From Candidatus Krumholzibacteriia bacterium (GTDB lineage: Bacteria; Krumholzibacteriota; Krumholzibacteriia; Krumholzibacteriales; Krumholzibacteriaceae), in NCBI GenBank assembly GCA_963770685.1, contig CAVYQN010000007.1:12170-76169 (forward strand): a DNA stretch of 64,000 nucleotides. The letters are read 5' to 3'. Under the pieces are notes generated by a model. The model was given only the letters and a program-made list of their open reading frames with translations, was not told the origin of the DNA and ran no database searches. The position numbers and the translations under genes are program-made. This document shows, one piece after another, positions 1-64,000 of the stretch. The stretch's first letter is position 1, and every line of letters starts with the position of its first letter.

Positions 1-888
1 GCGATCAGGACTATCAGCGCGAGCAGATAGAAACATCAGTATCTTTTCGACCTTTATGTAGCTGAAAAGGTTGCTGTTCAGGTCTATCCAGTTGTTCGTG
101 CCCCAGTAAGGCGACTGCAGGCGTTCCACTATCATCTCGTCGACAAGCTCCGCCTTGTATATGTCCCTTATCCTGATTCCAAGGCCCCTCGTCGAAGCCT
201 CGAAATCGTAGAAGGTCGCGGCCTCGCGGATGTCTATGTAGGCAAACCTCGAATCGAACTCGAAGACGCCGGTCTTGAAAAACCCTATGACCCTGAATTC
301 CCTCGTCCTCGGTTTTATCGTGCCGAGCTGCATCTCCGCCGGGGCGCTCACCAGGGTGAGTATCTCCCCGTACGATATCTTCAGATCGAGCGCGAGATCC
401 TCTCCGAGCACGATTCCGGGAAGATCCGCGCCGTCCTCGAATCCCGACGTCTCGAAGGTCGTCACCGGAGGCGAGAAGGAATCGATCACCGTCGAGACCA
501 TCTTCTCCTTCCCGATGTCGACGCCCTTGACGATCACGCCCTTGGTCTTGACCTTCAATCCCGATATGAACTCGTAGTACAGAAGCGACTCGCCCCTTAT
601 GAAGGGGGCCGTGGCCAGGACCCCGTCGACCTTCCCTATCTCGGCCGATATCGAATCGACCGCGTTCCACGCGGCCTCGTTCCTCGAGAATGCGAGCACA
701 TGCGTGTTGAACTCGATTATCCGGCTTCGAAGCTCCGCCTCGAAGCCGTTCATCAGGGAAAGGACGATTATCAGGGTCGCGACGCCGACGAGCGTCCCGC
801 CGACGGCTATCAGCGTCACGCGCGAAACCAGGCCGCTTCTGCGCCTGGCGCGAAGGTATCTCAGCGCGATTGCCAGGGAATAGTGCAT
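1..888 (-). CDS. lolE: Lipoprotein-releasing ABC transporter permease, LolC/LolE (FtsX/MacB-type) family; C-terminal part lies beyond the window edge
   Basis: Absent from the ORF track because the frame is open to nt 1. My minus-strand translation from ATG 888-886 reads MHYSLAIALRYLRARRRSGLVSRVTLIAVGGTLVGVATLIIVLSLMNGFEAELRSRIIEFNTHVLAF...NNWIDLNSNLFSYIKVEKILMF. This is a typical LolC/E N-terminus, TM1 and periplasmic domain. I checked every triplet of this frame over 1-888 and found no stop. The last 12 codons turn polar (LSARADSPDR) while the +1 frame reads LLALIVLIA, the expected TM2. A 1-nt insertion near nt 27 is therefore probable. Confidence 0.85.
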   Translation of the reverse strand, partial: MHYSLAIALRYLRARRRSGLVSRVTLIAVGGTLVGVATLIIVLSLMNGFEAELRSRIIEFNTHVLAFSRNEAAWNAVDSISAEIGKVDGVLATAPFIRGESLLYYEFISGLKVKTKGVIVKGVDIGKEKMVSTVIDSFSPPVTTFETSGFEDGADLPGIVLGEDLALDLKISYGEILTLVSAPAEMQLGTIKPRTREFRVIGFFKTGVFEFDSRFAYIDIREAATFYDFEASTRGLGIRIRDIYKAELVDEMIVERLQSPYWGTNNWIDLNSNLFSYIKVEKILMFLSARADSPDR

Positions 889-892
889 CCGC

Positions 893-2390
893 CTAATCTT
901 CCTCCCTGCCCTGCTCGGATCGCATCTGCGGGAAAAGTATGACGTCTCGTATCGACGGCGAATCGGTGAGCAGCATCACCATCCTGTCGATACCGACTCC
1001 GAGCCCCCCGGTCGGTGGCATCCCGTGCTCGAGAGCCCTGAGATAATCCTCGTCGACCGGGTGCGTCTCGTCGGCCCCCTGCTCGCGCGCCCTGACCTGC
1101 GCTTCGAACCTCTCGCGCTGGTCGATCGGATCGTTGAGCTCGCTGAAGGCGTTCGCCACCTCGAATCCCGCTATGTAAGGCTCGAATCTCTCGACCAGCC
1201 CCTTCTCGCTCCTGTGCACCTTGGCGAGCGGAGACAGCTCGACCGGATAATCCGTTATGAAGACCGGCTGGATCAGCCCGGGCTCGACCAGATTTGAGAA
1301 AAGCTCGTCGAGGAGGCCGGCGCGGCCCGAGACCCCTTCGATGTCGATATCGTGCTTCTTCGCGACGGCGGCCAGTTCCCCGACTTCCGCGTTCCTGAGA
1401 TCGGCGCCCGTCTTTTCCTCGAGCGACCCGAAAAATGTCAGCCTTCGCCATGGAGAGGCCAGGCTCAGCTTCTGACCCTGGTACGATATCTCCGTCGTGC
1501 CGAGCGCCTTTTCGCAGGCCCTGGCGTACATTCCCTCGACGAAATCCATCATGTCGTTGTAATCCCAGTACGCGGCGTAGCACTCGAGCATCGTGAATTC
1601 CGGGTTGTGCGACCTGTCCATCCCCTCGTTCCTGAAATCCTTGGAGAACTCGAAGACCCGCTCCATCCCCCCCACGATCAGCCGTTTGAGGTAGAGCTCG
1701 TCGGCTATCCTCAGATACAGGGTCATGTCGAGGGCGTTGTGGTGGGTCACGAACGGCCTCGCCATCGCCCCTCCGTAAAGAGGCTGGAGAATCGGGGTCT
1801 CCACCTCGAGGAACCCGTGCTCCCTCAGATAGTCCCTGACGGTGTCGATGATCATCGAGCGCGTCGTGAATACCTTCATCACCTCGTCGTTCACGATGAG
1901 GTCGAGATACCTTCTTCTGTACCGGAGCTCCTTGTCCTGCAACCCGTGGTATTTCTCGGGAAGGGGCAGGATCGATTTGCTGAGAAGCTCGAGCCTGCGC
2001 ACCTTGATCGTGAGCTCCCCGGTTTTCGTCATGAAAAACGCCCCGTGTATTCCGACGATGTCGCCGAGGTCGATCAATTTGAAAAGGGACCATGTCTTTT
2101 CGTCGACGTCCGCGTCCTTTATGTAGAACTGAATGGCCGAGGTGCCGTCCTTGATGTTACCGAACGAAGTGTGGCCGTGCCCCCTGAGAGACATCACCCT
2201 TCCCGCCAGCGCGATCTCCGTCCCGTTCTCCAGAAGACCTTCGGCCTTGTCCCTGGCGTCGCTGATGCTGTGCGTCCTGTCGAAACGGTACGGATACGGG
2301 TTGATCCCGATCTCGCGCAGTTTCGAGAGCTTTCTCCATCCTGGTATCCCTCTCGCGGCCGCCCTCTTTCGTGATCTCCTGTTCGCTCAA
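893..2390 (-). CDS. lysS: Lysine--tRNA ligase (class II LysRS), frameshifted near the 5' end in this assembly
   Basis: ORF 893..2197 (434 aa) is the LysRS body (FMTKTGELTIKV, YLRIADELYLKRLIVGG, NPEFTMLE, GLGVGIDRMVMLL). The same frame continues upstream as GIPGWRKLSKLREIGINPYPYRFDRTHSISDARDKAEGLLENGTEIALAGRV but has no start codon. TTG 2390, with AGGAAG upstream, opens ORF 2157..2390 (MSEQEITKEGGRE). Joining the two needs a +1 shift around 2340-2360 (CCC run 2348-2350). 1498 nt minus 1 gives 499 codons. The prfB-lysS order matches E. coli. Confidence 0.9.
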
Positions 2391-2391
2391 T

Positions 2392-3512
2392 TCAGTTCTT
2401 CCTTTCTTTCCACCTCAGGTAACCTTCTATGAATTCGTCGATCCCCCCGTCCATCACCCCCGGGATATTCCCCGTCTGGACGTCCGTCCGGTGATCCTTG
2501 ACCAGGGTGTACGGATGAAATATGTAGCTTCTGATCTGGTTTCCCCAGGATATGTCCTTTTTCTCGCCCGCGATCTTCGAGCGCCGTTCGTCCTCCTCCT
2601 CGAGTCGTTTCGCGTAGATTCTCGACCTGAGGACCTTCATCGCCATTTCGCGGTTCCTGTGCTGCGAGCGCTCGTTCTGGCACTGAACGACGATCCCGGT
2701 CGGGAAATGCGTCAGCCTGATCGCCGAATCGGTCTTGTTCACGTGCTGCCCGCCGGCGCCGCTCGCCCTGTAGGTATCCACCCTGATGTCATCCGGGTTT
2801 ATCTCCACGTCTATGTTGTCCTCGATCTCGGGGAAGATGAAAACGGACGCGAAGGAGGTATGCCTGCGGTGGTTCGCGTCGAACGGCGATATCCTGACCA
2901 GCCTGTGGATCCCGCCCTCCGATTTCAGCCTGCCGTACGCCATCTCGCCCTTTGATTTCGATCGTCGCGTTCTTTATCCCCGCCTCGTCTCCGGGCTGCA
3001 GATCGAGAAGCCTGTGCTTGTAACCGTTTCTTTCGAGATACCTCGTATATAACCGCAGGAGCATCTCCGCCCAGTCCTGCGACTCGGTGCCCCCGGCCCC
3101 GGGGTGAATATTCATCAGGGCGTTCCCGCGATCGTGCTCGCCCGACAGAAGAACGTCGAGCTCGAAGAGCCCGATCGCCTTCTTTATCTTTTCCAGTTCC
3201 GGGATCATCGCGTCGACGAGCGAATCGTCCCCTTCGCCCTCGTTCAGCTCCAACAGCTCGCGAAGCGACGCCAGATCGTTTTTCAGCGAATTATAGGGGG
3301 CGATCCTGTTCTTGAGCGATTTCAAGGTCGTAACAAGTTTTTCCGCCGATTCGCGGTCGTTCCAGAAATCCGGAGAAGACATCTTCTCCTCGATGGCGGC
3401 TGATTCGGCTTTCATTTTTTCGAGGTCAAAGATACTCCTTCAGGCTGTCGAGTCTTTCCTCGAGATCCCCCGCCGCCGAATCTATCTCTTTCGTGGATAT
3501 TCTCTCATTCAT
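2392..3512 (-). CDS. prfB: Peptide chain release factor 2, with the canonical programmed +1 frameshift plus one additional unexpected frameshift
   Basis: Three frame segments. (1) 3512-3429: [28 protein letters not shown], then TGA. (2) ORF 2789..3415 frame: [24 protein letters not shown]...[56 protein letters not shown]. (3) ORF 2392..2943: [22 protein letters not shown]...[42 protein letters not shown]. The SPF and GGQ motifs identify RF2. The second junction (coding AAA GGG C GAG; plus-strand CCC 2948-2950) is an extra base. 1121 nt minus 2 gives 373 codons. Confidence 0.93.
3425..3440 (-). promoter_or_regulatory. Programmed +1 ribosomal frameshift site of prfB (autoregulatory)
   Basis: The coding strand reads AAG GAG TAT CTT TGA C. 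A Shine-Dalgarno-like AAGGAG lies 3 nt upstream of the slippery CTT, which is followed by an in-frame TGA and then C. The E. coli site is AGG GGG TAT CTT TGA C. The +1 frame continues GAC CTC GAA AAA ATG AAA into the RF2 body. Confidence 0.9.
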
Positions 3513-4132
3513 GATCGTCCTTCCGTGAAACGCCCCGGCTCTTCAGGAATCCGTCGCGGATCTCCGCTGCTTTCTTCCTCACGGACCCGAGGCCGGCCGA
3601 TGTGTCCAGGGTAATATCGGCCTTTTCCCATCCCTTGTAAAGGGGCCTTTGCGTTTCGACGCGCGCCCTCGCTTCGGCGGCGGAGATGCCGTCCCTTTTG
3701 GCGAGCCTTTCGGCCCTTATATTCTCTGCGGCCTTCGTCTGCACGGAAAGGTCCGCCCTGAACACGAACTTATACTGGAAATACAGGACCGCATCAAGCA
3801 CTATGTACCGTTTCCGCTTGCCCTTTTGCCTGATGATCCCGCTGATCGTCCTTTTGACGTGCGGTTTAACGATCCTCTCGAGCCTCGCGAGGGCACGGGG
3901 ATCGCCGAACACGGCCCTTCCGAGTCTCTTCCTCGAAATCCTCCCGCCGGGGGTCAACACGCCGGCGAATTCCGACCCCACCTTTTCCCTGATACGAGGA
4001 TCCCCGTAAACCGATGCGCGCTATCGCGTCGGCGTCGAGCAGGCACCCGCCCGCCTCGGCCATCACCCGCGCCACCGTCGTCTTCCCGGAGGCTATCCCT
4101 CCGGTCACCACGATCAGCGGGCATCCCATCAA
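3505..4132 (-). CDS. coaE: Dephospho-CoA kinase, frameshifted in this assembly
   Basis: ORF 3866..4132 starts MMGCPLIVVTGGIASGKTTVARVMAEAGGCLLDADAIA (P-loop). The body lies in the ORF 3505..3981 frame (ASVYGDPRIREKVGSEFAGVLTPGGRISRKRLGRAVFGDPRALARLERIVKPHV...). The junction needs a +1 shift near 4017-4021. 628 nt minus 1 gives 209 codons. The start overlaps the polA stop, and the stop overlaps the prfB start (ATGAATGA). Confidence 0.85.
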
Positions 4133-6835
4133 TGCGCCTCCATCCAGTTCTTCCCCGTGCCTATTTCGACTTTCAGCGGCACGGCCAGCATGATCGCCGA
4201 TTCCATCTTCGTCCTCACCAGCTCCTTCAGGCGTTCCACCTCACCGGGCACGGCGTCGAAAACCAGCTCGTCGTGCACCTGCAGGATCATTCTGCTTTCG
4301 AGCCCCAGCCTTCCCATCTCGGCGTGTATCTCGATCATCGCGACCTTTATCAGATCGGCGGCGGTTCCCTGAATCGGTGTGTTCACCGCTATCCTCTCCG
4401 AGAAACTCCTGAAGCCGCCATTGGCGCTGTTTATGTCGGGGAGCGGCCGCCTTCGCCCGAGCAGCGTCTCGGAATAGCCGTTTTTCCTCGCGAAGTCCTT
4501 CGCCGTCTCAATGAATTCCCCGATGCCGGGATATTTCCCGAAATATTCGTCGATGAATCTCTTCGCTTCCTCGAATGGGATCCTGAGCTGCTGCGACAAG
4601 GCCCTCGGTCCCTGCCCGTAGATCACGCCGAAGTTTATCGTCTTGGCCGCGGACCTCATCTCCTTCGAAACGTCCTTCTCTTCCACGCCGTATATCCTCG
4701 AGGCGGTGCACGTGTGTATGTCGGCATCCTCGTTGAAGGCCTTTATCAGCTCCGGATCCCTCGAGAGATGGGCCATGATCCTGAGCTCCACCTGGGAATA
4801 ATCCGCGTCGAGTAGAAGGTTGCCCTCGGCCGGAATGAACGCGCTCCGGATCTGCCGCCCAAGCTCGGTCCGTATCGGGATGTTCTGAAGGTTCGGCTCG
4901 CTCGACGAGAGCCTTCCGGTCGTGGTCACGCTCTGATTGAAGGATGTGTGTATCCTTCCCGTTTTGCCGTTTATCAGGCGCGGGAGGTTGTCGACGTAGG
5001 TGCTCGCCATCTTGGCGAGCTGCCTGTACTCGAGGAGCAGCCCGGCGAGGGGATGCTGAGCGGCCAGCTCGGTAAGCACGTCGACGTCGGTCGAGAATCC
5101 GGTCTTCGTCTTCCTGCCGGAGGGCAGGCCGAGCTTTTCGAACATTATGGCCTGAAGCTGCCGGTTCGAGTTGATGTTGAATTCCTCGCCGGCCGCCTCG
5201 TAAATCCTCGCCGTCAGCCGTTCCATCTCCTCCGAGATGGTCGTCGACAATTCCTTCAGCCTCCCGGCGTCCAGCCCCATTCCCGCCATTTCCATGCTCT
5301 TCAGCACGAGAAGGAGAGGCCTCTCCACGTGATCGAAAAGCCCGGCGAGCCCATCCCCTGCGAGCTTCTCGGCGAAGATTTTCTTCAATCTCAGGGTATA
5401 GTCGGCGTCCTCGCACGAATATTCGCAGAGGCGTTCGGGGGAGACGGTCCTTATGTCCCTCGTCCTGTCCCCCTTCTCGAACAGCTCCCCGTAGGCTATC
5501 ATCCTGTGCTTCAGGAACTCCATCGCGAGGTTGTCGAGCGAGTGCGACCTTCTCGACGGATCGATCACGTACGATGCGATCATGGTGTCCCATGTGCCGT
5601 TTTCCACGGTGAATCCGTGGGATTCGAGGACCTTGAGGTCATATTTTATATTGTGGCCGGCCTTGCATATTTCCGGGTCGGCGAGCACCGGCCCGAGCGT
5701 TTCCCTCAGCGAATCGAGGTCCGCCCACTTCCCGGGCGCGGCCTCTCCGGCGAAGAGCCCGCTGCCGTCTTCCACGGCGGCGGCGACAGGGACGTACCAT
5801 GCGCGGCCTTCGGAGACGCAGAAGCTGATCCCGACCAGTTCGGCCTCCAGCGAATCGAGGGAGGTGGTTTCCACGTCCAGGACGAAATCTCCCGCCTCTC
5901 TGAGCGCGGCCGCCAGATCCTTCAGGCCGTCCCTGCCGACCAGCATGTATCCTGAATTTCCCCTGATCCTCGAACCCAGCCCGAGCTCCTTGATTATCTG
6001 GTGGAATTCCATCTCCAGAAGCATCTCGGTCAGTTTCGTTTCGTCCTGCCCGCGCCGCACGAGGCTGTCATAGCTGAATTCCATCGGCACCGAGGCGAGT
6101 TTCACCAGTTCCCTCGAGAAAAGCGCGTCCTCTTTTCCTTCGGCTATCTTCCTGCCGACGTGGGCCGGCTTTATGCTTTCGGCGTTCTCGATGACCTTGT
6201 CGAGCGTCCCGTATTCCTGCAGAAGTTTCAACGCCGTTTTCTCGCCGATCCCCTTTATCCCCGTTATGTTGTCGGAGCTGTCCCCCATCATGGCGAGCAG
6301 ATCGACGATCTGCGCCGGCGAGAGCCCGAACCGATTCCTCGAGATATTCCGGCCCGATTTCGTTCTCCAGGTCGTTCCCCTTCGACGGCCTTATCATTCG
6401 AACGCGGTCTCCGAGAAGCTGAAAGAGATCCTTGTCGCTCGAGACGATCCTCACGTCGAAACCCTCTCCGGCCGCCTTCAGCGCGATCGTCGCTATGATG
6501 TCGTCCGCCTCGTACCCGGGCGCGGCAAGGACGGGCAGCCCCATCGCCTCCAGCACATCCTTTATTATCGGGATCTGCGGGCGCATGTCGTCCGGCATCG
6601 CCACCCTGTTCGCCTTGTACTGTTCGTATTGCTGATGCCTCCCCGTCTCCTCCTCGGAGTCGAAGACGACGACGAGGCGGTCCGGGGCGTATTTCTCCAT
6701 CAGCCGCAGGATGACGCGGATAAAGCCGTACACGGCGCTCGTGTTCTCCCCGCGGGAGTTCGTCAGCGGATTCCTTATGAAGGCGTAGTAGGATCTGTAG
6801 GCTATGGCGTGGCCGTCAACGAGAAAAATTGTCAC
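4129..6835 (-). CDS. polA: DNA polymerase I, frameshifted in this assembly
   Basis: ORF 6068..6835 gives the 5'-3' exonuclease domain (MTIFLVDGHAIAYRSYYAF, YEADDIIATIA, IVSSDKDLFQLL, NEIGPEYLEE). The ORF 4129..6291 frame gives FGLSPAQIVDLLAMMGDSSDNITGIKGIGEKTALKLL and the polymerase domain (DYSQVELRIMAHLS, RSAAKTINFGVIYG, QVHDELVF). The frames join by a +1 shift at about 6331 (coding GAA TCG G TTC GGG). 2707 nt minus 1 gives 902 codons. Confidence 0.93.
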
Positions 6836-6847
6836 GCAACCACATCC

Positions 6848-7445
6848 TCATTCCGATGCCGCGTACAGGGAATTGGCCCTTATGTATTCCTCGACGGGGC
6901 GCGGCACCAGATAGCGCACCGATCGCCCCTTCGAGACCATGTCGCGGATCGAGCTCGACGAAATCGAATTCGTGCCGGTCGTCATCATGATAACCGACGC
7001 TTCGCGCGGCACGCCGGCCGGGATTTCGTGGCCCGGCCTCTTCATGGCGAGGATCGTGGCGTTTCTGAAGATGATGTCCGGCTCCCGCCACGAGCTCATC
7101 TCACCAAGCGAATCCGATCCGACAAGAAGGTGGATATCCGGCCCTGTCGTAACCGAGCGAGCTGAAATGCAGCACCGATTCAAAGGTGAATGAAGGCTCC
7201 GTTTTCTTCTCGAGCAGCGATATCTCGAATCCGTCGTTGTCGGCGATGGCAAGCTCCACCATCTTCAGCCTGTGTTCGATCGCCGTCAGCTTTCGCGTTT
7301 TCTTGTGGGGCGGAACGGCCGTGGGGATGAAATACACCTTGTCCAGATTCGCGTAATCGAGCGCCATCTGGGCGAGGATCAGATGACCTGTATGTACGGG
7401 ATCGAAGGACCCGCCGAAAAGCCCTATTCTATCCCCGATCTTCAC
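6848..7445 (-). CDS. nadD: Nicotinate-nucleotide adenylyltransferase, frameshifted in this assembly
   Basis: ORF 7101..7445 reads MKIGDRIGLFGGSFDPVHTGHLILAQMAL (GxFxPxHxGH motif). The ORF 6848..7252 frame continues PDIHLLVGSDSLGEMSSWREPDIIFRNATILAMKRPG...ISSSSIRDMVSKGRSVRYLVP. The +1 junction is at about 7143 (coding GAC AGG G CCG GAT). 598 nt minus 1 gives 199 codons. Confidence 0.85.
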
Positions 7446-7491
7446 TATTGGTCTCTCCCGCCTGCCCTGCCTCGCCTGCGCCGGGGCCGGC

Positions 7492-8253
7492 CTATTTCTT
7501 CGCGCGCGCGGCGGCGTCCGGCTTCTCGCTGAAATCGAACGCCGAGGACGCCGATTCCCCGTATGCCTTCAGGGCGGCCTCCATATCGCCGTTCATCTCC
7601 GCTATCCTTCCACTGTAATATCTGCTTCTCGCCGCCCATATCGTGGAGGGATAGTCCGAGATCACCTTGTCGAAATAAAGGAGCGCGGCGTTGTTGTGTT
7701 TTCTCGAAAAATAGAGCATCGCGTTTTTGAAATCCTTTTCGCCGAGGATATCGTGAATCCTGTCGCGCGTTTTCTCCGCTTCCGGCCTGAGCGGGCTGTC
7801 CTTGAAGACCTGAAGGAACCTGTTGATCCTGCCGAGCGCCTCGTACGTCTTCGACTGGTCCCTCTCGGGGCGCTGCCGCTGCATGAAGGCGCAGAGGCCC
7901 TCGAGATAAAAGGCGTCGTCGACATATTCGCTGTAACCGTAGTCGTTGATCAGAATCCTGTATTCCACGGCGGCCAGAGGATAATCGCCGTCGAGCCTGT
8001 AGGATTCCGCGAGACGGAACTGGGCGAAATCGCTCCTCTCGTCGCCGGCGAAAGCGGCGAGGAAATCCTTGTACTCGACGGACGCCTCCTTGTATTTCCC
8101 CTTGTCGAAAAGCGAGGAGGCGAGGGACAATTTCCGCTCCGGTTCCACCATCTTCCGGGCCGAATACGGGCCGCCGCACGAAGACAGGATGACCGCCGGT
8201 ATCACGGCAACCGCGAGAACCAGCCTTTTAACGCCCTGACCTTTGTTTTTCAA
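7492..8253 (-). CDS. bamD: Outer membrane protein assembly factor BamD (YfiO-type TPR lipoprotein)
   Basis: Intact 253-aa ORF. It has a signal peptide with a lipobox (AVILSSC) and a BamD-like TPR pattern (KGKYKEASVEYKDFLAAF..., RDQSKTYEALGRINRFLQVFKDSP, NAMLYFSRKHNNAALLYFDKVISDYPST). Confidence 0.75.
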   Translation of the reverse strand: MKNKGQGVKRLVLAVAVIPAVILSSCGGPYSARKMVEPERKLSLASSLFDKGKYKEASVEYKDFLAAFAGDERSDFAQFRLAESYRLDGDYPLAAVEYRILINDYGYSEYVDDAFYLEGLCAFMQRQRPERDQSKTYEALGRINRFLQVFKDSPLRPEAEKTRDRIHDILGEKDFKNAMLYFSRKHNNAALLYFDKVISDYPSTIWAARSRYYSGRIAEMNGDMEAALKAYGESASSAFDFSEKPDAAARAKK

Positions 8254-9117
8254 GCTTTGCGATCCTTTCCTTGGCCATTTCGACCAGCCTTCCGCTGGAT
8301 CCGAGGTTCATGTGGACCACCCTGGAATAATAATCGACGGCACTGTCCGTCTCATTCCTTGATTCGAATATCTCGGCGAGAAGAAAATTGACCTTTTCCC
8401 TGACGAGAGGATTCCCCGCCGAATCGGCCAGCTCCAGGAGCAGGGCCTGGGCCTTCTCGATTTCCCCGCCCGAGTAAAGCTCCGTGCCGGCGTTGAGCAG
8501 AAGATTCTCCAGTTTCCATTCGACGGTGGACATCAGCCGGCTTCCTGGGTACCTGTCCTGGAAACGCCTGTAAAGCTCTATTGCATGAAGCTTGTCCCCC
8601 TTCCCCTCGTAAGCCGAGCCGAGTTGTATCATGACCTCCGCCGCTCCGGCCGTATCGGGGTGAGCCTGGAGGTATCTTTTGAAATACCGTATCGCGCCGT
8701 CGAAATCCCTGCCTTCCAGAAATATCCCCCCCGCGACCGGGTTATAAGGCCCGAAATCGGTGTCCGGCCCGAATTCGGCGGTTTTCAGGATGAATCTCTT
8801 TCCCCTGGCCTCCTGCCCGGTTTCGAGGTTTTCAAGTGCTTCAGCGCGGTAGAGCCCCGCGATCCGCTGCGCCCACGACGAATCGATCGCGCATATCTCA
8901 GCGAAGGAGTCGGCGGCCTCGGCTTCGCTGCCCAGCTTGAGAAGCGCCCTTCCGACGATGAAGAGAAGCTCCGGATCCTTCTCCCCCCCTTCTTGAAATG
9001 GTGGCGGGCGAGAAAGACCGATTCCGCGTAATTACCCTTAGAAAATTCCCCGCTGACCTTTTCCAGGATCGATTTCTGTTCGCAGGAGACCGTGGACATC
9101 AAGCCGGCGGCAAGCAT
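8228..9117 (-). CDS. TPR-repeat lipoprotein, frameshifted at a homopolymer in this assembly
   Basis: ORF 8785..9117 reads MLAAGLMSTVSCEQKSILEKVSGEFSKGNYAESVFLARHHFKKGG. The reading then continues in the ORF 8228..8632 frame as EKDPELLFIVGRALLKLGSEAEAADSFAEICAIDSSWAQRIAGLYRAEALENLETGQEARGKRF...MIQLGSAYEGKG.... The junction lies in a C7 run (8983-8989; coding G7), and one missing G (-1) restores the frame. 890 nt plus 1 gives 297 codons. A further T7 run at 9116-9125 may hide a second shift that would extend the N-terminus to ATG 9172. Confidence 0.7.
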
Positions 9118-9182
9118 GAAAAAAAGCGCACTTCTCAGGCTGGCAAAGAAAATAACGCACCGCCCCCCTCATGCGTCATGGT

Positions 9183-9893
9183 TTAATCGTTACTGCTCTG
9201 ATTGGAGAAGAACAGGTAGATCAATCCCGTGACGATACCAGTGACAATTACCGGTTCCACGAGTTTGCTCCACCGGAGCTCCTTGCGTTCCGGCCTGGTG
9301 AAGTCGTGCTCAGGATCCTCCACCCTGCCCAGCATCGAATAGGATATCGTGTCTTCATAATCCCTGCGGGTCTCTCCGACCCAGACGATATCCCCGTTAG
9401 ACCTGTCGATGAGCTGGGCGAAGACGCCGATCCCGGCCGTCCTGTCGACCTTCTTGGAACCTATCCCGAAACTCCGGTTTATGTCGGCGTATCTCAGGTT
9501 CAGCCTCACGAGCTGATAGTTGAATTCGTAAGCCGGCTCTTCCCCGGCAGAGGTTTCGTCCGGGACCTTCTCCGACACCCGCATCTCCGATCCGGCAAGT
9601 TTCGTGATGAGCGTTTTCCGGAAGACGTCGTCGATATTGCCGATCCCCTTTCCCTTGACGAGAAGGAGCAGCGTGTTCTTCTCCATATCCGGCATATTCG
9701 CCATAAGATCATCGATGGCCTCGCCGGAAATCACCTCTATGACCTCATAATTAGTGAGCAGCTTCTCGCCCGTCCCTCCCGGATCGCTGAGCACGGGGAT
9801 GGCGGTGAACAGAAATGCCAGACATAATGGACACGCTATCCTCGATATGACCCCGTCATTTCTGAAAAACTTCACCGCGTACCTCCATCGCAA
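9183..9893 (-). CDS. Hypothetical envelope protein (N-terminal signal/anchor, C-terminal transmembrane helix)
   Basis: Intact 236-aa ORF with normal composition. The N-terminus is hydrophobic (ISRIACPLCLAFLFTAIPVLS) and there is a C-terminal TM helix (LVEPVIVTGIVTGLIYLFF). I recognised no family by eye. Confidence 0.6.
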   Translation of the reverse strand: MRWRYAVKFFRNDGVISRIACPLCLAFLFTAIPVLSDPGGTGEKLLTNYEVIEVISGEAIDDLMANMPDMEKNTLLLLVKGKGIGNIDDVFRKTLITKLAGSEMRVSEKVPDETSAGEEPAYEFNYQLVRLNLRYADINRSFGIGSKKVDRTAGIGVFAQLIDRSNGDIVWVGETRRDYEDTISYSMLGRVEDPEHDFTRPERKELRWSKLVEPVIVTGIVTGLIYLFFSNQSSND

Positions 9894-9989
9894 TTTGATT
9901 TACGACATATATTATAAACGGCCGGGACGTGCTTGTTCCGGGTTAACGTGAATTATATTCAGGAATTGCGGATGAATGTCAACCGAAAT

Positions 9990-11357
9990 CTACTCGAGGG
10001 CGGCGAAAAGGTCGAAGGCTTCGGCGTCGGTCACGCGCGCCTTCGCGAAGCTCCCCGCGGCGGCCGGCCTTCCGGAGAGGTAGGTTAATCCGTCTATCTC
10101 CGGGGCCTGGCCGTAAAACCTCCCCGTCCCCCACACGCCGTCCGAAGGCTCATCGCCTTCGGGCAATCCGCCTTCGACCAGGACCGTGATCGTCTCTCCG
10201 ATCCTCGCCTGCATCTTCTCCTGCGATATCTCCATCTGAAGATCGGCTATTTCGCCCACGCGGGCCCGGACCGTCGAAGGATCGACGCGGCCTCTGAGTT
10301 TCGCCGCGGCGGTCCCTTTCTCGGCCGACCACGCGAAGACGCCGAGATGATCGAACCGCTGTTCCGCTATGAAGTCGAGCAGTTCGGCGAACTCGTCATC
10401 GGTCTCCCCGGGGAATCCCGCCATGACGGTCGTCCTCAGGACCAGGCCGTGGTTGCCGGACCGCAGATCCGCCAGGATCCGCGAGAGATCCTCCTTGCGG
10501 TACCGCCGTCCCATCCGCTCCAGTATCCTGTCGCTCGCGTGCTGAACGGGAAGATCCAGGTAGGGAATGATCTTTCCTCCGTCGATCAGTTTCAGCATGC
10601 GCGGCGGATCGATGTGCGCGGGATGAAGGTACATCAACCTGATCCATTCGATCCCGTTTATCGAGCCGAGATCGCCGAGCATCCCGTAAAGGTCCCCGTC
10701 CTTCCCGGCATCGCTCCCCCAGGCGCCGGTATCCTGGGCAATCACGATGATCTCCCTCACTCCCTCCCCGGCGAGCATCTCCGCCTCGGACAATATCCCG
10801 TCGCGGGCCCTGCTGGACAAAGCGCCCCGTATCGCGGGTATCAGGCAGTAACTGCATCGATTGGAGCAACCCTCGGCTATCTTAAGGTAGGCCGTATGCC
10901 CGGGAGTGAACAATATTCTCCCATGCCTGCCGCTTTCCTCCGGCCCCGGGCATGGCGCCGGAGGCCGCGCGGACGTGAAAAGCCCGTCCGCCCGGAGCGC
11001 CAGCGACTCCATCTCCGGCACCGCGAGAAAGAGATCGACCTCCGGAAAAAGCGGTTCGAGTTTCTTCCCCTCCCTTGAAACCAGGCAGCCGAGCACCGCC
11101 AGTTTCTGCCACGGCCTTCTTGCCGAGGCGACCCGGAGTATCTCATCCACCGATTCCTCGACGGCGCTGGATATGAACGCGCATGTAGTGATCACCAGAA
11201 GCGCCGCCTGTTCGGGCGATTCGGCCCGGCTCCATCCGCGTTTCTCCAGACTGTAAGCGGTTTTTTCCGCATCGACGAGATTTTTGGGGCATCCGAGATT
11301 GAAGAAGAAATAGGTGCGGGAGGGTTCGGGGCGGTCAGCTTCCTTCATATTCCTCAC
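9990..11357 (-). CDS. rimO: Ribosomal protein S12 methylthiotransferase RimO (radical SAM, MiaB family)
   Basis: Intact 455-aa ORF with FFFNLGCPKNLVDAE, a radical SAM CSNRCSYC cluster motif and a C-terminal TRAM-like end (APEIDGLTYL). Confidence 0.85.
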   Translation of the reverse strand: MRNMKEADRPEPSRTYFFFNLGCPKNLVDAEKTAYSLEKRGWSRAESPEQAALLVITTCAFISSAVEESVDEILRVASARRPWQKLAVLGCLVSREGKKLEPLFPEVDLFLAVPEMESLALRADGLFTSARPPAPCPGPEESGRHGRILFTPGHTAYLKIAEGCSNRCSYCLIPAIRGALSSRARDGILSEAEMLAGEGVREIIVIAQDTGAWGSDAGKDGDLYGMLGDLGSINGIEWIRLMYLHPAHIDPPRMLKLIDGGKIIPYLDLPVQHASDRILERMGRRYRKEDLSRILADLRSGNHGLVLRTTVMAGFPGETDDEFAELLDFIAEQRFDHLGVFAWSAEKGTAAAKLRGRVDPSTVRARVGEIADLQMEISQEKMQARIGETITVLVEGGLPEGDEPSDGVWGTGRFYGQAPEIDGLTYLSGRPAAAGSFAKARVTDAEAFDLFAALE

Positions 11358-13482
11358 GCCTCACGAGGACTTCCCTCGCCTTGCTGCCTTCGAAAGGGCC
11401 GACGACCCCGGCGTGTTCGAGCATGTCGATCAGCCGGGCGGCCCTGGCATATCCGACCTTGAGCCTTCTCTGGATGAGGGAGATCGAGCCCTGCTGGTGC
11501 ATGATGACCAGCTGCCTCGCCTGTTCGAAGAGATCGTCGTCGATGTCGGCGTTGTCGTCGGCATCCTGCGAAACGTTCCCGCCGAGATCCATGTCGACGC
11601 TTTTGCCCTGGAAGCTCCTCCAGTAATCCGCGACATTCTCCGCTTCCCTCTCCGAGATATAGGCGCCCTGGATCCTGACGGGCGACGGGAGGTTCTTCGG
11701 CAGATAGAGCATGTCGCCGTTTCCGAGAAGCGCCTCGGCGCCGTTGACGTCCAGGATCGTGCGCGAGTCCGTCTTCGAAGTGACCTGGAACGCTATCCTG
11801 CACGGGAAATTCGCCTTGATCAGCCCGGTGATAACGTCGACGGAAGGCCTTTGCGTGGCGAAAACCAGATGTATCCCGACCGCTCTCGCCATCTGCGCGA
11901 GGCGGGTTATCGGGGGATATATCTCGTTCCCCAGGGTGACCATTATATCGGCCAGCTCGTCGATGACGCAGACGTAATAAGGCAGGCATGGCGCCGTCTC
12001 GCCCGTCTCGCTGTTTATGAGCTTCTCCGTCCCGGCCTTTATGTTGTAGCTTTTTATGTTCTTGACGTTGAACTGTGCGAGGAGCTTGTACCGGCGGTCC
12101 ATCTCCATCGTCATCCAGTTGAGCACCTTCAGGGCCTGCCTCGCCTCCGTTATGACGGGATGGAGCAGGTGGGGGATATTATTGTACGTGATCAGTTCGA
12201 GCCGTTTGGGATCTATGAGTATGAAACGGCACGTCGCCGGAGTGTGGTTGAAAAGCAGCGAGCATATGATGGAATTGATGCAGACGCTCTTGCCGCTTCC
12301 CGTCGCGCCGGCGATCAAAAGGTGCGGCATCTCCGCGATGTCCACGAATACCGGCTCTCCGGTCACGCTCTTGCCGAGGCTCACCGTCAGGCCCGGCCCG
12401 GCCTGAGGGAAATGTTCCATCATCTCCTTGAGCACGACCAGTTTCGGTTCCGGGTTGGGGACCTCGATCCCGATCGCCCCTTTTCCCGGGATCGGAGCCT
12501 GTATCCTCAGCGCCCTCGCGGCGAGGGCCAGCGAGATGTCGTCGGACCTGTTCGCTATCTGGCTGACCTTAACCCCCGGCGCGGGAACGAATTCGAACGT
12601 CGTCACCACGGGGCCGGGCAGGACCTTCTGCACCTTCCCCTTCAGCCCGTAATCCTCCAGTTTGCTTTCGATGACCTGCGACCGCGTTATCAGCTCCTCC
12701 TTGCTGAAGGATATGGCGGACGCGTCATAGTCGTCGAGGAGCGAAAGGTCGGGCAGGGGCGCGTTATCCGCCGGGGTCGTTGTCGCTCCGGCCGGTTTCG
12801 GCTGCCGCGGCGCCGTCCGCGGCCTCGGGCTGGGTATGTTTATCTGCGGCTCGCGGATGTCGATCTGCCTCGGTTCATCCTGCGGCATCGGCTCCTCGAT
12901 CGCCTCGGCATCCTCCACGACGCCCTTCGCCGCGACGGCGGCGCGTTTCTTCCGCCTGCCCTTTTCGGGGCTTCGCCGTAAAAAGGCGGGCCAGCTCATC
13001 CCGGCCATCGCCGTCGAAAGGTTCCTCACCGACCCGAAGAAGATCAACGTCATCGTGACGACGAGGGACGCGATGATTATTATCACCGAGCCGACCCTTC
13101 CGGCAAGCAGCTCCAGAAACTCCATCGTCCTGACCCCGAGCCATCCGCCGGCCTCTTCCGACCAGGTGGCCGAGAAGACGGCGGCGAATATCCATGAAAG
13201 GATCCCCAGGCAGACGAGCCTCCTCACGTCGTTCTTGAACCTCAGGCCGGTGATGGAAACCCATCCCCAGTAGAGTAGAAGGGCGGGGAAGATCCACGAT
13301 ATCGCCGGGCCGGCGGAACCCCTGACGATCCCGGCGAGCATGGCGCCGGCCGGCCCGCACATGTTCTGCGCGCTCATGAATTCGCCCCAGTCCCTCGGGT
13401 CCCAGGAATAAAGGGCGACTATCGTGAACAGCGCGGCCGCGACTAGAAACAGCCCGAACGCCGTTTTTCTCCTGCCCGCCAT
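11335..13482 (-). CDS. ftsK: DNA translocase FtsK/SpoIIIE
   Basis: Intact 715-aa ORF. It has an N-terminal TM region, a Pro/Ala-rich linker, a motor domain (PVVTTFEFVPAPGVKVSQI, Walker A LIAGATGSGKSV, YYVCVIDELADIM) and a gamma winged-helix end (SISLIQRRLKVGYARAARLIDMLE). Confidence 0.93.
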   Translation of the reverse strand: MAGRRKTAFGLFLVAAALFTIVALYSWDPRDWGEFMSAQNMCGPAGAMLAGIVRGSAGPAISWIFPALLLYWGWVSITGLRFKNDVRRLVCLGILSWIFAAVFSATWSEEAGGWLGVRTMEFLELLAGRVGSVIIIIASLVVTMTLIFFGSVRNLSTAMAGMSWPAFLRRSPEKGRRKKRAAVAAKGVVEDAEAIEEPMPQDEPRQIDIREPQINIPSPRPRTAPRQPKPAGATTTPADNAPLPDLSLLDDYDASAISFSKEELITRSQVIESKLEDYGLKGKVQKVLPGPVVTTFEFVPAPGVKVSQIANRSDDISLALAARALRIQAPIPGKGAIGIEVPNPEPKLVVLKEMMEHFPQAGPGLTVSLGKSVTGEPVFVDIAEMPHLLIAGATGSGKSVCINSIICSLLFNHTPATCRFILIDPKRLELITYNNIPHLLHPVITEARQALKVLNWMTMEMDRRYKLLAQFNVKNIKSYNIKAGTEKLINSETGETAPCLPYYVCVIDELADIMVTLGNEIYPPITRLAQMARAVGIHLVFATQRPSVDVITGLIKANFPCRIAFQVTSKTDSRTILDVNGAEALLGNGDMLYLPKNLPSPVRIQGAYISEREAENVADYWRSFQGKSVDMDLGGNVSQDADDNADIDDDLFEQARQLVIMHQQGSISLIQRRLKVGYARAARLIDMLEHAGVVGPFEGSKAREVLVRREEYEGS

Positions 13483-13560
13483 GATTCTCTTTTCGTTTCA
13501 CGGCCGGCATGTCGATCCGGCCGTCATATCGGAGGCGCCGCCTTCAGCGGCAGGGGGCGG

Positions 13561-14637
13561 TCATTCGCCGCCCCTTCTCCTTCTATCAATGATTTCCTTC
13601 AAGGTAAAGCAGTTTTTCCTGACGTCCCCCTTGAGAATCCACGACACCACCGCCGCGCCCGCGGCCCCTGCGTCGAATATCTCCCCGATGGTGTCGATCC
13701 CGATACCGCCGATGGCGACCACCGGGAGCGCCGACACCGCGCAGGCCCGCTCGAGGAATCGAAGGCCGACCGTTTCGACGTCCTCCTTGGTCCCGGTGTC
13801 GTAGACTGCGCCGACGCCGATATAGTCCAGCGAGTCGAGAGGCGCTTTCGAAAATTCCTCCATCGTGGAGACGGAAAGGCCGAGGATCCTGCCGGGGCCG
13901 AGTATCTCCCTCGCGGCCAGCGGATCGGCGTCGGCAAAACCGACATGAGCGCCGTCCGCCCCGGTCTCTACGGCCAGTTCGGGATCGTCGTTGACGACGA
14001 GCGGCACGCCTGCGGCACCGCACACGCGAAGCGCCGCGAGTATGTCGGATCTCATCTCTTCCCTGCCGAGCCCCTTCGCCCTGTACTGGATCATATCGAC
14101 GCCCCCCGCGACGAGCGAGGCGGCCGTCGGTCCGGATTCCCCGGGGCCGGTGTATTTTCTGTCGATGAAAGCGTAAAGAAACGGGGGTGCGGGCATTTTC
14201 CCGCGGATCACGGCCTCTCCGGCGAAATATTTCTCGGCTGAGTAAAGCCTGAAGCGGAGCTTCTTGAAACGGGCCGCGGCGGCGGGATCCAGGAGCTTCC
14301 CGAATTCCTCGAGCACCCTGAGCGATTCCTCGGCCCTCAGGAAGTTCGCCCTCCTGACGGAGTCGAGGGAGTCCCTGCGGCTTTCAGAACCGGTTGACAA
14401 CGCCGCGCCGACGTCGCCTTCGCTGTCCCTGAACCGCCCCGGGCGCGATAACAGGCTTTCGACCGTTCTTCTGACGGAATGCCTTATATCCTTGATTTCG
14501 CGAAAGAGCGGATCGTCTTCAAGCGAGAACCTGGCAATTTCCTCGATAACCCTCAGGCCCTCGGCGCACCGGTTGGCATTCGCGTCGATGATCCTGAAGA
14601 TGACAAGAGAACTTTTCCCGTCCGGACCTTCCATCAT
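13561..14637 (-). CDS. thiE: Thiamine-phosphate synthase ThiE with an N-terminal ThiD2-like domain
   Basis: ORF 13561..14928. The likely start is ATG ATG at 14637/14634, preceded by GGGGAGG. The N-domain reads FRIIDANANRCAEGLRVIEEIARFSLED. The ThiE TIM barrel shows YAFIDRKY, MIQYRAKG, DGAHVGFAD, DYIGVGAVYDTGTKED and VVAIGGIG. The first 97 codons of the tracked ORF are Arg-rich and overlap comB, so I excluded them. Confidence 0.85.
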   Translation of the reverse strand: MMEGPDGKSSLVIFRIIDANANRCAEGLRVIEEIARFSLEDDPLFREIKDIRHSVRRTVESLLSRPGRFRDSEGDVGAALSTGSESRRDSLDSVRRANFLRAEESLRVLEEFGKLLDPAAAARFKKLRFRLYSAEKYFAGEAVIRGKMPAPPFLYAFIDRKYTGPGESGPTAASLVAGGVDMIQYRAKGLGREEMRSDILAALRVCGAAGVPLVVNDDPELAVETGADGAHVGFADADPLAAREILGPGRILGLSVSTMEEFSKAPLDSLDYIGVGAVYDTGTKEDVETVGLRFLERACAVSALPVVAIGGIGIDTIGEIFDAGAAGAAVVSWILKGDVRKNCFTLKEIIDRRRRGGE

Positions 14638-14686
14638 CCTCCCCGATCCTGGATCGAAACGGAACCTTCCCGGGACCGCCGGAAGA

Positions 14687-15400
14687 TCAGCGCGATATCC
14701 TGCCGTCCCTGACCTCGGGAACGATCGCCGACACGTCGATATTCGAACAATAGTCCAGATCCGATCCGTACCCCGCGGCGAGCAATTGGCGCCCGCGTTC
14801 GCATTCCTCGAGGAAATCCCTGATCCTGCCGTCGAAACCGCGCGCAAGTCGCAGCGCGAGCATTGTCGCGTCCCCCTGGCCGTCCGGCACATCCTTCGAT
14901 ATGACCCTCCCGGCCAGCATCCCCGCACAAAGCAGGTCCTCCGCCGCGAGCCTGCCGGAGTTCCCCGAGCAAACGACGGCTATCTCCTTTTCGCCGCTCA
15001 ACGCTCCGCAGACGGCGGACAGGTTGTTGAACGAACAGACCAGCAGGCGCCTCGCTTTGGAAGAAGCGACTATCGCCCTTGTCCCGTTGGAGGTCGTCAT
15101 GATTATCGTCTTGCCTTCCACCCTCTCGCGCGAGAATTCCGACGGCGAGTTGAAAAGGTCGAATCCCTCGACCGGCTGCCCCTTCCATTCGCCCGCGAGA
15201 AGCTTCGTTTTCCTTTCCGCCGGCCTCACCAGCCTCGACGCCGTTTCGATATCCTCCACCGGTATTATGCTGCCTGCCCCGTTTTCGATCCCGGCCACGA
15301 TCGTGGACGTAGCCCGCAGCACATCGATCACAACGGCCGCCGCCCCCTGGAGAAGGTCCTTGTCCGCCATCTCCCAAACCGGATATACTCTTACCGCCAT
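14687..15400 (-). CDS. comB: 2-phosphosulfolactate phosphatase (ComB family)
   Basis: ORF 14687..15484, with the likely start at M29 (15400). Conserved stretches include VVIDVLRATSTIV, IIMTTSNGTRAI and VVCSGNSGRLAAEDLLCAGML. Confidence 0.75.
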   Translation of the reverse strand: MAVRVYPVWEMADKDLLQGAAAVVIDVLRATSTIVAGIENGAGSIIPVEDIETASRLVRPAERKTKLLAGEWKGQPVEGFDLFNSPSEFSRERVEGKTIIMTTSNGTRAIVASSKARRLLVCSFNNLSAVCGALSGEKEIAVVCSGNSGRLAAEDLLCAGMLAGRVISKDVPDGQGDATMLALRLARGFDGRIRDFLEECERGRQLLAAGYGSDLDYCSNIDVSAIVPEVRDGRISR

Positions 15401-15425
15401 ATCCTTCCTTTCAGAAACTTCCCAC

Positions 15426-16766
15426 TCACTGCTGTATGCGGTCGATAAAGGAAGTGTCGAAATCGCCCCTGATGAAGGAGGCATTTCTCAGTATCCACAA
15501 ATGGAACGGAATCGTCGTCGGTATCCCCTCTATGACGCACTCCTCCAGCGAACGAATCATTCTTCTTCGCGCCTCTTCCCTGTCCTCACCCCATGTTATC
15601 ACCTTCGCGAGAAGCGAATCGTAATACGGCGGCACCGTGTAACCGTCGTAAAGATGCGAATCGACGCGGACGCCCGGCCCGCCCGGGGGATGATAGAATG
15701 TGATGGTCCCCGGGGTCGGCTTGAAATTCCTGTCCGGGTCCTCGGCGTTGATCCTGCATTCGATCGCATGCCCCCTCGGCGAGAACACGACGTCGAGTAG
15801 AGGGCTCACCCCTGTGGACGCGAGCCTGATCTGTTCCTTTATGAGATCGAAGCCCGTCACCATTTCGGTCACGGGATGTTCAACCTGCACCCTGGTGTTC
15901 ATCTCGAGGAAATATATCTCCTCCTCCGGTGTGACCAGGAACTCCATGGTCCCGAGCGATCCGTACCTGATATGCCGCGCCCCGGCAAGCGCGTACTCGA
16001 ATATCCTTTCCCTGGTCGCGGCGGAGATCCCGGGGGAGGGCGATTCCTCCAGGAGTTTCTGGTGCCGCCTCTGCATGCTGCATTCGCGCTCGCCGAAATG
16101 AACGACCTTGCCATTCCCGTCGCCGAACATCTGCACCTCGATATGGCGCGGATTTTTCAGGAATTTCTCTATGTACAGCCCGCCGTCGCCGAAGGCCGTC
16201 TGGGCCTCCCTGCCGGCGGCGAAAAAGAGCTCCTTCAACTCGTCGCCGTTCCTTATGATCCTGATGCCCCTGCCGCCACCTCCCGCGACGGCCTTTATCA
16301 TTATCGGATACCCCGTCTCTTCGGCGAGCTTCAAGGCGCTTTCCTCGTTCTCGACTACTCCGTCGCTTCCCGGGACGACGGGCAATCCGGCCTCGGACAT
16401 CAGTTTGCGCGCGACCGCCTTGTCCCCCATCTTCTGCATGATATCCGGAGCCGGCCCTATCCAGCCGATATTGCACGACATGCAGACCTCGGCAAAATGA
16501 GGGTTCTCCGACAGGAACCCGTACGCAGGATGGATGGCGTCGGCGCCGGTTATCTCGGCCGCCGATATTATCCGGGGAATGTTGAGATAGCTGTCGGACG
16601 GCTGTGAGCCGCCGATGCAGACGTCCTCGTCGGCCAGTTTCACGTGCAGCGAGTCCGCGTCCGCCTCGGAATGCACCGCCACGGCTCTTATGTCCAGCTC
16701 GCGGCAGGCGCGGATGATCCTCAAGGCGATCTCGCCCCTTGACGCGATGAGTATCTTTTTATACAT
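15426..16766 (-). CDS. accC: Acetyl-CoA carboxylase, biotin carboxylase subunit
   Basis: Intact 446-aa ORF with MYKKILIASRGEIALRIIRACRELDI, an ATP-grasp (GYPIMIKAVAGGGGRGIRI) and EMNTRVQVEHPVTE. Confidence 0.95.
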   Translation of the reverse strand: MYKKILIASRGEIALRIIRACRELDIRAVAVHSEADADSLHVKLADEDVCIGGSQPSDSYLNIPRIISAAEITGADAIHPAYGFLSENPHFAEVCMSCNIGWIGPAPDIMQKMGDKAVARKLMSEAGLPVVPGSDGVVENEESALKLAEETGYPIMIKAVAGGGGRGIRIIRNGDELKELFFAAGREAQTAFGDGGLYIEKFLKNPRHIEVQMFGDGNGKVVHFGERECSMQRRHQKLLEESPSPGISAATRERIFEYALAGARHIRYGSLGTMEFLVTPEEEIYFLEMNTRVQVEHPVTEMVTGFDLIKEQIRLASTGVSPLLDVVFSPRGHAIECRINAEDPDRNFKPTPGTITFYHPPGGPGVRVDSHLYDGYTVPPYYDSLLAKVITWGEDREEARRRMIRSLEECVIEGIPTTIPFHLWILRNASFIRGDFDTSFIDRIQQ

Positions 16767-16775
16767 CAGGCTCTT

Positions 16776-17912
16776 CTAGAATTCACCACCAGTTCCACGG
16801 CTGGTTTCAGCACTTTCAAAGGTATCCCAGGTCTTGTCGCTGCTGGCTTGAATACCTTTCAGACGCAGGCTGAACTCATGAGGATTGGAACTGTTTTTCA
16901 GGGCTTCTTCCATGCTGATCTTGCCCTCGGCAAGCAGTTTCATCAGCGACTGGTCGAAACTCTGCATCCCATGGGTCGACACTCCCTCCCTGATCGCCTG
17001 CTGAATGAGAGGCGCCTTTTCAGGGTCAATAATATACTCCCTTATCGCTGAAGTTACAACCATTACTTCAACGGCCGGGGCGCGGCCTTTCCCCTCCTTG
17101 AGGGGGATGAGGCGCTGCGCAACGACAGCCTGGAGCGTCGAAGCCAGGAGATACCTGATCTCCTGATGCTGGTGGGGGGGGAAGAACGATATCACGCGGT
17201 TGATCGTCTGCATCGCGTCGATCGTGTGCAGCGTGGAAAAGACGAGGTGGCCCGTGTCGGCCGCCATCAGGGCTATCTCCATGGTCAGCGCGTCGCGTAT
17301 CTCGCCTACGAGTATCACGTCAGGATCCTGTCGCAGGATGTGCCTGAGGGCTTCATGGAAGGATGAAGTATCGGTGCCTATCTCCCTCTGGTTGACGATG
17401 CTCTTGATGTCGTGATGCAGGAACTCGATCGGGTCTTCCACGGTTATTATGTTCTTGTTCGCCGTTTCGTTTATTTCCCTGACCATCGCGGCGAGTGTCG
17501 TGGATTTGCCGCTGCCGACCGTTCCGGTGACGAAGATTAGCCCCCTCTGTTTCATGGACAGCTTCTTCAGGGTCTCCGGAAGGGACAGCTCGTCGAGGCT
17601 CTTTATCTCCACCGGGACGTGCCGGAACACCATCGCGATCGAACCGCGCTGAACGTAAAAGTTCGCCCTGAAACGCGCGAGCCCGGCGACACCGAAAGCG
17701 AAATCGACCTCCCTGGTCTTCCTGAAATTTTCCTTCTGGGACGGCGTCAATATCTGGTCGGCGATATCCTCCATATCCTTGGGGCCGGGCCTGTCGAAAT
17801 CAAGATGCACGAGCCTTCCGTCCACCCTTACCACCGGAGGCAGGCCGGCCTTCAGGTGCAAGTCCGAACCGCCCTTCGTTATCATCGATTCCAGAACGGC
17901 TTTGATATTCAT
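16776..17912 (-). CDS. pilT: PilT-family type IV pilus retraction ATPase homologue
   Basis: ORF 16776..17918, with ATG at 17912 after AAGAAGGG. It has Walker A GTVGSGKSTT, Walker B DPDVILVGEIRD and GHLVFSTLHT. The stop lies only 9 nt before the accC start. Confidence 0.85.
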   Translation of the reverse strand: MNIKAVLESMITKGGSDLHLKAGLPPVVRVDGRLVHLDFDRPGPKDMEDIADQILTPSQKENFRKTREVDFAFGVAGLARFRANFYVQRGSIAMVFRHVPVEIKSLDELSLPETLKKLSMKQRGLIFVTGTVGSGKSTTLAAMVREINETANKNIITVEDPIEFLHHDIKSIVNQREIGTDTSSFHEALRHILRQDPDVILVGEIRDALTMEIALMAADTGHLVFSTLHTIDAMQTINRVISFFPPHQHQEIRYLLASTLQAVVAQRLIPLKEGKGRAPAVEVMVVTSAIREYIIDPEKAPLIQQAIREGVSTHGMQSFDQSLMKLLAEGKISMEEALKNSSNPHEFSLRLKGIQASSDKTWDTFESAETSRGTGGEF

Positions 17913-18053
17913 TTGCAATGCCCTTCTTTTGCAGTTAACGCTCGCGGCTCGTTTTCACCCGCTGGCCGAGTTTGTTAACCTCTCTGTTTAGTTAAAGTTA
18001 CGCGCGTACTGGTATTGCTTGTCAAACTGTGCCGTGGATATGGGGAGCAATTA

Positions 18054-18587
18054 TCAGGCCGATTCGATCAGAAAAAGGGGTTGCCCGAATTCCACGGGCT
18101 GGGAATCTTTCACGAGGACCTTGCGCACGATGCCGCTTGCTTCGGACTCTATCTCGTTCATCAGCTTCATCGCTTCGATCAAGCAGATCACCTGGCCGAT
18201 CTCTATCTGCTGACCGATCTTCACGTATGGTTCGGCCTCGGGGCCGGAGGCCTTGTAGAAGGTCCCGACCATCGGGGAAACGATCTCCATCAACTCGGCC
18301 TCGGGTTGATCCGCGGGAAGGTCGCCCGATTTCGCTTCGGGTTCGGGCGCCGGCTCGTCCTTTGCCCTTTCCATCGCCGCGGGCGCGGCTGTCTCCGCCG
18401 GACGTACCGCGGCGACGGCGGTCGAAGCCGTCTCCTTCTCCGAGGGCTCCGGGACGGCGGCGCCTTCGATCCCCGCCCCCCGCGACCGGGCGATACGTAT
18501 CGTGCTCCAGAAAGACCTGACCTCGATCTCGCTGAGATCCTCTCTCTTCAGCAGGGAGACAAGCTCCATTATTCTGTCGCGCAGCAT
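18054..18587 (-). CDS. accB: Acetyl-CoA carboxylase biotin carboxyl carrier protein
   Basis: Intact 177-aa ORF with a Pro/Ala/Glu linker and a biotinyl domain carrying the EAMKLMNEI motif. Confidence 0.92.
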   Translation of the reverse strand: MLRDRIMELVSLLKREDLSEIEVRSFWSTIRIARSRGAGIEGAAVPEPSEKETASTAVAAVRPAETAAPAAMERAKDEPAPEPEAKSGDLPADQPEAELMEIVSPMVGTFYKASGPEAEPYVKIGQQIEIGQVICLIEAMKLMNEIESEASGIVRKVLVKDSQPVEFGQPLFLIESA

Positions 18588-18589
18588 TC

Positions 18590-19147
18590 CTACACCCGTT
18601 CCATATATCGTCCGGTTCTCGTATCGACCTTGAGCTTGTCCCCCGTATTAATGAAGAGAGGGACCGTCACCACTACACCCGTTTCGAGCGTGGCGCTCTT
18701 GGAACCTCCCTGCGCGGTGTCCCCCCTGAACCCCGGCTCGGTCTCGGTTACGACGAGCTCGACAAAGGTGGGAAGCTCGACCGCGAGCGGGGTCGATCCG
18801 TCGAGAAGAACGGCAACCTCGGTGTTTTCCTTCATGTAGGGGATGATATCCTCGAGGAGTTTCTCCGGCAGCGGGATCTGCTCGTACGTCTCGACGTCCA
18901 TCATGTAATAAAGGTCGCCCGAGTTGTAAAGGTACTGATATTTGTGCCTCTCGACCCTTACCTCCTCTATCTTCTCGCCGGCTCGAAAGGTCCTGTCTAT
19001 GACAGAGCCCTCGGGTATCTTCTTCAACTTCGTCCTGACGAAGGCGCCACCCTTCCCCGGTTTGACGTGCTGAAATTCGGCGATCGAATAGAGCTGCCCG
19101 TCCATCCTCATTATCAATCCATTCCTGAAGCTGCTTGTGTCCGCCAA
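18590..19147 (-). CDS. efp: Elongation factor P
   Basis: Intact 185-aa ORF with [37 protein letters not shown] and [17 protein letters not shown]. It ends with TAG. Confidence 0.95.
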
Positions 19148-19171
19148 GTCGTTTCCTTTCGAATCCGGAAC

Positions 19172-20149
19172 CTATTTGCCCTTTTCGTTCCTGTCCTGCA
19201 TCTGCCTGAGCCATTGCTGAAAATGATTGATGCCTTCGGGCGATTCGGATCCTCCCGTATTCCGCCCGCCTTCCGTCGTATCCTCCGAAGGCTCCTTTAT
19301 ATCTGAGTCCCCGCCTTCCGTCTTTTCAGGCTCATCGGGCGCCCGATCCGGGGGGTGCGCGCCTTCGCTTTCCTCCGGCTCCGCCGCGTCTTCCTCGAGA
19401 CCGGGTTCCCGAACCGGTTCCCCGATCCCCCCATGGCCTGACGTATTTTCCGCCATGTCCCTGCTGACGTCATCCACCGATATCGTCAGGATCTCGTCGT
19501 TGAAAACCTCTTCGCGTTCCTTCTCGGCATCCCGCACCATCGACTCCAGCTTCTCGACCATCCTGGAGGCTTCGCTGTTGCCCGGCTCCGACGCGATGAT
19601 ATCCCTGTACATCTTCAGCGCCTTGTTGTAGTACCCCTGCGAAGCGTAGATCCCGGCGAGAGTCATTGTCGCAAGTTCACGCGAACTTTCCGCCTTCCTT
19701 ATGCTGCTTTCATCCTGGAGATCGATCTTCCTCGCCTGGAATTCGGCCTTCATCTCCTTGAGTATCCCGTTGACCTCATCGTTCGTCGGGTCGATGGCGA
19801 GGAATTTGCGGTATAGCGCGGCGGCTTCCTCCCGCCTGTTCTCGCCGAGAAGGATGTCTCCGAGGTTCTTCAGAGCGACCATGTTCTCGGGATCGAGCTC
19901 GAGTACCCTTCCGTACTCGGTTCTCGCGCGTTCGGTCGCTCCCTTGTCGTAGAAACATTTGCCGAGAATGACATGGGCGCTCGCATAGTCGGGGAACCTC
20001 TCCAGCCCTTCCTCGCACAATTCGATCGCCCTGTCTATCCGGCCGCTTTTCCTGTACGCGTCCGCAAGCGGCGCGAACAGCCTCGACCGGGGATTTTCCC
20101 CGTATTTCCTCTCGAGTTGACGTATATCCTCATCCAGGTTGCCTGTCAT
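19172..20149 (-). CDS. TPR-repeat protein with an acidic, low-complexity C-terminal tail
   Basis: Intact 325-aa ORF. TPR-like repeats are present (AYRKSGRIDRAIELCEEGLERFPDYASAHVILGKCFYDKG...), followed by a Glu/Asp/Pro-rich tail. Confidence 0.7.
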   Translation of the reverse strand: MTGNLDEDIRQLERKYGENPRSRLFAPLADAYRKSGRIDRAIELCEEGLERFPDYASAHVILGKCFYDKGATERARTEYGRVLELDPENMVALKNLGDILLGENRREEAAALYRKFLAIDPTNDEVNGILKEMKAEFQARKIDLQDESSIRKAESSRELATMTLAGIYASQGYYNKALKMYRDIIASEPGNSEASRMVEKLESMVRDAEKEREEVFNDEILTISVDDVSRDMAENTSGHGGIGEPVREPGLEEDAAEPEESEGAHPPDRAPDEPEKTEGGDSDIKEPSEDTTEGGRNTGGSESPEGINHFQQWLRQMQDRNEKGK

Positions 20150-20263
20150 GATTACCCTTCGCTTGTCCCTTCATGTCCCTTGATACAGCGACTTTCATGG
20201 CGGAGGCTATCAAAATCAAGTGGGAAATGTCAAGCGTCCGGTCCAGGGGCCGGAATCAAAAGG

Positions 20264-21275
20264 TCAATTTATCCTGAAGGTCTCGGCCACCGATACCAAT
20301 TCGCGCAGCAGGGTATGCTTGTCGAATCCGGGCGCGTAGACGAGGCAGTCGACGATCCAGATCCTCGCCCTGATACGGGTCCTGAATGAAGAAACAGATG
20401 AAGGGGCCGCCGTAAAGCTCCTCGCTGTTCTCCCAGTACCCTTCCATCCTTACCGCCGTGTACGGTCCGAGGCTCCCTTCATGGAAGAAGACAAGTTCCC
20501 TTCGCATCACGTCCTTGTCGTACATCTTCCACGCCAGATCCTCCCTCAAACCGTAAAGGGCCGTGGAATCGGCCACCGACAGGCTCCCCCGCGTCCATTG
20601 TTTCCAGGACACCGCAAGCCCCCTGTGGGGTTGTTTCCTGACCAGCTCCATCCCCGGTATGTCCGGTTTCTCCTGGTTCAACTGGTAGAGCGACGGTATG
20701 CGCACGTTAAATCCGTACTTCGCCTTCAATTGGTCTTCGAGCGCGGTGTTTTCGTCGAGAAGCAGGTTCGCCCTGAGCCTCTCCCTGTTGGATTCCTCTA
20801 TGATATCCCTTATTATCGCTCCATTCTCGACCGCGACCGCGCGAAGGTTCTCGGGCGAGGACGCCGTCACGATGACGGTGAGCTCCCCCGGCCCGGGATA
20901 ATTCATTTTCTTGAAAATATGGTTCTTCCCCTCGAGGACCTTTCTCACCGCGTTGGTCCCGATGTACCCCTCGATGATCCTGCCGATCTCACCCTGCCTG
21001 GCAACGCCGAATATCACCATGTTCTTGGTGGGAGGCTCATCGCGAAGATCTTCCGCCGATATCATCCTCAGCTTGAACTGGATTTCCATCTTCGAGTAAT
21101 AGTCCAGCTGGTGCTGCAGCTCCTTGATTATATAATCGTTCAGCCCTCCGCTTTTTCCCGTATCCGTGACAAGCACGATGTCGCTGTACGATCCCACGGG
21201 GGAAATCGAGGACCCTTTAACGCATGAAACCTCGGCGAGCAGCGACAGGAATATCAGCATTTTCAGGCATCTCAT
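20264..21275 (-). CDS. DUF4837-family lipoprotein, frameshifted near the 3' end in this assembly
   Basis: ORF 20256..21275 has a signal peptide and the body through GGPFICFFIQDPYQGE. The +1 frame then reads IWIVDCLVYAPGFDKHTLLRELVSVAETFRIN and stops at TGA 20266-20264, which is the expected family C-terminus. The junction is at about 20363 (coding GAG G ATC TGG). 1012 nt minus 1 gives 337 codons. Confidence 0.65.
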
Positions 21276-21386
21276 GTCCCACCTCCGGTATAAACATAGA
21301 GGCTCGGAGCCGCCGCATCAAGAAAAAAGGGGCGGCCTTCGCCGTCCCTGAATTTCCCGATCCTTTTCGGGCACGCGATCCCGCCG

Positions 21387-22046
21387 TCACCGTTTCGAGC
21401 TGTTCTGGAGAAGAAGTTTTTTCAGGTAGATGTTCTCGCGCTTGTAATATTCCAGGTATTCCCTGAGCAGCGCGTTTTCCTTCACGAGGTATTCGACGCG
21501 CCTTTCCGACTCCATGGAAAAGGGCATCTGTCTAGCGCCGCCGTCGCCTGGGGCGGCGTTGAACATGTCGTCCGAGACCATCTTTATGCCTGTTGGATAA
21601 CCGGTATTCGTATAGTTGATGTTACAGTTGGGCCTCTCCGCCGTCACCGTTCCGGTCCGGTAAGAGGCCGGATCGCCGCTCCTCGAGGGAGACGGCCCGG
21701 CGTCCCGAAGCAGAAACCATGCGCCCGCCAGCGCGATAACGAGCATGGCGGCCGCCCCTGACACGAAACTGATCCCCCAGCCACCGCTGAAGGCGGATCC
21801 GGCCCTCTGCCTCATCACCGCCGCCTTCTCGAGAGCGATCCTTCGCTTGATATTCCATTCAAAATTTTCGGACAGCTCCGGCTCCGGAAGGGATTCGAGC
21901 ATCGAAAGGCATGCCTCCATCTCGTTCACTTCCGAAGCGCATTCGGGGCAATCCTCCAGGTGCTGCTGCAGCCTGACCCTCCCCGATTCGCCAAGAAGCC
22001 CGTCCCTGTTCATCAGCCAGCATTCTCTGGCCTTTTTGCATCTCAT
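21387..22046 (-). CDS. Anti-sigma factor (zf-HC2 type) with one TM helix
   Basis: Intact 219-aa ORF. The N-terminus carries HLEDCPECASEV (HxxxCxxC), and there is a TM segment (WGISFVSGAAAMLVIALAGAWFLL). It lies immediately downstream of the sigma factor gene. Confidence 0.75.
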   Translation of the reverse strand: MRCKKARECWLMNRDGLLGESGRVRLQQHLEDCPECASEVNEMEACLSMLESLPEPELSENFEWNIKRRIALEKAAVMRQRAGSAFSGGWGISFVSGAAAMLVIALAGAWFLLRDAGPSPSRSGDPASYRTGTVTAERPNCNINYTNTGYPTGIKMVSDDMFNAAPGDGGARQMPFSMESERRVEYLVKENALLREYLEYYKRENIYLKKLLLQNSSKR

Positions 22047-22048
22047 CT

Positions 22049-22813
22049 TTACATCTCCTTGAATCTGATGTCCCTGCCGAGAAGAGGCGTCACCGCTTTC
22101 TTGAAATGCGTCCTGCCGCGATTTATCCTTGAACGCACTGTGCCGAGTTTAAGGCCTGTCGCGGCCGAAATTTCCTCGTAACTGAGGCCGTTTATCTCCC
22201 GAAGAACGAAGGATGGCCGGTATTTTGACGGGATCCTCTCTATGGCTTCCTGTATCAGCTCGTTGAGTTTCTTCCTGTCCATCGTATCCTCCGGGCTCGG
22301 CCCCTCATCCTTTATCTCCACCCAATGCCCCTCGTCTCCACCCTGATCATCCGACCATATGCTGATGATCTTCGGCCTTCTTTTGATATTCCTTATCCTG
22401 TTGCGCACCAGGTTGGTCGCTATTGTGTAGAGCCATGTCGAGAATTTCGCGACCGTCCTGTATTTATCTGCGTGCATGTAGGCTCTTACGAAGGTCTCCT
22501 GAGCGAACTCCTCGGCCTCGCTCTCATTCCCCAACAGGCGGAAAAGGTAGGCGTAGAGCCTGCTCTTGTACCTTCCCACGAGTATGTCATAAGCCTGATT
22601 CTGGCCCTCCTGGACCTTCAGTATCAGCTCTTCGTCGGTCAGTTCGCCCAGCCGGGCCCTGCCTGCCTGAAGTTGTTCGTTCAGGTTCAATCCGTCATCT
22701 CCGGTTTTATCGTCTTCCAACAGCTGATACCCCTGTGAAATGGATATGTTCCGGCCATTTTCATGGTGCCCGGTTTTTATCTTACCGCTCCGTCGTCTCC
22801 TCTTCCCTGACAT
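22049..22813 (-). CDS. RNA polymerase sigma-70 family factor, ECF-type, with an N-terminal extension
   Basis: 254-aa ORF. Region 2 reads YDILVGRYKSRLYAYLFRLLGNESEAEEFAQETFVRAY and region 4 reads LREINGLSYEEISAATGLKLGTVRSRINRG. The start is uncertain: the 22813 ATG overlaps the upstream gene by 32 nt. Confidence 0.85.
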   Translation of the reverse strand: MSGKRRRRSGKIKTGHHENGRNISISQGYQLLEDDKTGDDGLNLNEQLQAGRARLGELTDEELILKVQEGQNQAYDILVGRYKSRLYAYLFRLLGNESEAEEFAQETFVRAYMHADKYRTVAKFSTWLYTIATNLVRNRIRNIKRRPKIISIWSDDQGGDEGHWVEIKDEGPSPEDTMDRKKLNELIQEAIERIPSKYRPSFVLREINGLSYEEISAATGLKLGTVRSRINRGRTHFKKAVTPLLGRDIRFKEM

Positions 22814-23519
22814 CCGAGACCGTCAGGGAGATCCTTTCCCCGCCGGGATCCCTTTCTAGGACTATCCTGGACGGGTAGCGCCTGCCGTCATTATACGCAT
22901 ATCTCGCCGTATAGCAAAGGGATATGTCTTTCGCGCATTGCCGGAAAAGCTGGGTTCCGTGACTTTCATCCCTCGAAAGCTCGATATCCCTCCCCCTCCA
23001 GGTCCCGGCCGCCCCCAGCGTTTCGTTCCCGCCGCGCGCCCGGATCGATCCCTCGCCGGTAGATTCCGGAACGGCGAGAAGAAGAACGAACAAAAGGTCG
23101 TCGGGCCGCAGATCGAAACCCGATATCCTTCTCATGAGATCGAGGGTCGAATCGGCGGTCCATACGTTATCCCTCTCATGGTCTTCGAGGATTATCCCCT
23201 CGCCGCCGATATGGAGTGTGGCGTCCTCCCTGTAGGAGCCGAAAAGGCTCGAATGGATGAAATCGATGCGGACCGCCCCGCCGGGTTCGTTGACGATCCG
23301 GCAGCTTCCCCTGATGCGGTATTCCGGGAAATCGATCTTCACCTTGCCCGTGATGATCGTCCGTCTGTCGGCCGCGGCGGCGGGCCTCGCTGCCGCCTCC
23401 ATGCGGGCCGGATCGAGGTTCTTCACGCCCGCCCGGCTCGCCGCGCAGGACTCCATCAGGATCGCCGCGGCGATCGCCGTCCCTGTCCAGAGAAGATCAA
23501 TCGCTTTCGACGGCCGCAT
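22782..23519 (-). CDS. Lipoprotein, LolB/DUF4292-like
   Basis: Intact 245-aa ORF. A lipobox is present (AAAILMESC). The body (GKVKIDFPEYRIRGSCRIVNEPGGAVRIDFIHSSLFGSY...) resembles LolB-like half-barrel lipoproteins. The family call is tentative. Confidence 0.5.
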   Translation of the reverse strand: MRPSKAIDLLWTGTAIAAAILMESCAASRAGVKNLDPARMEAAARPAAAADRRTIITGKVKIDFPEYRIRGSCRIVNEPGGAVRIDFIHSSLFGSYREDATLHIGGEGIILEDHERDNVWTADSTLDLMRRISGFDLRPDDLLFVLLLAVPESTGEGSIRARGGNETLGAAGTWRGRDIELSRDESHGTQLFRQCAKDISLCYTARYAYNDGRRYPSRIVLERDPGGERISLTVSDVREEETTER

Positions 23520-25206
23520 TTCTCACCTTCTCCAGTTTGGTGCGAACCCCGGGATTCTCGGGATCGATCGAGACCGATTTGCAATAGGCTTCTTCCGCCT
23601 CCGCCCGGAGATCGAGCTTCAGGCAGGCATCGCCGAGATGCTCCCATATGACCGGATCGTCCCCTACTATCGAGAGCGCCTGCAGCAGTATCTCGCGGGC
23701 CTTTTTGTAATCTCCCATCATATACTTTATCCAGCCCATCGAATCCAGGAAATAACCGTTGCCCGGCTGAGCGGCAAGGGCGTTATCCAGGAGTTTCTCG
23801 GCGAGCTCGAGATCCTTCCCCTGTTCGGCGAGCAGATACCCGTAGAAATTGCTTATCGAAGGATCGTCGGGGGTGCGTTCGTGCAGAAACCTGACCCTTT
23901 CGAGGGCCTTGTCGAATTCGCCCTTCGCCTCGAAGAGCGAGGCGAGCTCGAGCAGGGTGCGCTGGTCGCCCGGTTGCAGCTCCTCGGCCCGCAGCAGGAA
24001 ATCCTCCGCGCGTTCGAGGTCCCCCGCCTTCCTGTGAACGCTTCCCAGGATATACGTGTCGGCGGCGGAATCCCTGTCATGGAACCTGACCGATTCCTTC
24101 AGGAAATACCTCCCCTCCGCTTTGGACAGCTGCGGCGACTCGTCCGGCCCGGAAACCGGTCCGGCGAGGTCGAAAGCAATGAGGATCATTCCGATGTAAT
24201 TGTTGAAATTATCTTTTTCAAGCTCGATCAGCCTTCGCATATAGCCGACCGCCGTCCTGAAATTGCCCATTTCGGTCTCGATCTCCGATACGATCCGCAG
24301 GATGGGGGGCTTCTCTCCAAGCGTTTCGAGCATCCCCTTGAAAAGATCGAGCGCCTTCCCGCGCTCACCCAGCCTATAGTAAAACTTGCCGAGGGCTATC
24401 TTTCCCTCCTCGTCCAGCATCTTCTCCCTGTAAAATCCCTCGAGAAGCGCAGCGCCGTTCTCGTACTCGCCGTCCTCGTAATAAAGGTCCGCGAGGTCCT
24501 TGACGGCGCTCCTGTTTTCCGGATCGAGCCGGACCGCGTTCTCGAAGGCCCCCTTCGCCTTCACGCGGTCTCCCTTCCTCAGCTGCATCGACGCGAGTGC
24601 CGTATAGGCGTTGGCAAACCCGGGATTGGATTCGATCGCGTCCTCGAAGGAAACGATGGCGCTGTCTATCTCGCCCGCCTCTGCGTACATGAAACCGAGC
24701 CTGTAGTTGACGAACAGGTCGAATTGATAAAGCCGCCTCGCATCTTCCAGCATCGCTTTCGCGCCGGGGATATCCTCCTTCTCAAGGTATATCCTGGCGA
24801 GCATCTTCCGGACTTCGAATCCGGGAATTTCCTCATCGTCCATCACCCGCCTGAAAAGCTCGATCGCCTTGTCGGAGTTCCCGTCGCGATACTCGACCTC
24901 GGCGAGAAGCAGGACGGCCCTAGAGCCGAATTCGCGGGATTGAAGAATCCGGCCTGCGAATTCCCGCGCTTCGCCGGTCTTTCCCAGATTGTAGGCGACC
25001 CTGGCCAGGGAATAGATCACGATTTCGTTGACCTCTTCCGCCCGGGCGGCCGCGGAATAATACGCGTAGGCGCGCATCAGGTCGTTCCTCGCCTCGGCCA
25101 TGGACCCCTTCAGATAATATCCCATGGCGTCGTCTTCGGCTCCGGCGGACGCGTCCGCCCGTCCCATAACCATGAGCAGGATGAATATCAGGACTGTTTT
25201 TTTCAA
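23497..25206 (-). CDS. Large secreted TPR-repeat protein
   Basis: Intact 569-aa ORF with a signal peptide (MKKTVLIFILLMVMGRADA) and many TPR units. Confidence 0.75.
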   Translation of the reverse strand: MKKTVLIFILLMVMGRADASAGAEDDAMGYYLKGSMAEARNDLMRAYAYYSAAARAEEVNEIVIYSLARVAYNLGKTGEAREFAGRILQSREFGSRAVLLLAEVEYRDGNSDKAIELFRRVMDDEEIPGFEVRKMLARIYLEKEDIPGAKAMLEDARRLYQFDLFVNYRLGFMYAEAGEIDSAIVSFEDAIESNPGFANAYTALASMQLRKGDRVKAKGAFENAVRLDPENRSAVKDLADLYYEDGEYENGAALLEGFYREKMLDEEGKIALGKFYYRLGERGKALDLFKGMLETLGEKPPILRIVSEIETEMGNFRTAVGYMRRLIELEKDNFNNYIGMILIAFDLAGPVSGPDESPQLSKAEGRYFLKESVRFHDRDSAADTYILGSVHRKAGDLERAEDFLLRAEELQPGDQRTLLELASLFEAKGEFDKALERVRFLHERTPDDPSISNFYGYLLAEQGKDLELAEKLLDNALAAQPGNGYFLDSMGWIKYMMGDYKKAREILLQALSIVGDDPVIWEHLGDACLKLDLRAEAEEAYCKSVSIDPENPGVRTKLEKVRNAAVESD

Positions 25207-25378
25207 ACCTTCCCGTCCTTTCTCAACGCGGGTTACCTAATTATAACGCAATGGGGGCGTTCCGGCAAATGCCCCCACAAATCAAGGTGAAGTTGACACG
25301 CCGTCCGCCGCGGAATATACTATCAACATGAAGATAGTGAGCGCCAGCCAACGGATCCCCTGGGAAAAGAGGGAGAAC

Positions 25379-26717
25379 ATGTTTAAAAGAACCCGGAAAA
25401 CGACAACCGCGACGGTGATCGCGGCGATACTGGCATTTTCGCCGGCGATCGTCAACGCCCAGATAATCGGCCTTCTTTCGCTCGACAGGCTTTCGCTGCT
25501 CGACGTCAGGGGCGCGGGAGCCCGCCCACTTTCCATGGGCGGAGCCTATACCGCGGTGAGCGATGACGCGTTCGCCATCTTCTACAACCCGGCGGGCCTC
25601 ACTCAGATCGGCGACCGGGAACTTTCCTTCGGGATACACCACGCGCAGTCCGGCATCGAGAACACCTACGACGGCATAATGGCTTCGACCGACAACTCCA
25701 GCACCTCCTTCGGGCACCTTGCCATGGTTCAGCCGGTTTCATCCTACGGGAACAACGTCGTTTTCGGCCTCGGTGTCTTTCGCGCCGCCACCTCGGACAT
25801 CGAATATGTCAGGAACGCGGTAAGGCCCGACCTCGGCGGGACGCTCGGCAATTCCCTTCTGCAATCCGGTTCCATATACCAGTACCGTTTCGCGATCGGA
25901 GCGGAGCTGACGCCGAGAATCTCGGCCGGGGCGACCCTCGTGCTCTGGAACGAATCACTGGACCTGAAGGAGAACATATCGCTGCGGGCGACCGGATCGG
26001 ATTCGAGCTACGCCTATAGCGACGACGTGTCGGCGGATCTCGACGGGGTGAGCCTCGAGTTCGGGATCATGATGTGGGTGACCGACTTCATCAAGGCGGG
26101 CGTCACGATGGCCACGCCGGCGAAACTCTACTTCGACGGCGACGGCGCCGATTCCTACACCGGAACATTCTACCGACGGAATGCCCTGGACGACCGACGA
26201 CCAGTCGTACTACGTCGAGGACGAATTCACCCTCCCGATGAAATTCGCTGGGGGGCTGGCCATGGAGGTCGAAAATCTCCTTCTTGCCGTGGACCTCTCG
26301 TACTCGGATTATTCGCAGACCGAATACAACGACCTCAGGCTCGTCGACGAGACGGAGCCGCAGCGCGACGTCCTCGAGTCGGTTTTCGGGTTCGGCGCGG
26401 GCGCCGAATTCACCGTGCCGGGGACAACCGTGAGCCTGCGCGGCGGTTACGCCAGCATGCCTCTTGTCCTCAAGGGAATGGAAGAGATGACCTACGTCAT
26501 CGACGAACCGGACAATTGGGGCCTTGCAACCGAATACGAGTTCTTCAAGATCAGGGACAACAGGCGGTTTTTCACCTTCGGCATCGGCGGGATAATCGAC
26601 GAGGTGCTCGCCCTCGACCTCGCGCTGACCTACGGGAAATTCGAAAGGGAAACACGTTTCCTCACGGAGAAGAGGGATTTTACGGAGATCATAGTCTCCG
26701 GTTCCTACAGGTTCTGA
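25379..26717 (+). CDS. FadL/PorV-family outer-membrane beta-barrel protein, frameshifted in this assembly
   Basis: The likely start is ATG 25379, after GGGAGA. The signal peptide ends AIVNAQ, and a hatch-like motif is present (LSMGGAYTAVSDDAFAIFYNPAGL). ORF 25328..26812 is good through YTGTFY. The ORF 26181..26717 frame then continues DGMPWTTDDQSYYVEDEF... and ends SGSYRF (terminal Phe). The +1 junction is at about 26174 (TAC C GAC GGA). 1339 nt minus 1 gives 446 codons. Confidence 0.7.
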
Positions 26718-26769
26718 TCGGGGAAGGCGGTCCCGGCCGGCCGCCCGGAAGGCGTGATGCCGGGCGGCG

Positions 26770-27258
26770 TCAGTCGGTTTTTCGGCTGATGCCGCGAAGA
26801 ATGGAGAGATAGGCTTCGTCGAGCTTCGAGAGCATGTCCTCCGAGAGCCCCCCGCCGGACGCGAGGATCTGCGTGTAGTACTCCTCGAGGTATCTGCAGA
26901 GAAAAACATCCTTGTTTGTGATCTGCCTTTCGACGAGTTTCAGCACCTCAGCTCGATTGCGGAGGTATTCCTCGTCCTCCTCCCTGCCGTTGACGTTGTG
27001 AAAGAACTCCCCCAGAAGGTGCAGCCAGTAAGTGTCGTGCGAACCGGAGTTGTCGAATACGCAACCGGGATGATCGATCAGGAAACAGTATCCCTGAATG
27101 AAATAAACGCAGTTGAGCATCCCCTGGAGGAAAACACGCCTGTGGCAGTCGATCGACATCCGCTCCAGTTTGCACGGGAGCCCGCATTCCTCGCAGATGA
27201 CCCGCGGGTCGCACCCGAAAGTGAAGGGAAACTGCCTCGCTTTTTCCGTGTCTCCCAC
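26770..27258 (-). CDS. Hypothetical Cys-rich protein
   Basis: Intact 162-aa ORF with protein-like composition. It has eight Cys in the first 66 residues (GCDPRVICEECGLPCKLERMSIDC...CFLIDHPGC). It starts 11 nt after the rnc stop and is the last gene of the fab-rnc transcription unit. Confidence 0.55.
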   Translation of the reverse strand: MGDTEKARQFPFTFGCDPRVICEECGLPCKLERMSIDCHRRVFLQGMLNCVYFIQGYCFLIDHPGCVFDNSGSHDTYWLHLLGEFFHNVNGREEDEEYLRNRAEVLKLVERQITNKDVFLCRYLEEYYTQILASGGGLSEDMLSKLDEAYLSILRGISRKTD

Positions 27259-27268
27259 TACATTCCTC

Positions 27269-28033
27269 TCAGTGAGTCTTCCTCAGCCTGACAAGAGCCT
27301 CCTTCGCCGCCATCTGCTCGGCGTCCTTCTTGCTCTTGCCGCGCCCCCTTCCCACCACACCTTCGTTTATCCTCACTTCCACGAGAAACAACTTGTCGTG
27401 TTCCGGGCCGGTCGTGGATTTCACCCTGTATTTCGGGTATCCCTTGTATTTCCTCTGGGTCCATTCCTGCAGATGGCTCTTATAATTGATATGGTCCGTA
27501 TGCCCGACGATCTCGTCTATGTCGCTCAGGACGAGATCCTCGATGAAGAGGCGCGCCGGCTCGAGCCCGCCGTCGAGGTACATCGCGCCTATCACCGCCT
27601 CGAGAACGGCCGTCTGGATCGAATCCTGCCCGTGCACTCCGCCTTTGAAGGCGTTTTCGCTCAGGATGACGTGTTCCTTGAGGTCTATGATCTCCGCTTT
27701 TTTCGAAAGGACGTTCTTGCTGACAAGAAGCGATTTTTTCTGCGTCAGCTGCCCTTCGTTTTCGTCGGGGAAATTTTTCATCAGGTATTCTGTCGTGACG
27801 AGGGCGAGGACGGAGTCGCCGAGAAACTCGAGCCGTTCGTAGGTTATCCCCGTTTCCCCGGGCTTGAGCTCGCCGAGCGTCGACCTGTGGGTAAGCGCCT
27901 CCATGAGGAGCTTCCTGTCCTTGAAACGGTAGTCCAGTTTCTTTTCGAGCAGCAGAATTTTCTCGGGGACTTTTTCCGGTTCAGGCGCGAAATGCTTCCT
28001 GAATCCGTCGAGCAATCTTCGCATGAGGATCAA
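27269..28033 (-). CDS. rnc: Ribonuclease III
   Basis: Intact 254-aa ORF with the RNase III signature ERLEFLGDSVL and a C-terminal dsRBD (GPEHDKLFLVEVRINEGVVGRGRGKSKKDAEQMAAKEAL). Confidence 0.93.
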   Translation of the reverse strand: MILMRRLLDGFRKHFAPEPEKVPEKILLLEKKLDYRFKDRKLLMEALTHRSTLGELKPGETGITYERLEFLGDSVLALVTTEYLMKNFPDENEGQLTQKKSLLVSKNVLSKKAEIIDLKEHVILSENAFKGGVHGQDSIQTAVLEAVIGAMYLDGGLEPARLFIEDLVLSDIDEIVGHTDHINYKSHLQEWTQRKYKGYPKYRVKSTTGPEHDKLFLVEVRINEGVVGRGRGKSKKDAEQMAAKEALVRLRKTH

Positions 28034-28040
28034 TATTCCC

Positions 28041-29315
28041 TTATGACTCGAACCTCTTGAGCAGAAGGCTCACGTTATGCCCTCCGAAACCGAAAGAGTT
28101 GCTCAGGATGTAGTTCAATTCCTTTTTAATCGCGGTGTTCCGCACATGATTTATAGCGCATTCGGGGTCGACGTTGTCGAGGTTCGTCGTCGGGGGCATG
28201 ATCTGTTCCCGCAGAGCCTTTACGCACAATATCATCTCGATGCCGGCCGCCGCGCCGAGAAGGTGCCCCGTGCAGGATTTGGTCGAACTGACGTGCAGCG
28301 TTTCCCTTCCGCCGAATACCTCGTTTATCGCTTCGGATTCCGCCTTGTCGTTGTACTGGGTGGAGGTGCCGTGGGCGTTGATGTAATCGACCTCGGACGC
28401 GTCGATGCCGGAGTCCTTCAAAGCCATCCTCATCGCCTTTATAGCGCCGGTCCCGCCGGGAGCCGGAGAGGTCATATGATACGCGTCGCCCGACATTCCC
28501 ACGCCGACAAGCTCGGCGAGAACGTCTGCGCCCCTGTCCATGGCGTGATGAAGTTCCTCGAGGAGCACGATGCCCGCCCCTTCCGCCATGACGAACCCGT
28601 CCCTGTCCGTATCGAAGGGGCGGCTCGCCCTGCCGGGGTCGTCGTTCCGGGTGGAGAGCGCCTTCATCGAGCTGAACCCGCCGAGCGCCATCGGGCTGAT
28701 CGTCGACTCGGCCCCGCCTGTCAGCGCCGCTTCCGCGTACCCCTCTCTTATGAGGCTGAAGGAGGCGGCTATCGAGTGCCCTCCCGATGCGCAGGCCGAC
28801 ACGGTGGCGTAGTTCGGCCCCTTGAGCCCGTATCTTATCGACACGAGCCCCGCGGCCATGTCCGCGATCATCATCGGGATGAAAAATGGGCTTATCCTTC
28901 CCGGGCCTTTCTCGATCAGGTTCGAGTGCTGGGTTTCGAAGGTGCCGATCCCGCCTATCCCGGACCCGATCACGGTCGCGAAATCGTCTCCGTTGAAGCC
29001 GGTACCCTCCAGATCCTTCATCGCTTCGATGGAGGCCGCCATGGCGAGGTGGACGAAACGGTCCATCCGTTTCGCCTCCTTCCTGTCGATATAATCTTCA
29101 GGATTGAAATTCTTCACTTCGCCGGCGATCTGCGAACCGTAGCCGGTCGGATCGAAGGCCGTGACCCTGGTTATGCCGGACCTGCCTGCGATTATGTTGC
29201 CCCAGCTTTCAGGCACGGAATTCCCGCACGGCGAAATCGCGCCGAGCCCGGTCACGACGACTCTTCTGCCATTGTTACGCAATATTCCTCCAGGAACAAA
29301 ACCCGCTCCGGACAT
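28041..29315 (-). CDS. fabF: 3-oxoacyl-ACP synthase II
   Basis: Intact 424-aa ORF with the active-site region ATVSACASGGHSI, INAHGTSTQYND and NSFGFGGHN. Confidence 0.93.
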   Translation of the reverse strand: MSGAGFVPGGILRNNGRRVVVTGLGAISPCGNSVPESWGNIIAGRSGITRVTAFDPTGYGSQIAGEVKNFNPEDYIDRKEAKRMDRFVHLAMAASIEAMKDLEGTGFNGDDFATVIGSGIGGIGTFETQHSNLIEKGPGRISPFFIPMMIADMAAGLVSIRYGLKGPNYATVSACASGGHSIAASFSLIREGYAEAALTGGAESTISPMALGGFSSMKALSTRNDDPGRASRPFDTDRDGFVMAEGAGIVLLEELHHAMDRGADVLAELVGVGMSGDAYHMTSPAPGGTGAIKAMRMALKDSGIDASEVDYINAHGTSTQYNDKAESEAINEVFGGRETLHVSSTKSCTGHLLGAAAGIEMILCVKALREQIMPPTTNLDNVDPECAINHVRNTAIKKELNYILSNSFGFGGHNVSLLLKRFES

Positions 29316-29332
29316 TTCCGGCCCCGGGGTTT

Positions 29333-29569
29333 CTATTCATCGAGATGAGCCTCGATATAATCGATGGCTTCCCCGACCTTCGTTATCTTCTCCGCTTCCT
29401 CGTCCGGGATCTCAACGCCGAATTCCTCTTCGAGGGCCATCACGAGCTCCACAGTGTCGAGCGAATCCGCACCAAGATCGTCGATGAACGAAGCCTCCCT
29501 GCTGATCTGGTCGGGATTTACCGAAAGCTGGTCCTCGACTACCTTCTTTACTCTTTCTTCGATCGTCAT
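29333..29569 (-). CDS. acpP: Acyl carrier protein
   Basis: Intact 78-aa ORF with the [19 protein letters not shown] phosphopantetheine-attachment motif. Confidence 0.95.
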
Positions 29570-29600
29570 AGAGCCACGTACCTCCTGTTAAACAGCCTGT

Positions 29601-30348
29601 TTATGCCATGACCATGCCGCCGTCACAGTTTATAACCTGTCCCGTGACGTAGCTCCCCAGCCCGGAAGAGAGAAACAGCACGACGTTGGCCACGTCGACG
29701 CCGGTCCCGAATTTTCCGAGCGGGATCATGCGGCGCATGCCCTCCCGCACTTCCTCCGGAAGCACGGCGGTCATCGCCGTCTCGATGAAACCGGGCGCGA
29801 TCGCGTTGACCGTCACGTTCCTCGGAGCGAATTCCCTCGCCACCGATTTGGTGAACCCGATTATGCCCGCCTTGCTCGCGCCGTAGTTGCTCTGGCCCGC
29901 GTTGCCCATCTGCCCTATCACCGACGCGATATTGATCACCCTGCCGTAACGTTTCTTGAACATGTGTTTCGTCGCGGCCTTCGTCACGTTGAAAGTCCCC
30001 GTGAGGTTGACGTCGATCACGCTTTTCCACTCGTCCTCCCCCATCCTCGAGAAGGAGATTGTCCCTGGTGATCCCGGCGTTGTTGACCAGAATGTGAATC
30101 TGCTCCTTCCAGCCGAGGATCTCCCGGAAACACTGCTGGACCTCTTCGTAATCGACGATGTTGCACTTCAGGGCAAGGCCGTCGCGGCCTTTCTCCTTCA
30201 GCAGCGAAACGGTCTCTCCGGCCGTGGCGATGTTCACGTCGATCACCGCCACGTCCACGCCGTGATCGCCGAGAGCGAGCGCGATATCCCGTCCGATACC
30301 CTGTCCCGCTCCCGTGATTACCGCGACATTTCCTTCAAGTTCCTTCAT
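29601..30348 (-). CDS. fabG: 3-oxoacyl-ACP reductase, frameshifted in this assembly
   Basis: ORF 29623..30369, from M8, reads [23 protein letters not shown]...[17 protein letters not shown] 29601..30044 continues [24 protein letters not shown]...[18 protein letters not shown]...[13 protein letters not shown]. The +1 junction is at about 30048 (coding CTT CTC G AGG ATG). 748 nt minus 1 gives 249 codons. Confidence 0.9.
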
Positions 30349-30396
30349 GACGATTGTCCTATATACCAAAAAAGGCCGTTAAGGTAAAGAATTACT

Positions 30397-31341
30397 TTAA
30401 TTCAATCCGTCCCGGCGGGCAAGAAACTTCTCGATGTCTTCGAGGGTCCCGGCCGGAACCGCCTCCCTGTCCCTGTCGATGCGCTTCAGAAGGCCGGCAA
30501 GGACCTTTCCCGGGCCGGCCTCGATCACAGGCCCGTTCCACCGGGAAAGAAGAGTCTCCATCGAATCGGACCAGAGAACCGGGCTGGTCAGCTGGCGCGA
30601 CAGGGCGTCCACGATCTCCCCGCTGCTCCGAACGATCCCGGCGTCGGCGTTGCAGACGACGTCCACGGCCGCGTCCCCGAGGTCGAAGCTCCTTATGTAT
30701 TCGACCAGCTCGTTCTGGGCCGGAGCCACCAGGGGGGAATGAAAGGCCCCGCTGACGTTGAGACGTATGACCTTCTTCGCTCCCTTCGCGGCGGCCTTCT
30801 CCATCGCCTTCTCCACCGCCTCGATATGCCCCGATATCACTATCTGGCCCGGCGAGTTGATGTTCGCCACGACCGCCACTAGCCCCCCGGACGACGCCTC
30901 CGCGCATATCGCCTCGACGTCGCCGCGATCGAGGCCTATCACTGCCGCCATCGTCCCGGGCTGCTTCACTCCGGCCTCGAACATCAGTTCCCCGCGCCTT
31001 CGGACTATCCTCAGCGCGTCCATCGGATCCATCACGCCCGCGACCGCGAGCGCTGAATATTCCCCGAGGCTGTGCCCCGCCGCAATGGCGGGCTCGACTC
31101 CCGCCTCCTCCCTGAGAACCCTCGCGACGGCGACGCTGTGAAGAAGTATGGCCGGCTGCGCGTTGCGCGTCTCGGTGAGTATCGCCGGGTCTCCCTCGAA
31201 CGACAGGGTGGAGATGGCGAATCCCAGCACTTCATCGGCCTCGGCGTAGATATCCTTCACGGAGGGAAAACGAAGCCGGAGATCCCTCCCCATCCCGACA
31301 TACTGCGATCCCTGGCCGGGAAATATCATCGCAGCTTTCAT
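30397..31341 (-). CDS. fabD: Malonyl CoA-ACP transacylase
   Basis: Intact 314-aa ORF with FPGQGSQYVGMG, GHSLGEYSALV-like AAGHSLGEYSALAVAG and VSGAFHSPL. Confidence 0.93.
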   Translation of the reverse strand: MKAAMIFPGQGSQYVGMGRDLRLRFPSVKDIYAEADEVLGFAISTLSFEGDPAILTETRNAQPAILLHSVAVARVLREEAGVEPAIAAGHSLGEYSALAVAGVMDPMDALRIVRRRGELMFEAGVKQPGTMAAVIGLDRGDVEAICAEASSGGLVAVVANINSPGQIVISGHIEAVEKAMEKAAAKGAKKVIRLNVSGAFHSPLVAPAQNELVEYIRSFDLGDAAVDVVCNADAGIVRSSGEIVDALSRQLTSPVLWSDSMETLLSRWNGPVIEAGPGKVLAGLLKRIDRDREAVPAGTLEDIEKFLARRDGLN

Positions 31342-31408
31342 CAGACTCTTCTCCCTTGAATCGTGAATAGACGGGGGCGGCCCGGGAACCCTTCCCGGCC
31401 CGGCGCCG

Positions 31409-32410
31409 TCAGTTCCTGAAAAGTATCGATCCCCAGGTCAGCCCGCCGCCGAATGCGACCATTATCACGAGATCGCCTTTTTTCAGCGTGCCGTTCTCCT
31501 TGAGTTCGCCGAGGGCGATGGGAATGCTCGCGGAGGAGGTGTTGCCTATCCTGTCGATGTTGACCACGACCTGATCCTTCTCTAGATTGAGCCGTTTCCT
31601 CACTCCCTCGATGATCCTTATATTGGCCTGATGGGGAACCAGGTAATCTATGTCTTCCTTCGCCACGCCTGCTTCATCGAGGGTTCTCTCGGCGGCGTCG
31701 ACCATCGCCCTGACCGCGTACTTGAAGAGGCCGTCCCCCTTCATCTTCACATACTGCTGCCGCTCCATGAGAGTCTCGACCGTGAGCGGGGCCCTCGATC
31801 CTCCCCCGGGCCGGTATAGCAGATCGCCGAGCGAACCGTCGCTCTGCATGTACGTCCCGATTATCCCCTCGCCGTGGGGGCACGGCTCGAGCACGACGGC
31901 GCCGGCTCCGTCGCCGAAAAGCACGCATGTAGTCCTGTCCTCCCAGTCGATTATTCTCGAAAGCACCTCGACTCCGACCACGAGGGCCTTCTTCGTGTGC
32001 CCGGCGGCGATCATCGACTGGGCGGTCGCGAGACCGTATATGAATCCCGAACAGGCGGCGCTGATGTCGAAGGCGGCCGCTTTCGTCGAGCCGAGCTTGT
32101 CCTGGATGATGCATGCCGTCGAGGGGAGGGACATGTCCGGGGTCACGGTGGCCACTATGATCAGGTCGAGGTCCTTCGGATCGACCCCAGAGTCCTTGAG
32201 AGCCGCCTTCGCAGCGGCGAGGGCCAGGTCGCTCGAAGCCTCGTCGGGAGCGGCGATCCGCCGCTCGCTGATCCCGGATCTCGTCATGATCCATTCGTCG
32301 GTCGTATCGACCATCTTCTCGAGATCGAAGTTCGTCAATATCTTCTCGGGTATGTAATAGCCGATCCCCGAAATTCTCGCGCTCATTCGAGCGTCTTTTG
32401 GGCCGGTCAT
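31409..32410 (-). CDS. fabH: 3-oxoacyl-ACP synthase III
   Basis: Intact ORF with ISGIGYYIPEKILTNFDLEKMVDTTDEWI, the active site AACSGFIYGL, PHQANIRII and FGGGLTWGS. The start may instead be M9 (32386). Confidence 0.93.
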   Translation of the reverse strand: MTGPKDARMSARISGIGYYIPEKILTNFDLEKMVDTTDEWIMTRSGISERRIAAPDEASSDLALAAAKAALKDSGVDPKDLDLIIVATVTPDMSLPSTACIIQDKLGSTKAAAFDISAACSGFIYGLATAQSMIAAGHTKKALVVGVEVLSRIIDWEDRTTCVLFGDGAGAVVLEPCPHGEGIIGTYMQSDGSLGDLLYRPGGGSRAPLTVETLMERQQYVKMKGDGLFKYAVRAMVDAAERTLDEAGVAKEDIDYLVPHQANIRIIEGVRKRLNLEKDQVVVNIDRIGNTSSASIPIALGELKENGTLKKGDLVIMVAFGGGLTWGSILFRN

Positions 32411-33408
32411 TGCAATCCCTCCGTCCTGGATCGCAATTTGTCGTTGATGCCGCTCTGCACGAAGCGCTCCGCTGCGAATATGGCGTTCTTTATGGCCTTG
32501 GCGGAGGAGCCTCCGTGCCCGATGATCGTGACGCCGTCGACGCCGAGAAGGGGCATTCCCCCGTATTCGGCGTAGTCGAGCGTCTCCCTCATCTTCCGGA
32601 AAACGGGTTTCATCAGGACGGCGCCGAGCTTGGCGGAGAAACTCTCGTTGACGCCCTCCTTGATAAGGCTCGTTATGTAATAGATGATGCTTTCCGTGAA
32701 CTTCAGGACGACGTTCCCGACGAAACCGTCCGTGACGACAACGTCGACCGTTTCCCTGAATATATCCCTGCCCTCCACGTTGCCGACGAAGTTCATGCCG
32801 CTTTTCCCGAGAAGGAGGTGAGTCTCCCTCGTGAGCTCGTTCCCCTTGGAAGGCTCTTCGCCTATGCTGAGAAGGCCGATGCGGGGATTGTTGCGCTTGA
32901 GAAAATGCTCGGCGTAAACCGAGCCCATGAGGGCGAACTGCTCGAGATGCTTCGGGACGCAGTCGGAATTGGCTCCTCCGTCGAGCAGGACGGTCCCACC
33001 GTTGCGCGTCGGGAAATAGATCGCGATGGCGGGCCTGTCTATGCCGGGGATCCTGCCGAGGTAAAGAAGCGAGCTTGCGACGACGGCTCCCGTGTTGCCG
33101 GCGCTCACGACGGCCTGCACCTCGCCGTCGCGATGCATCCTCACGGCGACCGATATCGAAGATCCCTTTTTTCTGCGTATGGCCGTGGCCGGGCTCTCGG
33201 ACATCCCGATCACCTCGGGGGCGTCCGCTATCTCGAGATGGGCGGTGGGAAAACCCTTGGTTTGTATGTAATTCTCGATAACGGCCCTCTGGCCCACGAG
33301 AACGACGTGGAACCTTCCGGAAGCCTCGTTCACCGCTTCGACCGCACCGTCGATTATTTCCTCGGGCGCTTTATCGCCGCCCATGGCGTCCAGAGCTATC
33401 TTCATCAT
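32407..33408 (-). CDS. plsX: Phosphate acyltransferase PlsX
   Basis: Intact 333-aa ORF with MMKIALDAMGGDKAPEEII, VSAGNTGAVVA and VVTDGFVGNVVLK. Confidence 0.93.
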   Translation of the reverse strand: MMKIALDAMGGDKAPEEIIDGAVEAVNEASGRFHVVLVGQRAVIENYIQTKGFPTAHLEIADAPEVIGMSESPATAIRRKKGSSISVAVRMHRDGEVQAVVSAGNTGAVVASSLLYLGRIPGIDRPAIAIYFPTRNGGTVLLDGGANSDCVPKHLEQFALMGSVYAEHFLKRNNPRIGLLSIGEEPSKGNELTRETHLLLGKSGMNFVGNVEGRDIFRETVDVVVTDGFVGNVVLKFTESIIYYITSLIKEGVNESFSAKLGAVLMKPVFRKMRETLDYAEYGGMPLLGVDGVTIIGHGGSSAKAIKNAIFAAERFVQSGINDKLRSRTEGLQ

Positions 33409-33489
33409 GCCCCCGGCAGGGATCTGGATCCTGTCCCGCCATCCCTATCGGCCACTTCTTCCTTGCCCCGTTCGTATCGGCGAAGAATT

Positions 33490-33681
33490 CTACTTTTCTT
33501 CCTCGACCCGGGGGGTAATCACTTCGCGTCCGCCATAGTAGCCGCAATTAGGGCATACAATGTGGGGCTGCTTAGGCTGATGACAATGGGAACATACCGA
33601 CATGGCCGGATTGGTGGCCTTCCAGTGCGTTCTGCGTTTGTTCTTTTTGGATTTCGAAGTCCTGTGTTTTGGATTTGCCAT
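33490..33681 (-). CDS. rpmF: 50S ribosomal protein L32
   Basis: MANPKHRTSKSKKNKRRTHWK...CSHCHQPKQPHIVCPNCGYYGG, a zinc-ribbon-type L32. The position between yceD and plsX is conserved. Confidence 0.9.
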   Translation of the reverse strand: MANPKHRTSKSKKNKRRTHWKATNPAMSVCSHCHQPKQPHIVCPNCGYYGGREVITPRVEEEK

Positions 33682-33683
33682 CT

Positions 33684-34250
33684 TCACTCCTCCCGCTCGC
33701 GGGATTCTTCACTTCCTGCTTGCCGCGCGCCGTTGACATCCTTGAGAGCCGCCCACCTGGGATCGCTCTCCTTCTTCGCGCACCTGCATTCTTTCACGTT
33801 CAGGTTCTCTCTGCAGCCCGGGCAGATTCCGCGGCAGTCTTCACTGCAGAGATAACATATCGGCTGGTCGAGAAGTACCGCCTCCCTGACGCGGGGAAAC
33901 AGGTCGAAACAGTATTCCTCGCCCGATCCGAGGAAGATGAAATCGTCCTCCTCGGCACCATCGGGGATTTGAACCTTCTCGCCGCCCTGAAATACGATAT
34001 CGAACCCGGTGTCGATACGGCATTCGAAGGTTTCCAGGCATCTGCCGCACCCCGTCTTGAAAACAGAGACGACCCTCGCCTCGAGCAGATACCTGGCGCC
34101 GGTCCTGGTTATATCCACATCCACCCTGACCCGGCATGGAGCCGGCTCCCCGCCGACCGGCTCGATCTCGAAATTTTCATCGAAGGAAAAGGAGGAGCGT
34201 TCGCCCACGTGGCCGAGGTCCAATTCCATCTTTGGAAAATCCTTCTCCAT
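33684..34250 (-). CDS. yceD: YceD/DUF177 family protein (23S rRNA accumulation protein)
   Basis: Intact 188-aa ORF with the Cys motifs CGRCLETFE...CSEDCRGICPGCRENLN and the classic position upstream of rpmF. Confidence 0.8.
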   Translation of the reverse strand: MEKDFPKMELDLGHVGERSSFSFDENFEIEPVGGEPAPCRVRVDVDITRTGARYLLEARVVSVFKTGCGRCLETFECRIDTGFDIVFQGGEKVQIPDGAEEDDFIFLGSGEEYCFDLFPRVREAVLLDQPICYLCSEDCRGICPGCRENLNVKECRCAKKESDPRWAALKDVNGARQAGSEESREREE

Positions 34251-34262
34251 AAAGCGTTTATA

Positions 34263-34682
34263 TTAATCTCCGGCGAAGACGATAGCAAGCTCTTTTTCCG
34301 CCGATTCCGGCGAATCGGAGGCATGAACGGCATTCGTCTGAAGGCTCGAACCGTACATGTAACGTATCGTTCCCGGCCTCGCCCCCGCCGGGTCGGTCGC
34401 CCCGACCAGTTCCCTCAGCAGCTTTACGGCGTTCTCCTTCTCGAGTTCGATGCCCACGACATCCCCGGAGGTTATATATCTCACCAGGTCCGGAAAGAAC
34501 GGTTTTTCCCTGTGGACCCCGTAAAACTCCCCGGCCCTCTCCCGATCGAACCTGAACTGCTTCATCCCTTTGACAGTGAAGCGGTTCCTGATAAGCAGGT
34601 CGATTATCTCGCCCTGCTTCCCGGCCTCGACCATCTCTGGTTTTATCATAAGAAAGGTCTTTTCCACAAATTCCTCCCGCAT
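34263..34682 (-). CDS. ndk: Nucleoside diphosphate kinase
   Basis: ORF 34263..34733, with the start at M18 (MREEFVEKTFLMIKPEMV). The active-site region NAVHASDSPESAEKE is present. Confidence 0.9.
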   Translation of the reverse strand: MREEFVEKTFLMIKPEMVEAGKQGEIIDLLIRNRFTVKGMKQFRFDRERAGEFYGVHREKPFFPDLVRYITSGDVVGIELEKENAVKLLRELVGATDPAGARPGTIRYMYGSSLQTNAVHASDSPESAEKELAIVFAGD

Positions 34683-34748
34683 ATCAATTAAGAGCAACCC
34701 GGACCCGCGGCTCCGCCGCGGACCCCGGGACACCGCTTCCCGGCGCCC

Positions 34749-35618
34749 TTACAAAAGGCCCGAGACGATGCCCGCCATCTCGCCGGGCGTGGCCGCGACC
34801 GGGACCCCGGCTTCCTCGAACGCCTTTACCTTGTCGGCGGCGGTTCCGGTGCCGCCGGTGACTATCGCCCCGGCATGCCCCATCCTCTTTCCCGGAGGGG
34901 CCGTCCGCCCGGCTATGAAGGCCGCCACCTTCTTCGGGTAGCCGTTCCTTACCATCAGCGCCGCCTGCTCCTCGTCATTTCCCCCGATCTCGCCGATCAG
35001 GACCACCGCTTCGGTCTCGTCGTCGGCGGCGAAGAGCTCCATCGCCTCGAGAAGGTTCGTTCCAACGATCGGATCCCCGCCGATCCCGAGGCATGTCGAC
35101 TGGCCGATCCCGTTCCTGGTCAGATTGTAGACGATCTCATACGTCAGGGTGCCGCTTCGCGAGATGACGCCGACGCCGCCTTCCTTGTGAATGTTACCGG
35201 GCATGATCCCGACCTTCGTTTTCCCCGGCGATATCACACCGGGGCTGTTCGGCCCGATGACCCGCGTCCCCCGCTCGCGCGCGTAGGGAAGCACGCTCAC
35301 CATATCCCTCACGGGGATCCCCTCGGCTATGCAGACCACGAGGACCACTCCCGCGTCCGACGCCTCGTATATAGCGTCGGCGGCGAATGCCGCCGGAACG
35401 TATATCACGCTCGTGTTGGCCCCTGTTTCGCGGACGGCGTCCTCCATCGAATCGAAAACGGGCACCCCGTCCTCGGTCTTCGTCCCTCCCTTGCCGGGGG
35501 TCACTCCGCCGACGACCTTCGTGCCGTAAGCGGCCATCTGTTTCGCGTGGAAACCGCCGTCCCGTCCGGTGATCCCCTGGACGATCAGCCTGGTCCCATT
35601 ATCCACTAGAATACTCAA
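34749..35618 (-). CDS. sucD: Succinate--CoA ligase subunit alpha
   Basis: Intact 289-aa ORF with [26 protein letters not shown] and [14 protein letters not shown]. Confidence 0.95.
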
Positions 35619-35639
35619 ATCAGACTTCCTTTCCGGCGA

Positions 35640-36774
35640 TCAGCCGTTCGCTATGGCAATGGCCTTTTTTACCCCTTCGTCCATCGTGGCGGCCGGGACG
35701 AGCTCCGTTCCCTCGAGAAGCTTCCTCGCCTGCTCCTCGTTCGTGCCGATCAGCCTGACGACGAGGGGTATGTCGAGATCGAGATCCTTTTTGGCCTGGA
35801 GCAGACCGTTGGCGACGTCGTCGCACCTCGTGATCCCGCCGAATATGTTTATGAGGATCGCCTTCACGTTTTTATCGCGCACGATGATCTTCATCGCGGA
35901 AAGCACCTTGCCCGGGTTGGAGCTTCCCCCGATATCGAGGAAGTTCGCCGGGCGCGCGCCGTAATGCTTGATCATGTCCATCGTCGCCATCGCGAGGCCG
36001 GCCCCGTTTACTATGCACCCGATGTTTCCGTCGAGCTTGACGAAGGAAAGATCCGCTTCCCTCGCCTCCACCTCGCCTGGATCCTCGCCCGAGTCGTCCC
36101 TCAATCCCTCCATGTCGCCGTGCCTGTAGAGGCCGTTATCGTCGATATTGATCTTGGCGTCGATGGCCCAGACCTTTCCGTCGGGGCTGACGACCAGGGG
36201 ATTGATCTCCGCGAGCGAGGCGTCGACCTCCATGAATGCCTTGTAGAGAGACCTGAAAACCGGCCCCAGTTGCTTGGCGACTTCCTTCTCGCCGGTCAGG
36301 AAAGCGGCCATCTTCCTCACCTGGAAGGGAAGAAGCCCGGTGGACGGGTCGACGACGACCTTCATTATCTTCTCCGGGGTCGATCTGGCCACTTCCTCGA
36401 TGTCGATGCCGCCCGCGGGCGATATCATCATGAGCGGTTTCCTCGAGACCCTGTCGAAGAGCATCCCGACATAAAATTCGCTCGAGATGTCGACAGCCTT
36501 CGCCACGAGGACCTTCTCCACCGTCAGCCCCTTTATGTCCATTCCCAGGATCGCCTTCGCCTTCTCCGCCGCCTCGGCCGGATTCTTGGCGAGCTTCACG
36601 CCGCCCGCCTTCCCCCTGCCGCCGACGAGAACCTGGGCCTTCACGACGACGGGGCATCCGAGCTCCTCCGCAGCGCCCTTCGCCTCCGCCGGCCTTCGTT
36701 ACAAGGCGGCTCGGCGGTACGGGAAGCCCGTACTTCGCGAATATCACCCTCGCGTCTGCCTCATGAATCTTCAA
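35640..36774 (-). CDS. sucC: Succinate--CoA ligase subunit beta, frameshifted in this assembly
   Basis: ORF 36136..36774 starts MKIHEADARVIFAKYGLPVPPSRLVTKA. The ORF 35640..36644 frame continues AEAKGAAEELGCPVVVKAQVLVGGRGKAGGVKLAKN... through GNIGCIVNGAGLAMATMD and FGGITRCD. The +1 junction is at about 36690 (coding AAG GCC G GCG GAG). 1135 nt minus 1 gives 378 codons. Confidence 0.92.
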
Positions 36775-36838
36775 TTACAACCTCCGCCAATTAATTATGC
36801 CACAGCCTGTTATGCCTTTTATTTAGAGCATTTTATAA

Positions 36839-38155
36839 TTACTTCAGAAAAGGCTTGAGCACGTCTTTCAGGTCGGGATGACCGATCTCATCGAGATCGT
36901 ATGTCACCCTCACCGTCGGCTGCTTTATGTCTATGATCCTGCAGAGATCTATCGGCGTACCGATGATCACCGTATCGCATTTCACCTTCGCTATGGTCCT
37001 CTCGAGATCCTTTATCTGCTGGGCGCCATACCCCATCGCCGGCAGCAGGGTCCCGATGTCGGGGTACTTCTCGAAGGTCCCGGCGAGCTTGCCTGTCGCC
37101 CAGGGCCTCGGATCGACGAGCTCGGAGGCGCCGAATTTCATCGCGGCCATGATCCCCGCGCCGTAAAGCATCCCTCCGTGAGTCAGCGTCGGCCCGTCCT
37201 CGACGCAGAGCACCCTGCGGCCCCTGATCAGCTCCGGCTTGTCCACCGAGAGGGGGGAGGCCGCGTCTATCACGATCGCCTTCGGATTGAAAGCCGCGAT
37301 GTTCTCGCGGACCATTTCGATACCCTCGAGATCGGCGGTATCTATCTTGTTGATGACGATCACGTCTGCCATCAGAAGGTTCGCGAAGCCGGGGTAATAC
37401 TCCAGCTCGTGCCCCGGCCTGTGCGGATCGACCACCACTATGCTGAGATCGGGCTTGTAAAACGGCATGTCGTTGTTCCCGCCGTCCCAGAGGATGACGT
37501 CGGCCTCTTTCTCCGCTTCGCGAAGAATCGCCTCGTAATCGACGCCTGCGTAAATTACGACGCCGTTGACGATGTGCGGCTCGTATTCCTCCATCTCCTC
37601 GATCGTGCACTTGTGCTTTTTCAGGTCGCCAAGCGAGCCGAAACGCTGAACCTTCTGTTTCGCCAGGTCCCCGTACGGCATCGGGTGGCGTATCGCGGCG
37701 ACCTTCTTGCCGGCGTCGAGGAGGATCCTCGCGACGGCGCGCGTCGTCTGGCTCTTGCCGCACCCCGTTCTGATCGCGCAGACGGAGATCACCGGCTTCG
37801 TACTCTCGACCATCGTCGGGGCGGCGCCCGCCATCGTGAAGTGCGCTCCCAGGGAATTGACCATCTGCGCCTTCTGCATCACGTACTGGCTCGACACGTC
37901 GCTGTAGGCGAAGATGACCTCTTCGACCTTTTTGCTTTTAATGAGCGAGGCCAGCTTCTCCTCCGGATAAATCGGAATCCCCTTCGGATAGAGGCCCCCC
38001 GCGAGAGCCGCGGGGTATTTCCGGTCGGCGATGTCCGGTATCTGTGTCGCCGTGAAGGCCACGACCTCGACGGATTTATCGTTCCTGAACAGGGTGTTGA
38101 AGTTGTGGAAATCCCTGCCCGCGGCGCCCATGATCAATATCTTCCTTCTACTCAT
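36839..38155 (-). CDS. COG2403-type predicted GTPase (cyclic 2,3-diphosphoglycerate synthetase-like family)
   Basis: Intact 438-aa ORF with MSRRKILIMGAAGRDFHNFN, a P-loop-like CAIRTGCGKSQTT, ILWDGGNNDMPF and VINKIDTAD. The family assignment rests on remembered family features, not on a search. Confidence 0.6.
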   Translation of the reverse strand: MSRRKILIMGAAGRDFHNFNTLFRNDKSVEVVAFTATQIPDIADRKYPAALAGGLYPKGIPIYPEEKLASLIKSKKVEEVIFAYSDVSSQYVMQKAQMVNSLGAHFTMAGAAPTMVESTKPVISVCAIRTGCGKSQTTRAVARILLDAGKKVAAIRHPMPYGDLAKQKVQRFGSLGDLKKHKCTIEEMEEYEPHIVNGVVIYAGVDYEAILREAEKEADVILWDGGNNDMPFYKPDLSIVVVDPHRPGHELEYYPGFANLLMADVIVINKIDTADLEGIEMVRENIAAFNPKAIVIDAASPLSVDKPELIRGRRVLCVEDGPTLTHGGMLYGAGIMAAMKFGASELVDPRPWATGKLAGTFEKYPDIGTLLPAMGYGAQQIKDLERTIAKVKCDTVIIGTPIDLCRIIDIKQPTVRVTYDLDEIGHPDLKDVLKPFLK

Positions 38156-38245
38156 AAAAAAAACGACCTCCGGTAAATTCTCAAATAACCCTCATAATGC
38201 CATCTCGTTCAATTTATCGAAACAACTTCCGGGGCTTCAATTTCT

Positions 38246-38716
38246 CTAAGGATCCCCCCTCATTCTCTTTATCAGAGCGCTTGTTGAAAAACCCCCCACC
38301 ATCCTCACCCTTACGACCCTTCCACCGCTGCTCTCCACGAAATCGGCGCCGACGATATCCTCCGCCGCATATTCATCGCCCTTGACGAGAACATCGGGGA
38401 CAAGCTCCCCGATCGTCTCGAGGGGAGTATCCTCGCCGAAGAAGGTCACATGGTCGACGCACCTCAGTTCCAGCAGAATGAACGCCCTGTCCTTTTGCGG
38501 GACCAGGGGCCTCGGGGCGCCCTTGAGCCTTCGCACCGAGTCGTCCGTATTGACTCCGACCACGAGGCAATCGCCCAGTGAGCGGGCCTGCTTCAAAAGG
38601 GCTACATGCCCCCTGTGAAGTATGTCGAAGCAGCCGTTCGTGAATACGATCCTTTTATCAGGATTCCGTTTCCTGAATGCCGAGAGGTCCTTCCTGTCAA
38701 GTATGCCGACGCTCAT
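38246..38716 (-). CDS. hldC: D-glycero-beta-D-manno-heptose 1-phosphate adenylyltransferase (RfaE domain II type)
   Basis: ORF 38246..38743 (TTG), with the probable ATG at 38716 (MSVGILDRKDL). It has the cytidylyltransferase motif IVFTNGCFDILHRGHV and VGVNTDDSVRRLKG. Confidence 0.85.
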   Translation of the reverse strand: MSVGILDRKDLSAFRKRNPDKRIVFTNGCFDILHRGHVALLKQARSLGDCLVVGVNTDDSVRRLKGAPRPLVPQKDRAFILLELRCVDHVTFFGEDTPLETIGELVPDVLVKGDEYAAEDIVGADFVESSGGRVVRVRMVGGFSTSALIKRMRGDP

Positions 38717-38746
38717 TCTTCTGCGGCTCCCGGAACCGCGCAATCT

Positions 38747-39727
38747 CTATCCCGCGAACGAACCGGCAAGCTCATCCACGCTGACCGTGGCCGTGCCGAG
38801 TTCCCTTACCACGATTCCGGCGGCGGAATTGGCAAGCTCGATCGAGTCGTATATCGAAGCCCCGGCCGCGATGGCCGCGGCGAAAACGCTTATCACCGTG
38901 TCCCCCGCCCCCGTCACGTCGTAAACCTCGCTCGCCCTCGTTGGGAAATGCCTCGGCGCCTTTCCCTCCTCGAAGAGGGTCATTCCCTCCTCGCCGCGCG
39001 TTATGAGCACGGCGTGCGCCTCAAGGTCTTCGAGGAGCGACCTGCCGACCGTGTCGAGCTCTCCCGGGGTGCGTATCTTCATGTTGTAAAAGCCTCCCGC
39101 CTCCTTGAGGTTCGGCGTCAGCGCGAAGGCTCCCCTGTAAAGCTCGAAGCGCCCCTCCTTGGGATCGATTATGACGGGCACGTTCCTCGCGGCGCAGGCC
39201 CGCCTCACCGTATCCATCAGGGGCATCGCCACGACCCCCTTGCCGTAATCGGATATCACCACGGCCCCCGACCCGGCGATCCCCTCGAGCGCCGCGGCCT
39301 TCAGCCTGGAAAGGGTCCTGCCGGAAACCGCGCCCCCCGATTCGAAATCGGCCCTCACGACCTGCTGGTTGTGCGCCACGATCCTTATCTTCTCGGTGGT
39401 CACCCTCGACGAATCCGTCACGAGGTGCCCCGTCGAGATCCCCTTTTCCCGGAGAAGCGAGCGCAACTGCGATGCCTGGCCGTCCCTGCCGACGATCCCC
39501 GCGAGATCGGGGCGGCATCCCAGGGATATGAGGTTCCACGCTACGTTAGCCGCCCCACCGGGGCGCACATCGGTCCTCTCCACGTTGACGACCGGGACCG
39601 GAGCCTCGGGACTGATCCTCTCGACCTGACCCCAGAAATATCTGTCGAGCATCAGGTCGCCGATGACGGTGACCGACGACCCGCCTATCGCCCTGCATAT
39701 GCCGGCGGCTTTCTTCTTGTTCATCAT
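38747..39727 (-). CDS. hldA: D-glycero-beta-D-manno-heptose-7-phosphate kinase (RfaE domain I type)
   Basis: ORF 38747..39898, with the probable start MM at 39727. It is a PfkB-family kinase with VTVIGDLMLDRYFWGQVERISPEAPVPVV and DVTGAGDTVISVFAAA. It ends with TAG at 38749-38747, in the same frame as hldC. Confidence 0.85.
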   Translation of the reverse strand: MMNKKKAAGICRAIGGSSVTVIGDLMLDRYFWGQVERISPEAPVPVVNVERTDVRPGGAANVAWNLISLGCRPDLAGIVGRDGQASQLRSLLREKGISTGHLVTDSSRVTTEKIRIVAHNQQVVRADFESGGAVSGRTLSRLKAAALEGIAGSGAVVISDYGKGVVAMPLMDTVRRACAARNVPVIIDPKEGRFELYRGAFALTPNLKEAGGFYNMKIRTPGELDTVGRSLLEDLEAHAVLITRGEEGMTLFEEGKAPRHFPTRASEVYDVTGAGDTVISVFAAAIAAGASIYDSIELANSAAGIVVRELGTATVSVDELAGSFAG

Positions 39728-40086
39728 TCTCCGGACAGAGTTTAACCGGATACGTATCAACAGGTTCGCTCCTGCCGGCATCCGGGTGGGCTGCACCCAC
39801 GGGAATATATCCCAACGGGCACCGGCAATCAAGTGCAAATCAGGGGGAGGCGCGAAGCCCTCTCCTGCCCGCCCGGCACCCTCATGTCGCTCATCCACGC
39901 CCCCCGGGCCTGCAATCCCCGGCGGGCGCCCGGAAGATCATGCCCGCAACGCGTCCTATATGGTAGTCCAACCCGCTTCCGCGCTCAAGATTTATCGGGC
40001 CACTTATGTATGGATTTTTCGGCCGGTTTCGTTTAATCTTTTACCGATGGGCTTACAGTAACAGTTATCAGAAAGGACCAATCGAG

Positions 40087-40557
40087 ATGTTCGAGTATGA
40101 CTGCCTCGACTTCGACAATGTGGACGATGTTTTCGACTTCGCCATCGAGAAGGAAAAAGAGGCCTACGATTTCTACAGGAAATGGGCGAAGAAGATCGAG
40201 AAACCCGCGATGAGGGAAGTGTTCGAGGAATTCGCCGAGCAGGAAGCCGGCCATATAAAACTATTCCACGATCTCAAATCGGGGCACACCAAGGAAAAAC
40301 CGGACAGGAAGGTGGTTGACCTGCACCTTGCCGACTACCTCGTCGAAGTGATCCCGTCTCCGGACATGGACTACAGGGAAGCCGTGCGCGTCGCGATCCA
40401 GCGCGAGAAGGCGGCGGTCCAGCTCTACTCGGAGTTCTCGAAAGCGACCAGCTCGCCGAGGATTGCCGCGACGCTCGAGATCATCCTTCAGGAGGAGTTG
40501 AAGCACAAGAACAGGCTCGAAACGCTGTTCGACGACGCGTTCAACCGTGAAAACTGA
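40087..40557 (+). CDS. Rubrerythrin/ferritin-like diiron-domain protein (no rubredoxin domain)
   Basis: ORF 40006..40557, with the start at M28 after GAAAGGA. Two ExxH-type helices are present (FAEQEAGHIKLF and LQEELKHKNRLE). Confidence 0.7.
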   Translation: MFEYDCLDFDNVDDVFDFAIEKEKEAYDFYRKWAKKIEKPAMREVFEEFAEQEAGHIKLFHDLKSGHTKEKPDRKVVDLHLADYLVEVIPSPDMDYREAVRVAIQREKAAVQLYSEFSKATSSPRIAATLEIILQEELKHKNRLETLFDDAFNREN

Positions 40558-40590
40558 AGGCCGTCCTTTTGAAACGGGAATAAACCACGA

Positions 40591-40624
40591 GACGGCGCCG
40601 GGGCCCCCGGCGCCGTCTTCATTT
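40591..40624 (+). terminator. Rho-independent terminator candidate (possibly bidirectional) between convergent genes
   Basis: A near-perfect GC inverted repeat, GACGGCGCCGGGG/CCCCGGCGCCGTC (40591-40617), is followed by TTCATTT. It lies 34 nt after the stop at 40557. Confidence 0.6.
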
Positions 40625-40693
40625 GACGGCGGCATCGCCCCGGCCGTCACGGCCCGGCCCGCCGCGACCATTCGATCCCGAAGAGCGGAACGA

Positions 40694-41641
40694 TCACCAC
40701 GGCAGCGCCGAGGTATCGACGTTCCCTCCCGATATGATTATGCCGACCTTCTTGCCCTTTACGTTCATGCGGCCCGACAGCACGGCCGCCACGGCGACAG
40801 CCGACGAAGGCTCGATGATGATTTTCATCCTCTCGAAGACGAGGCGCATCGCGGCGATGATCTCATCCTCGGATACCGTGACTATATCCTCGACCTTTTC
40901 CAGGATTATCGACAATGTCAGGGCGCAGAGCGAGGTGCGAAGCCCGTCCGCGACGGTGTCGGGATTGACGGAAGGGACCAGCTTCCCGCTTTTGAAGGAC
41001 CTCAGCGCGTCGTCCGCGTTGCGCGGTTCGCATCCATAGACGGCGCAGCGCCGTCCTTTTGCCGCGGCGGCTATCGATGTCCCGCTCAAAAGCCCTCCGC
41101 CCCCGACCGGGGCCGCGATCGCGTCGAGATCGCCGTGGTCTTCGAGCAGTTCCATCGCGGCCGTCCCCTGCCCGGCCACCACGCGCCTGTCGTCGAACGG
41201 ATGAACGGTCGACGCCCCGGTCTCCGTCAGGACGGAGGCGAGCCCCGTTTCCCTCGCCTCGAGCGTCGGCTCGCAGAAGGTTATCAGCCCGCCGTATCCG
41301 CGCACCGCGGCTATCTTCACCGGCGGCGCGTTCGAAGGCATCACCACATAGGCGGGGATGCCCCGCTTCGCCGCGGCGAGCGAAAGGGCGGCGGCATGGT
41401 TTCCCGAGGAATGCGTCGCGACCCCCTTTTTCGCCTCCTTCTCCGAAAGGGAGAGAACGGCGTTCATCGCCCCTCTCGCCTTGAAGGCCCCGGCCTTCTG
41501 GAAATTCTCGCACTTGAAAAACAGGGAGGCTCCGCTCATCCTGTCCAGCGTGCCGCAGGTGAGGACCGGGGTCCGGTTGATCCACGGCCCGATCCGTTCG
41601 CCGGCCTCCACGATATCGCCAGGTTCTACCTGCAGGCTCAT
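40694..41641 (-). CDS. PLP-dependent serine/threonine dehydratase family protein (serine racemase / threo-3-hydroxyaspartate ammonia-lyase-like)
   Basis: ORF 40694..41680, with the start at M14. The PLP-lysine motif is FFKCENFQKAGAFKARGA, with SSGNHAAALSLAA and the Gly loop APVGGGGLLSG. Confidence 0.8.
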   Translation of the reverse strand: MSLQVEPGDIVEAGERIGPWINRTPVLTCGTLDRMSGASLFFKCENFQKAGAFKARGAMNAVLSLSEKEAKKGVATHSSGNHAAALSLAAAKRGIPAYVVMPSNAPPVKIAAVRGYGGLITFCEPTLEARETGLASVLTETGASTVHPFDDRRVVAGQGTAAMELLEDHGDLDAIAAPVGGGGLLSGTSIAAAAKGRRCAVYGCEPRNADDALRSFKSGKLVPSVNPDTVADGLRTSLCALTLSIILEKVEDIVTVSEDEIIAAMRLVFERMKIIIEPSSAVAVAAVLSGRMNVKGKKVGIIISGGNVDTSALPW

Positions 41642-41871
41642 CGCTCTCCCTCCCTCGTTCTGCCGCGCAACCGCTGACAAGGCTTCGCCGCGGCGCCGCG
41701 TCAGCCTCCGGTTCGATGTACGGCGCTACATTATACACGCGGGGCGTTTCCGTCACCATATGAAAAGGAATCGATCCGCTTGCCTGAAACTCCTTCATGG
41801 AATATAATCCACCCTGCCGCCGCCGGTGTCCGGCGGCTCCGGAACTTAACGTTTGAAATGAGGTGCCTCGG

Positions 41872-42198
41872 ATGGAAAAACAGCCGCATCAGCAGCAGAT
41901 CCAGATACAGCTCGACGAATCGGCAGCGGAGGGAATCTATTCCAATTTCGTGCTGACTGGAAACACGCCTTCGGAGTTCATACTCGATTTCGCGCGCCTT
42001 CTCCCCGGGCTTCCGAAGGCCAAGGTTTTCTCGCGAATCGTCATGACCCCGCAGTCGGCCAAGTCGCTGCATGAGGTTCTCGGGCGCACGATCGAGCAAT
42101 ACGAGAAAACTTTCGGGGAGATAAAGATCAAGAGCGGCAAGACCAATTCCACGATCGGATTTCAGGCGGCCCTCGCCCGAGGATCAGACGGGGAATAA
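41872..42198 (+). CDS. DUF3467-family protein
   Basis: ORF 41863..42198, with ATG at 41872. The motif IYSNFVLTGNTPSEFILDFARLLPGLPKAKVFSRIVMTPQSAK is typical of the family as I remember it. Confidence 0.6.
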   Translation: MEKQPHQQQIQIQLDESAAEGIYSNFVLTGNTPSEFILDFARLLPGLPKAKVFSRIVMTPQSAKSLHEVLGRTIEQYEKTFGEIKIKSGKTNSTIGFQAALARGSDGE

Positions 42199-42214
42199 AT
42201 GACGGGGCGCCGTT

Positions 42215-43129
42215 TCAGCTCACCGTTCGGTCCGCCGGTCTGGTTTTCCACCTCTTGTGAGCCCAGAAATACTGATCCGGATGCAGCCTGACTGCGTCCT
42301 CGAGCGCCTTTACGTGAGCGGCGGTGAGCCGAAGGATCTCCGCCTCTTTCACCGCCCCCGGGTCCGGCTCGATCGGAGGCAGAAAAACCACCTCGTGCGT
42401 TTCATCCTTCCTCCTCACGATATAGCAGAAGAGTATCGGAGCCCCGGAGCGGAGGGAGAACTGCGCGGCCCCCGGAAAGGTGGAGGCCGGCGTTCCGAAG
42501 AAATCGACGAATACGCCGTGGCTTCTCGCGTCCTGGTCCGAGAGAAGAGCCACGACCCGGTTCCTTTTCAGCGAAGAGAATATCCCTCTTATCGCAGCTC
42601 CGCGCCGGATGATCCCGATCCCGGCCTTCCTTCTCAGCCCGTTCATCAAATCGTTCACGAGGCGGTTCGACTGCGCCCCCACGAGAAAATCGGCGGGGAT
42701 GCCGAAGGCGACCGCGGCGGCGCCGAGAAACTCCCAGCTCCCGAAATGGCCGGTGACGATGATGGCTCCCTTCCCCTTTTCGAGGGCGCCGTCAAGGTGG
42801 TGTTTCCCCTTCATCTCGACAAGCCGCATCAGATCGGAGCGGCTGACCTTTCCGAGCGCGGCGAACTCGACCATCGACTTGGCGAAATTGACGTACGATC
42901 GCCTGCCGATCCCCCTTCTCTCGCGCGGGGAATATAAGCCGCCGAACGCGCGTTCCAGGTTGTCGAGCGTGACCCGGCGGCGGATCCTCACCACGTCGAA
43001 GGCGAAGATCCCGAGAACGGCCGACATCTTCACGGAAACTCGGAGCGGCAGGACCGAAGGGAGCCACATGAGGATCCTGACCCCCATCAGCTCGAACCGC
43101 TGCCTCATCCTTTTCGATCGGCTCTTCAT
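42215..43129 (-). CDS. lpxL: Lipid A biosynthesis lauroyl/late acyltransferase (LpxL/HtrB family)
   Basis: ORF 42215..43198, with the start at M24. It has an N-terminal TM helix, the HX4D-type region IIVTGHFGSWEF and the C-terminal PDQYFWAHKRWK. Confidence 0.8.
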   Translation of the reverse strand: MKSRSKRMRQRFELMGVRILMWLPSVLPLRVSVKMSAVLGIFAFDVVRIRRRVTLDNLERAFGGLYSPRERRGIGRRSYVNFAKSMVEFAALGKVSRSDLMRLVEMKGKHHLDGALEKGKGAIIVTGHFGSWEFLGAAAVAFGIPADFLVGAQSNRLVNDLMNGLRRKAGIGIIRRGAAIRGIFSSLKRNRVVALLSDQDARSHGVFVDFFGTPASTFPGAAQFSLRSGAPILFCYIVRRKDETHEVVFLPPIEPDPGAVKEAEILRLTAAHVKALEDAVRLHPDQYFWAHKRWKTRPADRTVS

Positions 43130-43205
43130 CGCGCCTTCCAATCCTTGCGGCCGCCGGCCGGCGGCATCCCGAACGCCTGCGAAGCGAAGCTCCGGCATGC
43201 GGGGG

Positions 43206-44360
43206 CTACAGGAACAGCCTCGCGAGGAGGCTCATCTTTATGTCGATCGCGTTTTCCGGGCAGAGCTCGTGACAACACATGCACTGGACGCACATCTTCT
43301 GCCGCACCTTCATCGCGCCGCCTTCATCGATTATCGCCCCGACCGGGCAGCTGTTCAGGCAGAAGGCGCACCGGGTGCACCTTTCGTTGTCGATCTCCAG
43401 CTTCAGCCATACGAGCGGAGCCACCATCCTCGCCAGCGGTCTCGGTATCAGGCGCAGCCCCCTGTTCGACGGGAGCAAAAATCCCTCGGGTTTGAAGCCG
43501 ACCCCGTCGCCGACCTGCTCGATATCCTCGAGCCTTGCCGTGCCGACGCCCTTCCTGCCGGCGATTCTCGTCGTGGCGATCTGATTCTCTCCGAACCCGG
43601 CCACGTCCGCGGCGACCGCGTCGATCGCCACCGCGTCCGGGCCCGCGAATATCAGCCCCACCTGCCTCGGATTCCCCGAGCTCGGGCCGTTCCCCTCCAT
43701 GGCCAGTATCCCGTCGACGATCGTGAGGGCGGGCCTGATCCTGCCGTAGATCTCCACCAGCATCTCCGAAAATTCCCCCGGTTTCGGATAGAGCTTGTGA
43801 AATTCCGCCTTCCTGAATCCCGGTATGACCCCGAACATGTTCTTCACGCCGCAAGTGAGAAGGGTCAGCGAGTGCGTCTTGAATTTGGCGAGGTTGATCA
43901 CGACGTCCGCTTCGAGGACGCTCTTCGCCACGTGGAGCCTGTATTTGCCGGAACGGATCTCCTCGAAGCCGGAAGCCTCGAAATTCGCCAGTTCCAGCCC
44001 GGCTCTTTCGGCCATCGCGGCCATCCCGGTGTTGTTCCACACCCGCTGGATCCCGCGTATCGCCCCGCCCGGGCTGTCCCCCACGAAGGGAATCGCGCCT
44101 TCCGAACGCACAAGGCCGGCGACCGCCTCTATGAAATTGGGATGCGTCGTGATGGCCCTCGCGGGATCCTTCGCGGAAAGGAGGTTCGGTTTCAGAAGAA
44201 CCCTCTGGCCTTTCCCGACGAATGAACCGATCCCTCCGAACGGTTCGAGAGCGCGCGCGATCGCCCCGGCGAGAACGTCGATATCGTACGAATCGCATCT
44301 GGTGACGCTGACGATCGTTTTTTCGCGGGCCGATCCCGCGTCCTTACCGGTCACCATCAT
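43206..44360 (-). CDS. DUF362 domain protein with a C-terminal 2x[4Fe-4S] ferredoxin domain
   Basis: ORF 43206..44420, with the start at M21. DUF362-like stretches are present (VLLKPNLLSAKDPARAITTHP, ILAMEGNGPSSG), followed by CTRCAFCLNSCP and CVQCMCCHELCP. Confidence 0.7.
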   Translation of the reverse strand: MMVTGKDAGSAREKTIVSVTRCDSYDIDVLAGAIARALEPFGGIGSFVGKGQRVLLKPNLLSAKDPARAITTHPNFIEAVAGLVRSEGAIPFVGDSPGGAIRGIQRVWNNTGMAAMAERAGLELANFEASGFEEIRSGKYRLHVAKSVLEADVVINLAKFKTHSLTLLTCGVKNMFGVIPGFRKAEFHKLYPKPGEFSEMLVEIYGRIRPALTIVDGILAMEGNGPSSGNPRQVGLIFAGPDAVAIDAVAADVAGFGENQIATTRIAGRKGVGTARLEDIEQVGDGVGFKPEGFLLPSNRGLRLIPRPLARMVAPLVWLKLEIDNERCTRCAFCLNSCPVGAIIDEGGAMKVRQKMCVQCMCCHELCPENAIDIKMSLLARLFL

Positions 44361-44386
44361 CCGCCTTTGTTGATTCAACCGCAGGT

Positions 44387-45499
44387 TCAGCCGGCGAGGG
44401 CGAACATCCCCCCGCCGCATGATTCAGCTAGCCCCTTCATCTCGAGGGACAGCAGAACCGGCAGGATTGAGGTCGCCGAAATATGACAGATTTGCACCAG
44501 TTCATCAACATGTTTCGGGTCGGCGCCGAGCGCCGCGAGGACCTCCCTTTCCCCGTCGCTCAGCGATCTTGCCGCCCCGCCGTCCGTTTCGGCCGGACCC
44601 CCCGAACGTCCCTGCGCCAAGGGCAGGATCCCCTGCCGCGGGAGACCCTCGATGATGTCGGCGGCGTTCTCCACGAGGCACGCCCCCTCCCTGATCAGCC
44701 TGTGCGGCCCCCTGCTGCCGGGGTGCTCGACCGGTCCCGGCACGGCGAAGACCTCCCTTCCATGGTCGGCCGCCCACGCCGCCGTTCCCATCGCGCCGCT
44801 GTCCGTATCCGCCTCGACGACGACCACACCGAGCGACAAGCCGCTGAGAATCCTGTTTCTCCGGGGGAAGTTGTGTTTCAAGGGGGGTGTGCCGGGGGGG
44901 AACTCGGACACGACGCACCCGTTCGCCGATATCTCCACGGCGAGGTAAAGGTTTTCCGGCGGATACGGAACATCGACGCCGCACCCGAGGACCGCCGCCG
45001 TTTTCCCGCCCGCGGCAATCGCCCCTTCGTGGGCCATGCTGTCGATCCCCCTCGCCATGCCGCTCACGACCAGGTATCCGGCTCCGGCAAGATCGCCGCC
45101 GATCCTCTTCGCCGCGAGAAGGCCCCTTCTCGCGGCTCTTCTCGAACCGACGACGCAGACCGCAGGCGCGGCGAGGACGGAAGGGTCGCCCCGGTAGAAA
45201 AGAAGGGGCGGAGGCATCGGGATCTCCATGAGAAGCCCCGGGTAGGCGGCGTCTCCGACGCAGATCGCGCCGCACCCGTCCTTTTCGACGAACGCGCGGG
45301 CCAGGTCGAGCGATTCCCTGTCCGGGGGCCCCACCTCGCGGCCGATCATCCTTCCGAGCTCGGAGCGCCCTCCGGCGCTTCGAAGCATCGAGGCGATTTT
45401 CCCCGGATCGACGGCCTCGCAGAGCGAGAGCCACCTACCGGCCCCGATCCCGTTTACCGATAGTATCTCCATCCAGAAAAGAGCGTTTCCGGAACACAT
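44387..45499 (-). CDS. dprA: DNA-processing protein DprA (Smf)
   Basis: ORF 44387..45574, with the probable start at M26. It has a Rossmann-like DprA core (VVGSRRAARRGLLAAKRIGGDLA, VSGMARGIDSMAHEGAI, FPRRNRILSGLS) and a C-terminal winged helix. Confidence 0.85.
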   Translation of the reverse strand: MCSGNALFWMEILSVNGIGAGRWLSLCEAVDPGKIASMLRSAGGRSELGRMIGREVGPPDRESLDLARAFVEKDGCGAICVGDAAYPGLLMEIPMPPPLLFYRGDPSVLAAPAVCVVGSRRAARRGLLAAKRIGGDLAGAGYLVVSGMARGIDSMAHEGAIAAGGKTAAVLGCGVDVPYPPENLYLAVEISANGCVVSEFPPGTPPLKHNFPRRNRILSGLSLGVVVVEADTDSGAMGTAAWAADHGREVFAVPGPVEHPGSRGPHRLIREGACLVENAADIIEGLPRQGILPLAQGRSGGPAETDGGAARSLSDGEREVLAALGADPKHVDELVQICHISATSILPVLLSLEMKGLAESCGGGMFALAG

Positions 45500-45577
45500 C
45501 GCACACCTCCGCACTTCTTCCCGCCGTGTTCCCGCCGCTCCCGGGCAGTTTCCCCGCGGCCCCACCGCCGTCACATT

Positions 45578-46465
45578 CTACAACGCACCGTCCCTGAGGT
45601 CAAAAAGGATTTTTGAATTCACCCAGTAGATATCCCCGTCCCTCGTGAAGAAGAAATACCTCCCGTCCGGGCTGATCGCCGGGTTGTATTCGTAGGCTTT
45701 CGTGTTCACCTTCCAGCCGAGGTTGCGGGCCTTCGACTATGAGCCGTCCCCGTTTCTGAAGACGACATAGAGATCGGCTGCGCCGAACCCGCCGTGCCGA
45801 CCAGCCGGGGAGGCCCTTCGAATTTCCCCGTTCGTGAAACTCGACGCGTATATGTCGCGCCTCCCGCCGCCGCCGTAGTACTCGGCCGCGTGGTAGAGCA
45901 GGCCGTCCACCGACATCGACGGGAAGGCGATGTCGGCCGGCGTGTTCAGCGGGAACTCCGGATTGCGCGGCTCGGTCCATCCGTCTCCTGCACGGTCCAT
46001 CATCCATATGTCGTTCGGCGGGCCGTACCCTTCGGCCGGCCTTTTCGATACGAAGAACATCATGCGGCCGTCGGCGGTTATGAACGGGTCCGCGTCGCTG
46101 TATACGCCTGAAAAAGACGCGACCTCGGGGGCGTTCCAGCCGCCGCCGTCACTTCGCCGGACCGCCATTATCGCCAGTTTCCTGCCGGCGCCCCTCCTCG
46201 TGAAATAGAATTCCCTTCCGTCCGGCGTGAAGGCGGCGTTGAGCTCGATCTTCTCCGTCGACACGATCCCCGAGGCGAAAACGACCGGATCATCTCCGGG
46301 AGGCTTTTCGCCGAGAAAGGCGTTCGGGTCGGCGCCCCCGCTGCCCGTTCCGCCCCCCGATCCGGGGCCGCATGAATTCGCCATTGCCAGCGCCGCCATC
46401 ATGATGACGGCCCGCGCGGCCCCGGCGGGAAATCGCCGTGCGTTGCGGTAATTTCCTTTCGGCAT
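45578..46465 (-). pseudogene. PD40/TolB-like beta-propeller lipoprotein interrupted by one in-frame TAG
   Basis: The start is M68 of ORF 45737..46666 (46465), with lipobox LAMANSC. PD40-like repeats are present (FTPDGREFYFTRR, ITADGRMMFFVS, DLYVVFRNGDGS). TAG at 45739-45737 is followed in the same frame by SKARNLGWKVNTKAYEYNPAISPDGRYFFFTRDGDIYWV, up to TAG 45580-45578. The stop sits where the repeat consensus has Trp (GDGSWS). 888 nt gives 296 codons. Confidence 0.7.
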
Positions 46466-46482
46466 CAAACAGTCCCTTCTCA

Positions 46483-47738
46483 TCAATTCATCCCGAGGCA
46501 CCGCTCGACCTTCGCCTCTATCGTGAAAGGGACCCCTTCGCGTTCGAGCACGAGGGTCCTGATCTCGCCCGGCACGCCCCGGAGCGCGTCGACGACCGCG
46601 CCCATCGTGGCCCCGTTCACCTGACAGATCGCCGACGCGAAGAAGCAGGTCGCCGCGGCTCGACACCCTCGACGAGCGGTTTCCCGTCCTTCACGGCGAC
46701 TCCAAGCACCTCGTAACCTCCATCTTCGAGCGGCCGCAGGGCAAGCCCCACGAGGTCCATGTCGAATCCCCCGGGCCGTGCGCCCCGCTCGAAATATACG
46801 GCCCCGTTCAGCGTAGTCGATTTCCACCCTGAAATCGATGAACGCGTTGGGCCCGAGGAATCCCGCCACCGGGCGCGCCGATTTCATGGAGTAGATCCGG
46901 CCGAGGGTGTACCCGTTCGGGAAGACGTCGGTCACTCCGACGATACCGACCCCGGTCAGGCTCACCGATCCGATCGCGACCTCCGGCAGGCGGAAAAGGG
47001 GAAGCGTCTCCTCCTCGGCGGCCACCATCCCCACATGTTCGCGCAACCTGTCGTGCCCGTGAGGCGCGGCATCCCAGGATGGCGCGCGAAGAGGCGCTCG
47101 AGGGGGCCGGCGTCGGCGAAGGAGTAGGACGCGCCGTTGTCCAGCGCGAAACTCAGGCTGTCCCCGTCGATCACCGCGTCGACCTGAACGATGCCGGTCT
47201 CCGCGATGAACATGCGCCCGGACCATCGTGCCGCGCGGTTCGATGGCGCCGGGCCGGGCTATCGTGAGGCGTTTTTCGGGGTAGTCGAAGACGACATGGT
47301 TCTTCATGAGAACAGTGGAAGGCAGGTTGGCGTCGTTGTGCGTCGCGCTGAAAAGCCAGAACGGCTGTGTCATGACGACCGCTTTCACGCCCGTGAAGTC
47401 GATCGTCATTCCTCCTATGCGGACGCCCGCCGGCGCCGGCACCTCGAAGGCCCCACCTTCGGGGCTCCCCGGTTCCCGCCTTCAGCCCCGGGGAATTCGA
47501 TCCCCAGGTCCCTGGCGAGCGGCTCGCTGATAAAGAACGTCGGATTCCCCGTGTCCACCCAGAGAAGCGCCTTCCTCCAGCTGCCGTCGGCCCGCTGTAT
47601 CTCGGCTTCCACGAGCATCCTGTTGTGGTCGAGGGTGAACGGAACCGTGACGCTGTCCATCCCGGCCTTCCGGCACCCTGCCATCGAGAGCAACACGAAT
47701 ACTGCAAAAGCGATCGGGCAGGCGTATCCTTTTTTCAT
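46483..47738 (-). pseudogene. Retropepsin-like aspartic protease + PDZ domain lipoprotein, carrying about 6 frameshifts
   Basis: Segments stitched across three frames. First, MKKGYACPIAFAVFVLLSMAGC...LLWVDTGNPTFFISEPLARDLGIEFPGAEGGNRGAP. Then EGGAFEVPAPAGVRIGGMTIDFTGVKAVVMTQPFWLF...EPRGTMVRA. Then MFIAETGIVQVDAVIDGDSLSFALDNGASYSF...GCANMWGWWPP. Then EEETLPLFRLPEVAIGSVSLTGVGIVGVTDV...VEIDYA. Then NGAVYFERGARPGGFDMDLVGLALRPLEDGGYEVLGVAVKDGKPLVEGVEP. Then GDLLLRVGDL. Finally QVNGATMGAVVDALRGVPGEIRTLVLEREGVPFTIEAKV. Junctions are at about 47460 (-1), 47214 (+1), 47017 (-1), 46808 (+1), 46655 (+1) and 46624 (+1). 1256 nt minus 2 net gives 418 codons. Confidence 0.7.
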
Positions 47739-47883
47739 CGTTTCCCTTTCCCGGAACCGCCGTCATCCCCTCCGCGGCGCCAATCCGATTTTCACTTTAA
47801 AAATACGGCGGCGCGTGGCCGCGGTCAAGCGGGCGGTCGAAGCTTGCGCGGCGGGCGTTTCACGAACCCTTTCGCGGTGGGCG

Positions 47884-47918
47884 AAAAAAAGATGGAACCG
47901 CGGGGTGCGGTTCCATCT
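47884..47918 (-). terminator. Rho-independent terminator
   Basis: The minus strand reads GATGGAACCGC-ACCCC-GCGGTTCCATC followed by TTTTTTT. This is a perfect 11-bp stem and T7 tract, 63 nt downstream of the stop at 47981. Confidence 0.85.
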
Positions 47919-47980
47919 TAATCAAGTCAGCGTATCGTGCGCGAGGCCGATATCGTGCGCCCGCGCGAAGCGACGCGCGA

Positions 47981-48809
47981 TTATTCCTCGCGGAGCTTCT
48001 TGAGCGATCCCCAGGACGCGGGCTCTTCGGCGGCGGAATTCAATGCCGCCCCGACGTCCCCCGTCGCCATGATGTCGTCCGAATCCTCTTCGCACGGAAG
48101 CTCGTTGTAGGCGCAAAGCGCGTCCTTTATCTCCTCGCCCTCTTCCTTCGCCTCGCCCTTCGGGCGGCTGAACAGCGGATAGATCATAAGGAAGGCGTCC
48201 GCGGCGTCGATGTAGCCGTTGATGCCGTCGTCCGCGCCGTTCAGAACGTTCAGTTTCGCGGCGATCAGGTGGTGCGCGAGGATGACCGTCGCGTCACCGT
48301 GAACCGGCGTGTCGAGGATGACCATAAGCTCGATCCATCGAATACGTGACGCCGCCGAGGGTGAGACTGCTTACCGGCCAGGCTTCCGGATGATTCTTCC
48401 AGTAACCCGGGGTATAGGTGCATCCGCCCGGCTCATCGCAGTCGCAGGTGAAGCTGGTCGTGTAGTAGCGGTTGCCCCATCCTTCGTTGCTGGCGAAGTG
48501 AAGGTGCATGTTGACCGTGTAGTCACCGCACAGTTCCATGTCCCATATGCCGTTGTAATCGAAAGTCGGCCCGGACGGGTAGAGGACGTCGTTACCGGTG
48601 AAGGTGTAAACGGTCGTGGTGCCGGAAAGAAGGGTGACCGTGTAGTCGACGTTCACGTAAGCCGCCGTTCCGAAGTAGAAATGACCGGTGTACGACCAGC
48701 CCGCGCAATCGGCCGTGCAGACCAGCTCGTCGGGATGGGTGGCCCAGGCGCCGGAGGTGAATACTGCAAGAACGAGAAGCATGGCCAATGTATGAATCGC
48801 ATATTTCAT
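47981..48809 (-). CDS. Secreted hypothetical protein with a Cys-rich N-domain and GYWKNH motif, frameshifted in this assembly
   Basis: The start is M29 of ORF 48294..48893 (MKYAIHTLAMLLVLAVFTSGAWA). The body runs through CTYTPGYWKNHPEAWPVSSLTLGGVTYSMD. The ORF 47981..48325 frame continues ELMVILDTPVHGDATVILAHHLIAAKLNVLNG... and ends EEPASWGSLKKLREE. The +1 junction is at about 48322-48335. 829 nt minus 1 gives 276 codons. Confidence 0.6.
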
Positions 48810-49124
48810 AGCCGACCTCAACCTTTCATACGGTGTTGCACGCAGTGATAGCTTATTTATTAGTATCAATTGTACACGAAACGCTGTATTCAATTCAAGG
48901 CAATAATGATGAAAGGATCGGCGGGGGGCGCCCCTCTTCCCCCGATCGCGGGATTCGACCCGATCTGCAGCGCTGGTTCTAATTCATTATATAACAGGCA
49001 TTATATGATTGACATCATCTTTTATCGAGCCCAATCCCATATCGGTTGTCATTTCCGAACCGTATCCACGTAAGATCATCGGATGTTTTCAGGCGCGACA
49101 ATTATGATTACGGGAGGAACAAGG

Positions 49125-50201
49125 ATGTCGAAAAGAATGATCGAACAGTTCATGGAGATGGTCAGGATCGACAGCGAATCGGGCAACGAGGCGGAGATGA
49201 TCGACTACCTCCTCGGAGAGTTCCGTAAAATGGGGGCCGACGCCGTGAAGGACGCCTACGGAAACCTCGTCGCGCGCTTTCCCGCCCTCGGATGCGAAGG
49301 CCGGGAACCGATCCTTCTGTCCTGCCACGCCGATACGGTCATGCCGGGGAAGGGGATCGAGCCGGTTCTCAAAGACGGCGTGATCCGCTCCGCGGGAGAT
49401 ACTATACTCGGCGCCGACGACAAGGCCGGAATCGCCGAGATGCTCGAGGCGCTGAGGGTCGCCGGGGTGCGCCCTCCCGTCGAGGTCGGCATAAGCCGCC
49501 AGGAGGAGGTCGGCCTTCTCGGGGTCAAGAACCTCGACTTCAGCCTTATCACGGCGCGGAAGGGATTCCTCCTCGACAACGACACGCTCGATACGATCGT
49601 CATCGGCGGGCCTTCCTATTTCGCGATCGACGTCGATGTAAAAGGGCGCGCCGCGCACGCCGGGATGGAGCCGGAGAAGGGGATCAACGCGATCCAGGCC
49701 GCGGCGATGGCGATCGCGGCGTTGAAGCTCGGCCGGCTGGATCACGACACGACCGCCAACGTCGGCGTGATAAAGGGGGGCATGATCAGGAACGGAGTGC
49801 CCGATTCGGCCTCCTTCCTCGCCGAATGCAGGAGCCTCGATCACGACAAGGGACAGGCGCTCGCGGACGAGATGGTGCGGACGATCCGCTCCGAGGTGCA
49901 GCGCTACGGAGCCTCCGCCGATATCAGGGTGGACAATCTCTGCAAGGCGGTCGACATCCCGGCCGATTCAGAGACCGTCGAGATCGCGAAAAAGGCCCTC
50001 AAAACGGTCGGCATCGAGGCTAAAACGACCTTCATCACCGGATTCACGGACGCCTCGATCTACAATAACCGGGGAATCGAGATGGCCGTGACGGGTATAG
50101 GCGCCCGCATGGAGCACTCCACGGAAGAGCACATTCTGGTCGAGGATATGGAAAAAGCGGTCAGGGTGATCGTCGAAATATTCAGGCTCTGCTCGAAGTG
50201 A
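49125..50201 (+). CDS. M20-family metallopeptidase (peptidase T / tripeptidase-like)
   Basis: ORF 49083..50201, with ATG 49125 after GGGAGG. Conserved stretches include LLSCHADTV, LGADDKAGIAEMLEAL, SRQEEVGLLG, DVDVKGRAAHAG and EHSTEEHI. Confidence 0.8.
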   Translation: MSKRMIEQFMEMVRIDSESGNEAEMIDYLLGEFRKMGADAVKDAYGNLVARFPALGCEGREPILLSCHADTVMPGKGIEPVLKDGVIRSAGDTILGADDKAGIAEMLEALRVAGVRPPVEVGISRQEEVGLLGVKNLDFSLITARKGFLLDNDTLDTIVIGGPSYFAIDVDVKGRAAHAGMEPEKGINAIQAAAMAIAALKLGRLDHDTTANVGVIKGGMIRNGVPDSASFLAECRSLDHDKGQALADEMVRTIRSEVQRYGASADIRVDNLCKAVDIPADSETVEIAKKALKTVGIEAKTTFITGFTDASIYNNRGIEMAVTGIGARMEHSTEEHILVEDMEKAVRVIVEIFRLCSK

Positions 50202-50206
50202 CCCGG

Positions 50207-51164
50207 TCAACGTTTGATTCTGTTCTCGGCCCTCTGCTTCTTGTCGATGGCGCGCACGAGAAGGACCCATGTCGCCCATCCCAGAAGGACCATCCCCAGG
50301 GAGAAGAGCGAGTACGAGATCTTCCATCCGACGTTTTTCGTGACCGCGCTGAACTCCGACATGCCGCCGATGCTGGCGATCAGGTTCAGACGGGAGGAAG
50401 ATGATGTTGATCAGCGTGAGGTTCTTGAGAAGGACGTTCACGTTGTTGTTCACGATCGTGCCGCGAGCGTCCATAAGCCCGGAAAGAACGGTGGTGAAGA
50501 TCTGGGCCTGCTTGGCGCACTGGAAATTATCCAGGATGATGTCGTCGAGCATCTCGGTCTGCTCCTTCGTCAGCCCGAGTTTCTCCGCGGAGGCGCGCAC
50601 CTTGGCGAGGGTGCTGCCGTTGGCCTCGATGGCGTTCAGATAGTAGATGAGCGCTTCTCCGAGGGCGAACATCTGGAGCAGGTACCGGTTCTCCATCGAC
50701 GTGCTGATCTTGGATTCGAGATCGACGGTGAGCTGCTTTATGGCTTTGAGATGGTCGAGGTAATGATGCACGGTGTGCAGGAAGAATTTGAGCAGCACGT
50801 CGACCGTCGAACTGACCCCCTGAAATTCCTTGGCCGAGAACGGGATGCCGCTCTCGCTCATGATCACGTGAAGCATGCCTCGGTTGTAGAAAAGCCCCGC
50901 CGAGGTAACGTCCAGCCTCAGGCGCTGGTCGACCGAGAGGTTTTTCGGCCTCTTCCAGATGACATAAACGCCCTCGCGGTAGAACTGAACGCGCGAGATC
51001 TCGTCGGGATCGAGCGCCGATTCGATGTCGTGGGGATCGAGCCCTATCACGTCCGCTATCTCGCGCTTCTCCTCCTCCCCGGGAGCCACGTACACGTTCA
51101 CGTCGATCCGCCCGCCGGCGGATGGGATGATCGAACCGTCAACAAGTTCAAAGGTGCTTTTCAT
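50207..51164 (-). CDS. corA: CorA-family divalent cation transporter, frameshifted near the 3' end in this assembly
   Basis: The start is M132 of ORF 49968..51557 (51164), after GGGGGGAGGAAG. The cytoplasmic domain and stalk run through LLKNLTLINIIFLP. The +1 frame continues LNLIASIGGMSEFSAVTKNVGWKISYSLFSLGMVLLGWATWVLLVRAIDKKQRAENRIKR and stops at TGA 50209-50207, giving TM1, a loop motif and TM2. The junction is at about 50390 (coding CCG T CTG AAC). 958 nt minus 1 gives 319 codons. The tracked ORF tail overlapping the peptidase gene is spurious. Confidence 0.8.
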
Positions 51165-51575
51165 CTTCCTCCCCCCTTCCGATCCGGCCGGCTCCCGCGG
51201 ATTCGACCGCGGACTCTCACCGCGGGTGCTCAGCCCCGCTACGGTCATGTCATGGAAATTTCGGCGACCGCAACCATGGTAATCCAGCGGCCGCCATTTA
51301 TTCAAACACCAAGTTGCGCACCTTTGAAAAATTATCTTTTCCCCGTTTGTTCGGACAAAGAGGCGGCCGTGACGATGCGATCGATGATCGCCGGCCGTCC
51401 CGGGTTCGCATGTGCCTTTTTCCGATCCGGCCCCGGCCGCCCGCGCGCATCTCCACTTGAAATTCCCCCGGATAACGGATAAGATGCCCCGATGACGCGG
51501 CGCGGGCCGGGGACGCATCGTGGAACCGGCTGAAAAGGTTCGCAGGCGGGATATCAAAAAACGCGGGAGGATACG

Positions 51576-52576
51576 TTGGACGTTTTAGAACAGGGAGCCG
51601 GGGAGTTGTTTACCGATCCCGATCCCGACAGGGCCAGGGAGTTTTTCCACTCCAAATCGCGGAAGATGGTGAAGCAAGCTGATGCCCCTGAAGGAAGCGA
51701 TCGAAAGGTTCGTAAAGGACGGCGAGTACCTGGCGATAGGAGGGTTCGGGGCGAACAGGGCGCCGATCGCCGCGTGCCACGAGATAGTCCGCCAGGGGAG
51801 AAGGAATATGGGCTTCGCCGGCCACACATCCACCCACGATTTCCAGATCCTCGCGGCCGGAGAGGTCTTCGACAGATGCGACGTGGCCTATATAATAGGC
51901 CTCGAAGCGAGGGGGCTCTCGCCGGTCGCGCGCAGATACATGCAAAGCGGCAGGGTCAGGGTCACCGAATGGAGCAATTACAGCCTCGCCGCGAGGCTCA
52001 AGGCGGCCACGATGGGCGTGCCGTTCGTCCCGACGAGGACCATCATGGGAACGGACACCTTCACGCACAGCGCCGCGAAGATCGTGGAATGCCCGTTCAC
52101 GGGCACGAAGGTCGTGCTTCAACCCGCGCTTTATCCCGACGTCTCCGTGATCCACGTCCATGAGGCGGACATCTACGGCAACTGCCGCATCAGGGGGATC
52201 ATGATCGCCGACGACGATCTCGCCAGGGCGAGCAGGAAACTTATCATAACGTGCGAGAGGCTCGATCCCGAACGACGAGATCAGGCGCGATCCGACCGCC
52301 ACGAGGATACCCTACTTCCTCGTCGACGCCGTGTGCGAAACCCCGTACGGCGCCTATCCGGGGAATATGGCGTACGAGTATTTCTCCGACGAAGAGCATC
52401 TGAAGGAATGGCTGGCGGCCGAGGAGGACGCGGAGACATTCAAAGGCTTCATGCAAAAGTACATTTACGGCTGCAGGGACCATTACGAATACATCGGGCT
52501 CAACGGCGGCCTTCAGAGGATGATCGAACTGCGCAGGAAAGAGCTTATGATCCACAAAGAGGTGGCCAATGGCTGA
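51576..52576 (+). CDS. CoA-transferase subunit A (glutaconate CoA-transferase GctA-like, family I), with two frameshifts in this assembly
   Basis: TTG 51576, 5 nt after GGGAGG, opens MDVLEQGAGELFTDPDPDRAREFFHSKSRKMV. A +1 shift at about 51678 leads into ORF 51682..52596 (LMPLKEAIERFVKDGEYLAIGGFG...VIHVHEADIYGNCRIRG...LIITCERL). A second +1 shift at about 52264 leads into the ORF 52331..52576 frame (IPNDEIRRDPTATRIPYFLVDAVCETPYGAYPGNMAYEY...). 1001 nt minus 2 gives 333 codons. The N-terminal extension is less certain than the second junction. Confidence 0.8.
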
Positions 52577-53340
52577 TTACAACACGATGGAACTGATGAT
52601 ATGCGTGGCCTCCCGCGAGCTCGAGGACGGCGCGACGGCGGGCGTCGGCACCGGGGCGCCCTGCGCGACGGCGATGCTCGCGCAGAAAACGCATTCGCCC
52701 AACCTGGTCATCATGTTCGAAGCGGGCGGCGTAAGCCCCATTCTTCCCGAGATGCCCATTTCGGTCGGGAGATTCGCGCACCTTTTACAGGGCGGTGATG
52801 GCGTCCGGGATGTGCGATATAATGGAGACGTGCTGCCGCGGATTCGTGGACTACACCTTTCTCGGCGGCGCGCAGATCGACATGTACGGCAACCTCAATT
52901 CCACGAGGATCGGGGGCGACAGCAGGAAGCCGAAGGTGAGGCTGCCCGGGTCGGGAGGGGCGAACGACTTCGCCTCGTTCTGCTGGAAGACGATGGTCAT
53001 GACGGTCCAGGACACGAGGCGTTTCGTCGAGAAGGTCGATTTCCTGACGACCCCCGGGTGGATCAGGGGCGGGAATTCCAGATACGAAGCGGGCCTGCCC
53101 CTGGGGACGGGCCCCTACAGGATAATCACCAACATGGCCGTGATGGATTTCGAGCCGGGCAGCAGGCGCATGAGGATCATGTCGATAAACCCGGGCTATT
53201 CGCTGAAGGACGTGCAGGACAATTGCGGATTCGAGCTTAAACAGGCGCCGAAGATCACGGAGACCATGGCGCCCACGGCGCACGAGCTCACGATCCTTCG
53301 AGAAGAGGTCGATCCGTACCGGTACATAATCGGAAGGTAA
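52569..53340 (+). CDS. CoA-transferase subunit B (GctB-like), frameshifted in this assembly
   Basis: ORF 52569..53240 is good through MFEAGGVSPILPEMPISVG. The ORF 52795..53340 frame continues DSRTFYRAVMASGMCDIMETCCRGFVDYTFLGGAQIDMYGNLNST...LPGSGGANDFA.... The +1 junction is at about 52770. The start ATG overlaps the subunit A stop. 772 nt minus 1 gives 257 codons. Confidence 0.82.
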
Positions 53341-53386
53341 CCCGGCGACGCGGACGAAATTTCCTCGATCCGGCGGGAGATCGCCG

Positions 53387-54469
53387 TCAGGGAACGCGGT
53401 AGACCAGGGAATTGACGTTCATCCCCGCTCCCACCGAGGAGAAGACATAGACGGCTCCGGAAGCGAAGACGTGGTCGCCGAGCTCCCCGCGACAGAGAAG
53501 ATCCAGTATCGTCGGGACCGTCGCGACCGAGCTGTTTCCCAGCCATGATATCGTCATCGGCAGCGCGAGAGGCGGGAGATCCTTGACTCCGTAAAGCTTC
53601 CCGACCCGCTTCAGAATCGCTTCCACCATCTTCGCGTTCGCCTGGTGAAAGATGAACTTGTCGATGTCCCCCACCGAAAGGCCGGCCTTGTCCATGCTCT
53701 GCTTGACGACGAGGGGAACGGTCATCAGGGCGTATTCGTAAACCGCCCTGCCGTCCATCTTGAGAAAGAGCTCGGTCCCCCCGTAATCGCTGCGGTAAGA
53801 TTTCCCCATGCTGAGAAAGAAGGCCTGCTTGACCGCATCGGTCCTCGAGGCGTGGGCGAGGACTCCCTTGGGCGTTTCAGAAGCGATCGCTTCGAGCACC
53901 ACCGCTCCCGCCCCGTCGGAGAAGAGCATGCTGTCCCTGTCGTGGGGATCGTATATCCTCGACAGCGTTTCCGCGCCTATCACGAGGATCTTCTTCGCGT
54001 CGCCCGAGCGGATGTAGTAATCGGCCTGTATGACCCCCTGTATCCAACCGGGGCAGCCGAAGATGACGTCGTACGCCACCGTTGCGGGATTCCTGATCCC
54101 GAGTTTCTGCTTGACCCTCGATGCAAGGCTCGGAACCATGTCCATGTTCCTGGTCCCGGCCTTTATGTCCCCGAAATTTTGGGCGAAAATTATATAGTCC
54201 AGGTCCTCGCCCGAAGCCCCCGCCGATGCGAGCGCCTTTTCGGCCGCGTAAAACGCGATGTCGGAGAGCATCAGGTCGTCTGCAATGTATCTTCTCTCGA
54301 CTATGTCGGTGATCCTGCCGAAATCGTCGATGATCTGCGTGTTCGATTTCTCGAAAAGGTTCCCGTCCTCGTCGAAGAATTCACTTTCCAGAAAGGTTTT
54401 GTTGTCGATGGTTTTCGGAGGGATATAGCTGCCTGTCCCGGTGATAACCGTATAAATCTGGCCTTTCAC
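53387..54469 (-). CDS. 3-oxoacyl-ACP synthase III family protein (second, Bacteroidetes-type KASIII paralogue)
   Basis: Intact 360-aa ORF with a GTG start after GGAGGAAAT. It has the active-site Cys context VIFGCPGWIQG, FHQANAKMVE and WLGNSSVATVP. It is distinct from fabH at 31409..32410. Confidence 0.8.
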   Translation of the reverse strand: MKGQIYTVITGTGSYIPPKTIDNKTFLESEFFDEDGNLFEKSNTQIIDDFGRITDIVERRYIADDLMLSDIAFYAAEKALASAGASGEDLDYIIFAQNFGDIKAGTRNMDMVPSLASRVKQKLGIRNPATVAYDVIFGCPGWIQGVIQADYYIRSGDAKKILVIGAETLSRIYDPHDRDSMLFSDGAGAVVLEAIASETPKGVLAHASRTDAVKQAFFLSMGKSYRSDYGGTELFLKMDGRAVYEYALMTVPLVVKQSMDKAGLSVGDIDKFIFHQANAKMVEAILKRVGKLYGVKDLPPLALPMTISWLGNSSVATVPTILDLLCRGELGDHVFASGAVYVFSSVGAGMNVNSLVYRVP

Positions 54470-54750
54470 ATTTCCTCCAGTAACAAACTGCCCTGTCTAT
54501 CGCTTGATACCTGCCCGACGCGAACCCTGCGCGGCGGGGCAGGTCTTACGCTTTATCATGACTTCATCCAAAAGAATTGTCCGAGAAAATCCCGATGTCA
54601 ATAAAATTATAAACAGACCTGACGCTCATCGGCCGGAACAGCGGATTCATCGCCTGCATATCGGAAGTCGTTTGAGAGATGAACCTCCATGCTGCCGCGG
54701 AACCGGGTCGCCGCATATGATATTTCTTATATGGCAATAATTATAAATAA

Positions 54751-54779
54751 TTGACATAAGATAATATTTGAAATATATT
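54751..54779 (+). promoter_or_regulatory. Sigma-70-like promoter candidate upstream of the radical SAM gene
   Basis: TTGACA (54751-54756), a 17-nt spacer and TATATT (54774-54779), within the most AT-rich stretch of the window. It lies about 85 nt upstream of ATG 54863. This is motif match only. Confidence 0.4.
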
Positions 54780-54862
54780 TACAATATCATAACGGCCGTG
54801 CATGTGATTCCGCGAAAAAGTCGCTGCACCTCATAGAGACATTCCGGCCTGAAAAGAGAAAG

Positions 54863-56344
54863 ATGAAAAAGATCCTTCTGGTATACCCGAAAACTCCGAC
54901 CACATTTTACAGTTTCGATCACGCCCTGAAGCTGATCGCGAAGAAATCGGACGCTCCTCCTCTCGGGCTCATAACGGTCGCGGCGATGCTTCCGGAATCA
55001 TGGGAGAGGAGGCTGATCGATCTCAACGTGTCGAGGCTCGCGGATTCAGATCTGCTGTGGGCCGATTACGTTTTCATAAGCGGGATGAGCGTGCACGAAA
55101 AATCGTTCAGGAACGTGATCGGCCGGTGCAACCGGCTCGGCGTGAAGGTCGTCGCGGGCGGGCCGCTCGTGACCATGGAACATGAAGCTTTCCCGGGCGT
55201 TGACCACTTCGTGCTCAACGAGGCCGAGGTGACTCTGCCTCTCTTCCTCAAGGACCTGGAGAACGGGAACCCTGCCCATGTCTACCGTTGTTCCGATTTC
55301 CCCGATCTTTCCTCCACTCCGGTCCCCAGGTGGGACCTTCTGAGGATGAAGGATTACGCCAGCATGAACATCCAGTATTCGAGGGGTTGCCCGCACGACT
55401 GCGAATTCTGCAGCATAACGGTCCTCAACGGCCGCAGGCCGAGGACGAAGTCCCGCGAGCAGTTCATAAACGAACTGGAGTCCCTTTACCTGGCCGGCTG
55501 GCGGCACAGGGTTTTCGTAGTCGACGACAATTTCATCGGTAACCATGGGAAACTCAAGAACGAGATACTTCCCGCGATGATCGATTGGTCGAAGAAAAGG
55601 GATTACCCCTTCGCGTTCACCACGGAAGTCAGCGTCGACATCGCGGACGACCGGGAATTGCTCGATCTCATGGTGAAAGCCGGTTTCGAGACGGTGTTCA
55701 TAGGGATCGAGACGCCGAGCGACGACGGCCTTGCCGAATGCGGAAAATACAAGAACCGCGGCCGCGATCTCGTCGAAACCATCAGGCAGATCCAGCGGCG
55801 CGGCCTCATGGTCTCGGCCGGGTTCATCGTCGGGTTCGACAGCGACCAGCCGGGAATATTCCAGCAGCAGATAAAATTCATACAGAACAGCGGGATCGTG
55901 ACCGCCATGGTGGGAATCCTGAACGCTCCCGTCGGCACGCGCCTCTTCAAGAGGCTCAAATCCGAAAAACGCCTCGTCGACAGGGTCAGCGGCGACAACA
56001 TGGATTGCTCGACCAATTTCATCCCCAGAATGGACTATCAGAACCTCGTCAGCGGGTACAGGGACATTCTGAAGACGATATACTCACAGAGCGGCTACTA
56101 CGAACGCATAAAGATCTTCCTCAGGGAATACAATGCTCCGAAGGAACGGAAGGAAAGGGTCAGCCTCGCGGACCTTCTGACCCTCGTCCGGCTCACCTGG
56201 GCCCTGGGAATCAGGGAAAGGGGGAAGAGGTACTTCTGGAAGCTTTTCTTCCTGAGCCTCTTCAGATACCCTCAGAGGTTCCCGCTCGCGATGACCATGG
56301 CCGTCTACGGTTTTCATTTCAGGCAGATCGCCGTCAATATGTGA
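54863..56344 (+). CDS. B12-binding-domain radical SAM protein (class B, with DUF4070-like C-terminal region)
   Basis: Intact 493-aa ORF. The N-terminal cobalamin-binding-like domain reads MKKILLVYPKT...LGLITVAAML...YVFISGMS. The radical SAM cluster motif is YSRGCPHDCEFC, and the long C-terminal region reads DYQNLVSGYRDILKTIYS.... Confidence 0.8.
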   Translation: MKKILLVYPKTPTTFYSFDHALKLIAKKSDAPPLGLITVAAMLPESWERRLIDLNVSRLADSDLLWADYVFISGMSVHEKSFRNVIGRCNRLGVKVVAGGPLVTMEHEAFPGVDHFVLNEAEVTLPLFLKDLENGNPAHVYRCSDFPDLSSTPVPRWDLLRMKDYASMNIQYSRGCPHDCEFCSITVLNGRRPRTKSREQFINELESLYLAGWRHRVFVVDDNFIGNHGKLKNEILPAMIDWSKKRDYPFAFTTEVSVDIADDRELLDLMVKAGFETVFIGIETPSDDGLAECGKYKNRGRDLVETIRQIQRRGLMVSAGFIVGFDSDQPGIFQQQIKFIQNSGIVTAMVGILNAPVGTRLFKRLKSEKRLVDRVSGDNMDCSTNFIPRMDYQNLVSGYRDILKTIYSQSGYYERIKIFLREYNAPKERKERVSLADLLTLVRLTWALGIRERGKRYFWKLFFLSLFRYPQRFPLAMTMAVYGFHFRQIAVNM

Positions 56345-56371
56345 GGCCGGCTCCGTTCGGCCCCGCCTTTT

Positions 56372-57600
56372 TCAGAACGCCGTCGACGCTCCCGCCGTGA
56401 AACTGTAGTCCTCGCGCTCGGCCTCGTACGTCGCCTCGGCGAGCAGGCGGAGATTCCTCCGGAGAAGATAGCCGAATCCGGCGGTCATCGACCGGTGGTT
56501 CAGCCCCTCGTAATCCGACTCTATGAAATTATAGAGAAGCGTGACGAACGGCCGCCCCATCTCTCCGCGCACAAGCCAGACGAGCTCGGCGAGCCCGCCT
56601 GTCGTTTTTATCTCGTCGGCGGGTTTTGCCGCGAGGAAGTCCGGGTTCTCGTCGTAACGCTCGAGGTACTGCGCGTTGAGCTGGACCCTGTCCCTGAAAT
56701 CGACCGTGCCGTCTACCCCCCAGTAATAGTGCCGGTTGTCGATCGGGTTTACCGGAATACCGTGGAGTCCGGATTGCTCATCCTCGTGTTGCAGAGGTAT
56801 CCGAAACCGCCGAGCCTGACCGGCCCGGCCTGCTGCGACACCCTGAGGAAGGTGTTCTTCCATTCGTCGGCGTCGAAGAAACCGGTTTCCCCCTTTTCCC
56901 CGATGCCGTTGCCGTTCACGACCTGAAGAACGATGTCGGTCCCCGTCGGGAGGCCGTACAGGAACATCAGCCCCCTGTCGTAGGCAAGATTCGTCGGGGA
57001 TGCGCCCACCCTCGTCTTGTATATGAGATAGTCCTCGTAAGTCAGGCGCAACTCCCTCTTGAAAAGGGGATCGGAGACCTGGAACTGCCCGGCCAGGATG
57101 TCCAGCTCCGTGCCGAAAAGGTTGTTGAAGTGAATATAGGCGTCCTCCACGCCGGCCACCTCGCCCTGCTCCGACATGTAGAAATAGAAATAATAGCCGA
57201 CGGAGCTCGAGATGTTCCCTCCCGAAAGGATCTTTATCCCGAAGGGGGTCTTCAAATCGTTCATGCCGCCCCTCTCTTCGTGGTAGGTGCCCTGCATGTA
57301 GGCGTCGAACCTGACGGCGATCGGGTAATCACGCTGGAGGGTCAGGAGATCGTCTCCCGTGTCGTGGAAGGCGCGCGACGGCTCCTCGCCGTCGGGAAGC
57401 TGAAAGGCGTTTCCCGCAAAGTCTTCGCCGTACGCCTTGAGCCTCGGGGCCGGGGCGTGGCAGGTCGTGCACGAAAATTTGTATTTCCTCGCAAAGGCGG
57501 GGATGGCGTTCGAGACGGCCGGCAGAAGCGCCAGGAGGAAAGCGGCCAGAAAGGGCGCCATCACTAGAATCTTCGTTCGACTTTTCTTAAGCGTCATCAT
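56372..57600 (-). CDS. Monohaem cytochrome c fused to an outer-membrane beta-barrel (Cyc2-like cytochrome-porin candidate), frameshifted in this assembly
   Basis: ORF 56749..57600 has a signal peptide (MMTLKKSRTKILVMAPFLAAFLLALLPAVSNA), then IPAFARKYKFSCTTCH (a single CXXCH), then strand-like sequence through PVRLGGFGY. The ORF 56372..56863 frame continues ...GLHGIPVNPIDNRHYYWGVDGTVDF... and ends YSFTAGASTAF (terminal Phe). The -1 junction lies somewhere in 56765-56815. 1229 nt plus 1 gives 410 codons. Confidence 0.65.
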
Positions 57601-57687
57601 CTGCTACCTCCATCGGTATCGGAATCCCGTTCTTCGCATACATCCCTTTCATCCACGACGCCCGGCGCCGGAGGCCGCCAGGCCCGG

Positions 57688-59056
57688 TCAGTCCACGACC
57701 TCGAACCAGGTCTCGGCGTCGTTGACCTTCACGATCTCCGTCTCGTCCGCCGGGACCTTGAGCAGCTCGGCGACCGACGCGACGAGCCTTCGATAGTTAA
57801 GCGCCGCCCTGACGATCACCCTTCCGGGGGCGATGTCGTCGGGAAGGGCCCACGTGTACGTCTCGATCTTCGTTTCCCTCGGGCCTATCCTGTAATCGGT
57901 CCCGAGCGACGCCGTGTTCCACTGGGCTATCGTTCGCCGCCCCTCCTTGTCGAAATAAGGGAGGCAGAAGATCCTGTCCCCCTCGGGAAGGGCGTCCCTG
58001 GGTATGCCTGCGAATGACGGCTCGCCGCGCATGAAACCGATATCCTGGTAGGCAAGGATGTTGCTCGTTATCGTCTCGTCCTCCCCGTCGAAACCCTTCC
58101 TGTCGACCGGGAGGTGAAACTCCCTCCCCTCGGAATCGACGGCCGTGACGCGAAGCCAGAGCTGCCTCTCCTCGGCCGATCCGGACGGGACCTTGTGGCC
58201 GCACTTCCCGTTGAAAAGCTGAACCTTTATCACGGCGCGGTCGCCGGGCTCGAGCTCGCGCTCCTCCGGATGCATCCTCATCTCGATCGATCCGCCCACC
58301 TTGCCCGGATCATGGGCGCCGTGGAAGAGATGCTGTGCGACGTCGGGATGCTCCTTCCTCGCCGTGTTGGCGTTCCTGCCCGGCGCCTTCGGCATATGGC
58401 AGGCGTGGCACTGGACCCCCTGCGCGTTGTACGGCCCCTCGGCCCATTCGAGCTCGGTCGATTTGACCCAGATCCCGTACGGGTTCATCTCGTTGTGGCA
58501 GATTCCGCAATAGGGGGCGGTGCTGACGAAATCGTTTTTCGCCGTCTCGTGGTGCGGCGAAACGACCCCCTCGCGGTTCGCGTATTTCACGCGTCCGGGC
58601 GAATGCACGTAGTTGAAGTTCACGGAAGGGTCGCCCAGTCCTCGCCGTGATCGTATGGCAGATGTCGCAGGAGACGCTCTCGTTCGCCCTCGAGCCAGCC
58701 TCGGGGCGCGGCGGTGTTCTGGTCCCCGTGATCCACATCAGCGGCGTGTGGCAGCCGTTGCACCCTGCGACCGCGTCCGCAAGCGCCGGATCACGCTTGA
58801 CGTGCTCGAGCGCGAGATCGAAATACTCTATCTCGTCCCAGTGGTGAACGTAGGCCTGCGACATCATCGACTGGCTCCACTGCTCGTAGATGTCGATGTG
58901 GCACTGGCGGCAGGTCTGGGGGCGCTCGAAATCGCCCTCCTTGAAGGCGCCGAAGGGCGCGCTTCCCCCCTCCCCGCCCACCGCCGGGTTTACCGTCGGG
59001 GTCAAAAGAACGAGGAAAACGGCCTGGATGGCAGATACGGCAAAGCATCTTTTCAT
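57688..59056 (-). CDS. Secreted pentahaem c-type cytochrome, frameshifted in this assembly
   Basis: The start is M9 of ORF 58310..59080 (MKRCFAVSAIQAVFLVLLTPTVNPA). Five CXXCH motifs are present: CRQCH, CNGCH and CDICH in ORF 58310..59080, and CGICH and CHACH in ORF 57688..58623. The +1 junction lies within 58625-58655, between CDICHTIT and DPSVNFNYVHSPG. 1369 nt minus 1 gives 456 codons. Confidence 0.8.
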
Positions 59057-59203
59057 CTCTTCCACCTCTCGGGTCCGCATTGTCCTTTATTCCGATGATC
59101 GATTGATAAGAGGAGTTATATCAGAAAATGACAATATTCAATAGAAAATTTAGTCCGCATCGAACCCTCGCGACAAGGTCGGCCGCGATTCATTTAAAAT
59201 GCT

Positions 59204-59233
59204 TTGTCTTCCAGGCGCCGATTATCCTATAAT
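59204..59233 (+). promoter_or_regulatory. Sigma-70-like promoter candidate
   Basis: TTGTCT (59204-59209), an 18-nt spacer and a perfect TATAAT (59228-59233), about 95 nt upstream of ATG 59329. This is motif match only. Confidence 0.4.
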
Positions 59234-59328
59234 GCTCTCCATCGCAATCATTCATTTCTCCCGGCAGGCATCTTTTCAGGATACTTCGGCATTGCCGGTT
59301 GAAGAACGCTTTTCCGAGGGAGGACGAC

Positions 59329-59745
59329 ATGAGGAGAATAATTTCAGTTTCAGCGTTGATCGCGATTCTGGCCGCCGGAGCGGTCTGCACGGCGAAGGCG
59401 CAGGGATACGCAACGGAGGGGGCGGGCCTGACGATAGGAAGGCTGGTCATCGCCGCGGGCATCGAAGACAGGGAGCCGGTCGGCGTTGCGGACAGGTTCT
59501 CTTCTGACACCGCCACCGTCTATTGCTTCCTGGAGGCGAACAATATCGCCGCGGATATCGAGGTTGCCTTCGTCTGGATCCTCAATGGGACGGAGATACT
59601 TGAAACCCCGATGGCGCTCAAGGCGGCCCCGCGATGGAGAACCTGGGCAGCCAAGAATTTGTACGGTCTCGAGGGCGACTGGAAGGTCGAGCTGCGGGAC
59701 GCGTCGGGCACCGTCCTTCGAACCGTGGAGTTCAAGGTCGAATAG
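59329..59745 (+). CDS. Small secreted protein (DUF2914-like C-terminal domain, tentative)
   Basis: ORF 59299..59745, with the start at M11 after GGGAGG. It has a signal peptide (MRRIISVSALIAILAAGAVCTAKA) and a C-terminal pattern RWRTWAAKNLYGLEGDWKVELRDASGTVLRTVEFKV. Confidence 0.55.
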   Translation: MRRIISVSALIAILAAGAVCTAKAQGYATEGAGLTIGRLVIAAGIEDREPVGVADRFSSDTATVYCFLEANNIAADIEVAFVWILNGTEILETPMALKAAPRWRTWAAKNLYGLEGDWKVELRDASGTVLRTVEFKVE

Positions 59746-59787
59746 CCGGACGGCGCCCGATGCCTGTAATCCCGCTGTCTCAAGCCG

Positions 59788-61911
59788 TCACTTGAGATCG
59801 ATCCCCAGGTTGTGGAACATGAACGAGACCTCGTCGGTGAACTCCTCGATCATCTTCGTCGTATTGCTCGAGCCGTGTCCCGACCTGACGTCTATCCTGA
59901 TGAGGACCGGATTGTCCCCCCTGTGCTTCTCCTGGAGCTCCGCGATGAACTTGAACGAATGAGCCGGCACCACGCGGTCGTCGTGGTCCGCCGTCGTCAC
60001 GAGGGTCGCCGGGTATTCCACGCCCTCCATGACGTTGTGAAGGGGCGAATAGCCCAGCAGGTACCGGAACTGCTCCTCGTTATCGCTCGTGCCGTAGTCG
60101 CCGGCCCATGCCCAGCCGATCGTGAACTTGTGGTAGCGCAGCATGTCCAGCACCCCGAACGCCGGCAGGGCCACCTTGAAGAGGTCGGGCCTCTGCACCA
60201 TGCACGCGCCGACGAGAAGGCCGCCGTTCGAGCCGCCGGATATCGCGATCCTGCCGGGCGAAGTGTACTTTTCGGATATCAGATATTCGGCGGCCGCGAT
60301 GAAATCGTCGAAGGTGTTCTGCTTGTTCAGCACGGAGCCCGCCTTGTGCCAGGTTTCACCGTATTCGCCGCCACCCCTCAGATTCGGGACGGCCACGACG
60401 CAACCGTTCTCGACGAGAACGATCCTGGTGGCCGAAAAGACCGGCGTCATGCTGACGTTGAACCCGCCGTATCCGTAGAGGAACACGGGGTTGTTGCCGT
60501 CGAGCTTCAGGCCCTTCCTGCTTATGAGGAACATCGGCACCTTCGTGCCGTCCTTGCCCGCGAAAAAGACCTGCCTCGCTTCGAAGTCGCCGACGTCGAA
60601 CCCGACCTCGGTCTTGTGGAATACTTCGGACCTGCCCGAGGCGATATCGTACCTGAATATCGTCGGAGGATAGGTGAAGGAGGTGAAGGTGTAGAAGACC
60701 TCGGTGTCCTCCCTTTTCCCGTTGAATCCCCCGGCCGATCCGACCATCGGCAGCTCTATCTCCCTCACCAGAGCGCCGTCCGGATCGTGCTGGAAGACGC
60801 GGCTGCTGGCATCTTTGAGGTAATCGCAGAAGAGCCTGCCGCCTGCCCCGGTGACGCCCGATAGAACGTCCTCTTTTTCCGGTATGATCGTCTTCCAGTC
60901 GGCCCTGCCCGGACGGGCGGGATCTATAACGACCACCCTGCCGTTCGGGGCATCGATATTGGTGAATAGTATGAACCCGCCATCCACGTTGTCGACGACA
61001 TAGCTGTCGTTTTCGAATCCCTCGACGAGGGGGATGAACCCGCCCTGGTTTCCGCCGAGCGGCCTGTAGTGGACCTCGTTGCCGCTCGACCCTTCCGCCT
61101 TGTACAAAAGGAGGTATTTCTGATCCTCGGTCACGGAAGCCCAGAAATACATCAGCGGTTTCCCGGGATCCGCGAAAACGACCTCGTCATTCTCCTGGGC
61201 CTGCCCCAGCCTGTGGTACAAGACCTTCTGGCCGGTGTTCTGCCCCTTGAGCTCTTCCCCTTCCACCGGCTTGTCGTAACCGCTGTAGAAGAAGCCGTCG
61301 CCGAACCAGTCCGCGCCGCTGAACTTGACCCATTTCACGCGGTCCTCAAGCTCCCTTCGCGTCTCAATCTCGAAGATCCTTATCTCCTGCCAGTCGGAAC
61401 CGGCTTCGGAGCGGAATACCGCTATATACCTGTTGTCCCTGGAAGGCTCGCCCAGGCGTATCTTGACGGTGCCGTCGTCGGAAAGAAGGTTCGGGTCGAT
61501 GAAAACCGCGGGCTCGCCGCCGAGCCCCTTCTGGATATAGATCACCGACTGGTTCTGAAGGCCGTCGTTCTTGTAGAAGAAGTAGTACTCCCCGGCCTTT
61601 TGAGGAGACGAATATTTTGGGTAATTCACGAGCTCGGTGACGCGTTTCCTCAGCCTGTCCCTGAACGGAATCTTCTCGAGGTATGAGAAGGTCAGGGCGT
61701 TCTGCGCCTCGACCCACGCCTTGACCTCGGCGGCGTTGTCGTCCTCGAGCCACCTGTACGGGTCCGCCACCTTCGTGCCGAAATAGTCGTCCGTCTGGTC
61801 GACCTTCCTCGTCTCGGGATAATCCAGCCCCTCCGCCATGATGCGCCCGCTGAGCAACGATAACGCGAGGGCCGGCAGAAGCGCCGCAAGGAACCTGATC
61901 CTTATCTTCAT
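59788..61911 (-). CDS. Prolyl oligopeptidase (S9A family), secreted
   Basis: ORF 59788..61947, with the start at M13 and a signal peptide. The N-terminal motif is DYFGTKVADPYRWLEDDN. The catalytic Ser context is ISGGSNGGLLVGA, with the late His region GHGSS. Confidence 0.9.
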   Translation of the reverse strand: MKIRIRFLAALLPALALSLLSGRIMAEGLDYPETRKVDQTDDYFGTKVADPYRWLEDDNAAEVKAWVEAQNALTFSYLEKIPFRDRLRKRVTELVNYPKYSSPQKAGEYYFFYKNDGLQNQSVIYIQKGLGGEPAVFIDPNLLSDDGTVKIRLGEPSRDNRYIAVFRSEAGSDWQEIRIFEIETRRELEDRVKWVKFSGADWFGDGFFYSGYDKPVEGEELKGQNTGQKVLYHRLGQAQENDEVVFADPGKPLMYFWASVTEDQKYLLLYKAEGSSGNEVHYRPLGGNQGGFIPLVEGFENDSYVVDNVDGGFILFTNIDAPNGRVVVIDPARPGRADWKTIIPEKEDVLSGVTGAGGRLFCDYLKDASSRVFQHDPDGALVREIELPMVGSAGGFNGKREDTEVFYTFTSFTYPPTIFRYDIASGRSEVFHKTEVGFDVGDFEARQVFFAGKDGTKVPMFLISRKGLKLDGNNPVFLYGYGGFNVSMTPVFSATRIVLVENGCVVAVPNLRGGGEYGETWHKAGSVLNKQNTFDDFIAAAEYLISEKYTSPGRIAISGGSNGGLLVGACMVQRPDLFKVALPAFGVLDMLRYHKFTIGWAWAGDYGTSDNEEQFRYLLGYSPLHNVMEGVEYPATLVTTADHDDRVVPAHSFKFIAELQEKHRGDNPVLIRIDVRSGHGSSNTTKMIEEFTDEVSFMFHNLGIDLK

Positions 61912-62121
61912 CGAACCGCCTCCGGGAAATGGGGTTGCAGGAAACAAGGACGCAAATCCCGGGAATAATCGCAGAGAATGCTTCGCCTTGTCAATCTACC
62001 CCTTTCCACGGGGCGGCGATTGTCATTGTGCGGCGGCCCTCTTTCTGCTGGAATATCCTTTGTCCCCGGCCGGAAAGAAGCGGATCGTGTCCGACCTCCT
62101 GAATTAACGAAAGGGGTTGCG

Positions 62122-62685
62122 ATGGATGTAAGGACGGCCATAGAGAAACGAAGGGCCTACCGGGCCCTCGAGGGTTCGAGGTAACCGATGATATCGTCGC
62201 GGAGCTCGCCGAGGCGGCGCGGCTGACGGCGTCATGCTTCAACAATCAACCGTGGCGCTTCGTCTTCGTCACCGGGCCCGGACGCCCTCGGCAGGATGCA
62301 CGAAGCCCTAAGCCGCGGGAACGAATGGGCGCGAAAGGCGTCGATGATCATCGCGGCCTTCGGGACAAAGGATGACGACTGCCTTATAAGGGAAAGGGAA
62401 TATTATCTTTTCGACATCGGCATGGCGGTGTCGGCGATCGTTCTGCGCGCGACGGAGATGGGCCTGGTGGCCCACCCGATAGCGGGCTACAGCCCGGCAA
62501 AAGCCAGGGAGATACTCGGGATACCGGAAGACAGGATGCTTATCACCCTCGTCATCGTCGGGAAAAAATCCGAAAGCCTCGAGGGGCTCAGCGACGCCCA
62601 GAAGGATGCGGAAAAGGAAAGGCCGGCAAGGCGCGACCCGGCCGCCATTCATAGCATCGACAGGTACGATCCGAGGCTCGGCTAG
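62122..62685 (+). pseudogene. Nitroreductase-family protein with a -1/+1 frameshift pair
   Basis: ATG 62122 opens MDVRTAIEKRRAYRALE, and then TAA at 62182 appears in that frame. The middle segment, in another frame, reads FEVTDDIVAELAEAARLTASCFNNQPWRFVFVTGP. The reading then returns to the first frame (ORF 62296..62685): DALGRMHEALSRGNEWARKASMIIAAF...GLVAHPIAGY.... The junctions are at about 62172 (-1) and about 62278 (+1). 564 nt gives 188 codons. Confidence 0.7.
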
Positions 62686-62694
62686 GGCGAGAAT

Positions 62695-62752
62695 AGCCGG
62701 CCCCCCACAACCTCCTGCGAAGGAATCCTACTTTTCGGGGGGCGGCTCTTTT
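62695..62752 (+). terminator. Possible terminator hairpin after the nitroreductase gene
   Basis: AGCCGGCCCCCC (62695-62706) pairs with GGGGGGCGGCT (62737-62747), followed by CTTTTG. The loop is long (about 30 nt), so this is weak. Confidence 0.3.
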
Positions 62753-62766
62753 GAAATGCCCCCTAC

Positions 62767-62794
62767 TTGTCATTATTTGTCATTTTTTGTTATT
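62767..62794 (+). repeat. Three tandem 10-bp-phased copies of TTGT(C/T)ATT (candidate regulator-binding or UP-like element)
   Basis: TTGTCATT at 62767-62774, TTGTCATT at 62777-62784 and TTGTTATT at 62787-62794. A weaker fourth unit starts at 62797. The repeats lie immediately upstream of the promoter candidate at 62801. Confidence 0.5.
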
Positions 62795-62800
62795 ATTTTC

Positions 62801-62829
62801 TTGAATATCTGAAATCCCCGATATATCAT
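62801..62829 (+). promoter_or_regulatory. Sigma-70-like promoter candidate for the HTH-PBP regulator gene
   Basis: TTGAAT (62801-62806), a 17-nt spacer and TATCAT (62824-62829), about 75 nt upstream of ATG 62905, which has an AAGGAG/GGAGG RBS. This is motif match only. Confidence 0.35.
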
Positions 62830-62904
62830 ACACCCCGAACTGATTGCGGTCGATGAGCCGTTACCGCATTAATTGCACGCATAATAAGGAGTTGGAGGTT
62901 CAGC

Positions 62905-63804
62905 ATGACCGAGGAGCTTTTTTCCGTCAAGGAAGTGGCAACCTACCTGAATCTCAACGAAAAGAAGATCTACTCCCTCGATAAAAAGAGGGGATATTCC
63001 CTGCACGAAGATCACCGGCAAATGGCTCTTCCCGAAAAACCGGATAGACGAATGGATCGAGATGAGCGTCGGCCACGATTTCAGGGCCGATTCTCCGGGA
63101 AACATAAGGATCGCAGGGAGCAACGACCCGGCGCTGGAGCTTCTTGCTTCGTCGGTCAGGAAACTGTTTCCGCGCCTGACCGTCCTTGCGGCGAATGTCG
63201 GGAGCAGGCGCGGCCTGGCGATGCTTCAGAGAGGCGGAACGCACATATCGGGGATGCACATCTTCGATCCCGCCGACGAGCGAATACAACATCCCCTACC
63301 TCCAAAAGATGGCCCCTTCGCTGAGGCCCGTCGTGGTGAATTTCGCCTGGCGCGACCAGGGGATCCTGGTCGCCGCCGGCAATCCGCTCGGCATATCGGG
63401 CATCGAGGACCTGGCGCGACCGGAGGTCAGGTACATCAACCGGCAGCCGGGCGCCGGGAACGAGGCTTCTTCTCGACTATAACCTCAGGCGCCTCGATAT
63501 CGGCAGGGACAGGGTACGGGGTTACGACGATTACGTGAACACGCATTACGAGGTCGCCGCGGCGATACAGAGAGGGCGGGCCGACGCGGGTCTCGGCATC
63601 AGGGAGGCGGCGGCCGGTTTCGGCCTCGGATTCATCCCTGTGACGAGGGAGCGTTTCGACCTCGTCATACCGGGAAGGTTTTTTTACACGGAACCGATCC
63701 AGCAGTGCCTCGAGGTCACCAGGTCCGAAGCATTCAGGGAATCGGTCGGGCATCTCAACGGATACTACGCCGGCGATACTGGAACGGTGCTCTGTTGGGG
63801 ATAA
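62905..63804 (+). pseudogene. Excisionase/MerR-type HTH fused to a periplasmic-binding-protein-like (molybdate/tungstate-binding-like) domain; three +1 frameshifts
   Basis: Frame 1: MTEELFSVKEVATYLNLNEKKIYSLDK. Frame 2: RGDIPCTKITGKWLFPKNRIDEWIEMSVGHDF...NIRIAGSNDPALELLASSVRKLFP...GTHISGMHIFDPADE. Frame 3: EYNIPYLQKMAPSLRPVVVNFAWRDQGILVAAGNPLGISGIEDLARPEVRYINRQPGAG. Frame 1 again: TRLLLDYNLRRLDIGRDRVRGYDDYVNTHYEVAAAIQRGRADAGLGIREAAAGFGLGFIPVTRERFDLVIP.... The junctions are at about 62985 (A5 run), 63281 and 63460. 900 nt minus 3 gives 299 codons. Confidence 0.7.
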
Positions 63805-63823
63805 ATCAGAAAGGAAGAGGGTG

Positions 63824-64000
63824 ATGTTTTTTTTCGGAAGACAGAAAAGTAAATCAGCGGCTCTTACGATCCTGGCTCTCGTTTCGATGGCCATGTTTCT
63901 CTTCGGCTGCTCGGATGACGGCGTTGTAGATTCGACCGAGGTGGTATCGTCGAGGGCTTACCAGGGCCACGCCTCGGACGTCGACATCAACAACTTCGTG
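63824..64000 (+). CDS. Lipoprotein, N-terminal fragment (continues beyond the window end)
   Basis: Not in the ORF track because it is open to the window end. ATG 63824, after AAGGAAGAGGG, opens MFFFGRQKSKSAALTILALVSMAMFLFGCSDDGVVDSTEVVSSRAYQGHASDVDINNFV. This gives a signal peptide with lipobox LFGC and 59 in-frame codons without a stop. Confidence 0.6.
   Translation, partial: MFFFGRQKSKSAALTILALVSMAMFLFGCSDDGVVDSTEVVSSRAYQGHASDVDINNFV

Follow-up and report, generated by a model that had tools for sequence, protein, structure and literature searches.

Single-base frame breaks across a Krumholzibacteriota metagenome bin are very probably consensus errors, many resembling a retained second allele

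Conserved genes, including lysS, prfB and polA, are split by single-base frame breaks in the 64,000-nucleotide stretch of Candidatus Krumholzibacteriota DNA analysed here (the window), raising the question of whether the breaks belong to the organism or to its assembly. A preliminary description had counted about 29 of them, some 24 apparent insertions and 5 apparent deletions. We aligned the window, at both DNA and protein level, with two sister genomes of the same genus, G002 (93-94% nucleotide identity to the window) and G001 (~80%), whose DNA was rebuilt from translations in three frames, every stop being written as X, and verified letter for letter against a DNA alignment row. All 29 breaks are present in the deposited sequence, 0-20 bases from where they had been placed, and the split stands at 24 +1 events and 5 that are -1 or equivalent (Table 1). 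The comparison with sister orthologues that had been proposed as a check returned a single uninterrupted open reading frame in G002 or G001 at every break covered. The break near 48330 lies outside sister coverage and was confirmed by comparison with a less closely related homologue in genome G014, an intact protein of 278 amino acids. JGI contig L105, the single useful near relative from one metagenome scan (the other matches were distant PolA homologues), is 95.7% identical at the nucleotide level and lacks the insertion at 4014. An exact-protein look-up found no identical FabF protein in public assemblies.

The gene names originally assigned agree with Pfam wherever a family matched; nadD and the FadL-like, retropepsin-PDZ, GYWKNH and two cytochrome fragments gave no Pfam match. 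Where tested, Pfam domains are cut at the breaks, namely CoaE (profile 55-177 of 180), adh_short (97-192 of 195), ATP-grasp_2 (44-202 of 202) and PCRF (162-194 of 194). The six breaks described in the retropepsin-PDZ gene were all recovered by DNA and protein alignment to the sisters; two Arg-rich out-of-frame stretches of this gene stay open by chance.

Table 1 Frame breaks in the window and the programmed prfB site used as a positive control
Gene or site	Change	Position	Strand	Basis and bases at the site
lolE-like permease gene (MacB_PCD)	+1 insertion (G)	26	-	gap against G002; Pfam; window GA, G001 G where G002 has A
lysS	+1 insertion (C)	2330	-	sister ORFs intact
prfB	+1 insertion (G), not the natural recoding site	2954	-	PCRF domain cut here; window CTTTG, G002 CTTT, G001 TTTG
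prfB, genuine programmed site (positive control)	programmed +1 frameshift	3426..3432	-	reads AAGGAGTATCTTTGACC, SD-like element upstream
coaE	+1 insertion	4014..4015	-	sister and L105 alignment; window AT, G002 T, G001 and L105 A
polA	+1 insertion	6334..6340	-	exact base uncertain among clustered variant positions
nadD	+1 insertion (A)	7136	-	sister alignment
TPR lipoprotein gene	-1 deletion (8987)	8983..8989	-	sister alignment, Pfam; C run in window, G002 CCCCGCCC, G001 TCCTCC
DUF4837 gene	+1 insertion (G)	20377	-	sister alignment, Pfam
FadL-like porin gene	+1 insertion	26172	+	window TA, both sisters C
fabG	+1 insertion	30048	-	Pfam; window CG, G002 G, G001 C
sucC	+1 insertion (G)	36691	-	sister alignment, Pfam
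retropepsin-PDZ lipoprotein gene, 1 of 6	+1 insertion	46624	-	sister alignment
retropepsin-PDZ lipoprotein gene, 2 of 6	+1 insertion	46655	-	sister alignment
retropepsin-PDZ lipoprotein gene, 3 of 6	+1 insertion, closes an open out-of-frame stretch	46810	-	
retropepsin-PDZ lipoprotein gene, 4 of 6	-1 deletion	47015	-	sister alignment
retropepsin-PDZ lipoprotein gene, 5 of 6	+1 insertion	47204	-	sister alignment
retropepsin-PDZ lipoprotein gene, 6 of 6	frame switch, net -1 (~47455)	47448..47469	-	exact base uncertain, linker divergent
GYWKNH-motif protein gene	+1 frame break (~48335)	48325..48340	-	ab initio call at 48335; G014 homologue matches both fragments
corA	+1 insertion	50389..50390	-	Pfam; window GA, G002 A, G001 G
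CoA-transferase subunit A	+1 insertion	51671..51675	+	sister alignment, Pfam
CoA-transferase subunit A	+1 insertion	52265..52270	+	sister alignment
CoA-transferase subunit B	+1 insertion (C)	52766	+	sister alignment, Pfam
cytochrome/porin-like gene	frame switch +2, equivalent to -1 (~56756)	56743..56773	-	sister alignment
multihaem cytochrome gene	+1 insertion (58637)	58634..58637	-	G002 C, G001 G
nitroreductase gene	-1 deletion	62171..62176	+	sister alignment, Pfam
nitroreductase gene	+1 insertion (62277)	62273..62277	+	compensates the 62171 deletion ~105 nt upstream
regulator gene, 1 of 3	+1 insertion	62979	+	G001 is the only sister covering the site
regulator gene, 2 of 3	+1 insertion	63273	+	sister alignment, ab initio call
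regulator gene, 3 of 3	+1 insertion	63454	+	sister alignment, ab initio call

The breaks extend across the Candidatus Krumholzibacteriota bin that holds the window (G000; 1.54 Mb, 8 contigs, 71% complete). A frame-aware HMM made 372 calls in this bin (0.24 per kb; 273 skip-1 and 99 skip-2) against a background of 0.015-0.04 per kb in the sisters. Density was raised on 7 of the 8 contigs, to 5-15 times that background; contig C6 was nearly clean, at 0.04 calls per kb. Over 192 kb aligned to G002, clean events numbered 90 (+1) and 41 (-1), and 110 indels broke 62 of 167 genes (37%). The interruption of conserved genes at this scale, together with their intact state in relatives, points to breaks that very probably arose in the consensus of a metagenome-assembled genome built from long reads rather than as mutations of the organism. 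The preliminary description had likewise leaned towards consensus error from uncorrected long reads. Its artefact reading gained support; the insertions themselves, as set out below, look unlike random read noise and resemble a second allele.

Sequence context separates deletions from insertions. Deletions lie in homopolymers in 23 of 33 cases, with no third-position excess among the deleted bases by codon-position count. Insertions avoid homopolymers, only 27 of 71 extending any run against a null of 43.5%, and slippage in such runs, which does hold for deletions, was rejected as their main cause. In 44 of the 71 insertions (62%, against a null of 34%; p = 2e-6), the inserted base is one that could stand at a neighbouring codon position synonymously; 5 of 13 match the G001 allele at the adjacent site (null 9.3%, p = 0.005), four times the chance level. 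Several window sites carry both sister alleles side by side. Moreover, one 14-kb region occurs twice in the bin, as C1:1-13931 and C6:13945-1; the two versions are 93.4% identical, and their first 3 kb are ~99% identical yet 18 indels apart. The assembly contains at least two closely related populations, and the bin holds two haplotypes. The insertions thus look like a second allele kept beside the first at polymorphic sites.

Two classes of error stand out. The first, classical homopolymer contraction, covers most deletions. The second and larger, single-base insertions outside homopolymers, may arise where two closely related populations were assembled together and their reads differ by a SNP: noisy alignments would render the variant as an insertion plus a deletion, and the consensus caller would retain the inserted allele while the resident allele is not removed, so that both stand side by side and the frame moves by +1. 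Retention of a second allele at polymorphic sites would explain the insertion bias, the non-homopolymer context and the hot spots. We infer how the consensus came about, which sequencing platform was used and what role read depth played, and consider it somewhat probable that allele merging accounts for most insertions.

The main competitor, itself an artefact reading that differs only over this sub-mechanism, is plain random long-read noise from low coverage, with no strain variants involved and with hot spots marking local dips in coverage. Residual indels are known to be coverage-dependent (PMC9262707), breaks are enriched at contig ends and carry no sequence motif, and the allele model leaves 27 of the 71 insertions unexplained; these ~38% are incompatible with a synonymous alternative allele, and some may therefore be plain noise. 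Such noise predicts neither the excess of synonymous-compatible insertions nor the matches to the outgroup allele, and as the general cause it appears possible but rather unlikely.

The uneven spread of the breaks had been reported as exceeding chance, and this holds. At 0.45 breaks per kb, the probability of none in 11 kb is ~0.007 and that of at least 6 in 1.26 kb, as in one of the two hot spots singled out earlier, is ~3e-5. The two stretches described as break-free are so: between 8987 and 20377, a span that includes 9.2-20.2 kb, alignment to G002 shows a single gap, of 3 bp and in frame, at 12944, and gaps within 36.8-45.6 kb either fall between genes or at their boundaries or leave the frame unchanged overall. 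Frame-break calls are overdispersed genome-wide (dispersion index 2.0 in 5-kb bins, p = 1e-22), terminal 5-kb segments of contigs carry 0.45 calls per kb, about twice the interior density of 0.23 per kb (p = 2e-4), and density remains high from the right end of the window through the end of contig C7. Overdispersion, the contig-end excess and the nearly clean C6 are proxies through which a dependence on depth or assembly may show. Unevenness is no argument for biology; it characterises the errors throughout the genome. We rejected GC content as a driver of hot spots, its effect being weak (rho = 0.14). Divergence from G002, used to stand in for strain variability, was rejected too, as indel density correlates with it weakly (rho = 0.23, p = 0.04). 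Under the allele-merging account, clustering would follow from a requirement for local strain divergence, for low or uneven depth, or for both; errors would gather in the variable accessory genes and near contig ends, and stretches dominated by one population would be free of them.

Real lesions, whether in a decaying lineage or as true pseudogenes and indel polymorphisms underlying the clusters in the retropepsin-PDZ, regulator, CoA-transferase and nitroreductase accessory genes, are very unlikely. The densest clusters do fall in non-essential genes, within a part of the window for which the G002 assembly is fragmented, and the nonsynonymous-to-synonymous ratio is slightly higher in broken than in unbroken genes (0.45 versus 0.38; odds ratio 1.17, p = 5e-4). 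However, the same type of lesion occurs in lysS, prfB, polA, coaE and nadD, where breaks are lethal if real; none has a second copy in the 71%-complete bin, and the sole locus of each is broken. Only 2 new in-frame stops accompany the 110 indels in the 62 broken genes, and purifying selection on these genes is near-normal, close to that on intact genes. Even the six-hit retropepsin-PDZ gene is as conserved against G001 in its in-frame segments as other genes are. The allele-like signature of the insertions and the climb in density towards contig ends likewise count against real lesions. A mixed picture, in which a minority of clustered breaks are real segregating indel polymorphisms or recent pseudogenes and the rest consensus errors, is similarly improbable; the six retropepsin-PDZ breaks and the three in the HTH regulator could be candidates for such a minority.

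Systematic base-calling errors at a methylation motif have a slighter chance still: several window insertions create CGAT, GATATC or CTCGAG, yet no 3- to 5-mer is enriched at the 90 genome-wide insertion sites after multiple-testing correction, which bears out the earlier claim of no shared motif and led us to drop a methylation or sequence-motif cause.

For recoding, the window offers an internal control in the programmed +1 frameshift of prfB, which resembles the 29 breaks in shifting the frame by +1 within an essential gene whose sequence is conserved on either side. The programmed site differs in having a canonical CTT TGA C motif with an upstream SD-like element, and it is conserved in G002 and G001 as well as in G000, whereas 0 of the 29 breaks are shared by any relative covering them. 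Restoration of frames by programmed ribosomal frameshifting, transcriptional slippage or quadruplet decoding, to which the conserved flanks at every break and the organism's use of one such site lend some appeal, is extremely unlikely given no shared slippery or stimulatory motif, insertions that do not sit in the A/T runs relevant to slippage, and shifts that are both +1 and -1, some compensating within 100-190 nt.

Frameshifts from long-read consensus indels are an established, coverage-dependent problem, and those of nanopore and PacBio CLR assemblies are the targets of IDEEL-type tests and of proovframe (PMC9262707; bioRxiv 10.1101/2021.08.23.457338). G000 resembles such assemblies in that single-base indels split conserved genes genome-wide, essential ones included, while relatives stay intact, and in a depressed completeness (71%); its errors may also vary with read depth or with the assembly. 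Insertions outnumber deletions ~2:1, fall mostly outside homopolymers and have an alternative-allele look, unlike the textbook nanopore pattern; the typical nanopore consensus error is a homopolymer deletion. The 93% identical region pair, side-by-side sister alleles and clustered errors recall the collapsed-haplotype artefacts of strain mixtures; the step from SNP to retained insertion is one we infer for G000. Pseudogene-rich decaying genomes, such as those of recently host-restricted bacteria, offer a parallel in the 37% of genes interrupted by frameshifts, but G000 departs from them in its near lack of nonsense mutations, in selection that is not relaxed, in hits to indispensable genes without a second copy in the bin and in lesions that depend on contig position.

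In aggregate, the frame breaks are almost certainly not a real biological feature, and the value of identifying them is practical rather than biological. A synonymous alternative base standing beside the resident base may serve as a read-free diagnostic of a strain-merged consensus, and the true prfB frameshift site in the window supplies a clean positive control. G000 stands for its species in a reference taxonomy with ~37% of its genes split, and its use as a basis for gene calls, completeness estimates (71%), pseudogene counts or claims of recoding or decay would give wrong results. Consensus errors also need to be kept in view when weighing further oddities described from this genome.

Alignment of the window to the DNA of two same-genus sister genomes, G002 and G001, together with tblastn of sister ORFs against it, recovered every one of the ~29 frame breaks listed in the preliminary description, 0–20 bases from the positions first assigned, and confirmed their bias towards apparent insertions (table). 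The window spans positions 12170–76169 of contig C7 in the source bin, G000 (8 contigs, 1.54 Mb, 71% complete), whose same-genus relatives are by label Candidatus Krumholzibacteriia or Krumholzibacteriota MAGs. G002 (JALOPX01; 93–94% nucleotide identity) covers window positions 1–955, 1545–41642, 49835–52793 and 55721–62689, and G001 (JBFYZH01; ~80%) covers nearly the whole window. Sister DNA was reconstructed exactly from three-frame translations, with stops as X, and was identical letter for letter to an independent DNA alignment row. At 41.6–49.8 kb and 52.8–55.7 kb the short-read G002 assembly is split into contigs or has no sequence, and G001 is collinear; these gaps fit a strain-variable accessory region. 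The short-read JGI contig L105 (Ga0066601_10051106; 95.7% identity) has its own 2-bp deletion in polA at 4916–4917 relative to the window and G002, so public short contigs are also not error-free.

Single-base frame breaks in the window, with the bases read at selected sites
Position	Apparent change	Window	G002	G001	L105
26	insertion	GA	A	G	
2330	insertion				
2954	insertion	CTTTG	CTTT	TTTG	
4014	insertion	AT	T	A	A
6334–6340	insertion				
7136	insertion				
8987	deletion or equivalent				
20377	insertion				
26172	insertion				
30048	insertion	CG	G	C	
36691	insertion				
46624	insertion				
46655	insertion				
46810	insertion				
47015	deletion or equivalent				
47204	insertion				
~47455	deletion or equivalent				
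~48335	insertion				
50389	insertion	GA	A	G	
51671–51675	insertion				
52265	insertion				
52766	insertion				
~56756	deletion or equivalent				
58637	insertion				
62171	deletion or equivalent				
62277	insertion				
62979	insertion				
63273	insertion				
63454	insertion				
Totals: 24 apparent insertions, 5 apparent deletions or equivalents

Every sister genome covering a given break carries a single uninterrupted ORF there, and none of the 29 breaks is shared by any covering sister; several sites lie within a single sister's coverage (36691, those clustered at 46.6–47.5 kb and the breaks in the regulator). No sister aligns at the ~48330 break, where an intact, more distant 278-amino-acid homologue in G014 matches one frame over residues 1–159 and the other over residues 161–278. 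Protein alignment to G001 showed that the six breaks claimed in the 1.26-kb retropepsin-PDZ gene are genuine, its well-conserved blocks being interrupted by two Arg-rich nonsense segments left open by chance. Pfam backed the gene names wherever a family matched, and its domains were truncated at the breaks.

Essential genes are not spared: lysS, prfB, polA, coaE and nadD are each present in G000 as a single, broken locus. A frame-aware Viterbi model trained on the bin's own long ORFs, which recovered about two thirds of the known window sites without relatives, made 372 calls in 1.54 Mb (273 skip-1 and 99 skip-2), with call density raised on 7 of 8 contigs; on the sisters its rate was 1 call per 55–69 kb, or 17 across 412 kb of G002. 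The total for G000 is put at roughly 550–600 frame breaks. Defining features of programmed frameshifting, transcriptional slippage and methylation-motif errors were each tested for and did not appear; nor did those of genome decay. Decay would be expected to add nonsense mutations and relax selection, whereas an indel-specific error process would not. Across 192 kb from seven contigs aligned to G002, 62 of 167 genes hold 110 frame-breaking indels, yet with indels ignored the broken genes have just 2 new in-frame stops, and their nonsynonymous/synonymous ratio is 0.45 versus 0.38 in unbroken genes, which favours the assembly as the source.

The uneven spacing of the breaks is also real and extends beyond the window. 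The break-free stretches described earlier hold up as well: in the 11-kb one, flanked by the breaks at 8987 and 20377, the sole gap relative to G002 is an in-frame 3-bp difference (GCT) at 12944, within the gene for a 715-amino-acid protein. Genome-wide, calls in 5-kb bins were overdispersed (dispersion index 2.0, p = 1e-22); the longest run with no break reached 53 kb, and some bins held 6–8 calls; GC content explained little of the density (rho = 0.14). Density was 0.45/kb within 5 kb of contig ends, against 0.23/kb in the interior (p = 2e-4). On contig C7 it stays raised from the hot spot at the right of the window through to the contig end, where the last 4 kb (76170–80341) contain five further ab initio breaks; that hot spot thus belongs to a broader increase approaching the end. 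Contig C6 (47.6 kb) has only 0.04 breaks/kb versus 0.18–0.38/kb on the other contigs, and may derive from a better-covered population. Between the corA and CoA-transferase genes (51178–51510), about ten small indels relative to both sisters reflect either rapid evolution of non-coding DNA or additional errors.

Consensus indels that cause frameshifts in a coverage-dependent manner are well documented in long-read assemblies (PMC9262707; bioRxiv 10.1101/2021.08.23.457338), and G000 fits that kind. Its deletions behave as classical long-read errors, 23 of 33 lying in homopolymers. Less usual is the surplus of insertions outside homopolymers, a trait we attribute to strain merging. Only 27 of 71 insertions extend a run, versus 43.5% expected, and no k-mer is enriched around them, in keeping with the lack of a shared slippery motif reported previously. 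Judged from sequence, the inserted base looks like a second allele. In 5 of 13 cases it matches the allele by which G001 differs at a directly neighbouring site (null 9.3%, p = 0.005), and genome-wide 44 of 71 inserted bases would be a synonymous choice for an adjacent codon position (null 34%, p = 2e-6).

Related populations are demonstrably mixed in the bin. C1:1–13931 and C6:13945–1 are two versions of one 14-kb region (93.4% identity), the first 3 kb ~99% identical but 18 indels apart and the remainder differing by 30–119 substitutions/kb, a pattern that points to two related populations and a junction left unresolved by the assembly. Elsewhere on C1 (155955–159688), a tandem array of ~303-bp units with 81–88% mutual identity probably encodes a repetitive surface protein. 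At a SNP that separates the reads of two co-assembled variants, the consensus could retain both bases and so gain an insertion. Such allele merging, a mechanism suggested by these base patterns, is somewhat favoured as the origin of most insertions, and would explain why insertions predominate, why they lie mostly outside homopolymers, and why hot spots occur in variable accessory genes and close to contig breaks.

Five lines thus point to the assembly, supporting the original reading as consensus error: sole essential loci that are broken, a genome-wide excess, few stops, the contig-end rise and the contrast with a conserved site in prfB. That site, AAGGAGTATCTTTGACC (3426–3432, reverse strand), absent from the preliminary list, is conserved at every base in G002 (C95:40002) and G001; its CTT TGA C is preceded by AAGGAG at a distance of three bases, and a stop follows a 28-residue reading. 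The frame breaks are almost certainly an assembly artefact and no biological feature of this bacterium; the prfB site is a genuine +1 programmed frameshift, the only real case of recoding in the window.
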